Shown here piece by piece: positions 1 to 64,000 of a stretch of 64,000 nucleotides of DNA; positions within the stretch are counted from its first letter, which is position 1; each line of letters starts with the position of its first letter. Below the pieces are notes generated by a model, which saw nothing but the letters and a program-made list of their open reading frames with translations, was not told the origin of the DNA and searched no databases. The stretch is from Psammoneis japonica (Eukaryota). The stretch covers positions 248,001 through 312,000 of the forward strand of contig QPGO01000060.1 in NCBI GenBank assembly GCA_008632985.1. Direction: 5' to 3'. The position numbers and the translations under genes were made by a program.

Positions 1-268
1 GCATGATGGATTCGTCTTCGCGCTCTTCTGCCTCATCCTCGTTTGAATCTTCCAAAAAGGAGGCCTCAAGCTCAGTGGCAAGTCGATTGATGTGGTCCAC
101 CTCACTCGCTTTTGCCTCGTCGCTCGGCTCGTCGCTGGACTTGTCCTTCTTGTATGGATTGTTATGATGCGAGTAGAAGATGGTGCCTGCTGCAGTGGTT
201 GCTGGTGGTTCCAACCCGTCCTGGGCCTGTGCAGTTGGAGCATCTTTTTCATTGATGAGAGATGGCAT
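1..268 (-). CDS. 5' part of an unknown acidic protein running off the window (MPSLINEKDAPTAQ...EDSNEDEAEEREDESIM)
   Basis: Open frame from ATG at 268 to the window edge, translated by hand; no recognisable domain. Confidence 0.4.
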   Translation of the reverse strand, partial: MPSLINEKDAPTAQAQDGLEPPATTAAGTIFYSHHNNPYKKDKSSDEPSDEAKASEVDHINRLATELEASFLEDSNEDEAEEREDESIM

Positions 269-479
269 TATGGACAAATGATGCCGACAGCGTATGCCAT
301 ACAAGTCCAATCGCAACGAATCGCAACAATGGCAATGAAAACGGTAGACTAGGCCCTGCTGCTGGTGCAACAGCAGCAACGAGCGAGCGGCGGTAGTGCG
401 GTGGTCGGACCGTCTGTCGTCCGTCGTAGGGTGACCGGTCTGGTCGCCGGCTCCACCCGTCGATTTCCGGCCGATTTGC

Positions 480-578
480 GAGGGACCCGAGGGACACCCT
501 GTCCCTCGGGGGCGCGCTTCGCGCGTCCCTCCCGCTCCGCGGGACAAATGTCCCTCCAGGGACGCTCCGCGTCCCTCC
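480..578. repeat. GC-rich cluster of GGGAC/GTCCC motifs in both orientations
   Basis: About 8 copies of gggac/gtccc within ~100 bp (e.g. agggacaccctgtccct, gggacaaatgtccc). Confidence 0.55.
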
Positions 579-624
579 AAAAAAAATTTTCTGTCAGTAG
601 ATGTCTACGTAGATTGCTCAGAAT

Positions 625-632
625 TTTGGCGC
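625..632 (+). promoter_or_regulatory. E2F-like site TTTGGCGC, probably part of the original POLA1 promoter
   Basis: Matches the TTTSSCGC consensus; lies ~80 bp upstream of the POLA1 ATG once the 661-2169 insertion and one TSD copy are removed. Confidence 0.45.
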
Positions 633-660
633 GCGCCCCTCACAAAAACAACACGACGGC

Positions 661-2169
661 CAAGGATTTATAAGTCTGTCAGGATGTACAAGCTGCGTAG
701 AACGCGTGTTGCCATGCGTGGTCAACAGCCTCTAAGTAATCTTGACGGTGCGAACTCCGCCGTTAAAGTATATTAATTTATGTATATTTTGTATATCCTC
801 ATTTTTTCAAGGGATCGCGCATCATTCATCAAAGCACCACACACCATGATAATCGGAGCGTCGCTTATTAGACTATTGACGATCCTTTCAACAGTACCAA
901 CGCTATCTACTAGTCTTTACCTCCATATAGAAACAGCTTATGTTGCTTTTTCGAAGGTAAGCGGCCAATTGTAAGGTGAAAAAAGGATTTTGTATTGACA
1001 CCACGGTTCGAGACTCATTGTCGCTCTCTGTTTCGGCATCTCACTCATTTTCTTTGACATGTTCGTCTTTATAACTCATATAGAGAAGCTGTTGAGCAAC
1101 GTATCACCCCTACGGACGAACAATATCTCATAGTTTCGTGTCGGTGTCGACACCATTTCTTTTCAACTCATGTTCTTCCTTGCATCGGAACGGGGCTGTG
1201 GTGTGTCCTACGCTCTCTTTTGGACTGAACCAAGCAAGCTACAGTTGATACTTTCACGAATAATGACAATTATAATGTGCAATGGGTTGGATATTGACGT
1301 CCATGACCTTGCCGAGTGCCGGTTAGTAGTGCTCCCTCGTTCGGGGACCGAAAACTGGGGTAAATCTTGGTGGCGTGGAGACTCTGCGATTGGAATGCGA
1401 GTGAGCGGGCTGGAATCTCGTGCAGTTTACTTCTGAAGGATCTGTACAATAAGGTATGTTTACATTTAAAGCAGTATTGATGCATCATGCATTTACAGTA
1501 CCGGCATGACAAACAAGCTAACAATGTCATTCTCCGTCTCTATCTTTCCCATCTAGGTGGTGTCTTATTTTTGATTCTTGGCCAGTGATGAGGGGCAATG
1601 CATAAAATTTTAGTGCTTCTCTCGGGCTTCAAGTAATGGACAATGCTTTGGACGAGACGCTTGCATCGTGTGTTTTGCGTCACGCGTATCCTTGCCAGCG
1701 GGCGACCCCAAAGTGGATCATCAGCGTGAATCAGCGCTTGTCGAAACACATGACAATTTGGCGAACTACAGCAGCATACATCATCACTCATCGTTACAAC
1801 AATCAATCAGTCATTGGGTTGATTGGCAATCGGCGGCAGATTTTAGAGCTACCATATTTGAAATTCCATTTCGTCTCTGTCTTCCACGTACGCCACCGCA
1901 CCATCACATTTCGTGCCGTCTGTTATCCCCCCTCCATCACGTTTCGTGTGCCGTCTGTTTTCTCCCCTCCATCACGTTTCGTCTTCGAGGTATCTATGAT
2001 ATTTGTGCATGAATATTTATAAATGATAAGTTCGTCCCGTCAGAAGCCCTACGTAGACTGCCGTAAAACGCAGTACAAATTTTAACGGTGTTCGTACCAC
2101 GCATGGCAACAGGCTCGTGCGTAGATTTGTACCGGAGCTTGTACATCCTGACAGACTTATAAATCCTTG
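661..2169. mobile_element. Non-autonomous DNA transposon, 1509 bp, 34-bp perfect TIRs, 8-bp TSD (hAT- or P-like)
   Basis: caaggatttataagtctgtcaggatgtacaagct at 661-694 and its exact reverse complement at 2136-2169; TSD acgacggc at 653-660 and 2170-2177; subterminal inverted motif gttgccatgcgtgg; no transposase ORF. Confidence 0.93.
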
Positions 2170-2226
2170 ACGACGGCTATACGGTTTCATACCGGTAATC
2201 TCTCTACCATAGCTAGAGGGAGAACA

Positions 2227-5200
2227 ATGCCGTCGAAAAAGGCTGCGGCGCTTCGGGCCTTCAAGGAGGCTCGTTCCCGTAAGAACAATGGACTTGGTGG
2301 AGTAGATGATTATGAAGTGAAAGACGAGGGAGACGTGTACGAAGTGTTGGAAGAATCAGAGTATCAAGAGTTGGTTGAGTCTCGACGTCAGCGTGAAGAT
2401 TTTGTTGTCGATGATGGTAAGGCCATTCATCATGTGTATGCTTGTTCTAGATGGCTTATGGTTAACTCCTTGTTGTTTTGTATCGCTATAGATGGCTTGG
2501 GATACCACGATGACGGCGAAGAGCGCTTAGGAGATGAAGACGGTGATGACTCCTCTCGTCCTAAGAAAAGATCTGGGACGACTGCTAATTTGACTGCAGA
2601 GGCACTCAGAAAAGCAAGAAGAACCAACGCTATGCTGGCTGAAAAGAAGAAGAAGCAGCAGATGGATGACGCAGAAGACACCGTCGGTAACAACAAGTCC
2701 ATGTGGGATTATGTCAAGCGCGGTGCATCTTCATCTGCAACTCAACGCAAGATTGCTTCAACGAACGTGGACGTAAATGTCGATTCGCTTCTAGATGAAC
2801 TAGACGAACCCATCCATATACCTTCCAAGAGACCTCGTCACCATAAGTCATCCTCATCGAGGCGTACCTATGGGCGAGCGTCGCATGGCCGACCATCTCA
2901 TCGCAGCGGCAGCTCTTCTTCACGTCGTCATCGCAGTGTGCTGAGTGTGCCTCGCACTCATGATACCACTTATCAGGAGCCTGACGTACCTCAAGAGAAC
3001 GATATCGATGGAGGAGACTGGGCCAACGACGATGAGCCTATGCAGGACATGGATACAACGGAGCCCCCTGTGCCAGAGGAGAATGCCACCTCTATCGAAA
3101 GAAATGATGACGTTGTTGATACCGAGACGAAGCAAGCGCCGACCGAGTCGACAAGCGAGGATGGGCCGAAACCCATGGACGCGGCAGATGACGATACCAA
3201 CCAAGACGCAAAGCAAGAAACTTTGTCGGAAGAACAGCCAGAGAAAAAAATTGTTCGCAAACGCTTTGCGCGTAAGAAGCTCGGAAGCTTGTCAGCCCCA
3301 GCGCAGAAGGCTCAGGAGGAAAAGGCACGAGCTGCCCGAGAGAAAACCAAAGCCGCCGTTGCACCTCCTACACCTGTCGCTCTGGATGCCAGTGGGGCTT
3401 CGTTTCGTCCTGACGTGATTCAAGGAGAAAATACGGCTGAAGCATCAGTATCTGCTGCCAATCTCGAGTCGGTGGTGCTAAAGGACGAGGAAACAGGGGA
3501 TAGCTACCTGGACATGTTTTGGATCGACGCGACGGAACAAAAGGGAGACATTCATGTATTTGGCAAGGTTCAGCTCCCCAGTAAGGATAATACCAAGCCG
3601 GTATTTGTCAGCTGCTGTGCCGTAGTCAAGAACAATGTCAGGAATCTTTTCGTACTTCCGAAACGAAAAGACGACGGAGAATTTGAATCCATGATGGATG
3701 TTCATACAGAACTCAAGTCAGTTTTGCAACCAGCGTGTATTCCAAACATTCAAGGTGCCACATGGGCTGGTAAAGTTGTGAAGCGCAAGTACGCGTTTGA
3801 AGATTCAGCTATTCCTCGTGAAGAAACTTCCTATTTCAAGGTGGCTTACGACGCCAAGTATCCTGTTCCGTCACAAGAAGTATGCAGAGAGGGTGGAAAG
3901 TACTTTGACAGGATTTTGGGTGCAGGTGCATCTACACTCGAGAACTTTATCATCAAGCGAAAGCTTATGGGTCCCTGCTGGATTCGTATTCGCAATCCTC
4001 AACCCAACGGATCTCCGATGAGTTGGTGCAAGCTCGAACTGCAGGTGGACAGTCCCAAGCATCTTCGTAGGCTCGATTTGGTCACCAAGGGTGCGCCCCG
4101 TCCGCCTCCTCCCATGGTTACTGTTTCTTTCAAGCTCAAGACGATTGTTAATCCCAAGACGCAAAAGTCGGAGATTGTATCAGTCAGTACCATTTGTCAC
4201 AAGCAAGTTTCCTTGGAGACAGCTTCGGACGAATCGACGCGTCACATGACGCAGCTCTCTCTCATTCGTCCTTTAGGTGGAGCTAGTGGTGGTGGAATGC
4301 CGCAATTCCCCCGTGATATTGACTCTGAGATTGCTACTTCCATTCCTCAGTTGCAACGTATGCCCAATGAGAGAGCCTTGCTCAGTAGGCTCTTGGCGCA
4401 AATTGGAAATTGGGATCCCGACGTTTTAGTTGGACACAATGCGTGGGGATACGACATGGAAATTATTTTGTCTCGTTGTGCCGAGTTAAAAGTCCCTACG
4501 TGGAGTAAGATTGGAAGACGTCGCAGGATGCAGCTTCCGCATCGCTCGTCGTTTTCCAAGTCCAAGGATTGGGCCATAGCTGATGCGGTGGCAGGGCGAC
4601 TACTTTGTGATACCTATTTGAGCGCTCAGGAATTGCTTCGTGAGACAACATACTCTCTCACCAACCTGGCGGCTTCGCAGCTCAAGACGGATCGCCGGGA
4701 GATTCAGCCGGTTGAAGTCCCGCACTGGTTTTCTTCGTCCAAGCACATTTGCCAGCTTGCTAGTCACACCTTGACCGACGCCCAGTTGGTGCAGCGGCTT
4801 TTCTTCAAGTTACAGATTCTGCCTCTCACCAAACAGCTAACCAACATCGCTGGTAACTTGTGGTCGCATACTATCAGAGGACGCCGTGCGGAGCGTAACG
4901 AGTATCTGTTGCTACATGAGTTTCATGTGCTCAAGTTCATTGCTCCAGAAAAGAAGAAGAAATCCAAGCAGGATGGAACGTCGAAAAAGGCCAAGTACAG
5001 CGGTGGTCTGGTGTTGGAACCAAAGAAGGGTCTCTACAACTCGTTTATTCTCTTGTTGGATTTTAACAGCCTCTACCCCTCCATTATTCAGGAATACAAC
5101 TTGTGCTTTACCACCATGGATTGGTCCAAGTATACAGATGGAGATGGCTCGTCGTTACCTCCGGTTCCAGATGATAGCTTGGATCGAGGGGTTCTTCCGC

Positions 5201-7027
5201 GGGTTATTAAAACTCTTGTCGAACGCCGACGTGGTGTCAAGAATATGCTCAAGAAAGAAGAAAATGCGGAGAAGAAGCAAGAGGTAAGGCATTATCGGGT
5301 TGAACGCCGCATGATATGTCTGTCCTTTTGACAATGTCTTATTATTGCGTTTCCTGTTACTGCAGCTTAACATCCGTCAGCAAGCTCTCAAGTTGACTGC
5401 CAACTCCATGTACGGATGCCTTGGTTTTTCTAATTCTCGCTTTTACGCTCAGCCGATTGCCGCACTCGCCACAGCCATGGGACGTGAAACGCTTCAGCGT
5501 ACGGTGGATGTCGCACAAGACACTGTCGGTCTTGAAGTGATTTACGGCGACACGGACAGTATTATGATCAACACTCGGATCACGGATGCGTCGCAGGTGG
5601 GCGAGGTCAACAAGCTTGGAGACAAGGTCAAGAGGGAGGTTAACAAACTCTATCGAAGCATTGAGTTGGATATTGATGGTATTTTTCGCAAGATGCTGTT
5701 GCTTTAGAAGAAAAAGTATGCTGCGATTACTGTGACGCAAAAGCCCAACGGAGAATACGAGTATTCCCAAGAGGAGAAGGGACTCGATTTGGTGCGTAGG
5801 GACTGGTGCATTCAGTCGAAGGATACGGGACGTTACGTGTTGAGTCAGATCCTCTCGGACGAAGACGGCGAAGAAGTTGTCACGAAAATTCACGAGCATC
5901 TTGAAGGCGTCGCTGCAAAAATGAGGAATGGCGAGCTACCACTGAAAAAGTACGAGATTACCAAGGGACTGAGCAAGCATCCAAATGATTACCCCGATGG
6001 TAAATCGCAGCCTCACGTCATTGTTGCCAAGGCGATGTTACAGAACAACCGACCTGTCAATACGGGAGACCACATTCCCTATGACATTACGGCTGCAAAC
6101 GAAGATTCATCGTCAGACCAGCCCACGACAAAGACCTCGGCTGCTGAACGCGCGCGTCACCCTGAAGAAATCGAACGTAGCAACGGGGCCCTCAAACCAG
6201 ACGTCGAGTGGTATCTTGCCCAGCAGATTCTCCCTCCTATTGCTCGCCTTTGCGAGCCTATTGCCGGAACCTCGCAAAGTATTCTCGCCGAGAAACTAGG
6301 GTTGGACTCGACCAAATATTCAAGTGTTGTTCACTCTGGTGGAACCGTAGTGGACGAGGAGGATCTGGTGGATTACACCCCGGCGTCCAGTCTACCAGAC
6401 GAGGAGCGGTTCAAGAACGTTGAGAAGCTGATGCTTACCTGCTCGGCTTGCAATGTGAAGAGCGAGTTTCCAGGGGTGTTTTTTGCCTCCAAAGACGCCA
6501 CTACTGGATCTACTACGCTCGTTTCAGGTTTGCGCTGTGTGAACCCCGACTGTCCTCACCCTGAGTTTTGGGGTAAACCTAGTCATGTCGATTGCTTGGC
6601 TCGGGTTTCCAACGCCGTTTCCATGTTGGTCCATCGTCGTATGAGACAGTACTACAAGGGCGAGATTCGTTGCGAAGACCCCTCCTGCGGTCTTGTCACC
6701 CGCCAGCTCTCTGTTGTCGGTGCGCAGTGTATGAGTCGAGGTTGCACGGCTTCCATGCACCCTGTGTACAGTGAGCGTGCGTTGCACGACCAGCTCAAGT
6801 ACCTCGACGCTCTGTTTGATATCAATCACGTTTGTGAGAAACTCGAACAAAAGAAGTTAGGCACCAAGAAGGATCTGCTCAGGGACATTGCCAAGAATGA
6901 CAGGACCACGTGGGAGGAGCTCCATGAGGGTGCCAACAAGTATCTACAGGGCAGCGCTTATAACTGGATTGAAGCCTCCTTGTGGACAACGTTGTTTGGT
7001 AGTAGTAGCCACGAGGTGAAGCAGTAA
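2227..7027 (+). CDS. POLA1: DNA polymerase alpha catalytic subunit; 3 exons (2227-2416, 2492-5283, 5366-7027); in-frame TAG at 5705-5707, possibly a null allele
   Basis: FVVDDDGLGY after splicing; B-family motifs [51 protein letters not shown]-terminal Cys zinc fingers; GT-AG introns 2417-2491 and 5284-5365. Confidence 0.95.
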
Positions 7028-7078
7028 GCGCGTGTGTCGGGTTGCCGTAATTTAAACCTTGTAGTATTGCATGTACTA

Positions 7079-7330
7079 TTAGTTCAAGTATCCTATTACT
7101 GTTCTCTCCGCATTTCCATTGCTGAAAAGGTGCATAACTTCGATTCCATGAGCGTGCGGTTGCAGACTCTCCACGACTTTGTTCGTTTGCGAGTCAAAAG
7201 ATTCCTTCGAGTGGCCGACAATGCACTTGAGAGTCAGGACAAAGAGCGCATTTTGATTTAACAACGCTTTGCTTGGAGCATGAGCCTAGCCTGGTTGTCC
7301 ATGTCGTTGAGGCACATAACAAAAAATCTT
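7079..7330 (-). pseudogene. Possible 3' remnant of a host gene convergent with POLA1 (frameshifted)
   Basis: Protein-like ORF LLNQNALFVLTLKCIVGHSKESFD...HLFSNGNAERTVIGYLN*; the upstream continuation (CLNDMDNQARLMLQAK) is in another frame and runs into the degenerate island. Confidence 0.3.
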
Positions 7331-9994
7331 TTCACCAAGTGACGCCATGGTGTCTCCCGACCTTGCAAAGGCCGCTCCCATGACTGTCACTGAGATCTGT
7401 CATGAACTCCAAGCACACAGCACTCTGCCACACGTCCATGCGTCCATGAATGTGCTGTGTGCGGATTTCACATTCAATCTGGATACGTTCTTTGAAGATC
7501 CAGATCACACTTGGCCCAAGAAGAATTTTGTGGACTTATTCTCAATAAATTTCTCATCAATCAAGCGATTCCACCTTGCACAGTGGATCCCATGGACATG
7601 CAGTCCATCAAGACAATTGTGGGTGAAGCTCTTTTTGCATTGCAGACCCTGCTGAGTCTCACACAATTCATTTGATGCTTGGAGGTCTCTCAACCATGAT
7701 CAAGCTGAATCTTCAGCAACACAAGCATGCTCCACACATTCTCACATCAACGCAGCATGTGTGTCTTGATCCTGATGTGCAAGGGAATTGTGGAGATTGG
7801 AAAAAGTTTTCTCTTTCCCCACATGCATCCAAACAAGCTCGTGCAGCTCCACAGTTGTTGACCACGAATCCTTTGTTGACATGCATGGACAATTTTGCAA
7901 CGACTTTGCGTGACATTGAGTCACATCATGCACAACCACATTTGACAACTGCCAAGTGTCATGGAGGTGCTGCTGTGTGTGTTGCACCCCAGTGTTGACC
8001 TCCACAAGAACATCTGCTTCATCCAGCAATGAGCATGAATTCCTTGTTGATTGGCACAGATGATTTTGTCAAGGCCCGGCACAGTCCTTCATCAGCAACT
8101 GCACCACTCCATGAGAATGCAGCCATGCATCCTGGAGGCAATGTCATCCATCTTCAAGCTCTTGTGCCTCTTCCAATGACAAATGCACTTCTTCCCTCTG
8201 CCAATGTTCATGATCTTGTTGCTGCATCGTGTGATTCCTCATCGGGGCCTGCATTGTCCATTGCAGCTGCCAACTTGTCTCATGAAGAATCTGCGGCACC
8301 TGTCATGTCTGTGGATCAGGACATGACTCCAGACACCGAGGCCACTGGGGAGAATGAAATTGGTTCTTGTGCTTGGGTTCAAGAACCCAGGGTTGCCGTT
8401 GCTCCAAGTTGCACCCCATCCTGTTCTTGGTTGTTCATCTGATGCCAACAAGCATGTCCTGTGGCAGGATCCTGAAAACTCTCAGATCAAGATGGACATG
8501 AACGCATGCTTTGACAGGGCATGGACAACCCCCCTTGTGCAAAAGATCAATGTGATCCAGACCCTTCACCTTCCAGTGACCATGACAAATGAGAGAGAGC
8601 ATCTTTGCTCTCTTGCTCACCCTGGGCCTTGTCTTTGACTGATCATGCATTTGAAGATTCAAAGATGGATGCTGCCACTGAGTCCTCCAGCCAAGATGAT
8701 GCAGATGTGACTCAAGATGAAAATGCAATTTTAATGGGTGCGCGGGTTGGTCCTGTGATTGCTGCTGTGCCAGATGTCAAGCCTCCTGTGTCTGTTGTCT
8801 GTCATGGTTTCTGCAAGCAAGCCATCTGCAATTGTTGGCACCAGTTCACTTGCATTGTCTGCCAGATTGGTGGCACCATTCCCGCCAACCTCCATGTTTG
8901 CATGCTCATGACCCCAAAGATTTTTGGCCATTCTGTTGTTCCACACAATGGTGGCCACATTCAGCCACTTGATGGACTGTCCTCTGTCATCAAGGTCACA
9001 CGTGAGCCACTTGCCACCTGTGTGCTGCCACCATCTGATGCTCAAGGATGCCACCAACACTGCATTGTTTGTCAAGTTGATTTGCACTTGGATTTTTGGT
9101 TCAACCATGTCATCAGCTTTGGACATGTGATGCTGCCATGCCTTCTCTGATCTGACCAACAAGACCAATGGAAGCGGGGCAACCCTGAGAGAGAGCCACT
9201 GAGTCTTGTTGTCTCCCGCCATGTGTCACCTCTTTCCTTTGCTGTCAGGACTGATGTGGTGTCAAATGACATTTTTCCTGGCACTCCCGACCTCTTGTTG
9301 ACCATCCCGATGACAACCCCACACTTTTTGAACAGGGAGGGATTCCCACAGCACAGATGAAGCATGTGAGGCTGTTGAGGACACCACATTCAATCAAGAA
9401 ACCTTGCGTGATGACCATGATTTGAACGTCGTGCAATGCTCACCTGCAATGCGTCACTGCTCTTCCAGCATTGAATGACTGCATGATGCATTTTGTTTGT
9501 CCAACATGTTTTTCAGGGGTGACACATCCTGTGGCAGAAGCACTGTTTTGTCAGGTGGATTGCTGTTGCTTCTTTTCTGCTGCACTGTCTGCCATGGTGG
9601 ATTTGCATTTTCTGGCCCCATCCCTTCCGATGAGATTTGGTGACAGCATGACTCTCACCAGAATGTCTTTCTGCGATTGATTGCTTGTTGATTGACAAAT
9701 TTATTTCTTTGGTGCAAGACTTGATTTGTCCTCAAGATTTGTTGGAAACAGACTTTGATTTTTTTGTCAAAGACTCTGATGGATCAGCACATGCGCCCTG
9801 TTGCCGTTGGAGACACTTTTTGTTGGAGATGTCATCACCCTGTGCTGTGTTGTTCCTTTGCAATTGCAAGTTGAGCCTGGATGCTTTGTTTTGTAATCCA
9901 GTCTGTTCTCATGTGTCATCCCTGTTCTTTGAATTGATCTGCACTCATGCCATCTGTGTGGATGACCACTGCTGCAGACAGCATGACAGCACAC

Positions 9995-10270
9995 ATGCTA
10001 ATTCTATGAGATGGCATGTAAAATGGCATGTTTTCACGCAAAAAAAAAAAGCATGCCGGCAATTGATTTGTGGCCGCCCACTGCAACAACTCATTTCTTG
10101 TGAATTCAGAAGCTTTGGAATGCTGCTGCAAATCAATTTTCCTTTGTGCATTTCATGTGCCCCTTTGCCCGGCAATGTTTGACGAAGTTCTGTCAATGGC
10201 AAAACAGCTGGGGATCATTGGAAAAACAGTGATGGCATTTGCGACTGGGGTGCCACATTGACAGCACATT
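9995..10270 (+). repeat. ~270-bp repeat, left arm; inverted copy at ~16605-16865
   Basis: gcatgccggcaattgatttgtggcc...actcatttcttgtgaattcagaa...tgcaaatcaattttcc aligns with the reverse complement of the 16.6-16.86 kb segment. Confidence 0.75.
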
Positions 10271-10369
10271 CAGTCCAAACATGTCATCTGTGTGGATGGC
10301 CACTGGCAGCAGCAGAGGAGCCATTGCAGTGGCGGAGCGGCGTGGCCACCGCACCACACCAGTGACAAG

Positions 10370-13300
10370 TGAGCGAAGTGGGGGCACATGCAATGCAACC
10401 AAGTGCGCTCCCTCTGACACGTGCACGTCAGAGCAACCAACGCATTTGGGTGTTCAAAAGGGCTGCCAGAAGCTCTCCAATCAGTGGTTGATGTTGATCG
10501 GGCATCTTCTTGGTTCTCTTAATTGTCACCTTTGTCAAGTCATCTCAAGCTGCATCTTGCACTGCAGCTGCAGTCATTGTTGCAGCTTGTTTGTTGTGCC
10601 ATTGTTTGCACGGCAATGTCAAGACTGCTGTCAAAAAGAGAGAAAGCTCATCTGCATGCTGGTGCAGAAAATTTTGATAAAAATCATTCTGAACTGCTGT
10701 GTGTTGATGCTTGTGAATTTGGCAACATGGAGCAGTGTCTGTTTGATGTTGAGACATGCATTGCTGCTCTGGGGTTTGTGCTTGTTTGGTTGTTGACAGT
10801 CCTGGTTGTGTGGATCAATTGGGGCCACATTGTTTCACTTGCATGGCCGATTGTTGATTGGATGATTGCTGAGATTGTTCATCACCATGTGTCAAGAAGC
10901 CTTGGAGAAGGCTTTTGCATTGAGCACAAGACCAAATTTGTTGATGCTGAGTTGCACAAAGTGAAGCTTGCTCAAACTTTTGATGATGGAGCTGAGCTTT
11001 CAAAAATGTGTCCTGTTTTCACAGGAGAGCATGGCACTGAGTCGCTGTTGCACGTGGAGGATTGGCTTTGCAAGGCAGCGTGTCAGTTGGCTTGTGACAC
11101 TGGACCAGAACTTTTTGATGCCTTTGAGGATTGCCTGCAAGGAACTGCAGAGTCAAAGTGGCAGAATGTTGCTGGCAGAATTCCTCAAAACCAACAGACA
11201 GTGGATCGGTTTGATCAAACAGTTCAGGCCTGCCATTTGTGCTGCATGAAATTGATGGCATGGGGCACCATGAAGGCCTGTTTGCCTGCTTGCAAGAAGC
11301 CTCATTCAGCAGAAACGGAAACTCACATTGACTGCATGGAAACTTTTTTTGTCATGCCAGCTGCTTGCCTGGAACAATTCCTGAACTTGCAGAGCAGGAG
11401 CAGAAGAGTGCAACATTCTGCACTTTTCTGCTGACATGGCAGCAGCCCTGTGTCCGTGCAGGCAAGAACCTTGTTGCTGATTCTGTGGTGGATGTTCAGA
11501 CTCATGTGAGTGATGAGAAGGCATTGGCTGATGGACAAGATGGCAAGAAGTGCAAATCTGCTGACAATGATGGCAGAAACTTTTTCCAGCACCAAGAAAA
11601 GTGGCCATGACAAGCACAACAGAAAGGGCCAACCCAAGGCTGGCGATCCATGCCCGGTTCCATGGCATCATGGAAGGCATGCGTGGGGCCAATGTTGTGA
11701 TGACCCCAATGACCCCAGCTGTCATGGACCTCAGAATTGTGGTGGTCGCGGTGGAGGCCGTGGTGGAGGCAGTCAAGGTGGAGGTTGCTTCCAAGGAGGC
11801 CGCGGTGGTGGCCGAGGTGGCGGTGGATGCTTTGGTGGTCATGGAAATCAAAACCAAGGAAGCTGTGGCACCTGTCACAACAACTGCAACAACAACAACC
11901 ACAACGGGAACAATGCCAACAATGGCAACCAAGGTGGTGGCCAACATTGTTGCAATGACAACAACAACTGTGATGGTCAAGGACAGACCAACGGCTGTGC
12001 TGCTCAGGCAGATGTGAACAACAACCAGGCTTGAGAAGCTCCTTGTGGTGGCGTGCACCATTTCAATGCAATCGGACAAGGCCTTCCACGTTCTGGAGGA
12101 GTGGCAAGGTTTCAGTCTGATGGACAGATTCCTGGGCAGTTCTGAGAAGAACAAGCTAAATGCTCCAGAGCTGAGTGCTCCCAACTGCCCACACATGAAG
12201 TGTTTGTGAATGAAAATGAATCTGTTTGACTTGAATTGAATGACAAATGTTTTGCTTTTGATTGTTTTGAAAATGCCAACAAATTGTCACCTGCTGAATT
12301 TGAAGACACTGCAGAAAATTGCGTGAATGACGAGGGAGACGTGTTCGATCAAGACGCGTTTGAACACAACACTCCTCTCCCCAAAATGGGTTTGCAAGTT
12401 TTGCAAACAGCATTGGCACCATCCACTGCACTTGTCACCAGAATGATTCAGCATCACGAGTCAAGTCAAGCAATGTGTGTTTTGTTTAATTCTGGAGGTC
12501 TGTTGATGAACAAGGAGTTTGGGCTTTTCAGATGGCAGCAGGTTCATTCCAGTCAGGTCAATGGGTGGCATTGAGTGACATTGTGCCACCAGAATTCGAC
12601 AAGACAAGATGAGTTGATGGCTGTGCGGCACATGCATTTGATGCTCCTTGTGCTTGTGATGTTGTTTTGGGTCAAGATTTCCTGGACAAGATTGGACTCC
12701 ATTTGAGTTGCGACACCAGAACGCCACATTGATCAGACCATGTGATTCCCATGAAAGAACCTCGTCATTGGTGCAAGTCTTGCAATTGGCATGTTGCTTT
12801 GGATCAGATGGATGAATTTGATGATGATTGCAAAGACAAGTCAGATTGTGGATGCAATGACGGATGTGACAGTTGCGTTTTGGATGCCAAATGTGAAGCG
12901 ACGGATCCTTTGGAGGTTGTGAAGACTTTGGATGATCTGGATGAAGAGCAGAAGAAGCAGCCACTGGCAATGTTGGAGAAGCACTCCATCCCATTTGATG
13001 GGATGCTTGGCCATTGTCCTCATGAAAAGGCACACTTGGAAATGGATGAAAATGCCATGCCCTGTCACTCAAAACCTTTTGCTGTTCCTCAAGTTGATGA
13101 AGATGCTTTTAAGAGAGAGCTGCAGCATTTAGTTGAGCCAGGAGAGTTGCGACCGTGTGGACCTGCGGAATGGGCAGCGGGTGCTTTTGTCATTCCAAAG
13201 AAGGATGGCCGTGTGTGATGGGTGTCCCATTTTTGTGAACCAAACAAGGCACTCAAACGGAAAGTCTGTCCTCTGCCAGTGATCCAAGATGCGCCACAAC

Positions 13301-16020
13301 AAAGAGCCGGACACAAATTCTTCACAAAGATTGATCTCACTGTGTTCTGTTGCAACTTGGAATTGAACAAAGAAAGCAAGGAGCTGGCTATGATTGCAAC
13401 TCCCTGCGGCAAGTTCCAGCATTGTTGGATGGCCATGGGATTGAAGCCAGCTCCAGATGTCGCACAGTCTGTCATTGAAAAGATTTTGCATGGTTTGGAT
13501 GTTGAAACTTGAGTTGATGATGTTGGAGCTTTTGATGCTAACTTTGAATCCCATCTTGCTTGTCTTGACAAGGCATTGAGTCATCTTGAAGAGAATGGTT
13601 TAAAAGTGAATCCTTTAAAATGCAAGTGGTTTGTGCAGGAGACAGATTTCCCAGGACATTGGCTCATGCCGAATGGAGTCAAGCCATGGAAGAAGAAGGT
13701 CAAAGGAGCCATCCTTTGCATGCAGCGTCCACAAACTGCCACACAATTGTGTTTGCTCTTGGGCGTGACAACTCTCTGTCATGGCATGTGGCCTTGTCAT
13801 TCTCACTTGCTTGTGCCTTTGATGGAATTAACAGGCAAGAGCCAATTTCAATGGTTGGTGGCATGTCAAAAAAAGGGTTCAGGGAAATGAAGGCTGCAAC
13901 AGCTTCTGAGGCGCTTTTGGCTCATCTGAATCACAACAAACTGTTCCATGTTTACACAGATGCATCTGATTGCCAGATGGGCATGGCAATTGTCCAAGAT
14001 GGCAAGCCAGTGGCGCATTGGTCCAAGAAACTGTCGGCGGCACAACGCAACTGCTCAATGATGGAAAAGGAACTCTTGGCTGTTGTTGTGCCTTTCAAAG
14101 AATTTTGCACCACGCTGCTTGGCACTGACATCACTGTTCATGCTGATCATAAAAATCTCACCTTTCGCACTTTGAACACACAGCGTGTCCTGTGGTGGCG
14201 CCTGTTTCTTGAAGATTTCGTGCCTGCCTTTAAGCATGTCAAAGGCAAGGACAGCATGCTTGCTGATTGTTTTTCTTGACTCCCGTGTGTGGATCCGCCT
14301 TTGGAGGGGAAGAGCCTTGGTCCGAGTGGCAAACACCCAGAAAAAATTGTTCATGTTGAAAGGTTGGACAGCAGTGAATTGAGCAAGGCCAAAGAGGAGG
14401 AAGATTTGGAGTCAGGCACTTGCAGATTCAAGTGTTGTCATGCTCCTGTTGAACCCTCTGCTGACTCTCATGCCTTTTCTTCTGCCCTTGATGAGCCAGA
14501 AATGTTGAATGCTTCTTAAACTGTCCAATGTCAGATGAGATGCCAAACCCCACCAAGCCATTGCGGGTGCAGCAGCTCCAGTTTGAGGACCATCAGTTGA
14601 GTCAGCAGCTGCAGCAGAATCCTCAACATTTTGTGGTCAAGATTGTGAACCAGCGTCCTCTCATTTGTTGCAGTTTTCACATGAATGATCTGCCTGGAGC
14701 CTGGAAGATTTGCATTCCCATGGTGTTGTTGCCTGATGTTCTGACTTGGCACCATCGCGGGTTGGGCCATTGCAGAGTCATGCATTTGCACGAAAGCATT
14801 TGCACTCTCTTGTGTGATCCTGCATTGTGTCGACGTTGTGATGAATTCATTTGTGATGCATGTCAACACTTCAAACAATTGGGCCCTGGATGTGGAGAAT
14901 TTCCTCAGGGTGAAGCGCCATTGGCTCCTTGGATGGAAGTTGCAGTCAAACTCATTGGGCCTTGGAAGATTCCAATTCAAGATCAAGAGATTGAGTTCAG
15001 CACTCTCACTTGTGTTGACACTGTTGCTGGATTAACTGAGCTTGTGCACATTGACAACAAAACTGCTCAGCGTGTTTCCAACAAATTTTGCAACCTTTGG
15101 TCAGCTCATCATCCCAGACCAAATCGATGTGTTCATGACAATGGTGGCAAGTTCATTGGCTGGGAATTTCAAATGCCATTGAATCAAGTGGGTGTTGTGG
15201 ATGTTCAGACAACGTCTCACAATCTGTGAACAAATGCACCAGACAGCAGCTGACATTTTGCATGCTGTGGTTGTTGCTGACCCTCTTTTGAATGTTCAGC
15301 AGGCTGAAGGGACAGTGGACAATGCCCTTGCCACTGCATCCTTTGCATTGTGATGCTCCCACTCAAGGTCTGTGGGTGTTTCAAGTGGAGCATCAGTTTT
15401 CCAATGTAACATGATGTTGGATCTGCCCGTCATTGCTGACCTTGCTGCAATTCAAGCCAACCATCAAGCACCAATCAACGAGAATCTATGAAGACAGAAT
15501 GTGAAGCATCACTCCTGCAATCATCCAGCTGGGCAAGATGTGCTGATCAAGTCTGTCAATCCAGCAAAGCTCAAGGAACAAGCTCATGGTCTGTTTTGAA
15601 TTGTGCAAATCCATGCCAATGGGACTGTTTTGGCACTGCAAGCACCACATGCAATTGAGCGGAGAGCGGATTGACGGTCATCATGTGGTGCTGCATTGGA
15701 GTTGAGGGTTTCTTCCCAACATCTGGGTTCCCTTCTTTGCAACATCTAAGTTTGAATTTGAGTTGAGTTGTTCCAAACAGTGCATGTGATTCTTGCACCA
15801 TTGGGGGGAAGAGTGAACAAAATGGGGACATGTGCTGCATGACCGAGTGTGCTCCCTCTGATGTGTGTGCATCAACTGACACATTGGACATTCAAAACGA
15901 CCATTGGAAGTTCTCCATCAGCGATTGATGTTGATCAGGTCTCTTCTTGGTTCTCACAATTGTCATCTTTGTCAAGTCATCTCAAGCTGCATCTTGCACT
16001 GCAGTTGCAGTCATTGTGAC
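10370..16020 (+). mobile_element. Degenerate Ty3/Gypsy LTR retrotransposon 1 (gag ~10890-12030, PR ~12400, RT ~12950-13850, RNase H ~13890-14280, IN ~14530-15700)
   Basis: Direct LTRs starting at ~10370 and 15814 (shared tttgtcaagtcatctcaagctgcatcttgcactgcag); PPT ggggggaagag at 15803-15813; motifs FVIPKKDGRV, VET*VDDVG, YTDASDCQMG, EKELLAVV, ADHKNL, LIGPW, VHDNGGKF; RT-RH-IN order; many stops and frameshifts. Confidence 0.92.
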
Positions 16021-16604
16021 CTTTGTCAAGTCATCTCAAGCTAGATCTTGCAACAAGGATGACTGAAGTCATTTGATGACTCGCGCCATTTTTGGGGCTG
16101 CAGTGAGGTGGACGGACACTCTTCTTTTTCCAATTTGTTGCCAAAACAGTGCATCACACAAACCCACTCATTGCTTGACATGTTTTTTCTGACATGACTT
16201 TTTTGGTGTGCAATCCACAACAAATTCTCTTTGTTTGAAGCTGTGTGCAGTCTTCAACATGCCACACCGGCAATCCCAATTTTGCAGCGCTTTTGAGCTC
16301 TTCTGAAAAACAGCTCCAAGCACCCATTGCAGAGAATTTGTTGATTTTTTGGGATGTCCCCACAACCTCTGATGTCCTTGATGACTGTTCTCCAAATCTG
16401 AACAATCCATTTGTGCTGAACAACACATGCCGTTGCAAAATCGGAGGGACGCACTCGCAAATTCAAATGGACCCCCCAACTGCCCGACTGCCCGACTGCC
16501 CAACTGCCCAACAGACACAAAAAGTCTGCAATCACTGGCCACTGGGTGGTCAATGAAAGTCTGCAATCACCAGCCACTGCCCTGAGTGGTCAATGAAAAG
16601 ACAA

Positions 16605-16865
16605 CTCTCCAGATGCGATTGCCTGGCATGGCATCTCGATCCAAAATGCCACCACAATTTTTCCAATGCTCCCCAGCTGTTTTGCTGTTGACATCAAAGC
16701 ATTGGACACAACAGGGCATGGTGGCTTGTGAACAGCACAAGGGAAATTGATTTGCAGTGGCATTTGAAGGATTCTGAATGCATGAGAAATGAGTTCGTCA
16801 CAGTCGGGGGCCACGAGTCAATTGTTGGCATGCTTTTGCATGCCATTTTGTGTGCTGTCTTGTAG
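16605..16865 (-). repeat. Inverted copy of the 9995-10270 repeat
   Basis: Matching translations ELISHAFRILQMPLQINFP...AKQLGSIGK (-) and QLISCEFRSFGMLLQINFP...AKQLGIIGK (+). Confidence 0.75.
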
Positions 16866-19779
16866 AATCAGTGCCAGGATTGCCGTGGCCAGAAACAGCA
16901 TGTGTGGCATCATGGCATCTGTGCAGACAAACAACCAGCTACCAGCTGCCGTGAGATCATCATGAAAGATCTGTGCCCCAGATTTTAGTTCAAAACAGGT
17001 GCAGATTGTCAAGGATTCCAGAGGAGCAGATGCAGATTCTCAAAAAGTGTGGATTTTCAATGACTCTGTTCAAACTGGATTTGGGTTTTCTCAGATTTGA
17101 AGAACCCCTTGCCAGGTGGGCCTGGTGCATTCTACGTGCATCCTGCGTGCATTTGCACTGGGGTGCAGATTCCAGATTCCCATTCAGAGCAGGTGCCGAT
17201 TTTTTCAAGCCCCTCAAAAACAACAGGTGCAGATTCTAATTTTGGCACAGATTTTCCATGACAATCATGGTGGTCCATGTGCTGCCAAATTGCAAAATTT
17301 GTGACATCACAAAATTTGCAACAAGTTCCAAATCCCTGCACAATCGCCACATGGCAAGTTGAGAAACCACACCCTTGTCACCCTCAAAGATTGTCTTTGC
17401 TGCAAGGGCAACATCCTCTGGTGCTGTTCAAGGTGCAGGTGCACTTTCTGCTTTGATTGAGAAAAGACATGATGCACAAGAAAGGACAAGAAATCATCAT
17501 TTTCAAAGGAAACTGCCTTCTCGTGACTGCAACTCATGCCGACGCATCACAAAATTTCAACACAACCTTTTTGGACAATTGCACTGCCTTTTCTCACAAA
17601 CAAACTGTCTCACGAGGCTCTTTGCAATGACAACAATCCAATTGGTGCAATTGTTTCACATCACTTGCAGACCTGTGGTTGTCAAAACAGCAGCAGCATT
17701 CTTTGCCCATTTGAAGAAAAAAAGAAGTGCTCTGAGACCCTGCATGTGCTTTCATCATGAAAAGTTTGAGCCATTTGTCTTTGTAAATTAATTTGCAACT
17801 TGAGAATTTTGTGTCTCAGCAGTGTGCAACAAGTTGAAAGTGTGCAACTCAAAACAGCAAAAAGAACAAAGATTGTTGGATGGCAGACAAACAATGAATG
17901 CTCAAAAAGACATTTCAGTTGAATCAATCACTCATGTGGTCCCTGCAATGTGCTCCATGTAGACCACTGCACCTGCATGCTGCTGGCAGCAGAGTGGAGA
18001 GTGCAGTGATTTTAGTGCATCAGGGCCCTCTCTCTGCCAGCATGCAGAGCAGAGAGCAAGCTGTTTCAAGAACACATGGAAGCTGGCACATCAGACCACA
18101 ATGCATGCTGCCACACAGCACGCCAGCTTTGGTGCATTCTTGGTGCTTTGCAGACAGTGAAGTTGCTGTGCAGGGCATTGCACACCAACCAGTTGATGCC
18201 ATCCTGCCTGGTTGTTGCTGTGCAACTCTCTTCATCAGCAGTTGTCACAGGAACAGATCATCATGGAGCTGCCTGCCCTCCCCTTGTCAGTGCCTTCAAT
18301 GACCAACAACACTGAAACACAGCAAAGCCAAGCTCCCAGTTGACCCCACACACTGCCTCTGCACTGGATGAACAATGCCATGCTGGCAACATCTCAGCAT
18401 TGCAGCCACCCCCCCATTTTGTTCCAAGGCAGAGCTGGTCATTTGAGTGGTGAAATGTTGCCAGCATTTCATGTTTGCTTGCTTTGCATTGCTCCACACA
18501 CTTGTCAAAAAATGACGGTGCTGTTTCAGTGCCAGTGCACAGCTGAGGACTCAAGATCCCCACACATGTCACTCAACAAGCTGGCCAATCAAAGTCAGCC
18601 CCCCCCCCCCCCAGTTTCTCTTGCAAAAAAAGGAGCCAGAGCACTGCCACATTTTTTTTTAGTCTTTGCACCAGCACAAAGAATGCAGGAGCTCAATTGT
18701 CAAGAACAGTCAGGTGCAGCAGAAGCACAACAGAAAAATGTGGCCCAAAGAGTCATTTTCTCATCAACAAACTTCCTCCTGAAGGCTCTTCTCTTGCATC
18801 TCTGCACCCCCCTCCAAGCAACAAGAGGGGTGACTCGCACTTCACAACAAACAGATCTGGGAAAAGAAGCAACAAAAAGTTTGGAAGAAGTCCATGAGAT
18901 TTGCTCAATTGAGCTGCACAGTGATGGAAAAAAGGATGGATGCAAGGCAAGCATGGCCGCCCCACCTCTGCATGTGTGCGTTTCTCAGCTGCTGGGGGGC
19001 CAAAGCACATCGGGGGCACCCTCCAAGAAAAAAGCTGCACAGTTGCACTTGTGGCTCTTACAAGCATGCAAAATGCTTGGCTCAGTGACTGCAGGCATTT
19101 GCTGGCATTTCTTTCAAAGTTGGCCTTCTTGACAGAAGCTGGGCTTCTTGAGCTGACAGAGCCACTGCTCTCAGGCCATGACGGGCCAGCAAGCGTGGTG
19201 TTTGAAGCATCAAAAAATTGTGTGCAGCTCCTCCTGCAGTGGTCTAACAGCCTGGATGAAGTGTGGGAAACACGAGCCATTTCAAAAATTTCAAATGTTA
19301 GACCTCAGCTGGAGCGGTCTTAACAGCCTGGATGAAGTGTGTGGAAACACGAGCCGGAAGATCCATCCTACAGGTCATCCGTGATTCGACTCATGACTGG
19401 TGGAATTCGCGATCCGCTCATCCAACTCGTCCACCAATCACCAATCCATCCAACCGCCGAATCTTTGGGGGAAGTCTCCCGCCAGCTGCTGGCTGAAGAA
19501 TCTTGTGTAGAATTTGTACTGAAAGAGTCTGTCAATCTGTGCGTTAAGGGGTTTTGTGAACGCTGGACAGACTCGTCGTCTTTCGCGTACGTAAAAACTC
19601 TACTGGCAAACCCCCAAACGCACTGACGAGCAGACTTTTTTTAGCCAGCAGCTGGCTACGGCTGGAGACTTCCCCCATCTTACAGTAGGAACTTACCGTA
19701 TCGCTTGTCGCACTCAATACTTCTCTCTTCTGTGCACCTGGCTGAGTCTTTGTGTAATTTATCACAAGAACAGATCATT

Positions 19780-21325
19780 ATGGAGCTACCTGTCTCTGAA
19801 AGCACTCCCCTCGTCAGTGCCAACAACGGTACTGCAACAGAGTCAAAGTCCCGGTCGCTTATTGGATTGGGCTTTCTCTTGGGCCTCGTCTTTACAGCGC
19901 TTTTGTGGGGGACGTACAGTGTCGGATACTCGTCTGGTTACAGCACCAGCAGCAACAACAACAGTACTGCAGCTGCTGCGGTGAAACATGGCGACGATAA
20001 TGATCATGTTCAGAATGAGGATGGTGATTTTGTTGTTCTTGACGTAGATGACAAGAATCACGAAACAACACGCCGATACAAGGCCACTCAATTTATATCT
20101 TTTACCATCAACACCATTGGCGGTCTTGCGAAACACGGCGAATGCGAGGGTCGGAGTGTGGACCCCACAAACGGCGTGTGCTATCTTGGAAATGACAAAA
20201 ACGTGACAGAAGACGTTCGCCATCGCTTTGAGATTGTAAAGCGGGTCTTGATGAAAATCAAAGAGGATTACTTCAAGGTGTCTCCAGATATTGATCATGC
20301 AAACGATGTGTTGAAAATCTTCATGATGCCCGAGTTTTATTGGCGAGGTCCCCATGGTGCGTATTCTATCAAGGACTTGACAAATGAGCATGGTATATTG
20401 ACAGAGATCGGGAGAGAAATGCTTGGAGATATAATTCAAGAAGATTATTTCCAAGATTTCTTGTTTGTCTTTGGAACAATCATTGCCACCAACGACAATC
20501 ATGGGAACGATGCTAAAGACATTCAATACTACAACTTTGCTCAAGTAGCACTCGGTGGATCAGGTCATAAACACTATTTCACCGTCACCAAGAAATACAT
20601 TAGTGGAGCTGATTTCCTGTCTCGCACCAGCTTGCCAAATCCGACCTTGGCAATGATGCACGATTACGCAGAAATGGACAAGCACATTCAGGATGAGATT
20701 GAAGCTCGCAACTTCACTTTGATTACAAACAATTTAGTCGATCTCGATGGATTGAGGATTGGAATTGAAATCTGTCTCGACCACCGTTTAGGGACCCTTT
20801 GGAACGACTTGCGTCTCAAACACAACGGTGAGTTGGTGGACGTTTTGCTGGTTACCAGTGCCGGCATGGCCATAGAACGTGGGCCGAATCCTATTGTTCG
20901 TGGCGGCGTTGTCTATCTCTCGGATGGCGAGGCCTCGTCCGCGGCGTGCCTGCGTACAGATCATCTTGACCGCTTTCTACCGGATCGAGTGTGTCGTGGC
21001 GATGTGGGGGGACTCAAGCACATACCAACCGGAGGCGATGGGTAAGTTGATTGTTGACATTTCAATTGTGTCGTTTTGCAACTCAAATGACTCACTAGAC
21101 TTGTGTCTTTTCAGATATTCGAGCTTCTTTGCTCTCACAGCCTGTTGGGATTTGGAGGATATTGATTTGCTTAAAGGATACTATTCCATGTATCAAACGC
21201 AAGGGTGCGCCTACACTTTGAAGACGTATGACATCAATGTAATGGACGAATTCCAATATTACCCTCCTTCGATTGAAATCTATCCAACGGTATCCCTTCC
21301 AGAGAACGCATATAAGCGCAACTAA
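19780..21325 (+). CDS. Single-pass membrane protein with a carbon-nitrogen hydrolase (nitrilase-fold)-like domain; 2 exons (19780-21041, 21115-21325)
   Basis: N-terminal TM helix LIGLGFLLGLVFTALLWG; candidate Glu-Lys-Cys triad motifs FMMPEFYW, TKKYISGADF, GIEICLDH; GT-AG intron 21042-21114 restores the frame. Confidence 0.7.
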
Positions 21326-21733
21326 TAATAATAAGACAGCAGCCTTGCAGTCTGCGCCGGTGGTTCTAGCTAGCAAAAGCCAGCGTAAAATGTTAATATG
21401 GTTCAAAGTGGCTGTAGATACCGGTATTTCGAACGAGTAGACTAGTCTATGAGAAGCAAGCCTACTGCAACCTTTCAATAGCATTGCTAATCCCCAAAGT
21501 TTCGATTAATTCCCATAAATGCGAGGCCGTTGAACTACTGCTCGGGACGACGCTCGAAGAAGCATTCTAGTTGCAACGCATTCTCTTGCCAGGACAAAAT
21601 GGTACCAATTTCTTTGTTTGATATCGTGTTCGACAGGCCACCTCCTTGACGATTCCAGTTCGCGCAGCTCGCTCACCGGAAGAGTGAAAGGCCCGCACGG
21701 GGTAGGAGCAAAACAAAAGGCTAGATTTAGTCT

Positions 21734-24700
21734 CTAGGCTATGCTTTCGAGTTTGATCTTTATGGATGAATTCACCTTCAATTTGAATGCACCGATTTCG
21801 CCAGCATGAAAGGTGCTTGCAATCATGGTGTACGTGCCTTCAGGAATTCTCTTTGTCTCTGTAGCCACAAAGCCATGTCGGTAATTTCCAGTGTCAACAA
21901 TCGGCTCGCCTGTCACCCATTTCACTCTTGTTTGGTACTTCTCCACTTCAACAACCATAATGTTAATCGCAAATGATTTCATTGCCGAGAACCGAATTTG
22001 CATGTGACACCCTTCCGCCGGGATCTTGAATGCCCACATGGGGTTAAGCGCAAATTTTTCTTTTCCTACCGGGCCTCCAGCAGTTTGCTCTGTCCATGAT
22101 GAGGTGAGCTCCGCGGTGTACGGTAAATCTTTAAGAGGACGGGTGAGTGCAAACTCTTGCGTGCAAAAGCAAGAAATGGTGTAACCGAGATCGTGTGACT
22201 TTTTGTATTGCGACAAGACCAATCCCAAGAATTTGTCCTCTGGTCCAGCAACCTCGTACCTTGCCAGCACGTGAGCATTGTTGGTATAGGCACCTACAAG
22301 AACGGAACTCTTTCCACCCGGGTAGAATATTCTTTCCTTGCTTCCCTTGCTGCGGTGAATATGAATTGTCAGGTAGTCGGTTGCCTTTGCAATAAGAAGA
22401 ATCGATAATGCATATATCTAGTTAAACACAACAACAACATCCCATCAGATATGTCATTGTGCGCAAACGTACCTCACATCCTTCCTGCTCTTGTCTGGCA
22501 ACATGTCTTGACAACAAAATCCAGATTGTCGCTTTCTTCTTCACCGCGTCCTCAGAGAGAGTCAACACATACTGAGGATTCTCCGAAACGTTAAACGTGT
22601 CATCGCGGGGTCCTTGTGAACTCGGCCAGAACCCATGCGTCGTTATTCGGTATGCAAATAATGAAGGATTCCAAGACAGGTGGAGGTTTCGAAAGTACAC
22701 CAAAATGTCGGCCCACGATATCCAGAAGACTCCATCATCCTCTTGAGACGCTAGTTTCGCATTGTACCCAACCTCTGCACAAAACGCAGGATCATTCCAG
22801 CTCTGGCGATCACGTGATGAATATTTCCCTTTCCACGACTTTATGAAACACGCCAGAGAAACGTGAATTAAGGCTCGACTGAAGAGAGATGTCGCAATAA
22901 GGCTCTAGATCGTCCGTACCTGATGTGCCCATGGGTTCTTCAGCTGCAAAAGCCGCGTCCCGTTCCTTGTCTGTACGACACTGAGAACAGCGTACGCTTG
23001 GAATTGGTGGCAATAGAGAAACCGGTGAGCAGCTGAAAACGCAACATTGATCAATGCACAAAGCAGTAACATACCATGACCGGTAACCAACCCAATTTCC
23101 TTCGCCTGTTGTTCTCCAATGTTAGTTGTTGTCGACACCGTAATTAAACAGTCACCGAATGAATTGGCACTTAGCAGTCTATCCCAAGCGCGTTCTACCG
23201 GCGTTTCAAAATCGCGGACATTCTGAGGGTTCTCCGGGAAAAAGAGGCGCTCCGGTATCCAACCTGTCAACGAGAAGAGATCAACACCGCTATTCGAACC
23301 TGGAAAGTCGTATCCACCACCTGTAATTACTCAAATATATATAACATGAGCTTCAGGCTTCAGGTGAAACCAAAATGAACATAAAACAGTCCCAAACACG
23401 CCACTTACATAGCTTCATGTACGCTTTCTCAATTATGGGCACCCTAGAGAGGAAATCGATATTGAATGTACAAGCACTCTATTGAACAACCAGAGACCCA
23501 CTCTAGGATTCAACTTACCACAGTTCCAAACCTTTCGTTGATGTGTGCGAGCATAGAAGATTACCGTTTTTGTCAACTGGAAGGTAATCATCCACAACAA
23601 CTTGTCTTGCCACACCATTCAACCACAACTTCACCATGTACTTGCCAAAGGGATTGTATATTGGTCGCCCCGCGCCGTCCTGAGGGTAAATGATGCTAGT
23701 CACGAGTGTCTTTTGGAATCGTCGTTCAAAGGCGGCAGTGATACATAAACTAGCTATAAAGGAGCAATCAGTCACGTAGCGTTGCCGAATCGTATATGGC
23801 GTGATGGCTTGGACCATAACGGGCCGTTGTGACCTTCTGCCACGCATGGTCATAATCTCGATCGGTCGGGCCCACTTGTAGATTCTCGCCTTTTGCTTCG
23901 GAGCCAGCTTCAGAAAGCCGTCGGGACTCGTAAAGGTTTCTCCAGACATTTTAATAACTTCAGTCGCAAGTTTGGTAGCATCGTCGTCAGACCACGGCAG
24001 AAACAAACCCGATGCAATCAACGAAGAACGCTTCAGAACTGAAATTTCTTCTTGGGTCAAACGAGAGCCCTGCGTTTGTTTCGTCTCCCTCACCCTTTCC
24101 TGATCAATTCGGGTTTTATTGCTCCCTGGATTTTTCAACACTTCCACTCGGTCAAGAGCTCCTTCTAATCTTCGAGTCAGCATGGACACGACGGATTCGT
24201 CGACATTATTGTTTGCTGCCGAAGCGAGGCGAACTGCTTCGAGATACAGTTCTGATGCCTCCATGTATTTTTTGATTGCCTGCTGGAGTTGACCACTCTC
24301 ATCCAAATCCAATGCATGAGCTAATCGTGCATTTGCTTCTCCCGCTTTTCCGGTAATTGTTGTAGTAGCGGAGGATTCCATATCGGCGAATCGTGGTGAC
24401 GCGAGAGGGATAGCTGGAACCGCAACAACACTGACAGTCTGCTCGTCATCAAGCCATTCCTGACCTCGGGGAGACACAGCTGTAGCAACAGGAAGATGAG
24501 AGCTACCGGCATTTTTTAGTAAGTCAGAGGCAATCTTTTGGTAATGGGATATCTTTTCCTGAATTAGGTTTCGCGTCTGAATATTTTCTGAAGTCATTGG
24601 CATGCGCTGAAGCGCTCGCTTCATGAGGTAGCAGGCCTCATAAAACTTCGTCGCCGCTTCAACATGGTCTTGCTCATTTTTCTCCAGATCAGTTGCAACA

Positions 24701-24738
24701 CTTAAGAGCTCAAATGCATCATCTAGAGCTGTCGACAT
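21734..24738 (-). CDS. CAPN7: Calpain-7/PalB-like cysteine protease (two MIT domains, CysPc, calpain domain III); multi-exon
   Basis: Two MIT-like helical repeats; catalytic motifs VTDCSFIASL, LVTGH/AYAV (across an intron) and LKNPW; NGVARQVVVDDYLP; NPQY; several GT-AG introns. Confidence 0.9.
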
Positions 24739-25065
24739 GATGTCGATGCATAATCGCTAATCGCTGTGCCGCAAACAACAACAACAACAGCAAGATTGAC
24801 ATCGGCTTATCGATTGATTCGTGCTTCTGTGTTTTGGAGTTTTGGGTTCGCGCATGCGCGATGCGCAAAATCACGAGCTATTGAAAAAAAAACCTCTTCT
24901 CGTATGCGCGCAAATCGAATCAGCATGACGTCACATCTACGTCATCACATTTTCAAAAACAATCAAGCACGCTGCTGGCATGGCAGGTCTATTAGCTCTA
25001 GAGAGAGGCCCTCTGCTGCTAGCTAGAGCCATTGGTGCCGGTGTATGATGCTCTAGACATGCCCA

Positions 25066-25940
25066 TGCCACTTTTGCAGTCATCAATTTAGCACAACACT
25101 TTTGTCATCAATGCAACATCATCCACTTTGCAACCTTCGGTGCTGCCCTCGCTCCTCTGGGCCTGTGCCTTGAGTGAGTCGAGTCACGAGCGATTTCAGA
25201 TTCCAGCCATTGCAAGGGAAAATTGACATTTTTCCATTGACCAGACAATTGCTGACAACCCCACAAAGGCTGGCAGCTGTCCTTCACACTGAGGTCCAAC
25301 GAACCCAACATGGGCAGGCACTCACATCCGTTTCGGGGCTCTTCGAGGTGTTGCGAAATGATGCAGGCAATGTGCGGAAAAGCAAAATGGCAGAGTGCAA
25401 TCCATTGAAAATTTGACCTCTGTGTGTTGACCCATCCTTGAGGCAGGGGATTGCTGCCAACACTGCAAAACCAAGGTGCGCGACTTTCTCTGACCTCTGC
25501 AGAAGCAGCTCGAGTTTCGGAAGACGCATCATGGCTGAACAAAAAACAGCAAGCGGTGCACAATTTTTGGCAAAGGAAAAGCTGGGGCAGGCAAAACAAG
25601 AGTTGATGAAGCAAAAATCTGCTCACCGCCCGCCTCTGCATGGAAACCGTGCTCCCTGTTGTGGACGCTGGCGAGGCGGCGATTGTGTGGAAAAGAGAAA
25701 AGGAGAAGCGGCAAGAAAATTTCAGGAAACAAACTTGACATTGCGGTGCAAATCTCAAACATGAAGCATGGGTGATGACTCATGCCAGTTCATGGGCCAT
25801 CACAACAAACCAGCAGCTGCAGCATTCAGCAGAATCTTGCTTCTTCAGACTGCAGTGCAACGCGCAGAAAAATCGCACATTAAAGTGAAGAGAGACCGAT
25901 TTGAATTGAACGCTGAACGCAATGGTGCCCCCAACAGGAC
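25066..25940 (-). pseudogene. Mutated duplicate of the 3' end and downstream region of the 43666-49377 gene
   Basis: Collinear with ~43262-44120; HFNVRFFCALHCSLKK...CCSCWFVVMAHELA versus intact HFNVRFFYALHYSLKK...CYSYWFTVMAHELA. Confidence 0.9.
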
Positions 25941-26380
25941 GTCGCCATTTTTGCAGAGATCGATCCAAGGAATGTATGTTCTGGCAGAACACTTCGCTCT
26001 CTAGCTAGAGAGATGCGGCGGCGTGCACTGTAGATAAAGAGAGCCAAACCGGTGCTGTAGAGACGCGTACGCGTGGCAACAATATCTCCGTCCGTCCGCA
26101 TCCGTTGATTTCGCGGGGTTCCTCACAATTCCTCGGACTGGAGTGCTGCCGTCATCTAGCTAGCTAAACAAAGACCTCTCGAGCTGTCTTTCTCTCGCAG
26201 ATCGAGCATTCACAACGAGAGACCACGCGAACCTTATCGGCTCTCAATTTGTTTGTTGTAGTCGTACATAAAGATTATTCTTTGTTGGATCTTTATTCTC
26301 TATTTATTACTTCTATGCATTATATCTATCAAATCTGAAAAGTATTCCGAGTCTGGAGCACTGCACCCTGATTTCCTTTG

Positions 26381-26963
26381 TTATTGGTACGCATCACTGT
26401 ATTCGTGTCGCTCCTCCCAGCAATGGTCGATGCTATTGAAATCGTCAAATCGGTTGACCAACTCGTCCACTTCCCCACTTGAATGATCCCTCAGGTGGAA
26501 GACGAGGAGGGTCCGATTCTGCTTTAGACCGTTTGCAATTGCCATTGCGCTTTGCCACGAAAGAGCGCACCTGGTTTCCACGGAGACTTTTTGCAAACCC
26601 TTGTTTTGGGATAGCAATCGTCCGAGGCATTTCATGACGCGGTCCGTCTCTTGCATGCCGGCGTAGGTAAGGGAGAGGGCACAATTCTTGAACTACCAAG
26701 TCGTCGCGGAGACCATTCAGAATTGCCATGACGCTTTCGCAAGAATGGCTGCTGTCGAGATGGATTCTTGCTCTATTTCCCTGAACATTTCTTACTGTGC
26801 ATCGTTGCGGATGAGCAGTGATGCTTGTTCTGGCACTTCCTACCTCGTTCATGTCGAATCGTTGGCTGGAAGGAAAGCTGTGTAAAGCTTCAGTTTTCGA
26901 TAAGCCCATGATTTTGCGTGAGTCTGTAGTGGGAGAGATAGGATCGGTTGTTGGTGGAATCAT
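26381..26963 (-). pseudogene. Small RNI-like leucine-rich-repeat gene with an apparent +1 frameshift near 26678
   Basis: Two overlapping ORFs with AILNGLRDDLVVQEL and AIANGLKQNRTLLVFHL; removing one C from gaattgtgccctctccctt joins them. Confidence 0.5.
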
Positions 26964-27200
26964 TGTTGGTTACGAAACAAAGACGTGTGAGAGCAATGGA
27001 GTGAGATGTCACTCAGTGTTTGATTTCTGAGTGTGATGTTCAGCTGCTCTCACCTGTCACCAAAAATTTCGAACGCGTCAGGTGCGCTGGTATTGAATTG
27101 TGTACAATCCTACGTTGAATCATGATTACGTCGTACACCCAAAAAATTTCGAAATCTTTCTTCGACTTCAAAGCTGCTTTGTTCTTCGTGTGGGGTGGCG

Positions 27201-27283
27201 GAGGTGCATAAATCGTCTGTTGTCGTTCGCACGCGCGCATTCGCACACTCAGCGCGGACGACAACAGACGATTTATGCACCTC
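27201..27283. mobile_element. 83-bp miniature inverted-repeat element
   Basis: 26-bp perfect inverted arms gaggtgcataaatcgtctgttgtcgt (27201-27226, 27258-27283) flanked by the direct repeat tggcg (27196-27200, 27284-27288). Confidence 0.75.
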
Positions 27284-27830
27284 TGGCGTGCGCGTGCGTG
27301 GCTGGGTGGCGGATGGTTGATGAAGCTTGAACGGAACAGTCTTCCGTGCTGTCAGACTGAATGTGCCTCCTGCCTCTGACACACAAACATCAACTAACGC
27401 ATTAGACCTTAGGAAAACGTTGGAGAAGGGTTGTCGCTGAGACTCCCCTGCTCTCCTCGGCTCTCTGACACAATTGATGAAATTGACAAAGACAACAAGC
27501 CAGACCTTGCACTGTGGTCACAGTCGTTGCAACAGCTTGCCCTTTGATTGCAACGAGGCCACTCTGACACCCTCTGGAAACAGATTGACAAAAAGACAGA
27601 AATGTTTGACATTCAAGCTCGTGTGGAAAATTGGGCTCAACCAAGAGAAAAAGGAAAATCGTGCGCACAATCACATTCACAGCATTGGCGATGCTGAGGA
27701 TCGTTTGTTTGACCTCGAGTCTTGACTCACTGCACTTGAGTTCATGCTTGTTTGGGCTTTGATTGTTGCTGCTGTGTGTCTCAAGTGGAGCTGACGGGCT
27801 CCAATCATCCCAGGTGGGACTTTTTGTGAC

Positions 27831-30800
27831 TGACAGGATTTGAACAGGATTTGGGTGTGCGCGAAATGTCGCGCGCTGTTTAGTTTGCCGTGCACAGTTT
27901 TGTGTGCTTTAGTTCCGCGCGTTTGCGCATGATGCAGTTTGCTTTCGAGCCACAAGGCTCACAAGAACAACAACAGTGGCCCGATTGTGCCGACTTGCAC
28001 GTCTTTCGGCTCCTGCAACGGTCTCTGAGCGGAGACTCATCTGCCATTCAGACAGCAGTGAGGAGTTGTTGTTTGAATTCTTGCCATTTGCCTTCAATTT
28101 CTGTCGGATTAACAGTCTTGCTCATTGTCAACCCATTGAGCAACCGCCATCATCGTTGTTGATTTGCCGACGATGCCGTTTCAATTCTGCGTGGACCTCC
28201 GCATGTGTTCCACATGCATCGGCAAGTCTGCACGCGTTCAACACCAGGCATCGGCAGGAATTTAACGTCACCGTCAAGTCTCCTTACCGCTGGACATCTG
28301 GATTGATCACACTGCCTTTGATCGCTGAAGACATGCATCAACGGTCATGTCCAAGTCTGTCCTTGATCCTCATCCCTTGATGTGCCCATTCAACGGTCAA
28401 CGGTCAAGAACCCCACACATTCAAGGATCTCCATCGCTGAAGACATGTGCACACACACATCTTCACGGCCAAGGACTTGAACCCACTCTTTGGACTGCGG
28501 CTTTGCTGCCACTCTACAAGCACGCCGAGTCTGTTGCACCTGATCTACCCCGGACTGCTGGTGCTCTGCAGTTCTGCCAGGTCCACGAGGACGACTGTGA
28601 GAGCAAGCAGCCATGATTGCAGCCTGCGTTGGGGCGAGGGTGTTTTCCCGCGTTTGTTCGTTCGTCCACAGCGCCTGACGCCTGCGTCAACTGGCCAGCC
28701 TGATCGGGAAATCCAACTGACACAAAACAAGAACGGTTCGGGGGTCTTGTCCACCTCCAGTCAGCTCACCTGCAGGGGTTTGCAACCCGCTGCTCCGCTC
28801 GCAAGCAACCCAAAGCGCCACCAGCTGCGGGTTCGGACGTGCCGGCACAACTCCACGGACCGGATGGGAAGTTTAGCACTTGACAACGAACGGGATGGCA
28901 CAGCCCGGCGACTTCTGATTTCAAGATGGTCCAAGATTTCAAGTCAAGTCTTTTTCAAGCCAAGTTCCAAGTCAAAACTCCGAGTCAAGATCACGCTCTA
29001 GATTGGTTCCTGTCTTTTGTTTCTACTGCACCGTCCTCCGTCATGGTTCTCACGCGACAGCAACAAACCGAAAGCTTCAAATGCATTCTAGGCACTGTGC
29101 TCAATCAAGACGATGACAGCCCTCTTTGTTCTGCCCTGTCCATCAACGGGATTGAATCGTGCGAGGAATTGTTCACGTTCTTGCCCACCCAAATTGATGC
29201 CCTCACTTACAGAGACGGCGCCAATGTAGTGCCTTTGCCACGGACCCACAGAAACCTCCTAGCAGCTTTGATCAGCTTCTACTTTGTCAAAGTTTGCAAC
29301 AGTGATGATGTGACCAATGAACCCCAGTTGCTCACACCCGAGGAATTTCGCAACTACCGCCTTGGTCCAGACTGCTTGACCTCTCTAGCCACTGGCGCAG
29401 CACCCTCCGCACCTGTGCCGAGTCCCTTGCCATCCAAACCAGATGAACCCAGTGCCATTTTGACACCAGCCTTGCACTGTGCCGCCACTCAGGTGTCCCC
29501 CAGAAGTGGTGTCAGTCGTGCCCCGCATGTCTTGACCAACCCGCCTGCAAGCAACCTCAGCCCAGTGCAGGATTGCAGCCCTTGCACAGGCCCGCACTTC
29601 AAGACCAGTTGGGACACTCCACCCATGGCTTCCAAAGCTGCAGTCTTTGCACCCCGCAAACCACGTGCTGCCAACCTCCACGTGTCGACTTCTGTCACTG
29701 TCACCCTTCACAGTCTTCGTTTGGGAAGTGATGGAGGTGACAACTTGCTTCTCGTGTCTCCTGATGGGGAGCCTCCTTTTCCCGTCATTGAATCTGTTCA
29801 CAACAGTTCAACCGGTTCATCAGATGGGGAGTTCAGGACATCCAAGCAGCTTCATTGTCTTCAGATCCTCCAAGCATCGCACAATGAGACCAGGCCTCCT
29901 GATTGGATGCCCCAAGTCTCGTACCTCGAGACTGGGCCTCCTGATTGGATGCCTCAAGTCTCGCACCTCGAGACCAGGCCTCCTGATTGGATGCCTCAAG
30001 TCTCGTACCTCGAGACTGGGCCTCCTGATTGGATGCCCCAAGTCTCGTACCTCGAGACCAGGCCTCCTGATTGGATGCCTCAAGTCTCGTACCTCGAGAC
30101 TGGGCCTCCTGATTGGATGTCCCAAGTCTCGCACCTCGAGACTGGGCCTCCTGATTGGATGCCCCAAGTGTCGTACATCGAGACTGGGCCCCCTGATCGG
30201 ATGCCCCAAGTCTCGTGCCTTGAGACCAGGCCTCCCAACTGGATGCTCCACATCTCATGCCTCAAGACTCGGCCTCCGGATTGGATCCCTCAAGTCTTGC
30301 GCCACGAGACTCGGCCTCCTGATTGGATCCCCCAAGTCTCGCACCTCAAGACTTGGCCTCCTGATTGGATCCCCGAAGACTTGTGTCACAACACTGGCAA
30401 GTCCTTTTGGATCCCAGAAGTCTTGCAGCACGGGACTGGTTGCCCCAATCAGACATCTGCAGCCTTGCACCACAAGATGTCTTGCTCCAATCCGATCCCC
30501 GAAGGCTTGCACCTTGAGACTCGTTTCTCCAATTGGATCAGTCTCTCAGGAGATGCAGTCGGATTGGTGGAACACAAGACCACCGCTTGTGCCTTTGAAC
30601 TGATGCTTGCTCTGTTCCCCGAGTCGTGCAAACGCCATGCCGCCTGCAATGTTGCCCCACCGTTCAACATTGTCAACAAGACCAAGCTTTGCTCCTTCCA
30701 TTGCAAGCGCGGATGTGGAATCCCACAAGATCCCAAGTGTGCCTTGAGCTTTGAAAAGCACAACGGCATCTGCAACTGGGGAGACGCAGCTCATCTCAAG

Positions 30801-31217
30801 ATGACCCACTTGGAGAATGCAACGTTGCTCTTGGATCTTGATCCTTTCTCGTCTCCTCATGTTTTGGTGCTTTGACTCCAAAGTTCTTTAGTCAATCCGA
30901 AGTCGAATCTGTTTCTGTGGCTCCTCAAGCAAACTGGGGAGTGACAGGATTTGAACAGGATTTAGGTGCGCGCGAAATGTCGCGCGCTGTTTAGTTCACC
31001 GTGCACAGTTTTGTGTGCTTTAGTTCCACGCGTTCGCGCACGATGTAGTTTGCTTTCGAGCCACAAGGCTCACAAGAACAACAACAGCAGCCCGATTGTA
31101 CCGACTTGCACGTCTTTCGGCTCCTGTGATGGTCTCTGAGCGGAGACTCATCTGCTGTTTAGACAGCAACAAGGAGTTGTTGTTTGAATTCTTGCCATTT
31201 GCCTTCAATTTCTGTCA
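27831..31217 (+). mobile_element. Non-autonomous (internally deleted) LTR retrotransposon, probably diatom Copia (CoDi-like); 276-bp LTRs, 5-bp TSD
   Basis: LTRs 27831-28106 and 30942-31217 (TGACAG...CTGTCA); TSD gtgac at 27826-27830 and 31218-31222; purine run ggggag before the 3' LTR; gag-like ORF 28926-30875; no RT, RNase H or integrase core. Confidence 0.9.
29886..30545 (+). repeat. 42-bp in-frame tandem array, ~16 units (ETRPPDWMPQVSYL), decaying toward the 3' end
   Basis: Unit gagaccaggcctcctgattggatgccccaagtctcgtacctc, seen directly. Confidence 0.95.
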
Positions 31218-33799
31218 GTGACATTGGGCGCGCAGAATTCTACTTGCGAGCTCCGCAGCAAAATTACAAAGCAATGAAAACATGAATGATCGCTGACAGA
31301 AATAGAGGCAATTTTACGAACGTATCTCCTCCTCCAAATTTGAAGCACGTCATTTGTGGTTTGCCCGGGTGTGTTCTTTAGACACCAAAGAACACACCCA
31401 GCGCATTTTCATTGTCACAAATGTGGAAAACAGAAAGCCTTTGGCTTCGCAAAAGAGGCAGTGTGGAACAATTTTTTACAATGGAACACGCAGAAATGTG
31501 CGTGCAAAACTTGCGACGGATGACAAAAAATGATTGTGTCACAGTCCAGCAGTGCGAGGTCCCACCCAGAGCTGGAGCGCGTCAGCTGCATTGTTTGTGT
31601 GCTCAAATTTGTGGTCAACTGGCTGATCTCCAAATGCCTCTAGAATCATGTGCAAAGCTGCAATGGAGACCGCTTGCATTGAGTGCAAGACCAAACTCAA
31701 ACACTCTGAGCTCTCGACAAGAGGTGAAGCTCACACAGGAGTTTGAAGGTGGTTCAAAGCTCTTGCGCATGTGTCCTGTTTTCACTGGTGAGTTCGGAAT
31801 TGAACCCTTGTTGCATGTGGAGGATCAGTTTTGCAAGTGTGCACACGTCAATTGCAGCACACTGATGAATCAGATTTGTTTGGCTGTTTCTTTGAAGATT
31901 GTTTGCATGGCAATGCCAAAGCAAAGTGGTTGAACATCACCTCTGCTGTTCCTCAGGCACAGTGCACTTTTGCACACTCCAATCAAACCAGGAGTTTGCA
32001 TCATTTGTGATGTGTGACAAGCCTTTCTGGGGGGCACTGACCACGGCAAGACTGCACAAGGTCATCAGCATGCACGCATGCATGTGTGCTTGTGGCTCAG
32101 AGCAGGCCTGTGCAGGTTTTCCACTGGGATTGACACCATGCATGCATGACAAAACAACATGTGAAACTTTTGCCATCACTCATTTGTGAGCCACAAAGAA
32201 TTGCCAAGCCAATGAGACATGTGTGATCCGCAAGCATCTCATTGACACAGCTGTGCCCAAATGGCTTGGCAACTGTTCCAGGTGGGCCCAAACTTGTTCA
32301 ACAGAACGTGTCATCATGGTTGTGTTGCAAGCAAAAAATTGGTGGTTGTCAATTTGCAATGACGTGTGGAACACAAAGCAAAATTAAAGGAGGTCTTTGA
32401 GGCAACCTTCCCACAGCCAGAGTGCAGAGTTTTGCTTGACTGGCTGAGCCATTGCAGTTGCTTGGATGCACATTTGTGCCAAAAGAAACTTGGTCTGAAC
32501 TGCCAATGTCAGATCCAGAAGCACCTGACTGGTGTCTTGCCTCAAGAGATGAGGGAGTCCTGTCCACAACGTTTGTGTGTTCGTGCCAAGAAAGTGTGGT
32601 CCAGATTGAGGAATGAGTCGCAGCAGGCAGAAGTTTGTTGATTGACATTTTTTAGAAAGAGGCAAGACTTTTGTCAATCAAACATTGTGCATTTGCCATC
32701 TGGCTAAAATCCAAAGGTGAGCCATCCAACTGTCGGGCTCACGTCTCATCCATTCCTGGGCACAACAGGAACAGAAATGAGTCATGACGTCTTGGCGGAG
32801 GGTTGTTTGAATTGGCCAAGCAATCAAGAAAACAGTGGTCCACGTGTGTCACTGGTTTTCTGTTGTTCATTTTCCCAATTTTGTTCTCAGCCACAGTGCA
32901 TGATCACCATGTCGGACGGTGTTGTTTTTCCACTGCAGTTTCCCAATCCTGCTGAGGATTGCACACTTGCACAGCTGACGGAGGTGAGGCAAGTGCTGCA
33001 GAATGACAAGTGGCACATCCGTCTCATGCAGAAGAATGCAATTTGCCATTTGAGCAACTTTGGAACAACACAAGATAAAATTGACTCTCTTTTGCCAACC
33101 AAGGGGAACTGCATCAATTGCCATCATGTTGGTCCAAACCAACAAATGTGCCGACACTGCATCGGCCTGGCCAATCGGCTGGAGCAACACATTTGGGGAG
33201 ACATTCCCAACACACAAGCTGTGATGACTTGCTGCTGCTGCTTCATCAATGCCCACCCATTCGAGAAAGCAGAAGGCTGGCACACTGAGCTGGACATCAA
33301 AGACTTGTCTTTTTCTGCACCATCAAAGCTGTGGGCCGTTCAACATCATTGATGTAAAAAAGGCTGACAGGAAGCTGCAGCAGTGTTTCAAATTGAAGCA
33401 CCAGAGAAGCAATGTGTGCCCAACTTGCAAACACACCCACTTCATCATGTGCCAGTTGATGTGTGGGAACTTTAAAATGGTGTGGCAGCATCTTGAGAAT
33501 CTCAACCAGCTGGATGTTCTTGAAAACTTGCCACCGATCATTCCCAAGGAATCCACAATTTCATTGCCAAGAGGGGTGGTGGCGGGCATTCCGATGTCAA
33601 TTCACACTGATTGGACAAAACATTGGCACACTGGTTTTGTCATTCCATGTGATGAGTTCGACACACGGAAATTTGTTGTGGTTGCATCAAAACTGCACAG
33701 CTCCATGTCCAACCAACAGCTCTTTAAATGTTGCTTGGGAACTGCCACCCATTGCACCTAAAACACACACCTGTCTGCTGCGTTTGTCTTGGTGGCCTC

Positions 33800-36500
33800 T
33801 CGCACCATCATCTCGCTTGTCCATTGAACAAATGTCTGGGCACACTCTGCTCTGGGACAAACTGCCATGACGGTGTGTTGTTTCCTTGCATTGGCTGACA
33901 ACATCCAAGGTGGCACTGGCTCTGTGCAGTGTTTTGTCTGGAAAGACAGGTGCTTGCCCTTTGCACAGGAGACAGGAGTGTTTCTCATGGAGGGCTTGCT
34001 GTTGCTTTGGAATTCTTGTCAGCAATGCGTGAACAGCCCAGCATCTCCGCAGGTGGACTGGCACACTGTTGCAATTTTGCTGGGTGTGTCTTGTTCCAGT
34101 CGTTGACCATGTCGAAGTCAACACCTGCCCAACCACACCAGGTGCCCTCCTTTGAGCGGCATTGTGGATGGGCACACACATGTTCCCCATCAGAGAGCTT
34201 CAGTTTGTTCCACATTTCAAATTGATTCTGGTTTGGCTCCAATTCTTGGATTGCTTCAAGGAAGGCATGACACGGTTTGCCTGATTCCTTGTTTGCTTCA
34301 TGTGTCTTCCCAAAACAATCCATCAACAGGACATTGTCAAATTGATCACACATTCAAACACAAAATGAGACATCTTTTGCATGGTGGTGGTTTCTGGCAT
34401 CACAGAGGAGTCATCCGTGCCATCATTCATGTCACCTGCAGTTGCCCTGTCCAGGGTGTCAGCACAACAATCAAAGAGCATGGACTCGCACACCCTTTCA
34501 CAAGTTTGGCATGCAAAGGTGTCCTCTCCTCACTGCTGGGCTGTCTTTGATGTTTTCTTGGCTTTGGTTTTCAACAGCCTCTCACCCGTTGACATGTGCA
34601 CTTGAATTGGCTCACCCACAAACAATTGATTGAACAGGGTGTGAAGCTGTGTGTGATTTTTCCCCTGTGTCATTGTCAATGGCAGAGTTGCCATGACAAA
34701 TTGTGGTGTCCATGTGTGCCACAAAGCTCTTTGCCCCAAATGCAAGGTCTTTGTCATCCATCTGCATTTCCTTGGAGAGCAGATGGGAACAGTGACAATG
34801 CACGTGATGACAGAGAACACATTCTGGGAAGGAAGCAAAGGTGAAAAAGTCAGAAAGAATGGATCCTGTGTGCCCATTGCCCTTGATCTGGGGCTTTTTG
34901 CAACAACGCTTCTCCAAACAATTGTGCATTGGGTGAGAAAACTGGTGCGGGTTGTCGCGGTTTTCCTCCATGACACTCACAGAAGAGGGACAAAGCAAAT
35001 CAACCTTCTTCTTCACAATGTTTTTTTCTCAACCTGCTGTTGACACACTTCTCAACATCAGTCTCAAACTCATGTGAGGTCTGGCAAGCAGTGCTGTGGC
35101 CAGCTTGTGCTGCCATTTCAGGAAATCCGTCATGCGTGTGTTGGCCTTAATTTCCTTGACAGACGCACCATGGAATCCAAAGGTGATTTGGTTTAGACAG
35201 GAAACCATCTTCACATTTGTCGGAGTGCAAGAGAGTCCATTTTCTTGGGTGGGGAGGAAGGTGTTGGATGTGTTGGTGGACAAACACATGCACAGTTGGT
35301 GAACCCTGCCAGCGCCACCTCCGTTGGTGGCTTTGCAACCACATGTGCAGTCCTGTGATTTCTGGTCTCCAAGAAAGATTGCCCCCTGCATGAAAATGAT
35401 GCACATCAGCTGACATTGCCCACCCAAATTAACCATCATCTTGGGTGGTTTCTTCTGCAGATCCTTCAAGTCTTCCAACAAAAAAGAAAGCATGTTGTGG
35501 CAGACCTGTGTGTTGCTGGACAAATCAGCATGTGGTGATGCATCGTCCCAAAGGGGGTTGCCATTTTCATCAGTGCCACCAGAAGAACCTCCTTTGTCTG
35601 TGCTGGGTGTGAAACCTGGGTGATGCCAAGCATGAGAGTGTTTGTGAGCTTTCCTCTTCACAATGAGGATGCAAAACAGCCAGGGTTTGAGTGGATGTCA
35701 TTGACAGGCGCCAGTTCCTGTTTGGTCTGCATGCAAGCTGATTGGAAGAAGGAGGTCCTTCTCTGGATCAAAATCATCGGGGAGATTGTCATGTGTGTTG
35801 GAGTGCCATTTGTTGCAAATGATTTCACCAAGGTCGGAGTCATGGGGACAAACTTGCAGAAATGTTCTTGGAACAATTGGTTGACATTGAGATTGTGGTG
35901 ATCTTCAAAAAGAGAGTGGGCCAGCAAGTCTCTGAGCATGTTCAGCATTCAGAAACGAGTGACTTGGTGCCCAGAAATGACTCGTGTGTCTGGCTTGGGC
36001 ATGCAGACCTTGGTGCGCAGGTTTTTCACCAAATTTTGGCGACAAAGAGCCTTGGATGCGTCAAACTTCTTTTTCTTACAGAGCCGTTGGAGCAGGGTGA
36101 GCAGCAAATCACAAAAGTCTTGGGTTGCACCGGAGTTGTCACACAGTGTGATCAGCTCAAGAGAAGCTTCCTCAGCCAACACAAAGCTGCACCCGGACAG
36201 GGTGAAGGACTCTTGTTTGCCAGCAACAGATGGTTCTGCCAGAGAAGCATCCTCTTCATCGAATCCACCATCATGGGTGGGTTGGTGCCAGGGAACATCT
36301 CAAACAGACACAGATCCTCCTCGTCATTGTCGTCATTGGAAAGAGAGATCCATCGGCATCTGATGGGTCATCATCATTGTCATTGGACACTCCATTGTCA
36401 AACTCAAGATCAGATCCTGGTGATGACCCACTGGATGACAGGGAGGAAACAGAGAGAGAGAGGCAGTGAGGAAACTGGCATTGGAGTGGTCAACTGCATT
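33800..36500 (-). pseudogene. Degenerate Plavaka-like (CACTA-related) transposase, nested in Gypsy element 2
   Basis: FLGDQKSQDCTCG...GRVHQLCMC and EHVCAHPQCRSKEGTWCGWAGVDF, which back-convert to the RAHPxYRS..WYDWA pattern of this family; recognised from memory, not searched. Confidence 0.55.
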
Positions 36501-36899
36501 TGCGAATGATCCAGCGGAGTCAGAGATGGAGGAGAAGGAGGAGGAGGACAACACCGTGGACTTGTTGTCACATCATTGGCAAAGGAGCAATGCAGCAGCT
36601 TGGGACAACATGCCCAAATCACTGACCAGAGCATCAACCTGGCTGATTTGGCAGGGCTTGCGGTGGTGACGGTGGCGACAAGCCATGGGCAAAGTGTCAA
36701 ATTTCAGGGGGGGGTGTTGCAAAGATGGACACTGACAGGGAGAAAATCATTGGAATCAAACCAACAGATTGGTTTTCAAATCAGATCATTGAAAAAGCAT
36801 GGGCTTTGATTGAGAAAGCACATGCCCAGCAGTGGCACAGACACAAATGTCAGACATGTGGGAAACAGAATTGGAAAAACCGCACATTCAGTCATCCAG

Positions 36900-38541
36900 T
36901 CATGGGACATTGCATTGATTTTGAAACTTCCGTGAGCAAATCGCATGATTGAACATTGTGCAACACATGAAATGGCGCCAATCTAATTTTTGGAGCATGA
37001 GATTCACAAATGCAGGGAAGTCCAGTTTGCAACAACAAACCACCTTGCGGGGGAATGCACACATGACCAACCAGTGCCACACTCAGGGACGAGCAACAAC
37101 ACACACAACATCTGGAGACATCATTTCAACCATGGTGCAGAGGCAGATCAATCCAGCCAAATGGATGGACGACAAGGAGAAGGTGGCCAAAGACACAGTC
37201 AAGGTGAGAGAACACATCAAAGAAAAGGTGTTTCTCAGTGTCACACTTGTGTTTAATGTGGAACAGTTGGAGGAAACTGGAATGCTTTGCAGAGACTGCA
37301 CACAGAATTGCGGACTGACGCCAATGGATGGAATGCTTTTGGAGCTGCTGGAGGCAAACCAGAAGACACACCTGCATTTCCTGTGGATGAAAATGAAAGA
37401 AAAAAGAGTGCACCAGGATTGGCTGATGACAAAGTGGTCAAATGCATGTCAAGCACAGCAAGACAAGTTTCACAATGAGTGTTGTCATGGAGGATTGTCA
37501 CATTGTCATGGATGAGGGAACAGAATGCCAACACCGGCATGTTGTTGTTGCTCATGATGCAGCCCTTTGTGCATGCTGCAACAAGCACAGTTGCATCTTG
37601 CCATTGCCAGAATGACTCCAGGAGCAATTGTTGAATCCCACATTGCAAACAGTGTTCTGCAACCACTTGTTGAAACCCATCATGGAAGAATTTTGTTGGA
37701 AGAAGAGCCTGTCTGAAAACAAAAGGTTGGGCACGTTGTGTGCCAAGGCATTCACCCACATGCTCCTCAAGAACAATTGTGTGGCGTGGATCACAGAGCA
37801 CAAGAGCAACAATGAGGAGAACCGATTTATGATGGACTGCAATGTGGATGTCAACAACCAAGGAAACCCAACCAGAAGGGGAGACTTGTGTGAAACCATG
37901 ATGCCAGACATCGCCATTGCTGAGCAGAAAGATGCAAAGGAGATGGATCAAGCACATTCGCCATTTTGAAGAAAGACCCTGAAGAAGCCACAGAGCAAGG
38001 AATGGTCAACAAGTTGGTGAACAAGTTCAAGGAGGTGCGGGAGAAGTCCATCAATGGCCAGAATGAATGCATCAAGAAGGTGAGAGCAGAGAAAACAACA
38101 CAGGATCAGTTGTCCATTTTGACAGAGGTTGCAACAGAGCTGGAGGGCCACAAGAACCCACCAGACAGGGAATTTGGCGCCAAAAAGAGAAAATGCCTGA
38201 GATGCTTGAAGCACTTCATGGTGGGAGAGACCAAGAGAGGAGAGGAAGAAGGCACTTTGAGGAGACAACGCAAGATGCCCAGGAAGAGCAAAGGATGGTT
38301 GCCAAGGGCAAACAAGTTCTTTGCAAGAATGGTGAGGGAAATCAAGCAAGACATCCAGGACAAACAACTGGGCAAGTGGGAAGAGATGCACAGGATGATT
38401 GTGGCTGAGCACAACAGGAAAGGGGGGCAGGAGAATGATGAGTCGGAAGACGAAGACGACTGCATGGTGGACTGCATGGAGACACACAAACTGGAATTGA
38501 CACCTGTTGATCAGATGCAACATTCGCGCACTTTCAAATGA
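36900..38541 (+). pseudogene. Degenerate accessory ORF of the same DNA transposon, divergent from the transposase
   Basis: FCNHLLKPIM...KAFTHMLLKNNCVAW and KSKGWLPRANKFFARMVREIKQD motifs; acidic tail; short repeats (cattgggttgca) at ~38720-38780 near the probable element end. Confidence 0.45.
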
Positions 38542-40991
38542 CATTGTGGAGTGGGGGTGTAAATTGACAAAGTGAATTTTAGCATTCTGACCAGGAAGTA
38601 GATTGAATGACATTCTTGCAAAATGGTCATTTGGGAAACAAATCAATGTGTCCATTGTCAGTCAGTTGTCAATTGTCGTGAAATGGAATTTTTGTTTGCA
38701 TCAAATTGTTGGATGGCAGCAAACCAATTGGGTGGCACAATCAACTCATTGGGTTGCACAACAAACTCATTGGGTTGCATGTCACTGACTTGATCCACCA
38801 GACATTTGTTGAAGGTGCAGGACATTTGTTTGTTTTCAATGATCAAGTCATGAACAAATTGACGTGCTTTCTCTCACACATGCGGGGACAGAATGAGGTT
38901 GGGTTGGCTGTGGATGCAAGGATTCATTAATTTGGGCCCCTCATGTTGGTGCAGCAACTTGTTGTTGCAACATGTGGCTTTGCAGGTTGCATTTGCTTGC
39001 CCCGCTGATGGAACTCACAGACAAAGGCCACTTCAAGTGATCCAGTGCTTGTGACAAGGCCTTCAAGGAGATGAAAGCTGTTGTTGCAAGCAAAGTGCTC
39101 CTCCAATGCCCAAACCACAATCTTCCATTCCATGTTCACACTGATGCTTCAGACTGCCAAATGGGTGCTGCCACAATTCAAAATGGCGGGAAGCCAGTTG
39201 CTTGCTGGTCCTCCAAGCTCTCAGTGGCGCAGCACAACTGCACCACAATGGAGAAGGAACTCCTCACTGTCATCATGTGCTTTGAGGAGTTTTGGACCAT
39301 GTTGCTTGGCATGGAATTAGTTGTTCATGCTGATCATAAAAATCTCACATTTTGCACCTTGCATTCTCAACGCGCACTCAGGTGGCACCTCTTTCTTGAA
39401 GACTTTGCCCCACGCTTTGTCTGCATCAAGGGCAAGGACAACATCCCAGTGGATTTTTTTTTGTGTCTTCCTTGCATGGATCCATCATCTGAGGGGAAGA
39501 GTCAATGACTGAGCAGCAAGCACAAAGGAGCCATCATTGACACTAAAAAGTTGGGTGCCTCTGAGGACATGACTCAAGATGAGCTTGCAGAGGATTTGGG
39601 TGCTTGTTGTTTCAAGCACTGTTGTGCTCCCATTGAACCTGAATCTAACACATTCTTGTCCCTTCTTGATGAACCAGAGCTTTTCAAATGCTTTTTGAAT
39701 TGTCCAAGCTTGGATGAGATGCCAAGTCCTGTGGAGACAGTGCAGTTACAGTGGTTCCAGTTTCAGGACATGGAGTTGAGCCAGCAACAGCAACGGAACC
39801 CTGGCAACTTTGTCATGAAGATTGTGAACAATCGTCCCCTGATCTGTCATTGTGCACAGCCTGATGATCCTTCTGCAGCACAAAAGATTTGCACTTCAAC
39901 CAAATTGCTGCCTGATGTTCACTTGTGTGTTGGTGCCATTGCGTGTTGTGACACTGTGGCACTGTGCATCTGTGTGAAAGCATCCGGACTCACTTGCATC
40001 ATCCAGCATTGCATTGTTCATGCAATGCTTTTGCAATGTGTGATTTTTGTCAGCATTTTAAACAACTTGGACTGGGCCATGGTGAATTGCCAGAAAGAGA
40101 AGCACCAGTGGCTCCATGGACTGAAGTTGCTGTTGAATTGATTGGACCTTGGAAAGCGCCAATTGATGATCTTGAAATTGAACTCCAAGCACTCATGTGC
40201 ACTGGTGCTGTCACCAGACCAACTGAACTTGTGCACATTGATGACAAAGCTTCTGAACCTGTGACTGACAAATTCTGCAGCACTTGGTTGTCTCATCACC
40301 CCAGGCTGAATTGCTGCATCCATGACAATGGCGGCGAGTGTTCATCGGCTGGGAATTTCAAATGTCATTGAACCAAGCGGGCATCGTGGATGCACCAACT
40401 GTGTCGCGCAATCCTGCAGTGAGCACAATGCAAACAAATGCATCAAATGGTGGCTGACCTTCTGTGCACTGTGCTTGTTGCCAACCCTCCTCAAAATGTT
40501 GTGCAGGTGACTCAGATCATGGATGATGCCTTGGCTGCTGCCTCGAATGCCCTTTGTTGCTCCTTCTCAATGTCAATGAGAATTTTGCCAGGAGTGCCAG
40601 TGTTTCAACATGACATGATTTTAGACCTTCCAATTTTGGCCAATCTTGCTGCAATTCAAGCCAACCATCAAGTTCTGATCAACAAGAATCTTTGAACACA
40701 GAGTGCCAAGCGACGATCCTGCGACTGTCAAGTTGGGCAAGATGCGTTGGTCAAGTCGGTCAACCCTGTCAAGTTGGATGCTTGGCCATTGGACCTTTTT
40801 GGATTGTGCAAGTCCACACCAACAGGACTGTTTCAACAATGCAGGCACCACATGCAGCGCATCGGGGGTGAGTGGTTTTCTTTCCCCACGTCGGGTTTCC
40901 CTCAGTCTCTGCTGGAGTTTGAGCTTGAGTTTGGATTTTGAATTGTTTCCATGGTGCACAGGACTTTGCACCCTGGAGAGGGAGAGTGAAC

Positions 40992-41360
40992 TTTCCTGAA
41001 TTGGGTTTGCATCTGAACATTTTCTGAAGTCATTGACACGCACTGAAGCACTCACGTCATGAGGATGAGGTGGCAGGTCTTCTCACAAAACTTCGTCACT
41101 GCTTCAACATGGTTTTGCTCATTTCTTTCCAGATCAGTTGCAACACTTGAGAGCTCAAAGGCATCATCTAGAGCTGTTGACATGATGTCGATGCATGGTC
41201 TCTGTGCCGCAACCACAACAACGACAACAGCAAGGTTGATTCGTGCTTTTTGGATTTTGTGTCTGTCGCGGGGCGTGCGCGCATGCACCAATGACATGAC
41301 GTCACGTCTGCGTCATCAAATTAAAATCAAGCAAGTTTTCGAAAAGCAAAACGTCATGGC
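40992..41360 (-). pseudogene. Mutated duplicate of the calpain-7 5' end and promoter
   Basis: MSTALDDAFELSSVATDLERNEQNHVEAVTKFCE versus intact MSTALDDAFELLSVATDLEKNEQDHVEAATKFYE; collinear with ~24555-24980. Confidence 0.92.
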
Positions 41361-41631
41361 TGGAATTGTCCTGAGGCTGTGTGGTGTGGGAATCTACGCA
41401 ACGTGGCAAAAAATGCAATCAGCTCTGAATTCTTTGCAGCAAGTGTGATTGGCCGTCACGTCTTTGTCCCCGCACATTTTCTACAGCGGCTGCACGATTT
41501 CGAAAATTCATGCCGCAACGCTCGAAGCATCGCCTTCAGTGACGCTCTTGACGAACCTGAAAGCAAAATCAAGAGCGCAACGGTGTGCCTTGAACATTTT
41601 GACAACCTTGTCGAGTGCAACGGGTCCAAAT

Positions 41632-43254
41632 TCATGGACCCCTCAGTGTCTTCAATGCATCCACAATCAACAGCATGGTGAGCCTGAATGTGCTGTCGTG
41701 CTCTCTTTGCAAACTTGCGCATGCGCTCCGTTGAGACACCTCATCCGACAAGCAATGCCCAGCCGATTTCTTGAAATTTTCTTTTCCTCTTTTCTGTGAC
41801 AGGAAGAGGTTTCGACACTTGCCTTTTGAACAAGCCCACAGATGCTCTGTGCCTTCCCCTGCCAATTCAGCATGACATTTTGGAGTCAAGATCACGCGGA
41901 CTCCCATGCGGTGCACATGATGCTGAAGCAGTGTAGTTTCCTTGGAGAAATCTTCACAAGAGGCAAGCATTTCTGCTGGCTCTGTGTTTTCCAAGCAATT
42001 CCCATGCTGATCTTCAATCCCTCCTTTTCCATGCTTCAGGTTAGCATCAATCAACCCCCTTTCTGTCAACACTTGAAGCAACCCTTTCGGCTTGCCGCGC
42101 CAACCCGGGAGAATTTTCCGCACTGTCTTTTTGATTGGAATGTTTGCTTTCTCGCAGTCATCCTGCAAATCTTTCTTTGTGCTACCCTTTAGCACGGTGT
42201 GGCTTGGATCCTTTGCCCTCAAGTCATTTTCTAGCTCCTCTTTGAGTTTGTCAACGGTCTTAAACTCGTCTGTCGGTGTGTCTTCCTTTCGTCGGAGTCG
42301 CTCTTCCGGATCCATCAGGCAAGGCCCTTCATCCTCGTCTTGGAATATCATTGATTGTGTGTCACCAACTTGCAGCCTTTGTGCATTCTCATACTCTCCT
42401 ACACATTCTTCTGTCAATTTAGTGTCTCTCATCTTGTATTTCCCGCCCCACCCTAGGTTCATCTTGTGGGCCGACAAGCCATCCTCCCGCTGCTTTGAAT
42501 GGCCCGACGAGTGGTCAAAAAAGAAAATATGATCAAATTCAGGACACTTTTCATTAAGTACATCAACAACATCTTCAAGCTGCGTCACCATGTGGTTGTA
42601 CGTCCAGTGTCCCTCACTATTCTGCCCGTACTCAAATTCGCAGACGAATGGCGACGTCTTTATATCTTTTTTGGAATTGGACCCCCGGGCTTCGGTTGCT
42701 GCTGCTTCATCACAGTACACAGTTCCACTCCTTTTGTCATTCACTTTCTTGAGCAAAGCATCATCAAGACTTCGTATCAGGCCAAACTCCCGACATATAA
42801 AAAGAGAGAGCATTATTCCAAGGCCCTCATCTTTCGGAACCAGCGCTGTCTCACCATGTGGCCCAACCCAAGCCTTGTTATTCAATAGAAACTGTTTAAA
42901 AATAGCCTCATCTTGCCACGACAACATAGCCGGCTTTGCATTGGCAGGAAACCGGTAGCTTAGATATCCACCATATTCTCGCACTTTCGGATCGGCGGAT
43001 TGAGCAACCATGTCACGAAAGCCGCTATAGTCGTCCACATGGAACTCGACATATACGTTACCATCTCGAGTAAAGTGGGAGTCTGGACCACGATTCGGAA
43101 CCAAGCCTGTATTCATGAGCTCCGTTGCTTCTTCCAGTGGAATTTGTATCCACCTGTAGCACCTCGTCTCCAACTCAAGGTATTCTTTGGTGAATTGTTT
43201 TCGATATGCCTTCGTGGCAGGCTTCTCGTGACCGTCGACATAAAAGCTTTTCAC
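41632..43254 (-). mobile_element. 5'-truncated DDE transposase, IS630/Tc1-mariner-related (YVDGHE type)
   Basis: Motifs FYVDGHE, WQDEAIF, PKDEGLGIMLS, FDHSSGH, MNLGWGGK, PKGLLQVLTERG, TPKCHAELAGEG.E..W; the ORF start abuts host intergenic sequence. Confidence 0.75.
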
Positions 43255-43665
43255 ACTCCTCTGCCACTTTTGTAGTCATAAAATACTGTATTAGCACAAC
43301 TGCTTTTGTTATCAGCACAACATCTACTTTACAACCTTTTGCTACCCTCGAGGCCTGTGCCTTGCGTGAGTCGTGCGAGCGATTCTAGCCGTTGTAGGGA
43401 ACATTGACATTTTTTCCATTGACCAGACTACCGCTGACAATCCCGCATTTGGCGTTAGAAGGTTGGCAGCTGTCCTTAACACAGAGATCTAATGGCCCCG
43501 ACATGGGCTGGGCTCTCACATCCGTTTCGGGGTGCTACGAGGTGTTGCGAGAAACGACGCGGGCAATGTGCGGAAAATTAAAACGGCAGAAGTGCGAGCC
43601 ATTGAAAATTTGACCTCTATGTCGAGTCATCCTTAAAGCAGGGGATTACTGCTATAACTATAAAA

Positions 43666-46600
43666 CTAAGGTGCACAACTTTCTAACCTCTGTAAAAGCA
43701 GCGCGAGTTTCGGAAGATACATCGTGACTGAACAAAAAGAAAGTAAGCGGTGCGCGATTTGGTGAGGGAAAAATTGCGACAGGCAAAACAAGAGTTGATG
43801 AAGCGAAAATCAACTCACCGTACGACTCTGTATAGAAACCGTGCTCCTTGTTGTGGCCACTAGCGAGGTGGTGACTGTGGAAAAGAGAAAAGGAGAAACA
43901 GTAAGAAAATTTCAGGAAATGAATTTGACATTGTTATGCACGTCCCAAACACGAAGCGCGGGCGACGACTCACGCTAGTTCATGGGCCATCACAGTAAAC
44001 CAGTAACTGTAGCATTCAGCAGAACCATGCTTCTTCAGACTGTAGTGCAATGCGTAGAAAAATCGTACGTTAAAATGAAGAGACCGATTTGAATTGAAAG
44101 CAATGGTACCCCCAACAGGCTCGTGATAAATTGCAACAGTGCCAAGATCCAATGAATAAATGCTGCAAAGTTGCTTTATCACATCGGCGAAGCTATCAAC
44201 AGCATGAAAATTCTCGCCAAGAAAGTGGTCGGAGTTCGTATGTTTCCGGGACGCGAATACTCGGATGCCATTGTGAGCCTTTCCTGTCCGATAAGGTCCT
44301 GTGAACGGCTTTAGGTCTTGACTTGGAATAACTTCGCAGCCATTTGGGTTGCGGTTAAGATTCTCCGGTATGGGCATGTTGACGGCTGCGGGGGAGTGCA
44401 CACCTCTCGCATTCACCTTCGAAGATTCGGAGACAGTTCTACGCAGCATTTCTTCCATACCTCGTTGGTTCGCCTCATCAGCTGCCGGAGTAACAACATT
44501 TTCATGATCGTTGTTGGGCACAAACGAAGGCTTATTATCTTCTGTGTATTTCGCTTTTGGCGCTTCATTCTCTGATTTGCTAGGCGCTCGTTTCCCACCG
44601 AACGCACGAGAAAGACGTTTGCCGAATTTGCGCTTGTGCTCGTTCAGCGCTCCCGGATGTCCGTCTCTTGTCTGACCACCGCTTTTCTTGGCTTTGTTCG
44701 GCGGCTGTTTTTCTGGGTGCGCATTTTGAGCGGCAGCCTTGCAATTCTTCGGATAGTCACCAGACGACATTTCTTCGGCGAGAGTCCTTACATCTTCTAA
44801 AGTCGGTTTGTCGCCCAAGCGCGATCGAATAAACTGTTCAGATGCGTCTGGATACATTTGTGATAGAATGTCAACAAACCCGTCCTTGCTGATCACATCC
44901 GAGCCATCTCCGTTGGCAGTGTTCGACGTCTTTGCGGGTGGCGTCCCCGCTGGAGGCATTGCCGCTACTGTTGGCTCTGGTTCCTTCACAGGCTCAGCAA
45001 CCGGCTCAGTAGGTCGCAAAATGCGATCAACAGGAAATCCACGAGCTCGAAGCTGATCGAGAGGCGCCTCCAGGATCGATCCAATGAAGAAAGCATCTTC
45101 CAGCTGGCAGCGCTGAAGAATAAGCCCGCCAATGGCATAGCCAACATCGAACCAGTCGAATTCTTCGGTAATGTAAAGTCCGTTCTTTCTCCCACCAGAT
45201 GATTTGGCACAACAAGTGATTCTCTGGTTACGAACCGATTTGCCTAGGGAATATACCGCTTTCAGACTGTCTGCTTCAACGATTTGCAGCTTCTTGTCCT
45301 CTAGTATGGAACTGGCGGCTGGAACAAGAGGCCTTGATGTAACACTAGGGGATACCAAGAGCGGGCGCCTTTCCGAAATTCGCTCAGCAAGTTGACGAGT
45401 AAGCTCCGTGTTCTCACGCTGCATTCCAAGCACCTCGAAGTTCTTTGATACACCTTTGGAAATGTATTTCGATCCCAACTTGACGTAAAAGTCCTCAAGA
45501 TCTGATTCATGTGGAGCTCTCAAAACAGGGAACATTCGTCCAAAGAATGAATTGTCAATGATGAATACATCTTCTGCCTTTGCCAGCAAATAATTTGCTT
45601 TCTCTTTTGGTTGGTCACCGTCAGAAGACATTTCTTCTTGGACCTTATAAGCCAGCAAAAACGGGGACTGACGAATAGCAGGCGTCACTCTTTGAAAGGG
45701 AGGATTTGCAGCAATTCGTCTCAAAAGAGAACGATACTTTTCTTCGCTCCCGAGAGTCCGTAACACCTCGTCTGGTGAAGCAATGATCAACCGAAAGAGA
45801 TCTAGAGGGCGGGACGACGAGGCACAAACATTAGAGATGAAATATTGCGGGATATAAATGACCGCCGCAATCACAAAGACTTACCTTCGGTGGTTGCTTC
45901 AGACTTAACCCCAGCTGCTGCCAGAAACGGGCTAAATTCAATCACATGAAAGAGAAGTCCCGTCAAGGAATCGTTCTCGCTCTCTGAATTCTTAAAGTAC
46001 ACATCAGAAGGTCTATACCACGAAATGCCGGATTTGCCCACCTTTCTGGGGATAAAGGCTTGCGACTTGAGTTTATTGAGTGAGGATTCACTGAAATCTG
46101 TACTGCGTGTGGAAAGATACTTGAAGATGTCATGGAATGTGGCACACACGTGCGTGCACAACGCCGTGCGATCGTCTCCGTTGGTCTCCTTGATCTTCTT
46201 CTTGGCATCTACTACCAACTGAAGAAGCTGTTTCAAAAGTGAAATCGGCTGTGGTTCATCTGAAATTGCAAATCGAATAGCGTACAAGCCACCGCTTTTC
46301 TTCTCCGCTTCCGGATCTAGAACCGGAAAACCCATTATCAGGCAAGCTGAGCTCGAATAGCATGTGTTTGGCGACTGCAGTTCCTGGATTTCACTCTTTG
46401 GTACAAGAGGGTCTCTCCTGATTGCAGGCAAAAACCAAAGATTTCTCATTTGTTTTGCCGTTGATTTCGGGTTGAATCTGGACGGATCACAGTCATTCGC
46501 ATACGCTCCATTGGGTTCAAGGTGTTTACAAATGTAGTCGAGACACCGAAGACGCAATTCCTTGTCCTTGACGTCGTAAGCCACATACATGAGCAAATCG

Positions 46601-49377
46601 TGTAGAGATGGATTTACCTTGCAACCAAGCTTTTGTAGAAACTTGCCATTTGGCGTTTTCGTGGTGAGAGCTTCGTCGGAGGGCCACTGAAGCAGCTTTA
46701 CAAAAGGAAATACACGCAGGGCCGGGTCTGGTAGATAGAGCTCCGACGGGGCAAAGGTTCGAGAGATATCGTTCTCTGCAGGAAGGTACTGGGTCGTTTT
46801 TAGCTTCTCCAAATCCGAGCTCGTCAAGCTTGCCGACTTTAGATACTCCACCAGCGGTTTCGGATCGTCGCTCCAATTCAGCGTATCTAAATTTGTAAAA
46901 AGAAAGTCAATCGAAACGCTCTTTCTGACACCCAGCGCCAAGAGAAACTCATCGGAAACACCACTATCCTTGAGTCTATGCGAAACTTTGTTGAAGGAAC
47001 CAATTCCATCAAATGCCTTCAACTCTGCCGAAGACAAGTAAAGGTTTCCCGGACACTCTGCCGCATAATTTGTGGCCTGTTGCGAGTCAAACGGAATGCA
47101 CCGTTTCTCGCCAAGGAGACTCTGAAGATAGCTTACAAACATGGTACGCTCCGTCAATGCCCGACGACTATATTCCTTGGCAAGAGTGGCAAGCACTTGA
47201 ATGCGAAGCTTTTCGTCTTCTGGCTGTGCCGCCGTCATGCAAGCAGAATGACTGATAAATTCTGCCCAAATCTCCATGGACAAGGGGGAGAACCACCCTT
47301 TTAATGACACGTCTCCAAGGGTACCAAGGCTCACGTGTTCTTGAATCGTCTTGGGAAGGACCGCCTCTGGCATGGGAAGGTCATCAGGGAGCGATTTTGG
47401 TTCCACATAAAACAGATAATCCTTCAAATGCTTCACGTCCACCACATCACTGCTCTTTGGTTTCTCGGATGGAAAGTAGCGCACATTGTCCTTTAACGAC
47501 GGACCAACATTGACGACATGGGGCTCGATTCGACAAAATTTTGTCCACCACTTGATCAACCTGACGACTTGTTTCTCTTCCAGAACTTGCGTCGGCAAGA
47601 GTGTTGACAAATCATGCAACACCAATCGTCGACATTGAGCAATCACTTCATGATATTCCTTGGCATTTTCATACAAAACTTTTCGAACCACATTCTGGTT
47701 GCAAAAGGCCTCCATGCCTTGGTAGGGCAGCCGTGCATCACTCCCTCGTGCGATACCCGTTCGTGTCAAGACGGGTGGAGACGTGTTGGGCATGCACGCG
47801 GAAAAGCCCGACGCCAACGACATGCCCACCAGCGTGTCGGGTGTCGACTGTTGTGGACAAAAGGAACGCATCAAGACAATGGCATGTTTTTCTTCCGGCG
47901 ACAGTGGCCGTGCATCACGGGGATTTAACAACTCGGCACTGCCATCGTCCACAAGAGCGTCAACTGAATTTAGCACGCCAACAATTTTCTTCTTGACACC
48001 CTTGGCCATGAATTTGGCAAAGGTTGCAATAGAAGATGATGACGAGGAAGTATTGTCTTGTTCGTCTTTTGATTTTGATGATTTGTCCGGTGCTGACGAC
48101 TCTTTCTTCGGTGCTTCCTTTTCTTTCTCGAGTTGCGCTTCTAGCAACTCTCGTTGAGCCGCACCTTGTTCCCATTCCTCTCCCACAACACTCATGGCTT
48201 GTTCCAAGGTCAATCGCATCAAGATTCCCGCTAATTCCAACAATTCGGTATTGTACTGGCGCAAGGCGGCATCCTGAAAATCAATCGCTTCACGCTCCAC
48301 CGTGGGTATGAGAGGTGCCGCCAAGTGTGCGGCCAATCCCGTCGTTTGGGAGGTTCGAAACCCAATAAAGACACGACCCGATCCCATTTGAGGAGAAAAG
48401 GACCGTGTAATGCGAGATGCGGCTGACTTATTTTTGTGGCTGGAAGAGGAGTCATTGGTCGCTGCCGCATTAATGAAAATTTGAATATTCACGCTGGGTG
48501 GCGGCTTCTTTTTCGTGACTCGTACCATGCGTTTCGAAACGTCCAATGGAATTTTCGTCTTGGCAGTTCCAGAAACATAACGCGCTTTTACAGACGACGT
48601 TTCTCCATCGAGCGTTACGGTAAGCTCATGGATGGATTCGAGTATAGATCCATCGCTCCGTCCCAACGAAAAGAATCCCCTGGGAGACGCCGTCACGGCA
48701 CCATCGTTTTTCCAAAAGGAACTCGCCTTGGGTGGCTTCACAGTGGTGGGTGCTTGAATCTCTTTTTTCGTAATGAGTAAGCGTTCCTTGTCATTCACCT
48801 TGACTCGAATCGTTCTCAGACATTGAGTAAAGGTCAGAGACGCGCATAAAAAGCTCCCAAACTCCACCATATCCGGCAAGGCATACGGATCACGTGAAGG
48901 CAAAACAAAGGTTGTCCATTTATCGTTTGCTTGTTTGTTCGGTGCCGTCTTGGTCCATAGCGCATCGCCCTTCCACACAAACGCCAGTGCTTCTGATCCA
49001 GAAATAACTAGAGGTTCCTCGCAAATGGAAAACATGGTATACGCACCCACTCCAAACGCACCGACTTTACTAACATCGGGATTGCCTTCCGCGATTTTCT
49101 TGAGACGAGACCAATCCTGAGGACGAAAGGGCATTCCATTGTTCCTGTAAACCACTTGAGTCACGCTATTAGTTTCTGCATGAGTCGAAATCAACACTTG
49201 AGCTTCGGTCGCTTCCGCGTCGTTGGAATTTTGCAACAATTCTCGATACACGGCACCGGCCGATGCATAACGTGCCAAAATTTTATCAATGAGAGCACGT
49301 TGATTGACTTCGACACGAGAAAAGTCACCGTCACCGGCAGCGTCTACCGCGGCACGAACGTCATTGTAAAGCGTCAT
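43666..49377 (-). CDS. Large GHKL/HSP90-like ATPase protein with C-terminal HExxH motif (DUF3684/sacsin-like); 4 exons (49377-45885, 45801-43974, 43874-43819, 43727-43666)
   Basis: VNQRALIDKILARY, RELLQNSNDA, NNGMPF, VGAFGVG (Bergerat fold); spliced C-terminus MAHELAHHLASGHNKEHGFY; all three introns are GT-AG and keep the frame. Confidence 0.85.
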
Positions 49378-49549
49378 TTGCACGATTGTGAGATGGAAGC
49401 ACAACGAAACTCGCTGCGCTGCAAAGCAGGTTTAGTCTCGTGCGCTGTTATTTGTCTGGCCTGCGTGCGTTCGTTCGTGGCACGTGGCACGCTCTATCAC
49501 TTGCTCCTCTCCTCCGGAGACCTCGAGACTGTAGACCCCTCACCCTCAT

Positions 49550-52500
49550 CAATGAGACCATGATGAGTCGTCATTGTTTCCGCGCACCCTTTCGATCGAG
49601 GTTTCTTTGGCAAGGTGCTGTAAAACTTGGGTCAAAGCAGCGTTTGTGTTGCAGATGTCATCCGATGGGACAGAGTGAGAAGAAAAAAAGAGCGAAGGAG
49701 TGGGGAACACTGTGTCGAATCTTTGTCCTTCTTCAGACAAAGAAAGAGAACAGCAACAGCATCAAAAGCAAGCAAAGAAGCATCCATTTGAAATGGACTC
49801 CAGGCCCTGGGTTCAATGGTGGTGGCTCTGCGGCCCATTTTCTCAGAAAGACATCACCAAACACAGCCAAAAAGTGGCTGAGAGAGAATGATTTCAGTGG
49901 AGTCAAGGTGTCTCAGGTTTGCCCTTTGTGGGAAGGATTCAACTCAGCAGAAAGCACAGAGCTTTCAGTTTGGCACAGTGAAGAACTTGGGGAGAGCTGC
50001 TTTTTGTCACCAAGAAATGTCACATTGAACTGCAGCTTGGGCATGACATTGCTTTTGGAAGCCAAGTTGCTGGCCTGTCAGGGGATCTTTTGTAAGATGG
50101 CACACAAACTTTTCATGCGGTCTTGCAGTGGAGTGGAGCATGAGCTCATACAAGTGGCCAAAGGAATGTTGCACAATGATGGACCACCTCTCCTTGCAAT
50201 GATGGGCCACCTCTCCTTTTGTTCTGCATTGTTGTTTTGCAGCTCGTGGGAATCAACAAAAGTTGCATGTGGGGATGGAGTTGCTGTGGGGTGCTTTTGA
50301 GGAACACATTGTGCTCATGACCTGCAAGAAATGCTTTGTCAAATTCAAGCTGATCCTCAAATTTGATGAGACCATTGCAAACTCATTGGAGAAACTGTCG
50401 TTTGAGAGTTTTGAACAAGCTTTGCAGAGATCTGCCATGAAATTGGTGCACACTGGAGAGTGCAATGCCACAGCTCTCCTGCCAATGTCACTTTGGCCTG
50501 CACCTCTGTTGACACCCCCAAAATGACAGCAATGCTCTGCAAAGCCAACAAGACTTTCTCAAGCTGCAAAACATTTGCTTGCTTGCACACATTTCCTTCA
50601 CACATGCTGCATCACAGAGAGCAAGTTGTGGACCTTCTGAAGCTCCTTGCTGATTGACTCTTTGCTCAGGGTGTCAATCAGATGGTCTGGCATAGAATGC
50701 CCTGCAACCCTCCTTTGCAAGTCTGTCACTGGACATTTTGTGCTTCCATTCACATGGGTCCTGACTGCCAGCATTTTCCATGACCAACTGTCCATCTTCA
50801 ACAGCCACCTCACACCAAGGTCTCAAAAAGAGAGGTCAAACTCTCAGCTGACTTGCTGTCTGCATGCCCAACAAAGATGAAATTGTTTGTGGTGATTTGC
50901 CACCTGAATGTTGCGTGCCAGGATCCCAGGACCATTGGGAAATGCACTGTGTCTGTCTGCCAGTGGAGATGGAAGGATGCACCCCTCGTTGGATTTCTGA
51001 GCCCTTTTTGTCCCATGCAGAAGTTTGGAATGGACAACTTTGGTGCAGATCTCAATTTTTTCAAGCCTTGTGCATCAACGTGGAGCAGCTTGACCATGAT
51101 GCCCTCCAAATGATGACAGCTCTGGCTCAAAAAGGACTGTCAATTGTCCTCAAAAAGGACCCCAAGCAACCTGAACACAATCCACAGGAAGGGTGCAATG
51201 TCCCTTTAGAAACACTGCCTTTGCCACACAGCAACCAACTCCCTTGTTTTTGGGCTCACCAAGACAACATGGTCACATGGGTGTTTTCAGCACACCCAGA
51301 AGCAGCAAGCAACCTGAAGCATCCCATTGCATGCATGGGCAGTCATTCAGTGATGGCCCTAAATTCCTTGCAGTTGAAACAGAGTCTGAAAATGGATTTG
51401 CACCAGTCCAACATTGTCTTTGAGCCATGTCAGCCTCCACTTTTGAAAATTGAAGGCAGCTCCATTTCTTTCAATGACATTGATTGCCCCCCCCCCCCCC
51501 CCTGCCATGGCTGAACCACAGACAGGTTTTGTGAACCTTTCATCATTCTTGGCAAAACAGTGTTGCAGCTGCTTTGCCTGTGCTCCATTTCAATCCACTT
51601 CCCTGCTTTGAACCATTTTCTGTTGGGTTCCAAGTTCCAAGGGGCACCACAGAGCCAGAGGAAGTGAGGGAAAGAGGGCAAGGCATTTTGCTGTGGATGT
51701 TGGGTGAATTGCTGAACCTGTCTTCAAAACAGCAAGCTCATTGGTTTCAAGAGAAATGATCAAACTCAATCCACTCCTGATGGAGAGCATTTTAAGTTTT
51801 AAGTGTGAGAGAAAACTGCCATCTTGATTGAAATGCACAAAAACATGTTTGCTGCATTGTGCTCCCCCCAGGCTTGACAACAACATTTTAGATGAGAAGC
51901 ATTTGCTCCCCAGATTGAAGAGAATCCAAAGGCTGCATTAAATTGGGTGCAATCTTGATGAGTCAAACAAAGCATCTCTGGATGATGTTGCAACCAAAAA
52001 CACAGCAAGAATGACACCTTGAGAGCTTGCAGTTGAGGAAAAGAATGACTGTTGCACACTGTTGCTGTGCAAAGCTAGACCCATCAAATCTTCCCAAGCC
52101 CATCAAGAAGGCTTGGCACACTGGGTCTTGACATCATGCAGCAAAGAGTGTCTGAGCGCCAAAGCCACAAACCTGAAATTGATCACCCGCAAGTCTCACA
52201 GGGTTGCTTTGCTTGTTTTTGCAAGTGCTTTTAGAGAGCTCTCCAGAGATTCTTCCTTGATGGAAAGATGTCACAGAGGAAGAAGCAAAGCAGGCCAGCA
52301 CTTCCTCTTTGCCTCCTGCAAGCATTGGCAACCAGTGTTTGAGCAGCACTTGATTGTGAGGGGATTGAGAGTGCAGTCTTGTTCATCATTCCAATTGCCA
52401 CACAATTGTTGTTGTAAAATGACTTGGCCTCAGCAAACACCACTGTTGGGGTGATCACACCTGCGGTTCACATGAGAATTGAAGGGCTTGCCATCAACCC

Positions 52501-53790
52501 AGAAGAAGTTGCCACTGTCTCTGTTTTTCAGCCCACCAATTCAAAACAAATTTTTGCCAGCTAGGACAGAACTGGTGCCTTTGCATTGGGCTGTCTGCTG
52601 TTTCTTGTGGTTGAGAATAGAAGCCAAGCTGCATTGTCTGTTTGTCCTTTCTCTCCAAAAATCTTGGCAAAAGTGGCAGGAACAGGATTGACAATCAAGC
52701 TGCAGTGCTTCTTGTGATGATTTCACTTCTTAGAACTGCAACTCAAACCACAAAGAGAATTGCAGGCATTGTTAACATCAACAGCAGCCTTGTCATTGTG
52801 AGCACAGATGGCAGCAAAGGCAACTGCCAAAGAGCAAGCAACTTCATTGTCGGTGCAACGGACAAAAATCATGTGGTTTGCATTGCTGCCACTTTGCAGT
52901 CTCACATGATTCAAGGCAGTGAACCACACTGGCACAGAGTGAAAAAGTCCACATTGTCAACTGAGCCAGACAACTCAAGGCTCCATGGTTTTTGATTGTC
53001 CCTTGCAGATGCATGCCTGTGAACTGAAAGTGGGGAGCTGGTCAATCAACAGTCAAAAGATTTGGTGGGAGACTCATCTGCAAGTTGCTTTCAAAAGACT
53101 TGCTTGTGGTGCACTCTCTAGCAATGCCACTCATGAAGGAAGCACTGCAAGACAGTGTCCACCTTTGTGAGCAAGCAGCTGCCAGCTGAGCAAAAAGCAG
53201 CTTGAGTTGCAGCCATTTGGCAGATGGGGCCACTGCACCAGCTTGGCCTTGATTTTTCTCCTGGGCAGCTCCACATTGACAATTGAAAGTTCAGCCAACA
53301 TGCCAATGGCAAAAAAAAAAGTCTCACCTTGCATGCTTGAAACCCAGTGCGGTTGGGGGACAACAGAAAGGCACAGAGCTGGTGTTTGATGGGAGATCTT
53401 TCAAAGCTCGCTGAAGCCATTTGTTGTTTCTTGTTTGCATCAAGTTTGACCAGTTGGGAAAACTTTGTCCTCATTTTAATGTGTTGAGTGACACCAGTGT
53501 GTTCTGTGTTCGCTGGCACGACATCTGCTTGATGGGAGGAGTCAGCTGGCAGTGCTGGTCTCACCCCACACCCACACAACTTCATTGCATTTTTTCTTTT
53601 TGGCTTTGCAGCACTCGAGAAGCACTCACAAAGCAGGGACAGGGAGACTGGGAGAAAGTCCTTGGAGAGGTCATCCTCATCCATGATGGCGAGATGTCAC
53701 TTCTCCCCACCACATTGTCAACCATCGCATTGTGTTAACAAGCTTTGCGGGTGATTGTTGCATGATTAAAAAACGCGCCAAATAAAGCTC
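49550..53790. other. TpA/CpG-depleted degenerate island 3 (unidentified relics, including a paralog of the 59.5-60.4 kb sequence)
   Basis: Same dinucleotide signature as island 1; MASASFERSPIKHQL (~53420, -) matches MAASACFERSPVKHKL (~60380, -). Confidence 0.8.
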
Positions 53791-55159
53791 TAGCTACCGG
53801 TAGTAGCGCGGCATGCACGAAAACTGTAACCTGAAAGGGAAAAAAAGCTGTGGTTGGTCGTTTGGTTTGTGGGTGTGCCATCCAACAGTGAGTGTCAGCA
53901 TTGCGTGTGTGAATTTGCGTTCTTAGTCAAATCATGACTTCGTCTAAGCCAACCTCTGTTCTTCTCTGTTGATTCATTAAAGTGGGTGTTGTTGCCGTGT
54001 ACGCGCTCAATGACGACTTAAGTCCATTCAGCGAGAAGCCAAAAACGGAATGGTGACTCCGTCGACCTGCATCTTGGCAAAGACCGTCTTGCTCATTCCC
54101 ATCATGCTTGACTTTGAGCTCTTTGCCCTTGGCATTCCAGACTATGCCATTCAGAACTACCCCCCCCCCCCCCCCCCCGCAGCTTTGGATTGTCCATTTT
54201 GCTGTGGTCCTGTCTGATTTACGTCTTTGAGTGTGTGGCGGAAGCGCTCTCGGTTGTCTTTGATGATCCCATCATGGGCATGCTGCAGTTTTTGAACTTT
54301 TGGTTTGCCAGTTTCTCGTTTGGAGGTGCGTCGGCATGGATGCCTTTGGTGTTGTGTGAGCTTCACGACATGGTCTCACCTTCCTTCCGCCCGTGTATAC
54401 AGGATTCCCCATTTCGGTGGATGATTTGTACTGGCCCCTCAAGCTCTTTTACTACATCATGCCTTTTAGCTACTGTGTGCGCAGCACCATTTAAAATCTC
54501 TTCACCAACTCGGATTGGACGCCGTATTTGGATCCCGAAAACCAGGCTGTCTGCACCAACAGCACGTCTGGACTTGACGTTTTGGACGAGTTCGGAAAGG
54601 TTTATCCGGTCCTGTGACCAGCGACAAAACCATTGCGCAAGACATTGGAGTTCTCATTGCAATTGCCATGTTCTACAAGATTGTCTCTGTCGTTGGGATC
54701 ATGGTGAAATCTCGAAAGGTTTCCAAAATAAAAGAGATGTAGGGGCTCAAGACGAGGGGTGGTTCGAGTCTTGTTGTGCACGAAAATATGCTCCTTGCCT
54801 TTCCGCTGTCTTACCTTTTTTATCTTCTTGACATGATATCTAAGTTCGCAAGTAGGTGTGAGCGAGCATCACCGGTTGTTTCTTGTCTGTGCTGTGATTG
54901 TCTAGCTGCACTAGAGGGCACTAAAGGATAGCATCACAGAGTTTCATACCGAGCTAGTTAAGTCTTCCCAAACGTGTCGGTGAAGGCTGCGGAACGCCAC
55001 AGCTCTCTCGCCATCGCCAAGACCTAAAGAGTCATTATGTTGAGCGTTTTTCACTGAAACACAACTACTACTCATTACTTTAGGTATACCACATTTTATG
55101 TCCTTCCGATGGCACCGTCATGTGGAATAGATCGCAGCCGCTTCTTGTTACCATTTCAA

Positions 55160-56529
55160 TCAAGCATCAAGATTGCCGGGGTTGTCACTGGAACTGTATT
55201 CCTCGACAGTCGAAGACTCCCCACAGCTACTTCCCTCCTGGCCAGCTGCGCGACTTCCTACGGGCGACGATTCTCCAACACTAGAAACTTGATCGCCTGA
55301 ATCGTTTCTAATTGCCATAACCAAGTCTACGGGAAGCTGTTTTCCTCCACCTACAGCCCATGCAGTGGGGTTGTCGCTGTCATAACAAGCTTCTCGTAGT
55401 GGGGACACTACAGTCCTATTCGAGTCGCTGCTGGGCGAAGACGAGCCGTTACGTGAAACGTTACCGGGTAAAGAGGCAGCACGGGCCTTTTTGTTAGCAG
55501 AAAGAATGATTTGATCAGCGTTCTTCATCGATTCCAGAGCTCGCTTGCTAGGCCTGTTGACCCGTACGTTAGCCTTACGGAGCTTCTCGTACATCTCAGC
55601 TTGGTCACTGTCGCCCTTCTTTTCCAGATCTTCAACGCGCTCTTGAAGCCATCCAACTCGATCTTTCAGCCGTTTGTTCTGTTCTTCTTTCTCAGCGTTT
55701 TGATACTTTTCAGAGATCAAGCGCTCACGATGATCAATAAGATTGGAAAGCTGCTGAAGAAATGGCGCTCGCAAATCAGGTGGGAGAAGACCGACGAAGT
55801 GGCGGAATCGAAGAAAATGGCCATTCCACTGTTCGTCATCATACAAACCAGTATTCTGCAACTTAACAATGATCTCCGCGACACTAAGCATAGTCAGTGT
55901 CGCACCTTCGGTGAAAGAAAACGACGTCATGAACAAGGGGTGAGCAATCAATCACTAACGCCGTGGAAGAGTTGAAAGGAGTCTAGGAACTTACCCTTTC
56001 CAGGAACAGAAGATTCATCACTTTCTGATGCCATTATGGCCTTTCTTGTAGCTTTAGCCTTCTCTTTCTAACGGATTGAAGACACAAGGGAGACGCAAAC
56101 AACAACTGGTCAGGAAAATGACAAGAAATCTGATGCGTCTATGCTTTGCGCGGTCTTCAGTGAAAAAGGCTGCCGCGTAGAATCTATACCCAAGTCCACG
56201 TACGACCCAAAGTAACGGCTCATCGCGATAACGGCTAAGATCGCGCTTTCAAGCTGGCGATTCAAGAAAGAAATGCAGCAGGATTGCTGAGACGTCGGCA
56301 GACAACCGCATCTTCACAGCAAAGCGAAACAACCTTGGATCCATACATTGCGTCACGTACACGGGATAGTTCTGTACAAAGAGACCACGACAGTTCCGAA
56401 AGAGCCTCCACAATGGGTGCAACAAGTAGTAGAACTCACCTTCTTCTCCTTGGTCGCGGCGCTCACATTAGATGTCTTCACGGTGCGAGCGCTTGAATAG
56501 GACGCGACACTGATGTCGTCGTTTGCCAT
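55160..56529 (-). CDS. Unknown coiled-coil protein, tandem paralog A; 3 exons (56529-56440, 56067-55995, ~55905-55160)
   Basis: Exon 1 MANDDISVASYSSARTVKTSNVSAATKEKK; 73-nt exon 2; GT-AG introns at the same positions as in paralog B. Confidence 0.7.
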
Positions 56530-57451
56530 GGTAACGGGTTATGTATCTGATAAAGCTTGAGGTTTTGTCTTGATTGCTCAAGAATGAAAGTGAGAGAAAG
56601 CATTGGTGCCCGTCCAAGCTTGCCACGACCGATGGCTCGAAAGAAGTTTGCGAACAGTTTTCAAGTGGTATTCTAGGGCGGACTTTTCCTTCCTCCAAAG
56701 AAAAGAAAACATTCACGAATCTATCACCACTAAGACGCCATGCGCTCAAGAAAGACAGGCTTTTCGTCTCCCCTTACAACATGCCTCAATTAGAGCAGGT
56801 ACGAAGTGCCTCCGCTCACCTTATCAAATACGAAATCTCTCAATGCTATGCTCATTGCTCAAGCCAGGCCCAACATGACATGTCTGCGGCTCTCGAGGAT
56901 GTGGTACCGTTAAAATGACCCTACGTAGCTTAACTCCAGAATGCTAAACCACAGCCAATTATTCCCTTGCGCTGGTGCACACATCATGAAGCACGCCGGA
57001 GACGAGTGCCTTCTCCACACCCCACACCAACTACACCACCGTGTCGGCCGCCATAGGCAAGCTCTTCTATTAAAAGCACGTTCTCAATCTACCAACAAAA
57101 CCGTTTACTTTCTAGAAATACACTATGGTAGCATCGACTACCGGTAGACTAAGGGATACCGAGCATCGACACACATATTTTACATCAACTCATTTCAGAT
57201 TTCAGACAATCCAACAACATCCAACATCATGACAAATGGGGTGTCTATTGTGTTGAGTGTTGGCATCGAACTCGATTGAGAACAAAAATCTTTCGAGCCG
57301 AAGAAAGGCAAAATACTGTACGTTATGCAAATAATTCAGTTCAACATATTAGTATCCTCCTACGGTCAGTCTTTCAATTACAAAGCAACATGTTCAAATC
57401 CTTTAGTCCGTGGGTCTCTCCCGTCACTCCAATGACTCGGCTTATCGACGC

Positions 57452-59140
57452 TTAGATTCGTCGCCCGTCGTTGAGAGAGCCGTCTGACTCACTATTCAAT
57501 TGATCACTTGAAGACGATTCACAGTTTTCCTCATTGTTGGAAGTCTCCGACCCCTCTTCATCCAAAGCTCCGCCACCTTTCAAGCTATTTCCGTCAGAAG
57601 TCGGTGCGCCAGGTGATGAAGCACCTTGGGTGAGGCGGAGTCTCTTGCCGGGAGGGATGGCAGTGTCCAGATCTAGCTTTCGTTCACGAGGCCGCTTGTG
57701 ACTTGCTTGCAGTCCCGCGTAAGCCTTGTCCACAAGGTTGTTGAGGTCTTTAACAAGTTTCACGAGGGATGCGATTTCCTTCTCGGAGACAATCCAAAGA
57801 CGCTCTTTGAGACCACGGATTTGCTCTTCAAGCACTTCTCTGTCTCCAGCAGAGAGAGTTGCAGCGCTACTTCCGTCGTCAGCGGAGTTCTTGTTCACGA
57901 TGACCTCCATATCCAGAAGTTTGACACGCACTGAGGTTGAAGAGCTAGATGAGCTCTTGCTTCCGGAAGAAGAATGGCGGTTCCTGTTGTCAGGGCTGCT
58001 ACGCTGCGTGTTGTCGGGAGCGACAGCAACTCCACGATCCTCCTCGTCAGTTGATCTAAGGCGAGCCTCTGTCTGAAATACGTCGCGCTGCTTTCGACTT
58101 GCTTGAAGCTCCTCGTTGGCATCATCTCGAATGCTGCTGAGACATTCAACTTGTGCAGTGAAGGCATCTTTAAGAGGAGCAACCTCCCTGTGAAGCTCTT
58201 TGCAACGCCCTTCAAGTTCCGCGTTGCGCCCTTTAAGTTCCGCGTTGCGCCCTTTAAGTTCCGCGATGCGTTCTTCATTGTCCCGAGCTTCCTCCCTTAA
58301 TTGGTCAACATCCATCAACCGAAGGCGATGGTTGAAATGAATGGAGAGTTGCACTTCAAATGAAACCTGCGACTCTGGTGGAAGACGTGCGACGAGTTTC
58401 CGGTAACGTTCGACGTAGCGCGCGTATGTCTTGTCGTCGTACAGATCGACCTTCTGGATCTTGACAAAGGTTTGCGACAGTGACTCCATGACCTTGACCA
58501 ACTCTGCTGTGATTCGAAACGCCAGCCACAAAGAGAAATCAAAACATGAGCAAGGCACAAGGTGATCTTACGCGAGGAATAAAAATGGAAGAGCCCCACT
58601 CACCCATTGCATCAACACTAGATTCATCACGTTCTGATGACATGATGGTCTTTCTTCGAGCCTTAGCCTTCTCTTTCTAACGGATTGAACACACAATGGA
58701 GGCGAAAACAACAACGTGGTCAGTAAAATGACAAGAAATGGATGCGTGTCTGCTCTGCGTGATCGTTCGTCGAAACGGTTGTCGTGTAGAATTTGTACCG
58801 AAGCCTACAGCGACAGAAAGCGTAACGGCACAAAAGAAATCCGGTGCTCATCTTGATCACTCAAGACGACAACGGTCGTCTCTCGAGTTAACGGTTCCAG
58901 AAAGAGACGCAACCGGAAAGGGCAGGTTGCCACGGCTCATACAGAACCCATACCTTCACAAGCCACGTGTCCCACGAATCCATACATTGCGCCACGATAC
59001 GCATCAGATTGTCTTGTACAGAGAGATCACGAACACTGTCAAAGAAACGAGCTCACCTTCTTCTTCGCCTCGGCGCTCACGTTGCATGTCTTGACGGTGC
59101 GAGCGCTTGAACACGAGACACTAGTGTTGTCGTTTGTCAT
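57452..59140 (-). CDS. Unknown coiled-coil protein, tandem paralog B; 3 exons (59140-59057, 58676-58604, 58506-57452)
   Basis: Exon 1 MTNDNTSVSCSSARTVKTCNVSAEAKKK; 73-nt exon 2; shared LYDD...LPP core; 21-bp heptad repeat AELKGRN x3. Confidence 0.75.
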
Positions 59141-59499
59141 GGTAACAGGGTTTCGTATCGCTTGTGGCTTTCGTCTTGATTGCTGGAAAAATATAAGTGA
59201 GAGAAAGCGTTGGAGCATCGACGCTTGGTATTCACGACCGATGGCCAGAAAGAGGTTTGCGAAACGTATTCAATCGGGACTCATGGCAGACGTTTCCTTT
59301 CTCACCACATATTGGCTTTGTAAGCTCAAACTATCAGGAGCATGCACCAACCGATCTCGCGGACTTTTCCAACCAACCAGCTTTGAGATTCAAGCCTCTG
59401 AGGATCGCTACAAGGGTCCAAAGCGTACATGGGCGACCTCGTTGGTCTCACAAACCTTAGCCCACGGGTATCAAACAATACCTGGCGCAACCAAGTATA

Positions 59500-60390
59500 T
59501 TCATGATTAAACCAATTGGGATCCATCACTACTGCGGAGTGTTTATAACTTCTTTTGAAAAGTCCTTCCCCACCATCAATTCTTGTTGAGTCACGGGAAA
59601 CAGATGAAACTGTTTCTGTCAACAAGCATCGGCAAACAAACGTTGGGATATTGAAAAGGCTTCCCGTTGGCGCATCATGGACTGAGACGTCGGCTGCTCC
59701 GAGGAGAGTAAGGTTGCGAGTCAAAATGTTTGGCTTTGGAACCTTCAGTACTTCTCGTAAATCCAACAATAGCACGGACAAGCTTTGCCGCTGACTATCA
59801 TAACTTTTGTTTCTCCAGCATTCGATCTTCTTTGGTGTTATGGCTGCCTACACTCCGTCAATTCAACGTTTCTGTTGATGGAAGATTCCTAGTACCTTTT
59901 GGCTTACCACAGCTTTTTAATTGTCACTTGGAGACCCGCCTACAAAATGACAATGAGGTCGTTGGTCAATCGAAAGAGTTTACCGGTCTCGTTTTCAAGT
60001 TTCAGAAGATCCATCGCAACGCCATACGACGTAATCATCGCGTTCACAAGGAGCTGCAGGATGAGCTACAGTTTGAACCGTGGCCCTTCTGCAGATTGTC
60101 CTCTCTCCCTCATAGTGATGAAAATTCTGCAGTAGGAGTTGTAGAGTTCAACCCAATCCACAGGTCCGTTGCCAAGGCGGCCTTGAACAATGTTCGTCTC
60201 CTGAAGTGGCGCTCCACAACATTGAATGCTCTGCAAGTGCAGCGCCAAGGCAAAAGAGGAGCGACAAACAAGAACGAAAAACAAGCTCTTGCCTTGCATG
60301 CTCAGCACAACCCATTGTCACAACAGCCAAGAGTTTGTGTTTGACAGGAGATCTTTCAAAGCATGCTGAAGCAGCCATTTGTTGCCTGTT
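59500..60390 (-). pseudogene. Stop-interrupted gene relic, paralogous to ~52700-53440
   Basis: DNA similarity 59905-59990 versus 52983-53063 and 60290-60410 versus 53327-53445; several stops in the protein-like frame. Confidence 0.45.
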
Positions 60391-60602
60391 TGCATTAGTT
60401 CTCCCCTCATCACCATTGTTGTCGGGCCAACCCCAATGTTCCGTTGCTGTCGTCAACGAGCAGCGCAGCGCGAGTGATGATCGCGCGACGAGAAAACGCG
60501 CCCAAAAATACTCGCGCGGTCAGCAAAAAACTGCAACCCGGAAATGAATCATTTGTTTTTTTGCGAAAACCAAAGCAACAAAGCCATTGGACCCCTATCA
60601 CC

Positions 60603-61325
60603 ATGGTAAAGCAGCCCCCCTTTACTGCGCAGCTTATCTATGCAGATACCAAGGCCAAGTTTCAGGAGCACACGGCTCCAAACGGCCAGGTCTACGTTGA
60701 AGTCGAACCGGACGCCGAATACTTTGTTCGGCTTCGTTCCGAACGCACTGGACGTGTTCTCTGTTTCATTGAGGTAGATGGAGAGGACCTTGGGTACCGC
60801 ACCAAACTTTCAAATGACTCTAGTTATCATGATAGGGGATTATATTCCTTTGATGGGGTGAATCATCAGACGATGAAAGCTCTTGTGTTTGTCAAGACGC
60901 CTGTACAGATGCAAGGCGATCCTGCAAACGCTCCTCCATACTGGACTGGAGAAATCAAGGTTTCATTCTATGAAGGAATCAGGACCGCAACAAAGGTTCA
61001 ACCAAAAGCATTGTCCAGTTCGTGGACTGGCGGAAATGTGGGACACATGATTGGAAACGATCCTAGCAAAAAGAAGGGTCTCAAATCAAGCAAGGGCGAG
61101 TACCAAGAAGTCAAGCAAGTTTCCGGTGGGAGACGCACAAAGTACAAAAAGGGACAACTCCTCGACACGATTGGCTTGAAGTACTGCTCTACGATTGGCT
61201 TGATTCATGCAGGGATCTTGCCCAAGCCGCCAGCATGGGAGCTTCATCGCATGATGTATCCCGCAAACACGGCTCCGGTGGATCAAGCGACCGCCGGTAT
61301 GAGTATCGACCTGACTGCGAGCTAG
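60603..61325 (+). CDS. Hypothetical protein (240 aa), predicted beta-rich N-terminus
   Basis: Clean ORF MVKQPPFTAQL...YVEVEPDAEYFVRL...VDGEDLGY...LKYCSTIGLIHAGIL with normal composition. Confidence 0.7.
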   Translation: MVKQPPFTAQLIYADTKAKFQEHTAPNGQVYVEVEPDAEYFVRLRSERTGRVLCFIEVDGEDLGYRTKLSNDSSYHDRGLYSFDGVNHQTMKALVFVKTPVQMQGDPANAPPYWTGEIKVSFYEGIRTATKVQPKALSSSWTGGNVGHMIGNDPSKKKGLKSSKGEYQEVKQVSGGRRTKYKKGQLLDTIGLKYCSTIGLIHAGILPKPPAWELHRMMYPANTAPVDQATAGMSIDLTAS

Positions 61326-61566
61326 AGGTCGAAGAGAGAGGTCCAATTGAGGATATCTTGCTTGACTTGTGGTACTCAAATCAACAGATTCGTTTACATG
61401 CAACATGCTAAAGTAGAGGCGTTTGGAATGTGGAATGTGTCTCGCCAGGCTTCTTCTTTCACTTCATTATAATGTTTTAGGCGTTTTACTCTGCACTTGT
61501 CAGTCGCTAGAAACACCTATAGTTCTACGAGAGTGAAGCAAAATTCTCAGACAGGAAACTCGGTTT

Positions 61567-64000
61567 TTAGTTCTTCTTTTGGTGGTTCTTCTTTTGGTGT
61601 TTTCTCTTCCCGCGAGTTCTTCTCCGCTTGCCGGATGCTCGTTTTGGCTTTTTTGATATCACACCACTACCTCGATTGTTGCGATCCACTTTCTTGTAAT
61701 ATTCAAGGACGGCATCGAGGTGGGAGAACACTTTTGATTTCACGACAACAAGCTTTCGCGACGCTGTATTGTCATCAGCTTCCTCCTCCTTTCCTCCTTT
61801 TGATCCCTCTGTTTTGCTGGACGGACGCTTTCCTTCTTTGATATTATCAAGAGAAGAAACGTGAGAACGAACATGCTCAATAAGAGCAGCTCGTTGCAAG
61901 GGAGGAGAAACTTTGCTTGCAATTACCGACGACATGGAGCAGTACAATTCCGTAGCCTCTACTTCCATCAGTCTTGGCTCTGACGGCGAATAACCTTTCA
62001 AGAAATCTAGAATCAACATGCAGAGCCTCACCGCATCCCCCGCTTCAAACTCTGGCGAAAGACACTTGCACCCAATCACGACCTGCTGAAACAAATCCAG
62101 TATGGCGGGTACCGACTGTGAAGTTAATGACAGATTAGCCTTTTCACTGTGATAGTTATACAGGTCGGCATAGACGACGGTACTGTCGTCGTCTTCTTCA
62201 GGATATTTCGAATTTGAAGAAATGCCGGAATAATCTTTCCGGCTGAATTCAGACGAGCGCAGAGCATCTCGTCTTTCGAGTAGAGTGTGGTGATGAATCA
62301 CTGATTTGCGCACCATGGTTTCTACCCAAGACAGGTTCCTTGCAAACAACATCTGCTTTTCGATTGGTTGCTTCAACGGATCAACATCAGGATGCTTTGG
62401 GGCGTTCGAGTCTATCTCATTGAATATTCCAATCGCAGTGTTGTACACGTTTGGGGCATTGTGCAACAAATGATTGAGCTGCCGGGAATGCCACCCCGTG
62501 TCGGTATCCGTTCCTTGAAATGACTCGTAGAAATCAATTGTTTCGTCAAACTGCCTCACAATGTGTAAGATTTCAGCAGTGGCGTGGTGATGGGAGAACC
62601 CTTGTTTTTGTTGCAACGTGGGCGAAAACAAAAACGAGGCTACATGCCCCCATGCTTGAATTGCATCTTCAAACGCAGAGCTCTCCACAAAGAACTCAGG
62701 TCGAGACTGCTCAAGCCGAACTTGACGTAACGAATTGCACAGAGATTCAAGCTCGGAACTACAGCTCTGAGCAGCACCCACTATAGCATCAATCTCATTG
62801 TTCGAATCTGAGCCATCCACGTCACTCCTCGATATTCTCGATTCTTCCCTTGCCGCTTCGACAAGTCGCTGTATTCTGGTTCGCCACGCCGTAATTGGCA
62901 GTGCCTTGACTCTTCCATCGGGACTGACTTGCTGTGTCGTCTTGCTCTGCTCTTGTAATCGTTGAATCCATTCCGCAACTTTCTGTGGGCCAGTTTCATG
63001 TCCAGAATATGCCCATGCCGCCAAAATGGGGTGAAAGGTTTGCAGTCTCGGCACAATTGTTGTGGGTGCAACAAGCTGCGAAGCAATCAGACGCATGGCC
63101 AAGGCTTCTGCCTGCAACAGACCGTCCAACGTTCCCGTTCGGACCCAAGCTTGAATGACTGATTCGTACGTTTCAATATTGGGCGATACGTTGCTTTCAT
63201 GTGACGTTTCCATATCATCCATCCACTCTGCCATTCGACGAGCCTCGATCGTGAGACCATCATACATATGTTGTTGTTGCTGCTCGCGAAATCCTTTTGC
63301 AAAGATTACATCGTGTCGATCCCATGGAATATGCCGCGACCACGGGGGTACATCATGAATGCCACTGGCACGGCGTAAATGCGCATTGTACATGACCGTG
63401 TCGGGTTGCAACGTTTCATCCTGAAAGCGTTGGCTATATCGTTTGGCTCGTTCAATCCACCGTTTGGAATGCGCGTCATTGGAAAATAAGGTTGGAACAT
63501 CGTGAGGTTCTCCCGTTTTGCAACCATTGGTCCAGCAAGCCATAATGGAAAGGAACGTCTCGCGATTTGGTATCAACAATCCATCCTTGATCACAATCTC
63601 TTTCGTATTGGAGTCCACATCCCTTGTCAAAGAATTGTAATTCTTTCGAATAAAGTCCCGACCTATTTGACGTCCAACTCGTCCCCACAATTGAATGACT
63701 GTATTGTACGTTTCCACGTTTGGTTTGGGAAGAAGAACTTCATCCTGTTGTTGTTGGTACAAAGCACGGTTGTTGTTTCCATCCAACATTTTGGTCAACA
63801 AGACATCCGCTCGTCGAGCCACTTCCTCATCTGTTCCCGAAAAGCATTTCATGTACACATTGTACACGTCTGCCGTCAATTGACACTCTTTGTGTTCGTG
63901 CAGTAGCTTGACAATACCCTTGGCAAGTGGTTCGACACTGGCCTTCATTGCCAACGACTGTTGTTGTTGTGCATTAATATTGGCAAGTGCACCCAAGACG
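61567..64000 (-). CDS. PPR-like helical repeat protein; 5' end outside the window
   Basis: Repeated PPR-type starts PNVETYNTVIQLW, PDTVMYN, PNIETYESVIQAW, PRLQTFHPILAAWA; basic C-terminal tail. Confidence 0.75.
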   Translation of the reverse strand, partial: VLGALANINAQQQQSLAMKASVEPLAKGIVKLLHEHKECQLTADVYNVYMKCFSGTDEEVARRADVLLTKMLDGNNNRALYQQQQDEVLLPKPNVETYNTVIQLWGRVGRQIGRDFIRKNYNSLTRDVDSNTKEIVIKDGLLIPNRETFLSIMACWTNGCKTGEPHDVPTLFSNDAHSKRWIERAKRYSQRFQDETLQPDTVMYNAHLRRASGIHDVPPWSRHIPWDRHDVIFAKGFREQQQQHMYDGLTIEARRMAEWMDDMETSHESNVSPNIETYESVIQAWVRTGTLDGLLQAEALAMRLIASQLVAPTTIVPRLQTFHPILAAWAYSGHETGPQKVAEWIQRLQEQSKTTQQVSPDGRVKALPITAWRTRIQRLVEAAREESRISRSDVDGSDSNNEIDAIVGAAQSCSSELESLCNSLRQVRLEQSRPEFFVESSAFEDAIQAWGHVASFLFSPTLQQKQGFSHHHATAEILHIVRQFDETIDFYESFQGTDTDTGWHSRQLNHLLHNAPNVYNTAIGIFNEIDSNAPKHPDVDPLKQPIEKQMLFARNLSWVETMVRKSVIHHHTLLERRDALRSSEFSRKDYSGISSNSKYPEEDDDSTVVYADLYNYHSEKANLSLTSQSVPAILDLFQQVVIGCKCLSPEFEAGDAVRLCMLILDFLKGYSPSEPRLMEVEATELYCSMSSVIASKVSPPLQRAALIEHVRSHVSSLDNIKEGKRPSSKTEGSKGGKEEEADDNTASRKLVVVKSKVFSHLDAVLEYYKKVDRNNRGSGVISKKPKRASGKRRRTRGKRKHQKKNHQKKN

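Follow-up and report, generated by a model that had tools for sequence, protein, structure and literature searches.

How can one dinucleotide step be almost erased from parts of a genome and kept in the genes beside them? The question is raised by a window of 64,000 nucleotides, the whole stretch of DNA analysed here, whose proteins have diatom proteins as their closest named homologues and which is therefore not fungal. An initial annotation of the window had proposed that, beside CpG decay, a second, TA-specific A:T>G:C process acted on bounded repeat islands, and the polarised copy pairs and controls described below uphold that proposal. We consider it probable that a region-targeted DNA mutator acted in place on the islands, converting TpA to TpG or CpA, and we weigh this reading against rival explanations at the points where the evidence bears on them.

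TpA is nearly lost from four bounded islands

The four islands together span 31,189 bp and contain 126 TA, 591 CG, 3,447 TG and 3,332 CA steps, against 1,170, 1,812, 2,227 and 2,297, respectively, in the 31,304 bp outside them. The observed/expected ratio (o/e) of TA is 0.06 in the islands versus 0.56 in the flanking genic DNA, confirming the near-loss of TA that had been described, and that of CG is 0.33 (0.25 in island cores) versus 1.00; TG and CA both reach 1.74 in the islands. The four steps sum to 7,496 in the islands and 7,506 outside, or 24.0% of each compartment, a balance that conversion of TA and CG to TG or CA would produce. GC content is an identical 0.481 in both, and the o/e of the GC step rises from 1.04 to 1.20 in the islands, with xTGC words showing the biggest excess. 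Binned profiles of the 64-kb window show the pattern that had been described, TA and CG low and TG and CA high in the islands: 1-kb bins across 8–19, 32–41 and 50–53 kb have TA o/e of 0.00–0.11, CG o/e of 0.02–0.38 and TG and CA o/e of 1.5–2.07, and entirely genic bins have TA o/e of 0.40–0.79 and CG o/e of about 1.0. The longest TA-free run is 1,479 bp. The core islands hold 83 TA by per-region count (84 in the joined string) versus 1,809 ± 31, with a minimum of 1,731, in 200 mononucleotide shuffles of the joined string. TA o/e is below 1 everywhere in the window, the DNA outside the islands included.

The limits set by TA positions are sharp, within tens of bases, and agree with all the island coordinates given earlier (islands and source copies are listed without strand). 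In island 1 (7135–19508), TA thins from 7135, is practically absent between 7546 and 19059 and is normal from about 19508; the 7546–19059 core is TA-free and CG-poor, and TA loss runs 300–430 bp past it at the island edges. Island 2 (25066–25938) is a mutated pseudogene fragment with a TA-free run at 25089–25881; by blastn against 43262–44119, it is a copy of the 3′ end of a DUF3684/sacsin gene and the DNA downstream (tblastn E values against diatom homologues, 1e-11 to 1e-15). TA is normal up to 25054 and from 25975, and the island limits lie roughly 25–60 bp from the ends of the duplicated segment. Island 3 (27410–42183) comprises a young LTR element, an old core (31.5–41.3 kb), Gypsy element 2, a calpain gene fragment and a right-hand zone (41.3–42.2 kb) that is TA-free and CG-normal; its right edge falls inside an open reading frame (ORF) with scattered Tyr>His/Cys changes further upstream too. 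Island 4 (49621–53736) has TA o/e of 0.04–0.19 and CG o/e of 0.02–0.33, and its content is unclassified. Pfam matches in the islands are confined to Gypsy reverse transcriptase (RT), RNase H and integrase, the rest being gene fragments and unclassified repeats, and all identifiable content is repeated or duplicated DNA.

Direction and specificity of the change

The source of island 2 survives unmutated at 43262–44119 as the 3′ end of a functional DUF3684 gene with its downstream DNA. We take this locus to be the real gene end because diatom homologues align better there (62–68% identity for the three closest) than to the island copy (44–52%); its TA content is normal, with 34 TA in 694 non-coding bases. 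Of its 41 TA steps, 21 read CA and 10 read TG in the island copy and 2 are kept; of its 43 CG steps, 21 have become TG or CA and 16 are kept; and none of its 118 TG or CA steps has turned into TA. Steps of the AA/TT type changed at 10 of 148 sites, against TA lost at 39 of 41, so that the predicted enrichment of A>G in the TA context is present once the changes are polarised. In a second pair, the 5′ region of a calpain gene (24555–24799) is the unmutated source of a fragment inside island 3 (40992–41239), in which 6 of the 7 source TA and 7 of the 10 source CG are TG or CA. CG arises as the product of a TA change once in 46 sites.

Controls outside the islands retain TA. A direct repeat pair at 55989–56695 and 58598–59303, with 73% identity, has no TG<->CA double mismatches, and TA and CG are normal in both copies. 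Six introns bridged by spliced contigs carry 31 TA in 483 bp (64 TA per kb). TA o/e is 0.49–0.88 in seven stretches of non-coding or intergenic DNA. Such retention of TA in intronic and intergenic sequence adjacent to the islands indicates that the process is region-targeted. Judged from unmutated source copies, LTR pairs, tandem repeats and outgroup Gypsy proteins, which together provide the direction, TA was changed to TG or CA in place, on both strands and with one hit per site. The same comparisons show an action that followed insertion or duplication and was confined to the islands.

A candidate agent and its flank preference

In the mechanism that we propose, the islands would be non-genic DNA of a diatom-like stramenopile, made up of degenerate LTR retrotransposons, unclassifiable repeats and duplicated gene fragments. 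Each change of TpA to TpG or CpA would be an A:T>G:C transition on either strand, and a site once hit would offer no further target. The agent may be an enzyme recruited to silent chromatin, a chromatin state that we assume here. Most probably it would be an adenine deaminase related to TadA/ADAT2 that acts on polynucleotides, prefers 5′-TAY-3′ and converts A to inosine, which is then read as G.

The sequence flanking TA has a bearing on the choice of enzyme. Among surviving TA steps, 73 of 126 in the islands have TAR on both strands (TTAA, CTAA/TTAG or CTAG), compared with 220 of 1,201 outside; the contexts of survivors differ between the two compartments (chi-square 135, p = 1e-24), and ATAT has no survivors. 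In the polarised pairs, hits fell on the strand with A before C at 16 of 20 sites and on the strand with A before A at 5 of 20 (Fisher p = 0.0012). For T at +1 the two tests disagree: survival makes TAT the most sensitive context, but outcome choice gives 4 hits in 9, and a +1 T signal is, to our knowledge, no TadA trait. TadA natively targets a U-A-C-G loop, and YAC was the context preferred by early TadA editors, which the TAC bias in the window resembles. We favour a putative adenine deaminase preferring 5′-TAY as the agent, and the idea of a TadA/ADAT-like deaminase, already raised in the initial annotation, fits the flank preference.

A thymine dioxygenase of the TET/JBP type could leave the same trace by producing 5hmU or 5fU at TpA in silent DNA; these would mispair with G and give T>C, which would read as TA>CA or as TA>TG according to the strand hit. 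The signature is strand-symmetric, sequence alone cannot separate A>G from T>C, and the flank preference is equally readable as 5′-RTA-3′ for a T that is hit. In dinoflagellates, 5hmU is concentrated at TpA, and 5-formyluracil leads to A:T>G:C, both of which count for such an enzyme. On the other side, the TAC bias agrees with the native U-A-C loop of TadA, and the authors of a preprint on Bigelowiella natans (discussed below) prefer deamination, as a proposal, in the part of their text considered here. On balance, we regard a thymine dioxygenase as an unlikely agent, though one to be kept in mind.

Targeting of the islands

Recruitment to silent chromatin must also be weighed against duplication sensing as in repeat-induced point mutation (RIP), by which duplicated sequence would be marked and then mutated at TA whatever its chromatin state. 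The extent of island 2 matches that of a duplicated 870-bp segment, with its TA-free run of 25089–25881 lying within the duplicate at 25066–25938, and the repeated or duplicated nature of all identifiable island content points the same way. However, the partner copies are untouched, including the 694 non-coding bases with their 34 TA; the direct repeat pair beyond the islands likewise escaped change, although at 73% identity only; and the right edge of island 3 lies within an ORF. Duplication sensing is, in our estimate, unlikely, marginally more so than the thymine dioxygenase. The description of the process as 'RIP-like', if taken to mean homology-triggered mutation of both copies, does not hold, as the sources of two duplicated gene fragments are intact.

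Relation to CpG decay

Conversion of CG to TG or CA is also present, at 21 of the 43 polarised CG steps. This decay, presumably by 5mC deamination, would have affected the same DNA at a lower rate and across a somewhat smaller area, and the TpA and CpG processes would both drain into TG and CA. Their relative pace can be read from the young LTR element (27828–31216, plus strand), which has 278-bp LTRs (27828–28105 and 30939–31216) with TG..CA ends and a 663-aa ORF with 42-bp tandem repeats (29886–30540), in whose units GTAC alternates with GCAC and GTGC. Most TA is gone from this element and most CG is retained. Its LTRs are 92.4% identical, with 19 of 21 differences at former TA or CG steps. 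We estimate that about 16 ancestral TA were present and that 75% were converted per lineage, with 1–2 background changes in the roughly 136 other positions and 15 CG shared between the LTRs. This comparison indicates a TA loss rate well above those of CpG decay and background; on one LTR pair and 1–2 background events, TA would have changed at roughly 200–350 times the background rate and about 10 times the CG rate.

These observations bear on the earlier suggestion of error-prone patch repair of the Pol eta type, triggered by 5mC-derived T:G mismatches and mutating A at WA motifs. A>G at TA belongs to the established WA hotspot, and CG decay occurs in the same islands. Yet AA is spared; TA is erased where CG is mostly intact (TA o/e of 0.15 and CG o/e of 0.70 in 27.4–31.5 kb plus 41.3–42.2 kb); the LTR pair shares its 15 CG while about 75% of TA is converted; and TA loss continues 100–900 bp past the CG-poor cores. 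We accordingly set aside 5mC-triggered repair as very improbable.

Retroelements and loss of tyrosine

Gypsy element 1 is a degenerate element on the plus strand (10368–16017; 5,650 bp), with LTR-like ends at 10368–10580 and 15812–16017 and Pfam matches to RT (13219–13887), RNase H (13872–14276) and, weakly, integrase (14495–15226). It contains 19 TA where base composition predicts 393, close to the count by eye of about 20 against a few hundred expected. Gypsy element 2 has its RNase H domain at 39041–39505 (plus strand, Pfam). Over the alignable stretch (39128–40856 versus 13944–15653), the two copies are 68% identical and differ by 60 TG<->CA double mismatches (30 + 30), the next mismatch class numbering 8; the LTR pair of element 1, with 79% identity, has 9 such double mismatches.

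The translated pol ORFs contain 0–1 Tyr apiece. Outgroup Gypsy relatives (L001 and L002) have Tyr at columns where the window copies read His or Cys, with His in one copy and Cys in the other, which corroborates the proposed destruction of transposable element (TE) proteins. We located the motifs HTDASDCQ at 39137, YTDASDCQ at 13953 and HADHKNL at 14139 and 39326. The view that conserved Tyr residues became His or Cys stands for the outgroup Tyr columns; at the position before TDASD the outgroups have E, not Y, and Tyr is backed by window copy 1 alone. No Tyr depletion was seen among the relatives of the RNase H ORF in databases, all 37 of which have 1.3–5.7% Tyr versus 0.4% in the window copy. 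An ORF at 41635–43275 (minus strand) without a Pfam match belongs to a diatom protein family that is present in multiple copies and is probably carried by TEs. The TA-free zone takes in the C-terminal third of this ORF, and all three strongly conserved Tyr columns there have changed, to His, His and Cys; conserved Tyr columns in its upstream part comprise 7 with Tyr kept and 4 with His or Cys. The outcome of the process would be permanent inactivation of TE genes through Tyr>His/Cys and loss of TA-containing signals.

Editing of retroelement RNA at UA by ADAR/ADAT enzymes, followed by reverse transcription, would instead deliver copies already mutated. UA is the preferred ADAR/ADAT context, two islands carry Gypsy elements, and the sense strand of element 1 has more TG (715) than CA (554). 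We give this route scarcely any weight because outcomes are discordant between LTRs, the two LTRs of one element carrying independent TG or CA; in addition, the Gypsy copies are discordant 30 versus 30, element 2 has 459 TG and 445 CA, and pseudogene fragments that are not retroelements are mutated on both strands (21 CA and 10 TG).

Background drift and sequence accuracy

The islands could also be old junk in which a genome-wide neutral bias slowly turns TA and CG into TG and CA, as the TA deficit outside the islands (o/e 0.56) might suggest; the intron and intergenic controls, at 64 TA per kb and TA o/e of 0.49–0.88, the young LTR element, which has lost most TA with 1–2 background differences, and the sharp island edges make this highly implausible.

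Comparably improbable is an assembly or base-calling artefact arising from modified bases in heterochromatin. Contigs assembled from k-mers of a public DNA run (X1), which may be the assembly's own sample and whose platform is not on record, cover the islands at single-copy word depth (about 54–66) and reproduce the TA-free sequence, supporting the assembled bases from this one run. Those at 17771–18612 and 18599–19510 show no differences from the window, and contigs over island 1 show 0–2 per 700–900 bp at single-copy depth. A contig of 1,870 bp has 11 differences, of which 10 fall inside island 2 (873 bp) or no more than 6 bp from it; among all 11, CG<->TG/CA accounts for 5 and TA<->TG/CA for 3, so X1 contigs and window differ at the same kinds of site. 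A contig over genes has 7 differences in 5,084 bp. Two-strand miscalls would give mixtures, whereas CG is the product at 1 of 46 TA sites. Island 2 is today single-copy at 90% identity or above in X1.

Comparison with known systems

RIP in Neurospora and other ascomycetes resembles the process in the window in its dinucleotide-specific transitions, its bounded, post-integration action and its riddling of repeats and killing of TE genes. The initial annotation had set the process apart from fungal RIP, and the direction TA>CA and the spared source copies agree with this: RIP makes TpA from CpA, whereas the islands destroy TpA (TA o/e 0.06, CA o/e 1.74); RIP mutates both duplicates, whereas the sources at 43262–44119 and 24555–24799 keep normal TA and CG; and RIP lowers GC, which is 0.481 in both compartments here.

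CpG decay of methylated transposons, of which the basidiomycete TCG hypermutation (Horns et al. 2012, PMC3318451) is one form, accounts for the CG>TG/CA half only and cannot remove TpA; unlike such decay, TA loss in the window is faster and wider than CG loss. Diatom TEs are CG-methylated by DNMT5, and a survey of 60 diatom species records the RID-related DNMT4 in 31 of them (PMC9998398). Immunoglobulin somatic hypermutation by Pol eta shares A:T mutations, a 5′ T context and a targeted region; it acts at WA, including AA, with mixed substitutions, whereas the window shows AA spared, almost only transitions and no dependence on CG loss. TadA/ADAT2 and the DNA adenine base editors derived from it convert A to inosine, read as G, with T or U at −1, as in the window. 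Natural TadA/ADAT enzymes are known as tRNA editors, and DNA action is cited only for amphioxus and trypanosome ADAT2 in the part of the B. natans preprint considered (10.64898/2026.01.13.699255).

The process had been thought undescribed. That 2026 preprint, on the chlorarachniophyte B. natans, reports TpA-only hypermutation in mutation-accumulation lines, and our literature search for a diatom report of the signature found none, the preprint being the one printed report of it that came to light. Mettrop et al. (bioRxiv 10.64898/2026.01.13.699255) report 231 de novo mutations in two viral inserts, of which 230 are A>G/T>C and fall at TpA without exception; the DNA mutated in this way is of integrated NCLDV and virophage origin, an ADAT2-like deaminase is proposed, and directed mutation is put forward as a defence and likened to RIP and animal APOBEC/ADAR. 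The process in the window would be of the same kind. Both show only TpA>TpG/CpA, on both strands, in foreign blocks with normal flanks, and both yield TpA-poor, CpA- and TpG-rich clusters, TE-type Pfam domains being enriched among TpA-poor coding sequences in B. natans, as far as that text goes. They differ in host, B. natans being a rhizarian and the window host a diatom-like stramenopile, on a different supergroup branch, and in targets, viral inserts there and LTR retrotransposons and duplicated host gene fragments here. The B. natans mutations, at about 1000 times background, were observed de novo, and those of the window, at an estimated 200–350 times, are deduced from paralogues; saturation reaches TA o/e of 0.05 in the window versus a rho of 0.45 for the B. 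natans NCLDV insert; and TA loss in the window coincides with CpG decay, a subject on which the main text of the preprint, in the part considered, is silent, as it is on trinucleotide context and diatoms.

The same signature at saturation in a diatom-like genome suggests that it is not one alga's curiosity and may be widespread among marine protists, although four related metagenome loci showed no such signature (TA o/e 0.43–0.65). Its presence in TE islands would tie the process to transposon control and separate it from CpG methylation decay. Preference for TAY, one hit per site, sharp edges and spared source copies would be fingerprints for an enzyme hunt, and some diatoms are CRISPR-editable, which makes the question testable; a natural DNA adenine deaminase, if real, would interest the base-editing field. 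TA-free islands also distort TE annotation, most of their length being missed by Pfam, as well as the use of LTR divergence to date TEs, and because TGA is the only stop left, long false ORFs in all island frames distort gene prediction.

More tentatively, and at somewhat less than even odds in our judgement, stramenopiles and rhizarians may share a chromatin-guided DNA adenine editor that serves in genome defence, an A:T>G:C mirror image of RIP. Such an editor would deaminate A at 5′-TAY in silent transposons, viral inserts and stray duplicates, and saturated TA-free islands would then be a readable fossil record of DNA treated as foreign.

Composition and limits of the TA-poor islands

The window contains four islands in which the dinucleotide TA is nearly absent. 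As delimited by TA positions, they span 7546–19059 (island 1, where TA thins from 7135 and recovers by ~19508), 25089–25881 (island 2), 27410–42183 (island 3) and 49621–53736 (island 4), and coincide with the four TA-poor blocks described in the initial annotation. In 1-kb bins over 8–19, 32–41 and 50–53 kb, the observed/expected ratio (o/e) is 0.00–0.11 for TA, 0.02–0.38 for CG and 1.5–2.07 for TG and CA. Bins that are entirely genic show a TA o/e of 0.40–0.79, bearing out the ordinary TA content previously claimed for the neighbouring genes, and a CG o/e of ~1.0. The longest stretch without TA measures 1,479 bp, and the core islands hold 83 TA counted by region (84 in the joined string), against 1,809 ± 31 in 200 shuffles of that joined string. 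Pooled, the islands (31,189 bp) contain 126 TA, 591 CG, 3,447 TG and 3,332 CA; the sequence outside (31,304 bp) contains 1,170, 1,812, 2,227 and 2,297, respectively. The four dinucleotides together number 7,496 inside and 7,506 outside, 24.0% of positions each, as transition-type conversion of TA and CG to TG and CA predicts. GC content is 0.481 on both sides, and the edges at 25054/25089, 25881/25975, 42183 and 53736 are sharp to within tens of bases.

Gypsy element 1 (10368–16017, island 1) illustrates the extent of the loss: an earlier count by eye of about 20 TA is matched by 19 in 5,650 bp, where composition predicts 393. The motifs HTDASDCQ and HADHKNL, cited earlier as cases of Tyr replaced by His or Cys, are both present, and the pol open reading frames (ORFs) retain 0–1 Tyr each. 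Because TAA and TAG have been erased, leaving TGA as the sole stop, long spurious ORFs occur in all six frames of the islands; 244 stop-to-stop ORFs of at least 70 amino acids overlap the island intervals, and gene finders would over-call genes there.

Genes and elements of the window

The genes include those for the DNA polymerase alpha catalytic subunit (2167–7027), an MIT-calpain (23515–24738, minus strand) and a DUF3684/sacsin-type protein (43970–49404, minus strand). Among named sequences, the nearest homologues of the DUF3684 protein (42–55% identical) come almost entirely from diatoms (Cylindrotheca, Seminavis, Nitzschia, Pseudo-nitzschia, Mayamaea, Fistulifera and Thalassiosira), together with a few from red algae (48–51% identity), and the Gypsy RNase H has its best named relative in Cylindrotheca closterium. 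The best database match is 62% identical, the database containing no near relative of the source organism. As the named relatives of the DUF3684 protein, the RNase H and an ORF at 41635–43275 point to diatoms, the window DNA is assigned to a diatom or close stramenopile. DNA polymerase alpha was uninformative as to taxonomy. A fungal origin of the genes was rejected, the named DUF3684 homologues being almost all diatom.

Pfam searches of the 244 island ORFs (E ≤ 0.001) returned Gypsy reverse transcriptase (RT) and RNase H only, from degenerate elements at 13219–14276 (RT and RNase H) and 39041–39505 (RNase H). A rerun on the 44 longest ORFs (E ≤ 0.5) gave a weak integrase match at 14495–15226 (E = 0.05); a PRP4 match of 21.4 bits, below the 25-bit cut-off, was taken as chance. 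Most other island content had no Pfam match at E ≤ 0.001 for all ORFs or E ≤ 0.5 for the 44 longest. The 41635–43275 ORF (547 amino acids, minus strand, no Pfam match) belongs to a multi-copy family represented in Fragilaria, Nitzschia and Thalassiosira. Its relatives in the database number 152, and the genomes of Fragilaria crotonensis and Nitzschia inconspicua each contain many; the ORF probably encodes the protein of a mobile element of diatoms that is so far undescribed. A small LTR element at 27828–31216 has 278-bp LTRs with TG..CA ends that are 92.4% identical. Its internal ORF (28884–30872, plus strand), which lacks a Pfam match, encodes ~12–15 tandem 14-residue units (repeats at 29886–30540) with a consensus like PPDWMPQVSYLET.

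Spliced contigs from X2, a second run, reveal five short introns (75–88 nt, GT..AG) in the MIT-calpain gene at 22384–23517 on the minus strand, and a 73-nt gap at 21041–21113 in the ORF 19705–21045. X2 is labelled 'DNA?', but its spliced joints make it look like RNA; most island bins have no X2 contigs, a lack of cover that is uninformative about silencing. Over 7001–19673, the island 1 region, the summed depth of contigs from X1, a public DNA run, is 80–3,400 against ~57 over genes, and 610 of 1,095 X1 contigs are merely 90–95% alike. The genome therefore contains many diverged copies of the island 1 repeat families.

Direction of change

Self-comparison identifies island 2 (25066–25938) as a copy of the non-island segment 43262–44119. 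Diatom DUF3684 homologues are 62–68% identical (three closest) to the C-terminal coding part of that segment; to the island 2 copy the diatom homologues are 44–52% identical (E values of 1e-11 to 1e-15 over all six). Island 2 is thus a decayed duplicate of a functional gene end, and the gene copy represents the ancestral state. Among 41 source TA, 21 became CA, 10 became TG and 2 are unchanged; the 43 source CG gave 11 CA and 10 TG, with 16 unchanged; none of 118 source TG/CA became TA. Other A:T>G:C steps changed at ~6–7% per step (AA/TT 10/148, GA/TC 6/93) against a loss of 39/41 TA, which upholds the earlier proposal of an A:T>G:C process specific to the TA context. A second pair, the calpain 5′ region 24555–24799 and the island fragment 40992–41239, has 6/7 TA and 7/10 CG converted. 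CG as a product of TA was seen at 1 of 46 sites, indicating that one hit ends a site as a target.

The calpain 5′ region and the DUF3684 3′ end are paired twice, at 24555–25938 and 40992–44119, and in each junction copy the redundant half alone is mutated. This arrangement suggests that a junction of two adjacent genes was duplicated long ago and that ~16 kb of transposon insertions later separated the copies.

Flank preference and candidate mechanism

The TA that survive in the islands cluster at sites reading TAR on both strands (chi-square 135, p = 1e-24). Relative to their share outside, TTAA survives at 4.2×, CTAA/TTAG at 3.8× and ATAC/GTAT at 0.10×; ATAT has no survivors in the islands, and both TA common to the two young LTRs lie in TTAG. 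In the polarised pairs, the strand hit depends on the base after A (C 16/20, G 10/21, T 4/9, A 5/20; C versus A, Fisher p = 0.0012). Within the islands the most over-represented words are xTGC, and GC o/e rises from 1.04 to 1.20. From these counts we conclude that 5′-TAY is preferred over 5′-TAR, with C firm, A disfavoured and T at +1 uncertain because the three approaches disagree. Read on the opposite strand, the same data give 5′-RTA for a hit on T.

As the mechanism we favour adenine deamination: a protein with the deaminase fold, TadA/ADAT2-like or other, would be recruited to silent DNA and turn A into inosine, which would then be read as G. TadA recognises a U-A-C loop, which the island bias for T at −1 and C at +1 resembles. 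A thymine-oxidising enzyme that makes a mispairing base at TpA would leave an identical sequence signature, although we consider it an improbable source of the islands. Error-prone patch repair by Pol eta, a candidate of the initial annotation, is disfavoured: AA is spared (10/148 AA/TT changed), and TA is lost without dependence on CG loss. The zones 27.4–31.5 and 41.3–42.2 kb are TA-poor (o/e 0.15) yet CG-rich (o/e 0.70), which makes the TA process independent of prior CG loss, and TA depletion runs 100–900 bp past the CG-poor cores.

Change in place on both strands

Copies that resolve an ancestral TA independently should often show a double mismatch of TG against CA. Gypsy element 1 and Gypsy element 2, the RNase H copy in island 3, differ by 60 such mismatches, 30 each way, the next commonest class numbering 8; a control repeat pair outside the islands (55989–56695 and 58598–59303, 73% identical) has none. 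Of 21 differing positions between the two LTRs of the element at 27828–31216, 19 are accounted for by TA polymorphism (4), CG polymorphism (5) and pairs with TG in one LTR and CA in the other (5 pairs). Some units of the 42-bp tandem array at 29886–30540 keep GTAC, while others carry GCAC or GTGC, so that the protein repeat is VSYLET, VSHLET or VSCLET. Columns with Tyr in metagenome outgroup Gypsy relatives carry His in one window copy and Cys in the other. Judged from these aligned copies, the changes are shown to have arisen in place, on both strands, after insertion. Editing of a transcript before integration is excluded by the discordant outcomes between Gypsy copies, LTRs, tandem units and His/Cys columns. 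The TG:CA count is 715:554 in Gypsy element 1 and 459:445 around Gypsy element 2; a consistent strand bias was ruled out, the skew of the former being missing around the latter.

The control pair is a ~700-bp direct repeat that flanks the ORF 57452–58558, each copy having normal TA and CG; the pair could have arisen through tandem duplication of a gene region, or could be very old LTRs that escaped the mutator.

The LTR pair also provides rates. With ~16 ancestral TA (2 kept in both LTRs, 4 in one and ~10 converted in both, taken as twice the 5 discordant sites), an estimated 75% were converted per lineage, or 1.4 events per site; for CG, 5/40 lineage-sites changed, an estimated 0.13 events per site. 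Outside pyrimidine–purine steps, we counted 1–2 differences in ~136 positions. TA would accordingly have changed ~200–350 times as fast as background, a ratio that, with very few background events, could be 70 to >1000, and ~10 times as fast as CG. In the older pseudogene pair of island 2, survival is 2/41 for TA and 16/43 for CG.

Targeting

The six introns bridged by X2 spliced contigs contain 31 TA in 483 bp, the source copy 43262–44119 has 34 TA in 694 non-coding bases, and TA o/e is 0.49–0.88 in seven stretches of non-coding or intergenic DNA lying outside the islands. Presumably neutral DNA beside the islands thus retains TA, whereas the young LTR element within them has lost most of its own, which argues for targeting; a genome-wide mutation bias is excluded, as introns and intergenic DNA near the islands would not have kept TA. 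The limits of island 2 fall within ~25–60 bp of those of the duplicated segment. On its right side, island 3 terminates inside the ORF 41635–43275: in the TA-free part of this ORF, all three strongly conserved Tyr columns (Tyr in 25–26 of 26 homologues) read His, His and Cys, and the upstream part retains 7 Tyr at conserved Tyr columns, with His or Cys at 4.

Base support

X1 contigs at single-copy word depth (~54–66) reproduce the island sequence, with 0 differences from the window over 17771–18612 and 18599–19510; the X1 platform is not on record, and the run is possibly from the assembly's own sample. Between the window and one X1 contig of 1,870 bp there are 11 differing sites, 10 of them inside island 2 (873 bp) or no more than 6 bp from it; 5 of the 11 exchange CG with TG/CA and 3 exchange TA with TG/CA. 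Over genes, an X1 contig has 7 differences in 5,084 bp. Two haplotypes or strains are thus most divergent within the island, and at sites of the same kinds, which points to recent or continuing activity of the mutator. Base-calling error is hard to reconcile with this concentration and strikes us as very unlikely. Overall, the analysis shows a transition process that operates on DNA, is targeted to particular regions, is specific to TpA and strikes each site once.

Comparison with known systems

The islands are a real feature and belong to a very recently described kind. In the non-subscription literature searched by full text, TpA-directed hypermutation is described in one preprint alone, on Bigelowiella natans (Mettrop et al., bioRxiv 10.64898/2026.01.13.699255), and in no diatom; the view in the initial annotation that such a process was not known to be described has been overtaken by this 2026 report. 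A single metagenome scan with the RNase H alignment yielded 4 loci, all TA-ordinary (o/e 0.43–0.65). Tyr content is likewise ordinary in each of the 37 relatives of the RNase H ORF in the database. Both results are weak as evidence of absence, since mutated copies are seldom picked up by gene callers and the database contains no organism closely related to this one.

Fungal RIP differs from the process in the window in the direction of change, and mutates both copies of a duplicate, whereas the source copies here are spared. According to PMC9998398, diatoms carry a RID-related DNMT4 of unknown function; this enzyme could be relevant to the CG side of the pattern. According to the main text of the B. 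natans preprint, two viral inserts acquired 231 de novo mutations, of which 230 were A>G/T>C, all of them at TpA, at a measured ~1000 times background and in episodic fashion; TpA-poor clusters are rich in CpA and TpG, and transposable-element domains are enriched among TpA-poor coding sequences. Its authors likewise propose adenine deamination by an ADAT2-like protein, and that main text makes no mention of diatoms, CpG or flanking bases (10.64898/2026.01.13.699255). Set against the B. natans system, the window extends the process to a second, distant lineage, with transposons and stray gene duplicates among its targets. Here conversion is nearly saturated and separable from CpG decay, flanking bases show a preference, and source copies are spared.

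Follow-up and report, generated by a model that had tools for sequence, protein, structure and literature searches.

Loss of TpA from transposon relics and functionless host-gene copies in a diatom-like stramenopile, and a candidate DNA-level mutator

The stretch of DNA analysed here (the window, 64,000 bases) carries a calpain-7/PalB-like gene and a DUF3684/sacsin-like gene, the latter termed an ATPase gene in the initial annotation, on either side of an island of mostly transposon-derived DNA. Parts of both genes occur twice, in a segment referred to as copy A beside the calpain gene and as copy B beside the DUF3684 gene. The features are as follows.

7547..19058: second TA-free domain; rho TA 0.045, rho CG 0.25
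13219-14276, plus strand: Gypsy RT/RNase H relic within that domain
22461..24738, minus strand: calpain-7/PalB-like gene, intact and TA-normal; Pfam MIT, Peptidase_C2 and Calpain_III; ATG at 24738
24555..24799, minus strand: copy A block 1, the live calpain 5′ end and parent of 40992-41239; 8 TA
24800..25089: presumed calpain promoter/5′ flank, TA-normal, duplicated yet spared; 12 TA
25066..25978, minus strand: copy A block 2, a dead DUF3684 copy (last ~56 codons plus ~700 bases downstream); 2 TA versus 44 in the parent
25975..27410: TA-normal, single-copy piece between the dead fragment and the TA-free island; no identification by Pfam or Atlas
27831..31217, plus strand: LTR retroelement of a high-copy family; LTRs at 27831-28106 and 30942-31217; target site duplication (TSD) GTGAC at 27826-27830 and 31218-31222
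31218..40991: TA-free transposon-relic DNA; rho TA 0.04, rho CG 0.25
39041-39505, plus strand: Ty3/Gypsy RNase H relic within 31218-40991
40992..41239, minus strand: copy B block 1, a dead copy of the calpain 5′ end; 1 TA, an R>stop change and indels
41240..41933: TA-poor stretch running on from the dead calpain fragment; 4 TA in 694 bases, CG still near normal
41998..43275, minus strand: TA-normal ORF of 426 aa, missing from copy A; no Pfam family
43262..44163, minus strand: copy B block 2, the live DUF3684 3′ end plus ~700 non-coding bases; TA-normal with 44 TA, parent of the dead fragment
43970..49377, minus strand: DUF3684/sacsin-like gene, intact, ~1800 aa (Pfam, tblastn); stop at 43970
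49622..53735: third TA-free domain, beginning 245 bases upstream of the DUF3684 first Met; rho TA 0.06, rho CG 0.10

Homologues cover residues 2-650 of the calpain gene (tblastn). Look-alikes of the 426-aa ORF in Atlas are unnamed eukaryotic clusters of patchy taxa, with DDE_3 as merely a weak lead.

About half of the window (31,034 of 64,000 bases) lies in sharply edged TA-free domains with rho(TA) of 0.02-0.15, versus roughly 0.4-0.7 in genic DNA of the same G+C. All but one of the TA gaps of at least 200 bases fall within these domains, and two start codons have a domain edge upstream of them, at 352 and 245 bases. TA is lost faster than CG: young tracts have near-normal CG while TA is near zero, and the dead copies show a per-site loss of 2.8 for TA against 1.0 for CG. 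In old domains rho CG is 0.10-0.25, and CG decay shows no 5′-flank preference.

A duplicated segment of ~1.4 kb had been proposed from the sequence, each copy with one intact gene and one dead fragment facing the island, and this layout holds. Self-BLAST pairs block 1 (A 24555-24799 with B 40992-41239) at 82.8% identity over 256 columns and block 2 (A 25066-25938 with B 43262-44119) at 78.6% over 898 columns, and adds a small patch of homology (24924-24967 with 41295-41335). By local alignment, the right end of block 2 stretches weakly to ~25978/44163. The copies are spaced 15,053 bases apart, and copy B has ~1.9-2.0 kb extra (41340-43262) separating its two blocks. Order, orientation and promoter patch are retained between the copies. 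Pfam and tblastn recover one full-length gene per copy, and the calpain fragment of copy B has a CGA>TGA stop and indels.

Substitutions between the copies are strongly one-sided. Tabulation by context, a check suggested along with the initial annotation, gave 37 changes from parental TA to CA/TG in the dead copy among 48 aligned TA (3 kept, 8 otherwise changed), and none in reverse, i.e. dead-copy TA against gene-side CA/TG (binomial p = 1.5e-11). All six short intact>dead strings originally quoted for this pattern are visible in the alignment. Transitions make up 127 of the 166 mismatches between copies A and B. Of 54 aligned CG in the parents, 28 are CA/TG in the dead copy, with 10 reverse cases (p = 0.005). 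In contrast, a control duplicate in TA-normal DNA (55989-56695 and 58598-59303) has no asymmetry at TA (4:5) or CG (8:8), no CA-versus-TG pairs, and transitions at only 89 of 179 mismatches.

The affected step is TpA, and specifically 5′-TAY. For instance, A>G by 5′ neighbour occurs at 41/94 sites after T, versus 14/181 after A, 14/153 after C and 8/122 after G; C>T is frequent before G (30/107) and ranges from 3/158 to 6/126 before other bases. The base following the edited A is C in 16 of 37 events and in 4 of 36 for the unedited partner A (p = 0.003). Surviving TAs are mostly YTAR, which identifies 5′-TAY as the target: YTAR accounts for 71 of 122 surviving TAs in the domains versus 222 of 1205 in normal DNA (OR 6.2, p = 6e-20), trinucleotide and YTAR comparisons here setting transposon-derived against genic DNA whose starting compositions may differ. 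All three TAs retained in the dead copies are YTAR. Strand choice forms no runs (12 runs, P = 0.20), with no sign of processive single-strand action.

The direction of change, TA>CA/TG, was taken to outgroups at the protein level. Changes in the dead calpain N-terminus are TTA>TCA (L>S), TAT>TGT (Y>C), TAC>CAC (Y>H) and CTA>CCA (L>P), and here the intact copy matches nearly every aligned residue from a set of 30 diatom homologues. Similarly, the dead DUF3684 C-terminus has four TAC>TGC changes (Y>C); among the residues affected are the Tyr of ‘LHY’ and of ‘CYSYW’, shared by most of 26 homologues. Since Tyr or Leu occupies the changed sites in homologues of either gene, TA is ancestral, and the direction first proposed stands. 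The accompanying premise that the functional copy approximates the ancestor is borne out for the coding parts; most of block 2 is non-coding even in the ‘intact’ copy, and there TA ancestry rests on composition and an allelic variant. Transposons agree. At six Gypsy RNase H columns where Tyr is conserved (each with 17-27 Tyr in 26-29 homologues), 11 of the 12 cells of the two relics hold His or Cys, and conserved His and Cys are retained. Among double differences, 60 of 215 between the Gypsy relics are CA-versus-TG pairs, as are 5 of 6 between the LTRs of the element at 27831-31217. At position 28049, where the window has CA, the repeat family has TA in 236712 of 237619 depth units.

These observations are probably best explained by a mutator that acts in place on DNA, converting TpA to CpA or TpG outside active genes and promoters, whatever the origin of the DNA. 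Under this reading, the ~1.4-kb host segment (calpain 5′ end, spacer, DUF3684 3′ end) would have been duplicated and transposons would then have accumulated between the copies. A:T to G:C conversion at TpA would treat transposon relics and functionless host-gene copies alike, the halves attached to live genes keeping their TA and the orphaned halves losing theirs, while CpG in the same tracts would decay to TpG/CpA at a lower rate, for which deamination of methylated cytosine is the simplest route. The host-DNA duplicate would thus extend the loss of nearly every TA step beyond transposons to silent DNA of any origin.

As for the chemistry, the substitution pattern suggests a hypothetical deaminase that favours T before and a pyrimidine after the adenine and turns this adenine into hypoxanthine, which is read as G. 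With the same targeting, the change might instead start at thymine, for instance through oxidation to 5-hydroxymethyl- or 5-formyluracil that mispairs with G, or come from T:G repair biased to C:G in methylated chromatin. T>C at RTA is the same change as A>G at TAY, so sequence alone does not separate the three, and the co-occurring CpG decay suggests a methylation-linked repair environment. An analogue of biased T:G repair is very-short-patch repair, thought to deplete CTAG in enterobacteria. However, TA loss precedes and outpaces CpG loss and is therefore no by-product of a CpG repair load, and if repair were tuned to deaminated CpG, its site of action should be TpG and not TpA. An origin at thymine or in repair is judged unlikely.

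A second question is what marks DNA for this treatment. Judged from position relative to genes only, the cue may be silent, probably methylated or heterochromatic, chromatin. A slightly less likely candidate than the alternative chemistries is a trigger that follows the logic of repeat-induced point mutation (RIP) with other chemistry, in which duplicated sequence would be recognised by homology irrespective of silence. Most other targets are transposons, i.e. repeats, and the TA-free tract of copy A (25090-25974, with a lone TA remaining at 25881) matches the extent of block 2 (25066 to ~25978) within ~25 bases per side. This tract ends a few bases from the duplication breakpoint at ~25978 and is bordered by TA-normal DNA on both sides; a purely domain-spreading model fits it only if the piece at 25975-27410 arrived later or is protected. 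Against a repeat trigger, the gene-side halves are equally duplicated yet untouched (0 TA losses versus 37 in the dead copies), which points to targeting by position or silence rather than homology. The orphaned halves lost ~94% of their TA, while copy B block 2 keeps its 44, including those of the ~700 non-coding bases, with none lost relative to copy A. Likewise, the duplicated calpain flank at 24800-25089 is spared, the TA-poor state of copy B reaches ~700 bases past the homology, to 41933, and the 707-base control pair in genic DNA is unaffected. Duplication alone does not suffice for TA loss. Furthermore, the main target of a similar process in Bigelowiella natans is single-copy (bioRxiv 10.64898/2026.01.13.699255).

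The in-place action of the proposed mutator is seen most directly in the LTR element. Between its two LTRs there are 21 differences, of which 20 are transitions, and five CA-versus-TG pairs; 14 dinucleotide sites differ by the process, five with opposite outcomes. As LTRs are identical at integration, their divergence by the TA process places the action after integration. The TA-free state continues into adjacent DNA outside the LTRs (27411-27830). Allelic variants, seen between the window and a contig of sequencing run X1, are nearly all of the type TA/CG versus CA/TG, and number nine in 885 bases of dead fragment but at most two in the 985 flanking bases. Editing of transposon transcripts from A to I at the RNA level (ADAR-like hyperediting), fixed by reverse transcription, would account for the many LTR retroelements among the targets, and adenosine deaminases that act on RNA show a similar A>G change with U/T favoured on the 5′ side. 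It is contradicted by the LTR pair and by the host fragments, which were copied as genomic DNA, with order, orientation and promoter patch kept, and were hit nonetheless; the TA-free DNA outside the LTRs and the involvement of both strands without runs also speak against it, and we regard it as very improbable. The argument made at the outset, that a host-DNA target disfavours a reverse-transcription or RNA-editing origin, is supported by the 37:0 count and by LTRs, flanked by their TSD, that diverged after integration.

Equally improbable is an artefact, either sequencing chemistry that calls modified A as G and modified C as T in silenced DNA, or the haplotype mis-join against which the initial annotation had cautioned. 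The runs with this DNA represent one sample and one study, may be the assembly’s own data, and carry no record of library type. However, k-mer contigs from X1 yield the same TA-free sequence and span the junctions (24683-26552, 38806-41148, 42476-43271 and 43273-44299) at an even, single-copy depth of ~56-63, and 39 transversions and many indels also separate the dead copies from their parents. Misreading of opposite strands would be expected to yield conflicting calls, not clean CA or TG. Divergence of 17-21% and reciprocal gene content are unlike haplotypes and make a mis-join unlikely as the origin of the duplication.

The reverse direction, RIP-like C>T (CpA>TpA) on the gene-side copies with CA/TG ancestral in the dead ones, has in its favour that pairwise differences are symmetric without an outgroup and that RIP is a familiar process joining CA/TG and TA, but is refuted, to the point of being negligible, by Tyr/Leu in homologues where the live copies have TA codons, by gene-side TA density equal to that of other genic DNA while the dead copies are almost without TA, and by the CA-versus-TG pairs and the His/Cys at conserved Tyr of Gypsy RNase H, which need a TA ancestor.

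The closest known case to the proposed mutator is TpA-restricted hypermutation of integrated giant-virus and virophage DNA in B. natans (Mettrop et al., bioRxiv 10.64898/2026.01.13.699255), and this single 2026 preprint is the only description so far of such a DNA-level mutator; no description of TpA-erasing hypermutation in diatoms was found. As far as the available text of the preprint goes, the likeness includes changes that are nearly all A>G/T>C at TpA and leave TpG or CpA, sharply delimited nuclear-genome regions with raised variant density in the target, and long-term TpA depletion with CpA and TpG enrichment. The main target there is transcriptionally silent. Mutation-accumulation lines of B. 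natans gave direct measurements of de novo A>G/T>C mutations confined to TpA, whereas rates are only inferred here; an adenine deaminase is proposed, and the discussion also argues for an ADAR-like resemblance. In contrast to the present diatom-like stramenopile, B. natans is a chlorarachniophyte (Rhizaria). Its depletion is mild (rho TpA 0.45, NCLDV region) versus near-erasure here (0.02-0.15), and its targets are viral inserts and some transposon-like CDS rather than transposon relics and functionless host-gene copies. The words CpG, trinucleotide and diatom are absent from that text, and CpG co-decay, the 5′-TAY/YTAR rule and host-duplicate evidence are therefore features of the present locus that it does not contain.

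Several other systems share parts of the pattern. RIP is a genome-defence-like transition hypermutation of transposons and duplicated DNA, in place on DNA, with a dinucleotide signature that also involves TA and CA/TG. Its direction is opposite, since RIP makes TpA from CpA; it mutates both copies of a duplication, whereas only the orphaned halves are affected here, and it lowers G+C, which is unchanged here. It has been described in ascomycete fungi (e.g. PMC2621366).

Animal deaminases are likewise a case of enzymatic editing against mobile elements. APOBEC acts on cDNA, giving C>T, and ADAR acts on dsRNA, favouring U before the edited A; these substrates are replication intermediates, in contrast to the integrated chromosomal DNA affected here. 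ADAR also has a 3′ preference for G, which does not match 5′-TAY. The natural substrate adenine of ADAT2 follows U33 of the anticodon loop, which fits the 5′-T requirement; we know of no link between the ADAT2/TadA family and chromatin targeting. Deaminase hypermutation of retroelements and viruses in animals is covered in PMC4866542, and amphioxus BjADAT2, of the tRNA adenosine deaminase family, deaminates both A and C in DNA, its reported contexts on E. coli DNA being GAA and TCG, which do not match TAY (PMC10354150).

The loss of CG to CA/TG in the dead copies had gone unremarked in the initial annotation. Methylated CpG decays in silenced transposons, and the surplus of CG>TG/CA changes in the TA-depleted tracts (28:10 for the dead copies) resembles this decay, which accounts for the CG component only, TA loss being faster, more complete and chemically unrelated.

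It is nearly certain that a TpA-specific A:T>G:C process acted in place on DNA at this locus, host-derived DNA included. The locus is a particularly clean test bed for such a process, since parent and mutated host copies lie 16–18 kb apart on one molecule. Self-comparison of the window resolves the duplication into two blocks that are collinear between copies A and B. Block 1 (24555–24799 in copy A and 40992–41239 in copy B) shows 82.8% identity and block 2 (25066–25938 and 43262–44119) shows 78.6%, with a right end that reaches ~25978 and ~44163 in a sensitive local alignment. Homology between the blocks takes the form of a short patch (24924–24967 and 41295–41335), and in copy B an additional ~1.9–2.0 kb of DNA separates them. 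The distance between the copies is 15,053 bases. The following genes and open reading frame (ORF) are involved.

Genes and ORF at the duplication
ATG at 24738, minus strand: calpain-7/PalB-like gene with MIT, Peptidase_C2 and Calpain_III domains (Pfam)
~49377 to stop at 43970, minus strand: DUF3684/sacsin-like gene (Pfam)
41998–43275, minus strand: ORF of 426 aa, TA-normal, present in copy B only, between the blocks

Homologue alignments span the full length of both genes. Their nearest relatives share 55–60% protein identity, and those with names belong to diatoms (Cylindrotheca, Bacillariaceae, Cyclotella, Attheya, and Conticribra), so that the source was taken to be a diatom or something closely related. 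These alignments, together with the Pfam domains, bear out the initial annotation, in which each copy combined one live gene end with one orphaned fragment facing the island; the six intact-to-dead string pairs that it listed are all present in the alignment of the copies. No Pfam family matched the 426-aa ORF or a second ORF at 26448–26969, for which the Atlas matches are unnamed or weak. Atlas look-alikes of the 426-aa ORF are unnamed eukaryotic clusters of patchy taxonomy (sponges, basidiomycetes, and rotifers), with DDE_3 as a weak lead only, and the ORF could come from a young DNA transposon that has (so far) escaped mutation. Between the TA-free dead fragment of copy A and the TA-free island sits a single-copy, TA-normal stretch (25975–27410) that holds a hairpin of 30 bases, 97% complementary, at 27201–27283. 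No convincing terminal inverted repeats flank this stretch or copy B’s additional 1.9 kb, and neither Rfam families nor tRNAs were found anywhere in the window.

Substitutions were counted in blocks 1 and 2 only, with the gene-side copy taken as the parent. Transitions account for 127 of 166 mismatches. Thirty-seven of 48 aligned parental TA dinucleotides became CA or TG in the dead copy (23 CA and 14 TG), three were kept, and eight changed otherwise. The opposite case, TA in the dead copy facing CA or TG in the parent, does not occur (asymmetry p = 1.5e-11), and the proposal that dead host copies lose TA relative to their intact parents therefore holds at 37:0. Parental CG became CA or TG at 28 of 54 aligned sites, with ten changes in reverse (p = 0.005), an excess like that of methyl-CpG decay. 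Per site, the loss in dead copies is 2.8 for TA and 1.0 for CG.

Substitution by context, dead copy versus parent
A>G after T: 41/94
A>G after A: 14/181
A>G after C: 14/153
A>G after G: 8/122
C>T before G: 30/107
C>T in other contexts: 2–6% (at CpA, 3/158)

Outside TA, each A>G context thus amounts to 7–9%, a slight surplus (36/456) over G>A outside CpG (14/366; p = 0.018). As a control, a diverged duplicate in genic DNA (55989–56695 and 58598–59303, 707 bases) shows TA losses of 4:5, CG losses of 8:8, no CA-versus-TG pairs, and 89 transitions among 179 differences.

The direction of change was examined with an outgroup at the protein level, and the result agrees with the initial annotation: live copies match their homologues at the changed sites, so TA is ancestral. 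In the N-terminal MIT helix of the dead calpain, the changes are L>S (TTA>TCA), Y>C (TAT>TGT), Y>H (TAC>CAC), and L>P (CTA>CCA), accompanied by CpG changes (R>stop, R>C, two A>V, and T>M); at the changed sites, the live copy agrees with nearly all of those aligned among 30 homologues. The dead DUF3684 C-terminus carries four Tyr>Cys replacements (TAC>TGC) and the synonymous changes GTA>GTG and CTA>CTG, and in this highly conserved region (‘...RFFYALHY...CYSYWFT.MAHELA’) the live copy matches 26 homologues.

Four independent lines agree with the protein outgroup that TA is ancestral. The first two come from a pair of transposon relics.

Ty3/Gypsy relics
13590–14276: Ty3/Gypsy relic
39041–39505: Ty3/Gypsy relic

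At six columns where 17–27 of 26–29 homologues have Tyr, 11 of the relics’ 12 cells hold His or Cys, and conserved His and Cys columns are unchanged. Three of the six columns have His in one relic and Cys in the other, which requires a TAY ancestor. Second, of the 215 double differences that separate the relics, 60 are CA-versus-TG, and the runner-up class has 13. Third, at 28049 a high-copy family carries T (TA) in 236712 of 237619 depth units and the window has CA. Fourth, at 25383 the window has CA, and both another allele or contig and the parent copy have TA. When metagenomes were scanned with the Gypsy RNase H relic, no relative was confirmed. Four proteins homologous to the Gypsy relics (P0160, P0161, P0162, and P0166), from contigs of 0.3–3.3 Mb in other assemblies, carry numerous Arg>Cys/His replacements where the sequence is conserved, the pattern of CpG decay, and retain most conserved Tyr. 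From this it seems possible that CpG decay occurs without TpA erasure in some other hosts of the clade.

The reverse direction would make the differences a case of fungal repeat-induced point mutation (RIP), whose C:G to T:A transitions, chiefly CpA>TpA, raise TpA, and which needs a RID-type DNA methyltransferase and a premeiotic stage. This reading is rejected because the named relatives are diatoms and TA is ancestral, and it keeps hardly any probability. By the outgroups, change ran the opposite way here, with C>T at CpA limited to 3/158. Also, unlike RIP, which mutates both copies, the process cost the gene-side halves no TA relative to the dead ones and left the genic duplicate unaffected.

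Which strand of a TA is changed is governed by the base 3′ of the adenine. C follows the edited adenine in 16 of 37 events and the unedited partner in 4 of 36 (p = 0.003). Domain-wide, in contrasts that set transposon-derived against genic DNA, TAC is reduced by 10.0 per kb as TGC and CAC rise by 13.9 and 7.9, and TAA is reduced by 6.4 per kb as TGA and CAA rise by 6.5 and 11.6. In the same kind of contrast, surviving TAs take the form YTAR in 71 of 122 cases within tracts versus 222 of 1205 elsewhere (odds ratio 6.2, p = 6e-20). Relative retention is 0.49 for TTAA, 0.37 for CTAA/TTAG, 0.012 for ATAC/GTAT, and 0 for ATAT, and the three TAs that survive in the dead copies all fit YTAR. Taken together, the edited-adenine neighbor, the trinucleotides, and the YTAR survivors define the target as 5′-TAY or, equivalently, RTA for thymine. 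A runs test on CA and TG outcomes was not significant for processive single-strand action, and the strands are intermingled.

TA-free DNA comprises 31,034 of the 64,000 bases of the window, in four tracts with limits taken from the TA map itself and edges resolved to tens of bases.

TA-free tracts
7547–19058: first tract
25090–25974: tract in copy A
27411–41933: tract between the copies, reaching into copy B
49622–53735: fourth tract

Within the tracts, rho(TA) is 0.02–0.15 and rho(CA/TG) is 1.45–1.83, as compared to roughly 0.4–0.7 and about 1.1–1.2 in genic DNA; G+C is about 0.48 in both. All TA-to-TA gaps of at least 200 bases lie in the four tracts except one of 254 bases (60142–60396), which has ordinary CG and CA/TG counts and may be due to chance. 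CpG depletion in the tracts comes later than TA loss: in the dead fragment, the LTR element, and 40991–41933, TA is near zero and rho(CG) is 0.64–0.82, and in old tracts rho(CG) is 0.10–0.25. No 5′-flank preference of CpG loss (e.g., TCG, as for BjADAT2) was seen, as expected for ordinary methyl-CpG decay. The first tract begins ~520 bases past a gene for the DNA polymerase alpha catalytic subunit (2152–7024, plus strand), with DNA_pol_alpha_N, exonuclease, polymerase, and zinc-finger domains distributed over three ORFs, presumably split by introns. It also contains diverged repeats of 76–78% identity, one pair inverted (10047–10240 and 16644–16837) and one direct (10368–10580 and 15812–16017), which may be the termini of elements nested around the Gypsy relic.

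Action on chromosomal DNA in place is indicated, indirectly, by LTR divergence after integration, by the dead host fragments, and by allelic variants. The first of these is seen in one element of the island.

LTR element
27831–31217: complete LTR retroelement with 276-base LTRs and a perfect 5-base target site duplication, GTGAC

Its LTRs start with TG, and the 3′ LTR terminates in CA. They differ at 21 sites, 20 of which are transitions; all but about two are TA/CG <-> CA/TG, and at five dinucleotides one LTR has CA where its partner has TG. A 42-base tandem array of 13 or more copies occupies 29786–30541, no recognizable pol domains were found in the element’s 663-aa ORF, and an exact search with a 25-base LTR pattern gave no matches. 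The family is very abundant, with a summed word depth of ~1e5 versus ~57 for unique DNA in run X1, a sequencing run that carries the window DNA.

ADAR-type editing fixed by reverse transcription would leave the LTRs with shared changes and exempt DNA that was never retrotransposed. Copying of the host fragments took place at the level of genomic DNA and preserved their order, orientation, and promoter patch. Since LTRs are identical at integration and have now diverged, and since host fragments are mutated as well, editing of an RNA or cDNA intermediate is excluded as the main source. The initial annotation had argued against reverse transcription or RNA editing from the host-DNA target, and LTR–LTR divergence now joins the dead fragments in its favor. 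ADAR-type hyperediting before integration is accordingly rejected on the 21 LTR differences and the mutated host fragments, and RNA editing in general is most improbable.

An artefact is scarcely credible either. The window DNA is present in four runs of a single sample and study, and no RNA run is listed as carrying it. Run X1 contigs, at an even word depth of ~56–63, reproduce the TA-free sequence and cross the junctions (24683–26552, 38806–41148, 42476–43271, and 43273–44299); this run is perhaps the assembly’s own data, with library type unrecorded, and so is not independent proof. Faulty base calling or a mis-join of haplotypes fits poorly with the 39 transversions between the copies (in ~1070 aligned bases), the many indels, and the reciprocal gene content. 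The few differences between run X1 and the window are nearly all TA/CG <-> CA/TG and are concentrated in the dead fragment, with nine in 885 bases versus at most two in 985 bases of flank (p = 0.03). This clustering suggests that the process is recent or ongoing.

With respect to targeting, the four sub-blocks of the duplication are equally repeated and are mutated only where orphaned. Block 2 of copy B, with 44 TA in 858 bases (~700 of them non-coding), shows no TA loss versus its copy, and the calpain flank at 24800–25089, inside the duplicated segment, kept 12 TA. Since selection cannot hold every non-coding TA, the spared parts were never exposed to the process. Tract edges lie 352 bases upstream of the calpain start codon and 245 bases upstream of that of DUF3684, and fragments of both host genes are mutated as fully as transposons. 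Judging from these sequence patterns, the cue would be whether a sequence lies in inactive chromatin, genes and promoters being spared, and not its homology or foreign origin; that targeting follows inactive chromatin state rather than homology is probable. Less easily fitted is that the TA-free tract of copy A stops no more than a few bases from the duplication breakpoint, giving way to the TA-normal stretch at 25975–27410, which perhaps arrived later or is active in its own right. Contigs from a second run, X2 (24300–24812, 26285–27022, 41919–43205, and 43974–44299), are all TA-normal, although the library kind is unrecorded and absent cover uninformative; the pattern would fit a transcriptome and the equation of silent with mutated, and is given no evidential weight.

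The closest parallel considered here is Bigelowiella natans, in which 231 of 302 nuclear point mutations in mutation-accumulation lines fell in two integrated viral regions (bioRxiv 10.64898/2026.01.13.699255). In those regions, almost all mutations were A>G/T>C and all were on TpA (Mettrop et al., bioRxiv 10.64898/2026.01.13.699255), at ~6e-7 per site per generation, which is ~1000-fold over background, with activity only in some lines; an ADAT2-like DNA adenine deaminase was proposed (bioRxiv 10.64898/2026.01.13.699255). The terms diatom, CpG, and trinucleotide are absent from that text (bioRxiv 10.64898/2026.01.13.699255). As in B. natans, changes at this locus fall on TpA as A>G/T>C (37 of 48 parental TA), are confined to delimited regions (the four TA-free tracts), and alter chromosomal DNA in place, here shown indirectly and there de novo. 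Unlike in B. natans, where targets are foreign viral or transposon DNA, host-gene fragments are also mutated, which widens the target definition and does not exclude kinship. Amphioxus ADAT2 deaminates both A and C in DNA, at GAA and TCG (PMC10354150). No description of a TpA-erasing process in diatoms was found in the literature searched, a paper library with few subscription journals.

Enzymatic adenine deamination at 5′-TAY may well be the chemistry, just short of being probable, and thymine modification or biased T:G repair, for which the same target reads RTA, are live alternatives. Tentatively, diatoms may possess a chromatin-directed DNA adenine deaminase, a ‘reverse RIP’ that would erase 5′-TAY from silent DNA independently of homology and outpace methyl-CpG decay, and which, with B. 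natans, might extend to much of the SAR supergroup. Its targets would be any DNA falling silent, whether host pseudogene fragments or transposons, and its outcome would be kilobase domains without TA, Tyr codons, or TAA/TAG stops. If true, a natural A:T>G:C chromosomal mutator with a defined motif and chromatin preference would represent a new class of genome defense and a possible source of natural DNA adenine-editing enzymes. What the locus contributes is a cis comparison of parent and copy on host DNA, evidence that duplication is not sufficient, TA-versus-CG kinetics, and the TAY/YTAR rule. It shows the direction of the process, that neither foreignness nor repetition is required, that the process halts a few hundred bases upstream of live genes, and that it outruns CpG decay.

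There are also consequences for annotation. LTR-divergence dating would be badly biased in such genomes. TA-free domains, lacking TAA/TAG stops and Tyr codons, yield long spurious ORFs in all frames and blur transposon homology searches, and gene finders would call spurious genes in them. For instance, 7547–19058, 27411–41933, and 49622–53735 have long overlapping ORFs on both strands because these codons were erased, and 46 of 52 ORFs of at least 140 aa that overlap TA-depleted regions contain no Tyr. A 547-aa ORF at 41635–43275 is probably a real ORF, beginning at ~42000, that has been artificially extended into TA-free DNA.

Follow-up and report, generated by a model that had tools for sequence, protein, structure and literature searches.

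Loss of TpA and CpG in transposon-bearing domains of a diatom genome, recorded by the two LTRs of one retrotransposon

Described systems and the present locus

The closest precedent for the pattern described here comes from the chlorarachniophyte Bigelowiella natans, in which a 2026 preprint describes hypermutation of integrated viruses at TpA only. In its account, two viral inserts acquired 231 de novo mutations, of which 230 were A>G or T>C, all of them at TpA; mutation at TpA proceeded at about 1000-fold over background and was active in a subset of lineages, an ADAT2-like DNA deaminase was proposed, and low-TpA coding sequences were enriched for reverse transcriptase and DDE domains (bioRxiv 10.64898/2026.01.13.699255). 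The preprint contains none of the words CpG, diatoms, flanks, or context, and we found no report in the literature of TpA-directed hypermutation in diatoms. Fungal repeat-induced point mutation (RIP) converts C:G to T:A, mostly CpA to TpA, making TA and lowering GC (PMC2621366). Diatom transposons are methylated, in Phaeodactylum in a DNMT5a-dependent manner (PMC9998398).

We analyzed a 64,000-nucleotide stretch of the genome of the diatom Psammoneis japonica (the window). Like B. natans, the window displays A:T to G:C transitions at TpA on both strands, limited to foreign or repeated regions with host genes spared, and clustered stretches that are poor in TpA and rich in CpA plus TpG (here TA 0.07 and TG/CA 1.74 over 31 kb). 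The two cases differ in host and target, B. natans being a rhizarian with viral inserts, whereas here the host is a diatom, and so a stramenopile, in which LTR retrotransposons, relics, and duplicated fragments are hit. They differ also in extent, with near-complete erasure of TA here (observed/expected ratio, o/e, 0.05–0.07) and an o/e of 0.45 given for the B. natans viral region; moreover, CpG is lost from the same domains here and a 3′ pyrimidine is preferred, features that the B. natans account does not mention. Finally, our rates are inferred from sequence comparison, while those of B. natans were measured in mutation-accumulation lines.

The other systems share fewer features with the window. 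As in RIP, the changes are transition-only, dinucleotide-specific, and repeat-directed, and they destroy transposon genes, but TA is destroyed rather than made, GC holds steady at 0.47–0.49, and a single member of a duplicate pair is mutated, where RIP mutates both. Decay of methylated CpG resembles the changes from CG to TG/CA, the limitation of CpG depletion to transposon domains, and the conversion of Arg codons to CAN/TGN, and it accounts for the CG part alone. The substrates of ADAR and APOBEC enzymes in animals are RNA or reverse-transcription intermediates, and a single strand is marked. The window has in common with their products clustered deamination-type transitions in retroelements and a U/T before the edited adenine; in contrast, the changes here are post-insertion, lie on both strands, and extend to non-retroelement DNA.

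The element and its two LTRs

The element that carries the record is a non-autonomous LTR retrotransposon of a very abundant family in the diatom genome. Its 5′ LTR (27831..28106, + strand, 276 nt, TGACAG...CTGTCG, the final base G changed from A) and 3′ LTR (30942..31217, + strand, 276 nt, TGACAG...CTGTCA) are bordered by a target-site duplication, GTGAC, whose identical 5 bases lie immediately outside both LTRs (27826..27830 on the 5′ side, 31218..31222 on the 3′ side). A repeat finder returned one direct pair (27828-28105 and 30939-31216, 92% identity); once TGACAG...CTGTCA is taken to mark the ends of the 276-nt repeats, these are 92.4% identical and 3111 bp apart. TG...CA termini are seen in the 3′ LTR, and the 5′ LTR terminates in CG. 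The interior (28107..30941, + strand) is without reverse transcriptase or integrase and contains a single long, putatively coding ORF of 649 aa with a 14-residue repeat (28926..30875, + strand). We class the element as non-autonomous because a search with this sole ORF gave no Pfam match at E≤1, nor did any of 8000 scored candidates of near length prove to be a homologue. A purine run adjoining the 3′ LTR, GGGGAG (30936..30941, + strand), as read from the sequence, is a polypurine tract candidate of a mere six bases. A blastn search found no further copies within the 64-kb window; many dispersed copies are indicated by 7649 contigs of one run (X1) that align to the element. Summed depth on the LTRs was 76,000–241,000 compared to 84–105 in the flank, depth not being equivalent to copy count.

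Tandem Repeats Finder (TRF) delimited a 42-bp tandem array of 11.7 copies within the element (29886..30378, + strand). One column of the array reads TA in five, CA in three, TG in three, and CG in one of the first 12 units, and CA in the degenerate 13th; for the array's alternation of ACCAGG and ACTGGG, no simple ancestor could be derived from the printed units.

An ungapped comparison of the two LTRs reproduced the count given in a preliminary description of this DNA, 21 differing bases with neither indels nor transversions, and the computed table matched its dinucleotide tally exactly. Four sites are TA versus TG/CA, with the TA invariably in the 3′ LTR; six are CG versus TG/CA, split three and three between the LTRs and including the LTR's final base; five are double sites with TG versus CA; and the lone difference outside YpR is a G/A at LTR position 228. 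Nearly all differences were said to lie in YpR dinucleotides, and this holds for 20 of the 21, though 144 of the 276 positions are YpR in either LTR (hypergeometric P = 1.3e-5). Observing 21 transitions out of 21 has a P of 0.009 even assuming 80% transitions, and two gene paralogues from the window, by comparison, differ by 89 transitions and 90 transversions. By site class, the LTRs differ at 1 of 132 non-YpR positions and by 20 differences in 144 YpR positions, in agreement with the proposal of a process faster than background. Dating by LTR divergence would accordingly overestimate age, as had been suggested, by about tenfold (7.6% overall versus 0.76% at non-YpR positions), and the same exaggeration is to be expected in genomes of this kind. 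The LTRs differ while the target duplication stays intact, which supports the further proposal that the process acts after insertion.

The TG/CA double sites had been explained as palindromic YpR dinucleotides hit on opposite strands in the two LTRs. At the level of the process this explanation is borne out, as two Ty3/gypsy relics aligned with each other show such pairs: CA faces TG at 5 of 11 positions of conserved Tyr codons (TAY) and at 3 of 18 positions of conserved Arg codons. For the five LTR doubles, a rate model gave a log-likelihood of −9.83 with TA ancestors and −14.12 with all-CG ancestors, a margin that the flank preference described below weakens: all five lie in RTAR or YTAY flanks, where one outcome is favored, so the simple model overrates the chance of opposite outcomes. 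By this model TA would be the likelier ancestor of the double sites.

Domains, direction, and target motif

Depleted DNA makes up about half of the window (31 kb of 64 kb) and lies in five blocks. The depleted set and normal DNA have o/e ratios of 0.07 and 0.53 for TA, 0.33 and 0.98 for CG, and 1.74 and 1.18 for TG/CA, while the other 12 dinucleotides are nearly equal in both, save moderate shifts at TC and GC; base composition is equal across domains (GC 0.47–0.49). The three erased domains are domain 1 (7601..19200, 11.6 kb; TA 3.2 per kb, o/e 0.05; CG o/e 0.25), domain 2 (31401..42000, 10.6 kb; TA o/e 0.05, CG o/e 0.31), and domain 3 (49601..53600, 4 kb; TA o/e 0.07, CG o/e 0.09), the ORFs of which had no Pfam match. 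CG o/e is thus 0.09–0.31 in the strongly depleted domains versus 0.95–1.02 in large normal blocks, and at 200-bp resolution the domains have sharp borders. Domain 1 contains a Ty3/gypsy pol relic with reverse transcriptase, RNase H, and integrase (12526..15677, + strand), identified by Pfam RT_RNaseH at 76 bits and by tblastn with long pol homologues; its RVT_1 match, at 21–23 bits, falls under the cut-off, and it matches the Ty3 chains 7q5b/4ol8. A truncated second Ty3/gypsy pol relic with RNase H and integrase (38945..40844, + strand) was found with RT_RNaseH at 78–81 bits and by tblastn. An old LTR-like direct repeat (10368..10580, + strand) is paired with 15812-16017 at 78% identity, with 39 transitions, 4 transversions, and 9 TG/CA doubles; their position suggests that the two repeats are the LTRs of the domain 1 relic.

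Genes retain both dinucleotides. In five long ORFs (3738 codons), TTA (23), CTA (30), and GTA (31) persist, T|A across codon boundaries has an o/e of 0.63, and NCG codons equal or exceed NCA codons in frequency. A 376-bp spacer within a polymerase gene has TA 0.64 and CG 1.10, and TA in non-coding stretches adjoining genes ranges from 0.38 to 0.72. We conclude that the process is limited to particular domains, made up of transposon copies and relics and of stray duplicated fragments, and that genes are spared.

The direction of change is loss of TA, not gain. We took contigs of three very small runs to represent the dominant, least-mutated subfamily, an inferred reference for the family; family states are available for at least 40 of 258 differences, and every family count given here rests on those 40. 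Among these 40, the other copies have TA where this copy has TG (10) or CA (9) at 19, CG where this copy has TG/CA at 11, and TG where this copy has TA at 1. The ten changes from TA to TG and nine from TA to CA relative to the dominant family sequence agree with the strand symmetry claimed in the preliminary description. The 5′ LTR is derived relative to the family at 27924 and 27930 (CG to TG) and at 28049 (TA to CA). The alternative that TA is being gained is contradicted where the family is visible, that is, at two of the four TA versus TG/CA sites: at 28049, T makes up 99.4% of the family, which marks TA as the ancestral state, and at LTR position 105, TA is present in one other contig.

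Protein-coding relics and duplicated fragments point the same way. With a conserved codon defined by at least 75% agreement among at least five of eight pol homologues, and the two Ty3/gypsy relics scored, conserved Tyr was kept at 1 of 30 positions, which are now TGY (15), CAY (8), TGR (3), or TTY (3), while Lys (21/22), Gly (29/30), and Trp (12/13) controls were kept; conserved Arg was kept at 9 of 35, with 12 now CAN and 12 TGN. A hypermutated duplicate (25066..25938, + strand) of 43262-44119 kept 2 of the parent's 34 TA, the others now reading TG (10), CA (21), or CG (1), such that 31 of 34 TA were lost to TG/CA, along with 21 of 37 CG; both remaining TAs are also TA in the parent, and the loss is one-sided. 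No strand-coordinated clusters of TG or CA were detected in this duplicate (12 runs versus 13.6 expected, SD 2.2). A second hypermutated duplicate (40992..41239, + strand), of 24555-24799, has TG at four, CA at two, and TA at one of the seven TA of the normal-DNA copy. Loss is one-sided in both pairs, and the mutated member is the non-genic one.

The preferred target motif is 5′-TAY. TA survivors in depleted versus normal DNA numbered 1 versus 357 for RTAY, 19 versus 285 for RTAR, 14 versus 295 for YTAY, and 55 versus 213 for YTAR (Fisher 6e-21). RTAR sites in the duplicate became CA at 11 and TG at 1 (P = 0.006), and Tyr codons after a pyrimidine became TG at 15 and CA at 4; the bias predicted for YTAY sites in the duplicate was absent (TG 4, CA 3). 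Compared with the dominant family sequence, 28107-28560 lost 18 of 23 TA and 6 of 27 CG. From such sequence comparison, TA loss is about 3–6 times the per-site loss of CpG and roughly 100-fold over background, and per-LTR TA loss, as a relative estimate, is 0.5–0.73, versus 1 of 132 non-YpR positions differing.

Proposed reactions, alternatives, and reach

The spectrum, direction, strand symmetry, domain restriction, flank preference, and relative speed of the changes are observed; what produced them is probably an in-place, domain-restricted process of two reactions, TpA to TpG/CpA and CpG to TpG/CpA, recorded by the two LTRs, with adenine deamination as our preferred mechanism. Reaction 1 would convert A:T to G:C at an A after T, preferably with a pyrimidine next (5′-TAY to 5′-TGY, on either strand), and may consist of deamination of adenine to inosine in silenced-chromatin DNA by a TadA/ADAT2-type polynucleotide deaminase. 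Reaction 2, CpG to TpG/CpA, would be the usual decay of methylated CpG, presumably by spontaneous or enzyme-assisted deamination of 5-methylcytosine. TG and CA would be substrates of neither reaction, and so both palindromic YpR dinucleotides would go extinct while base composition stays constant. Sequence alone would read the same whether the A or the T of the pair was the target.

A different chemistry, in which the thymine of 5′-RTA is modified (for example by a TET/JBP-type dioxygenase) and mispairing with G or error-prone repair then yields T>C, would leave the same record, because 5′-TAY is 5′-RTA on the opposite strand, and thymine modification in dinoflagellates is enriched at TpA. We nevertheless consider it unlikely, as we found no report of such a base in diatoms in the literature and the only precedent paper argues for adenine deamination (bioRxiv 10.64898/2026.01.13.699255). 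Biased mismatch repair or biased gene conversion would instead resolve T:G always to C:G in this context, the T:G arising from replication errors or from heteroduplexes of diverged repeat copies. The bias would be analogous to very-short-patch repair at CTAG in E. coli, thousands of family copies are able to pair, and the outcome would likewise be TA to CA/TG. However, low-copy DNA is erased as fully, the two-copy duplicate loses TA one-sidedly, old diverged relics are just 68% identical, a general bias leaves the sparing of genes and spacers unexplained, and a rate of ~100-fold over background is high for repair; together these points make a repair origin improbable.

The remaining alternatives are less probable still. 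A neutral mutation bias that disfavors TA and CG throughout the genome, both surviving in genes through purifying selection alone, would fit the o/e of only 0.53 for TA in normal DNA and the position of the mutated copy outside a gene in both duplicate pairs, but genes abound in synonymous TA and CG, the intragenic spacer (TA 0.64, CG 1.10) and gene-adjoining non-coding DNA (TA 0.38–0.72) are not erased, and the borders are sharp at 200 bp, so that we regard it as very unlikely. ADAR is known to prefer G as the 3′ neighbor, whereas a 3′ pyrimidine is preferred here. This speaks against ADAR-like A-to-I hyperediting of element RNA before reverse transcription, inherited at insertion, as do the differences between LTRs of one insertion, the similar numbers of sense-strand T>C (9) and A>G (10), and the effect on a non-retroelement fragment; the 5′ neighbor does fit, uridine before the edited A being an ADAR preference according to the preprint (bioRxiv 10.64898/2026.01.13.699255), yet RNA editing is a highly improbable source. 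Least credible of all is that a RIP-like process or plain C>T decay makes TA from CA/TG, with CpG decay covering the rest. Fungal RIP does produce TpA from CpA (PMC2621366), and the family state is visible at just two of the four LTR TA sites, but TA is near extinct in the oldest repeats (o/e 0.05–0.07), Tyr codons disappear instead of arising, 99.4% of the family reads TA at 28049, and in each duplicate pair a single member is mutated.

If reaction 1 is as proposed, diatoms, a major and genetically tractable group, would be a second lineage with TpA-directed hypermutation, for which the prior evidence is one 2026 preprint on one alga, and hypermutation here would proceed to completion on transposons. 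We further raise, tentatively and as somewhat less than an even prospect, the idea that diatoms carry a natural TAY-to-TGY DNA adenine-editing defense against silenced or foreign DNA, acting on both strands until TA is exhausted, an ancient system shared with the chlorarachniophyte and widespread in SAR. In that case its enzyme would amount to a naturally occurring adenine base editor of double-stranded DNA with a defined motif. The TAY motif, clear borders, and relative rate would make candidate deaminases and thymine-modifying enzymes testable by knockout. For annotation, homology searches are weakened because transposon proteins are stripped of every tyrosine and enriched in His and Cys, and long spurious ORFs arise in all frames and pollute gene predictions because TA-free DNA is without TAA or TAG stops.

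Outside this genome, none of 80 metagenome loci with related pol genes had a TA o/e below 0.3 (minimum 0.41), in a set biased by search patterns that required Cys or His at one Tyr position; the process is therefore not general among relatives of these elements. Five of the 80 loci had a CG o/e of at most 0.11 with normal TA. Such CG-poor loci, together with stretches of the window in which TA is erased and CG is near normal (41001-42000, TA 0.07, CG 0.78), indicate that the TA and CG processes are separable. Among 150 representative pol homologues, eight contained less than 1% Tyr and showed His or Cys in the majority of conserved Tyr columns.

The LTR pair and its family

A repeat finder returned a single long direct pair in the region (27828–28105 and 30939–31216, 92%). 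The 276-nt 5′ LTR (27831–28106, ends read from the sequence) starts TGACAG and ends CTGTCG, and the 276-nt 3′ LTR (30942–31217) starts TGACAG and ends CTGTCA. The same five bases, GTGAC, abut the outer edge of each LTR as a target duplication; a recombinant of two elements is disfavoured by this single insertion with its target duplication intact. The 2.8-kb interior contains one ORF only, of 649 aa with a 42-bp tandem array, for which we found no Pfam family; none of 8000 scored candidates is homologous to it. We class the element as non-autonomous because it is without a reverse transcriptase. The family is very abundant, with 7649 placements of contigs from one deep public run (X1) and a summed depth of 76,000–241,000 on the LTRs versus 84–105 in the unique 5′ flank (depth is not equal to copy number).

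Between the LTRs we counted 21 differing bases, no indels and no transversions: 4 sites of TA versus TG/CA, 6 of CG versus TG/CA, 5 double sites with TG in one LTR and CA in the other, and 1 other G/A, which reproduces the transitions-only tally of the preliminary description. YpR positions (TA, CG, TG, and CA) make up 144 of the 276 LTR positions but contain 20 of the 21 differences (P = 1.3e-5); by comparison, a gene-paralogue pair in the window differs by 89 transitions and 90 transversions. Because only 1 of 132 non-YpR positions differs, against 21 of 276 overall, the usual LTR clock exaggerates age about tenfold, as expected from the earlier claim that the process is much faster than background and makes LTR dates too old.

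The same sample also has three runs of very small size (0.3–0.5 million letters of contigs), which assemble the most abundant sequences only, and we infer that their contigs represent the dominant, least-mutated subfamily. Comparison with this copy gave 258 difference rows, of which we list, classified by script, the 40 on which the three runs agree. In 19 of these 40 the family has TA and this copy TG (10) or CA (9); in 11 the family has CG and this copy TG/CA; in 6 the family has TG/CA and this copy, or the flanking DNA, CG; and in 1 the family has TG and this copy TA. The other 3 include one transversion. Among the rows listed, the family has C at 27924 (99%) and 27930 (92%), so the TG of the 5′ LTR at both is derived from CG, and T at 28049 (99.4%), so the CA of the 5′ LTR there is derived from TA, bearing out at this site the TA loss that had been proposed. 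At LTR position 105, the loose end of one contig shows TA in another copy. Compared with the dominant family sequence, the losses in 28107–28560 amount to 18 of 23 TAs and 6 of 27 CGs, which puts the per-site rate of TA loss at about 6 times that of CG loss.

Several smaller features were observed in and around the element. In the first 12 units of the 42-bp array (29886–30378), one column reads TA 5, CA 3, TG 3, and CG 1, with CA in the 13th, degenerate unit, a pattern that fits TA loss within the array. A second column alternates between CA and TG (ACCAGG/ACTGGG) and reads TC and TT further along the array; no simple common ancestor could be derived for it. A near-perfect inverted repeat (27201–27283; 30-nt arms, 97%; 23-nt loop) sits close to the element on its upstream side, within a short island whose composition is normal. 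Immediately 3′, a high-copy repeat (31300–31593; summed depth 37,000–106,000 versus 157 past 31594) retains several TAs and may be a young repeat from a different family. At 27664 in the unique flank, the assembly has C (in CG) and the sole X1 contig at that place T, a CpG transition difference.

Direction of change in pol relics and duplicated segments

Pfam matches were present in 4 of 111 ORFs of the depleted blocks described below, all four being pieces of Ty3/gypsy pol, and tblastn with long pol homologues delimited two relics, at 12526–15677 and 38945–40844. Their codons were compared with 8 of the 10 long homologues (the two left out are repetitive proteins of several domains), using columns covered by five or more homologues with agreement among at least 75% of them. 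Conserved Tyr was kept at 1 of 30 positions (now TGY 15, CAY 8, TGR 3, and TTY 3) and conserved Arg at 9 of 35 (now CAN 12 and TGN 12), while control residues were retained (Lys 21/22, Gly 29/30, and Trp 12/13); at five positions conserved Leu is now CCA. Where the relics share a conserved residue, they form CA/TG pairs at 5 of 11 Tyr and 3 of 18 Arg positions, demonstrating that TG-versus-CA doubles arise in this genome from TA and CG ancestors, the palindromic origin first suggested from the LTRs.

A parent segment at 43262–44119 (TA o/e 0.70) has been duplicated at 25066–25938 (TA o/e 0.11). The parent's 34 TA sites read TA 2, TG 10, CA 21, and CG 1 in the copy, both remaining TAs being TA in the parent too, and its 37 CG sites read CG 16, TG 10, and CA 11; losses of 91% of TA and 57% of CG give a rate ratio of about 3. 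In an adjacent duplicated piece the arrangement is reversed, with 24555–24799 (normal DNA) retaining TAs that were lost from 40992–41239 (depleted block). The process therefore works in place, on one copy only, and on non-retroelement DNA as well. Together with the near-equal TG (10) and CA (9) outcomes in the family comparison, this upholds the proposed strand-symmetric action after insertion. The stretches 24555–25938 and 40992–44119 thus share a reciprocal segmental duplication of two adjacent pieces; of each piece, the copy that lies beside or within a gene is normal, and its counterpart is TA/CG-erased.

Depleted blocks, spared genes, and flank preference

Dinucleotide profiles divide the window into sharply bounded blocks. 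The normal blocks contain the genes (TA 33–41 per kb, CG o/e 0.95–1.02), whereas three blocks are strongly depleted: 7601–19200 (TA o/e 0.05, CG o/e 0.25), 31401–42000 (0.05 and 0.31), and 49601–53600 (0.07 and 0.09). A weaker block surrounds the element (27401–30800; 0.13 and 0.65), and 25201–26600 is partially depleted (0.34 and 0.84). Strong shifts between depleted and normal DNA are limited to TA, CG, and TG/CA; the remaining twelve dinucleotides are about the same, save moderate changes in TC (0.99 depleted versus 1.16 normal) and GC (1.18 versus 1.04), and base composition is equal because TA loss offsets CG loss. The depleted blocks are the end state of the process. Their long open frames exist because TA-free DNA is without TAA and TAG stops, and gene predictors would probably call false genes in them; such frames occur on either strand and in many reading frames, and 7500–19000 alone holds 40 stop-to-stop frames of 100 aa or more. 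Normal gene-bearing DNA (1–7600, 19201–25200, 42001–49600, and 53601–64000) still has a TA o/e of just 0.49–0.63, which may reflect either ordinary avoidance at the codon and RNA level or a weak leak of this process.

Within genes, five long ORFs (3738 codons) use synonymous TA commonly (TTA 23, CTA 30, and GTA 31), have a T|A o/e of 0.63 across codon boundaries, and carry TCG, CCG, ACG, and GCG at least as frequently as the matching NCA codons; in the 376-bp spacer that lies within the polymerase gene, TA is 0.64 and CG 1.10. This gene, for DNA polymerase alpha (2152–7027), has diatoms as its best named relatives (Seminavis robusta 66%, Attheya 65%; Cyclotella and Thalassiosira rank next), with other best matches up to 72%.

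Surviving TAs differ by flank between depleted and normal DNA (RTAY 1 versus 357, RTAR 19 versus 285, YTAY 14 versus 295, and YTAR 55 versus 213; Fisher test, 6e-21), which fits a changing A with a pyrimidine on its 3′ side (5′-TAY). This rule predicts RCAR from RTAR and YTGY from YTAY. RTAR sites of the duplicate became CA 11 times and TG once (P = 0.006), while YTAY sites (TG 4, CA 3) were without clear predicted bias. Relic Tyr codons read TG 15 and CA 4 after a pyrimidine and CA 4 and TG 3 after a purine, and depleted DNA shows a larger excess of RCAR and YTGY over RTGR and YCAY than normal DNA does (odds ratio 1.23, P = 1e-4).

For the LTR doubles, a uniform model from the CG counts (15 shared, 6 single differences) predicts about 0.3 such sites; a higher number is compatible with the TA counts (2 shared, 4 single). 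Poisson fits to the five doubles gave log-likelihoods of –9.83 if TA is the ancestor of all (N = 15, p = 0.73) and –14.12 if CG is. The true margin of TA over CG is smaller than fitted, since all five doubles have RTAR or YTAY flanks, which make opposite outcomes in the two LTRs less likely.

Mechanism, alternatives, and precedent

We conclude that TA is lost at 5′-TAY in place, in restricted domains, and symmetrically between strands, and that CG is lost more slowly. The two losses are separable processes: in 41001–42000 TA is erased (0.07) with CG near normal (0.78), and conversely 5 of 80 related metagenome loci, chosen by patterns demanding Cys or His at one Tyr position, are CG-poor with normal TA (L053, L057, L061, L074, and L076; CG o/e 0.02–0.11, TA 0.68–0.76). 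TA loss would proceed via adenine deamination in DNA and CG loss via methyl-cytosine deamination. The tRNA target of TadA has a U-A-C context, which the T-before, pyrimidine-after context here resembles; ADAR prefers G 3′ of the edited A, which does not match.

Five alternatives to adenine deamination were weighed, in this order: a modified thymine at RTA, mismatch repair with a bias, a genome-wide bias combined with selection, editing of RNA before insertion, and gain of TA by a RIP-like process. The last three are contradicted by the relic codons, duplicates, blocks, family rows, and ORF and spacer data; in particular, a genome-wide bias with selection would have erased the TA and CG that are present at synonymous and spacer positions.

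Among the full texts searched, no paper describes mutation directed at TpA in diatoms, and one is a close precedent: a preprint of 2026 on the alga Bigelowiella natans (bioRxiv 10.64898/2026.01.13.699255). Of the 231 de novo mutations that it counts in two integrated viral regions, 230 were A>G or T>C, every one of these at TpA, and the rate, about 6e-7 for each site and generation, was 1000 times that elsewhere in the genome. It further states that hypermutation was limited to some lines and that 124 clusters of windows were TpA-poor and CpA+TpG-rich; its authors propose an ADAT2-like DNA adenine deaminase, and its abstract, Results and Discussion describe no flank preference. For the CG process, PMC9998398 reports CpG methylation on diatom transposons and, in some diatoms, DNMT4, which is related to the fungal RIP enzyme.

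None of the 80 related metagenome loci had a TA o/e below 0.3, and in the five CG-poor loci, which belong to other organisms, CpG has decayed while TpA is unaffected. Among 150 representative pol homologues of the RNase H relic, 8 contain less than 1% Tyr (P0125, P0134, P0139, P0153, P0162, P0202, P0217, and P0221, from NCBI, ENA, and JGI contigs), for example 699 aa with none, and these have mostly His or Cys at the four conserved Tyr columns, so the same erasure may be present in other public assemblies.
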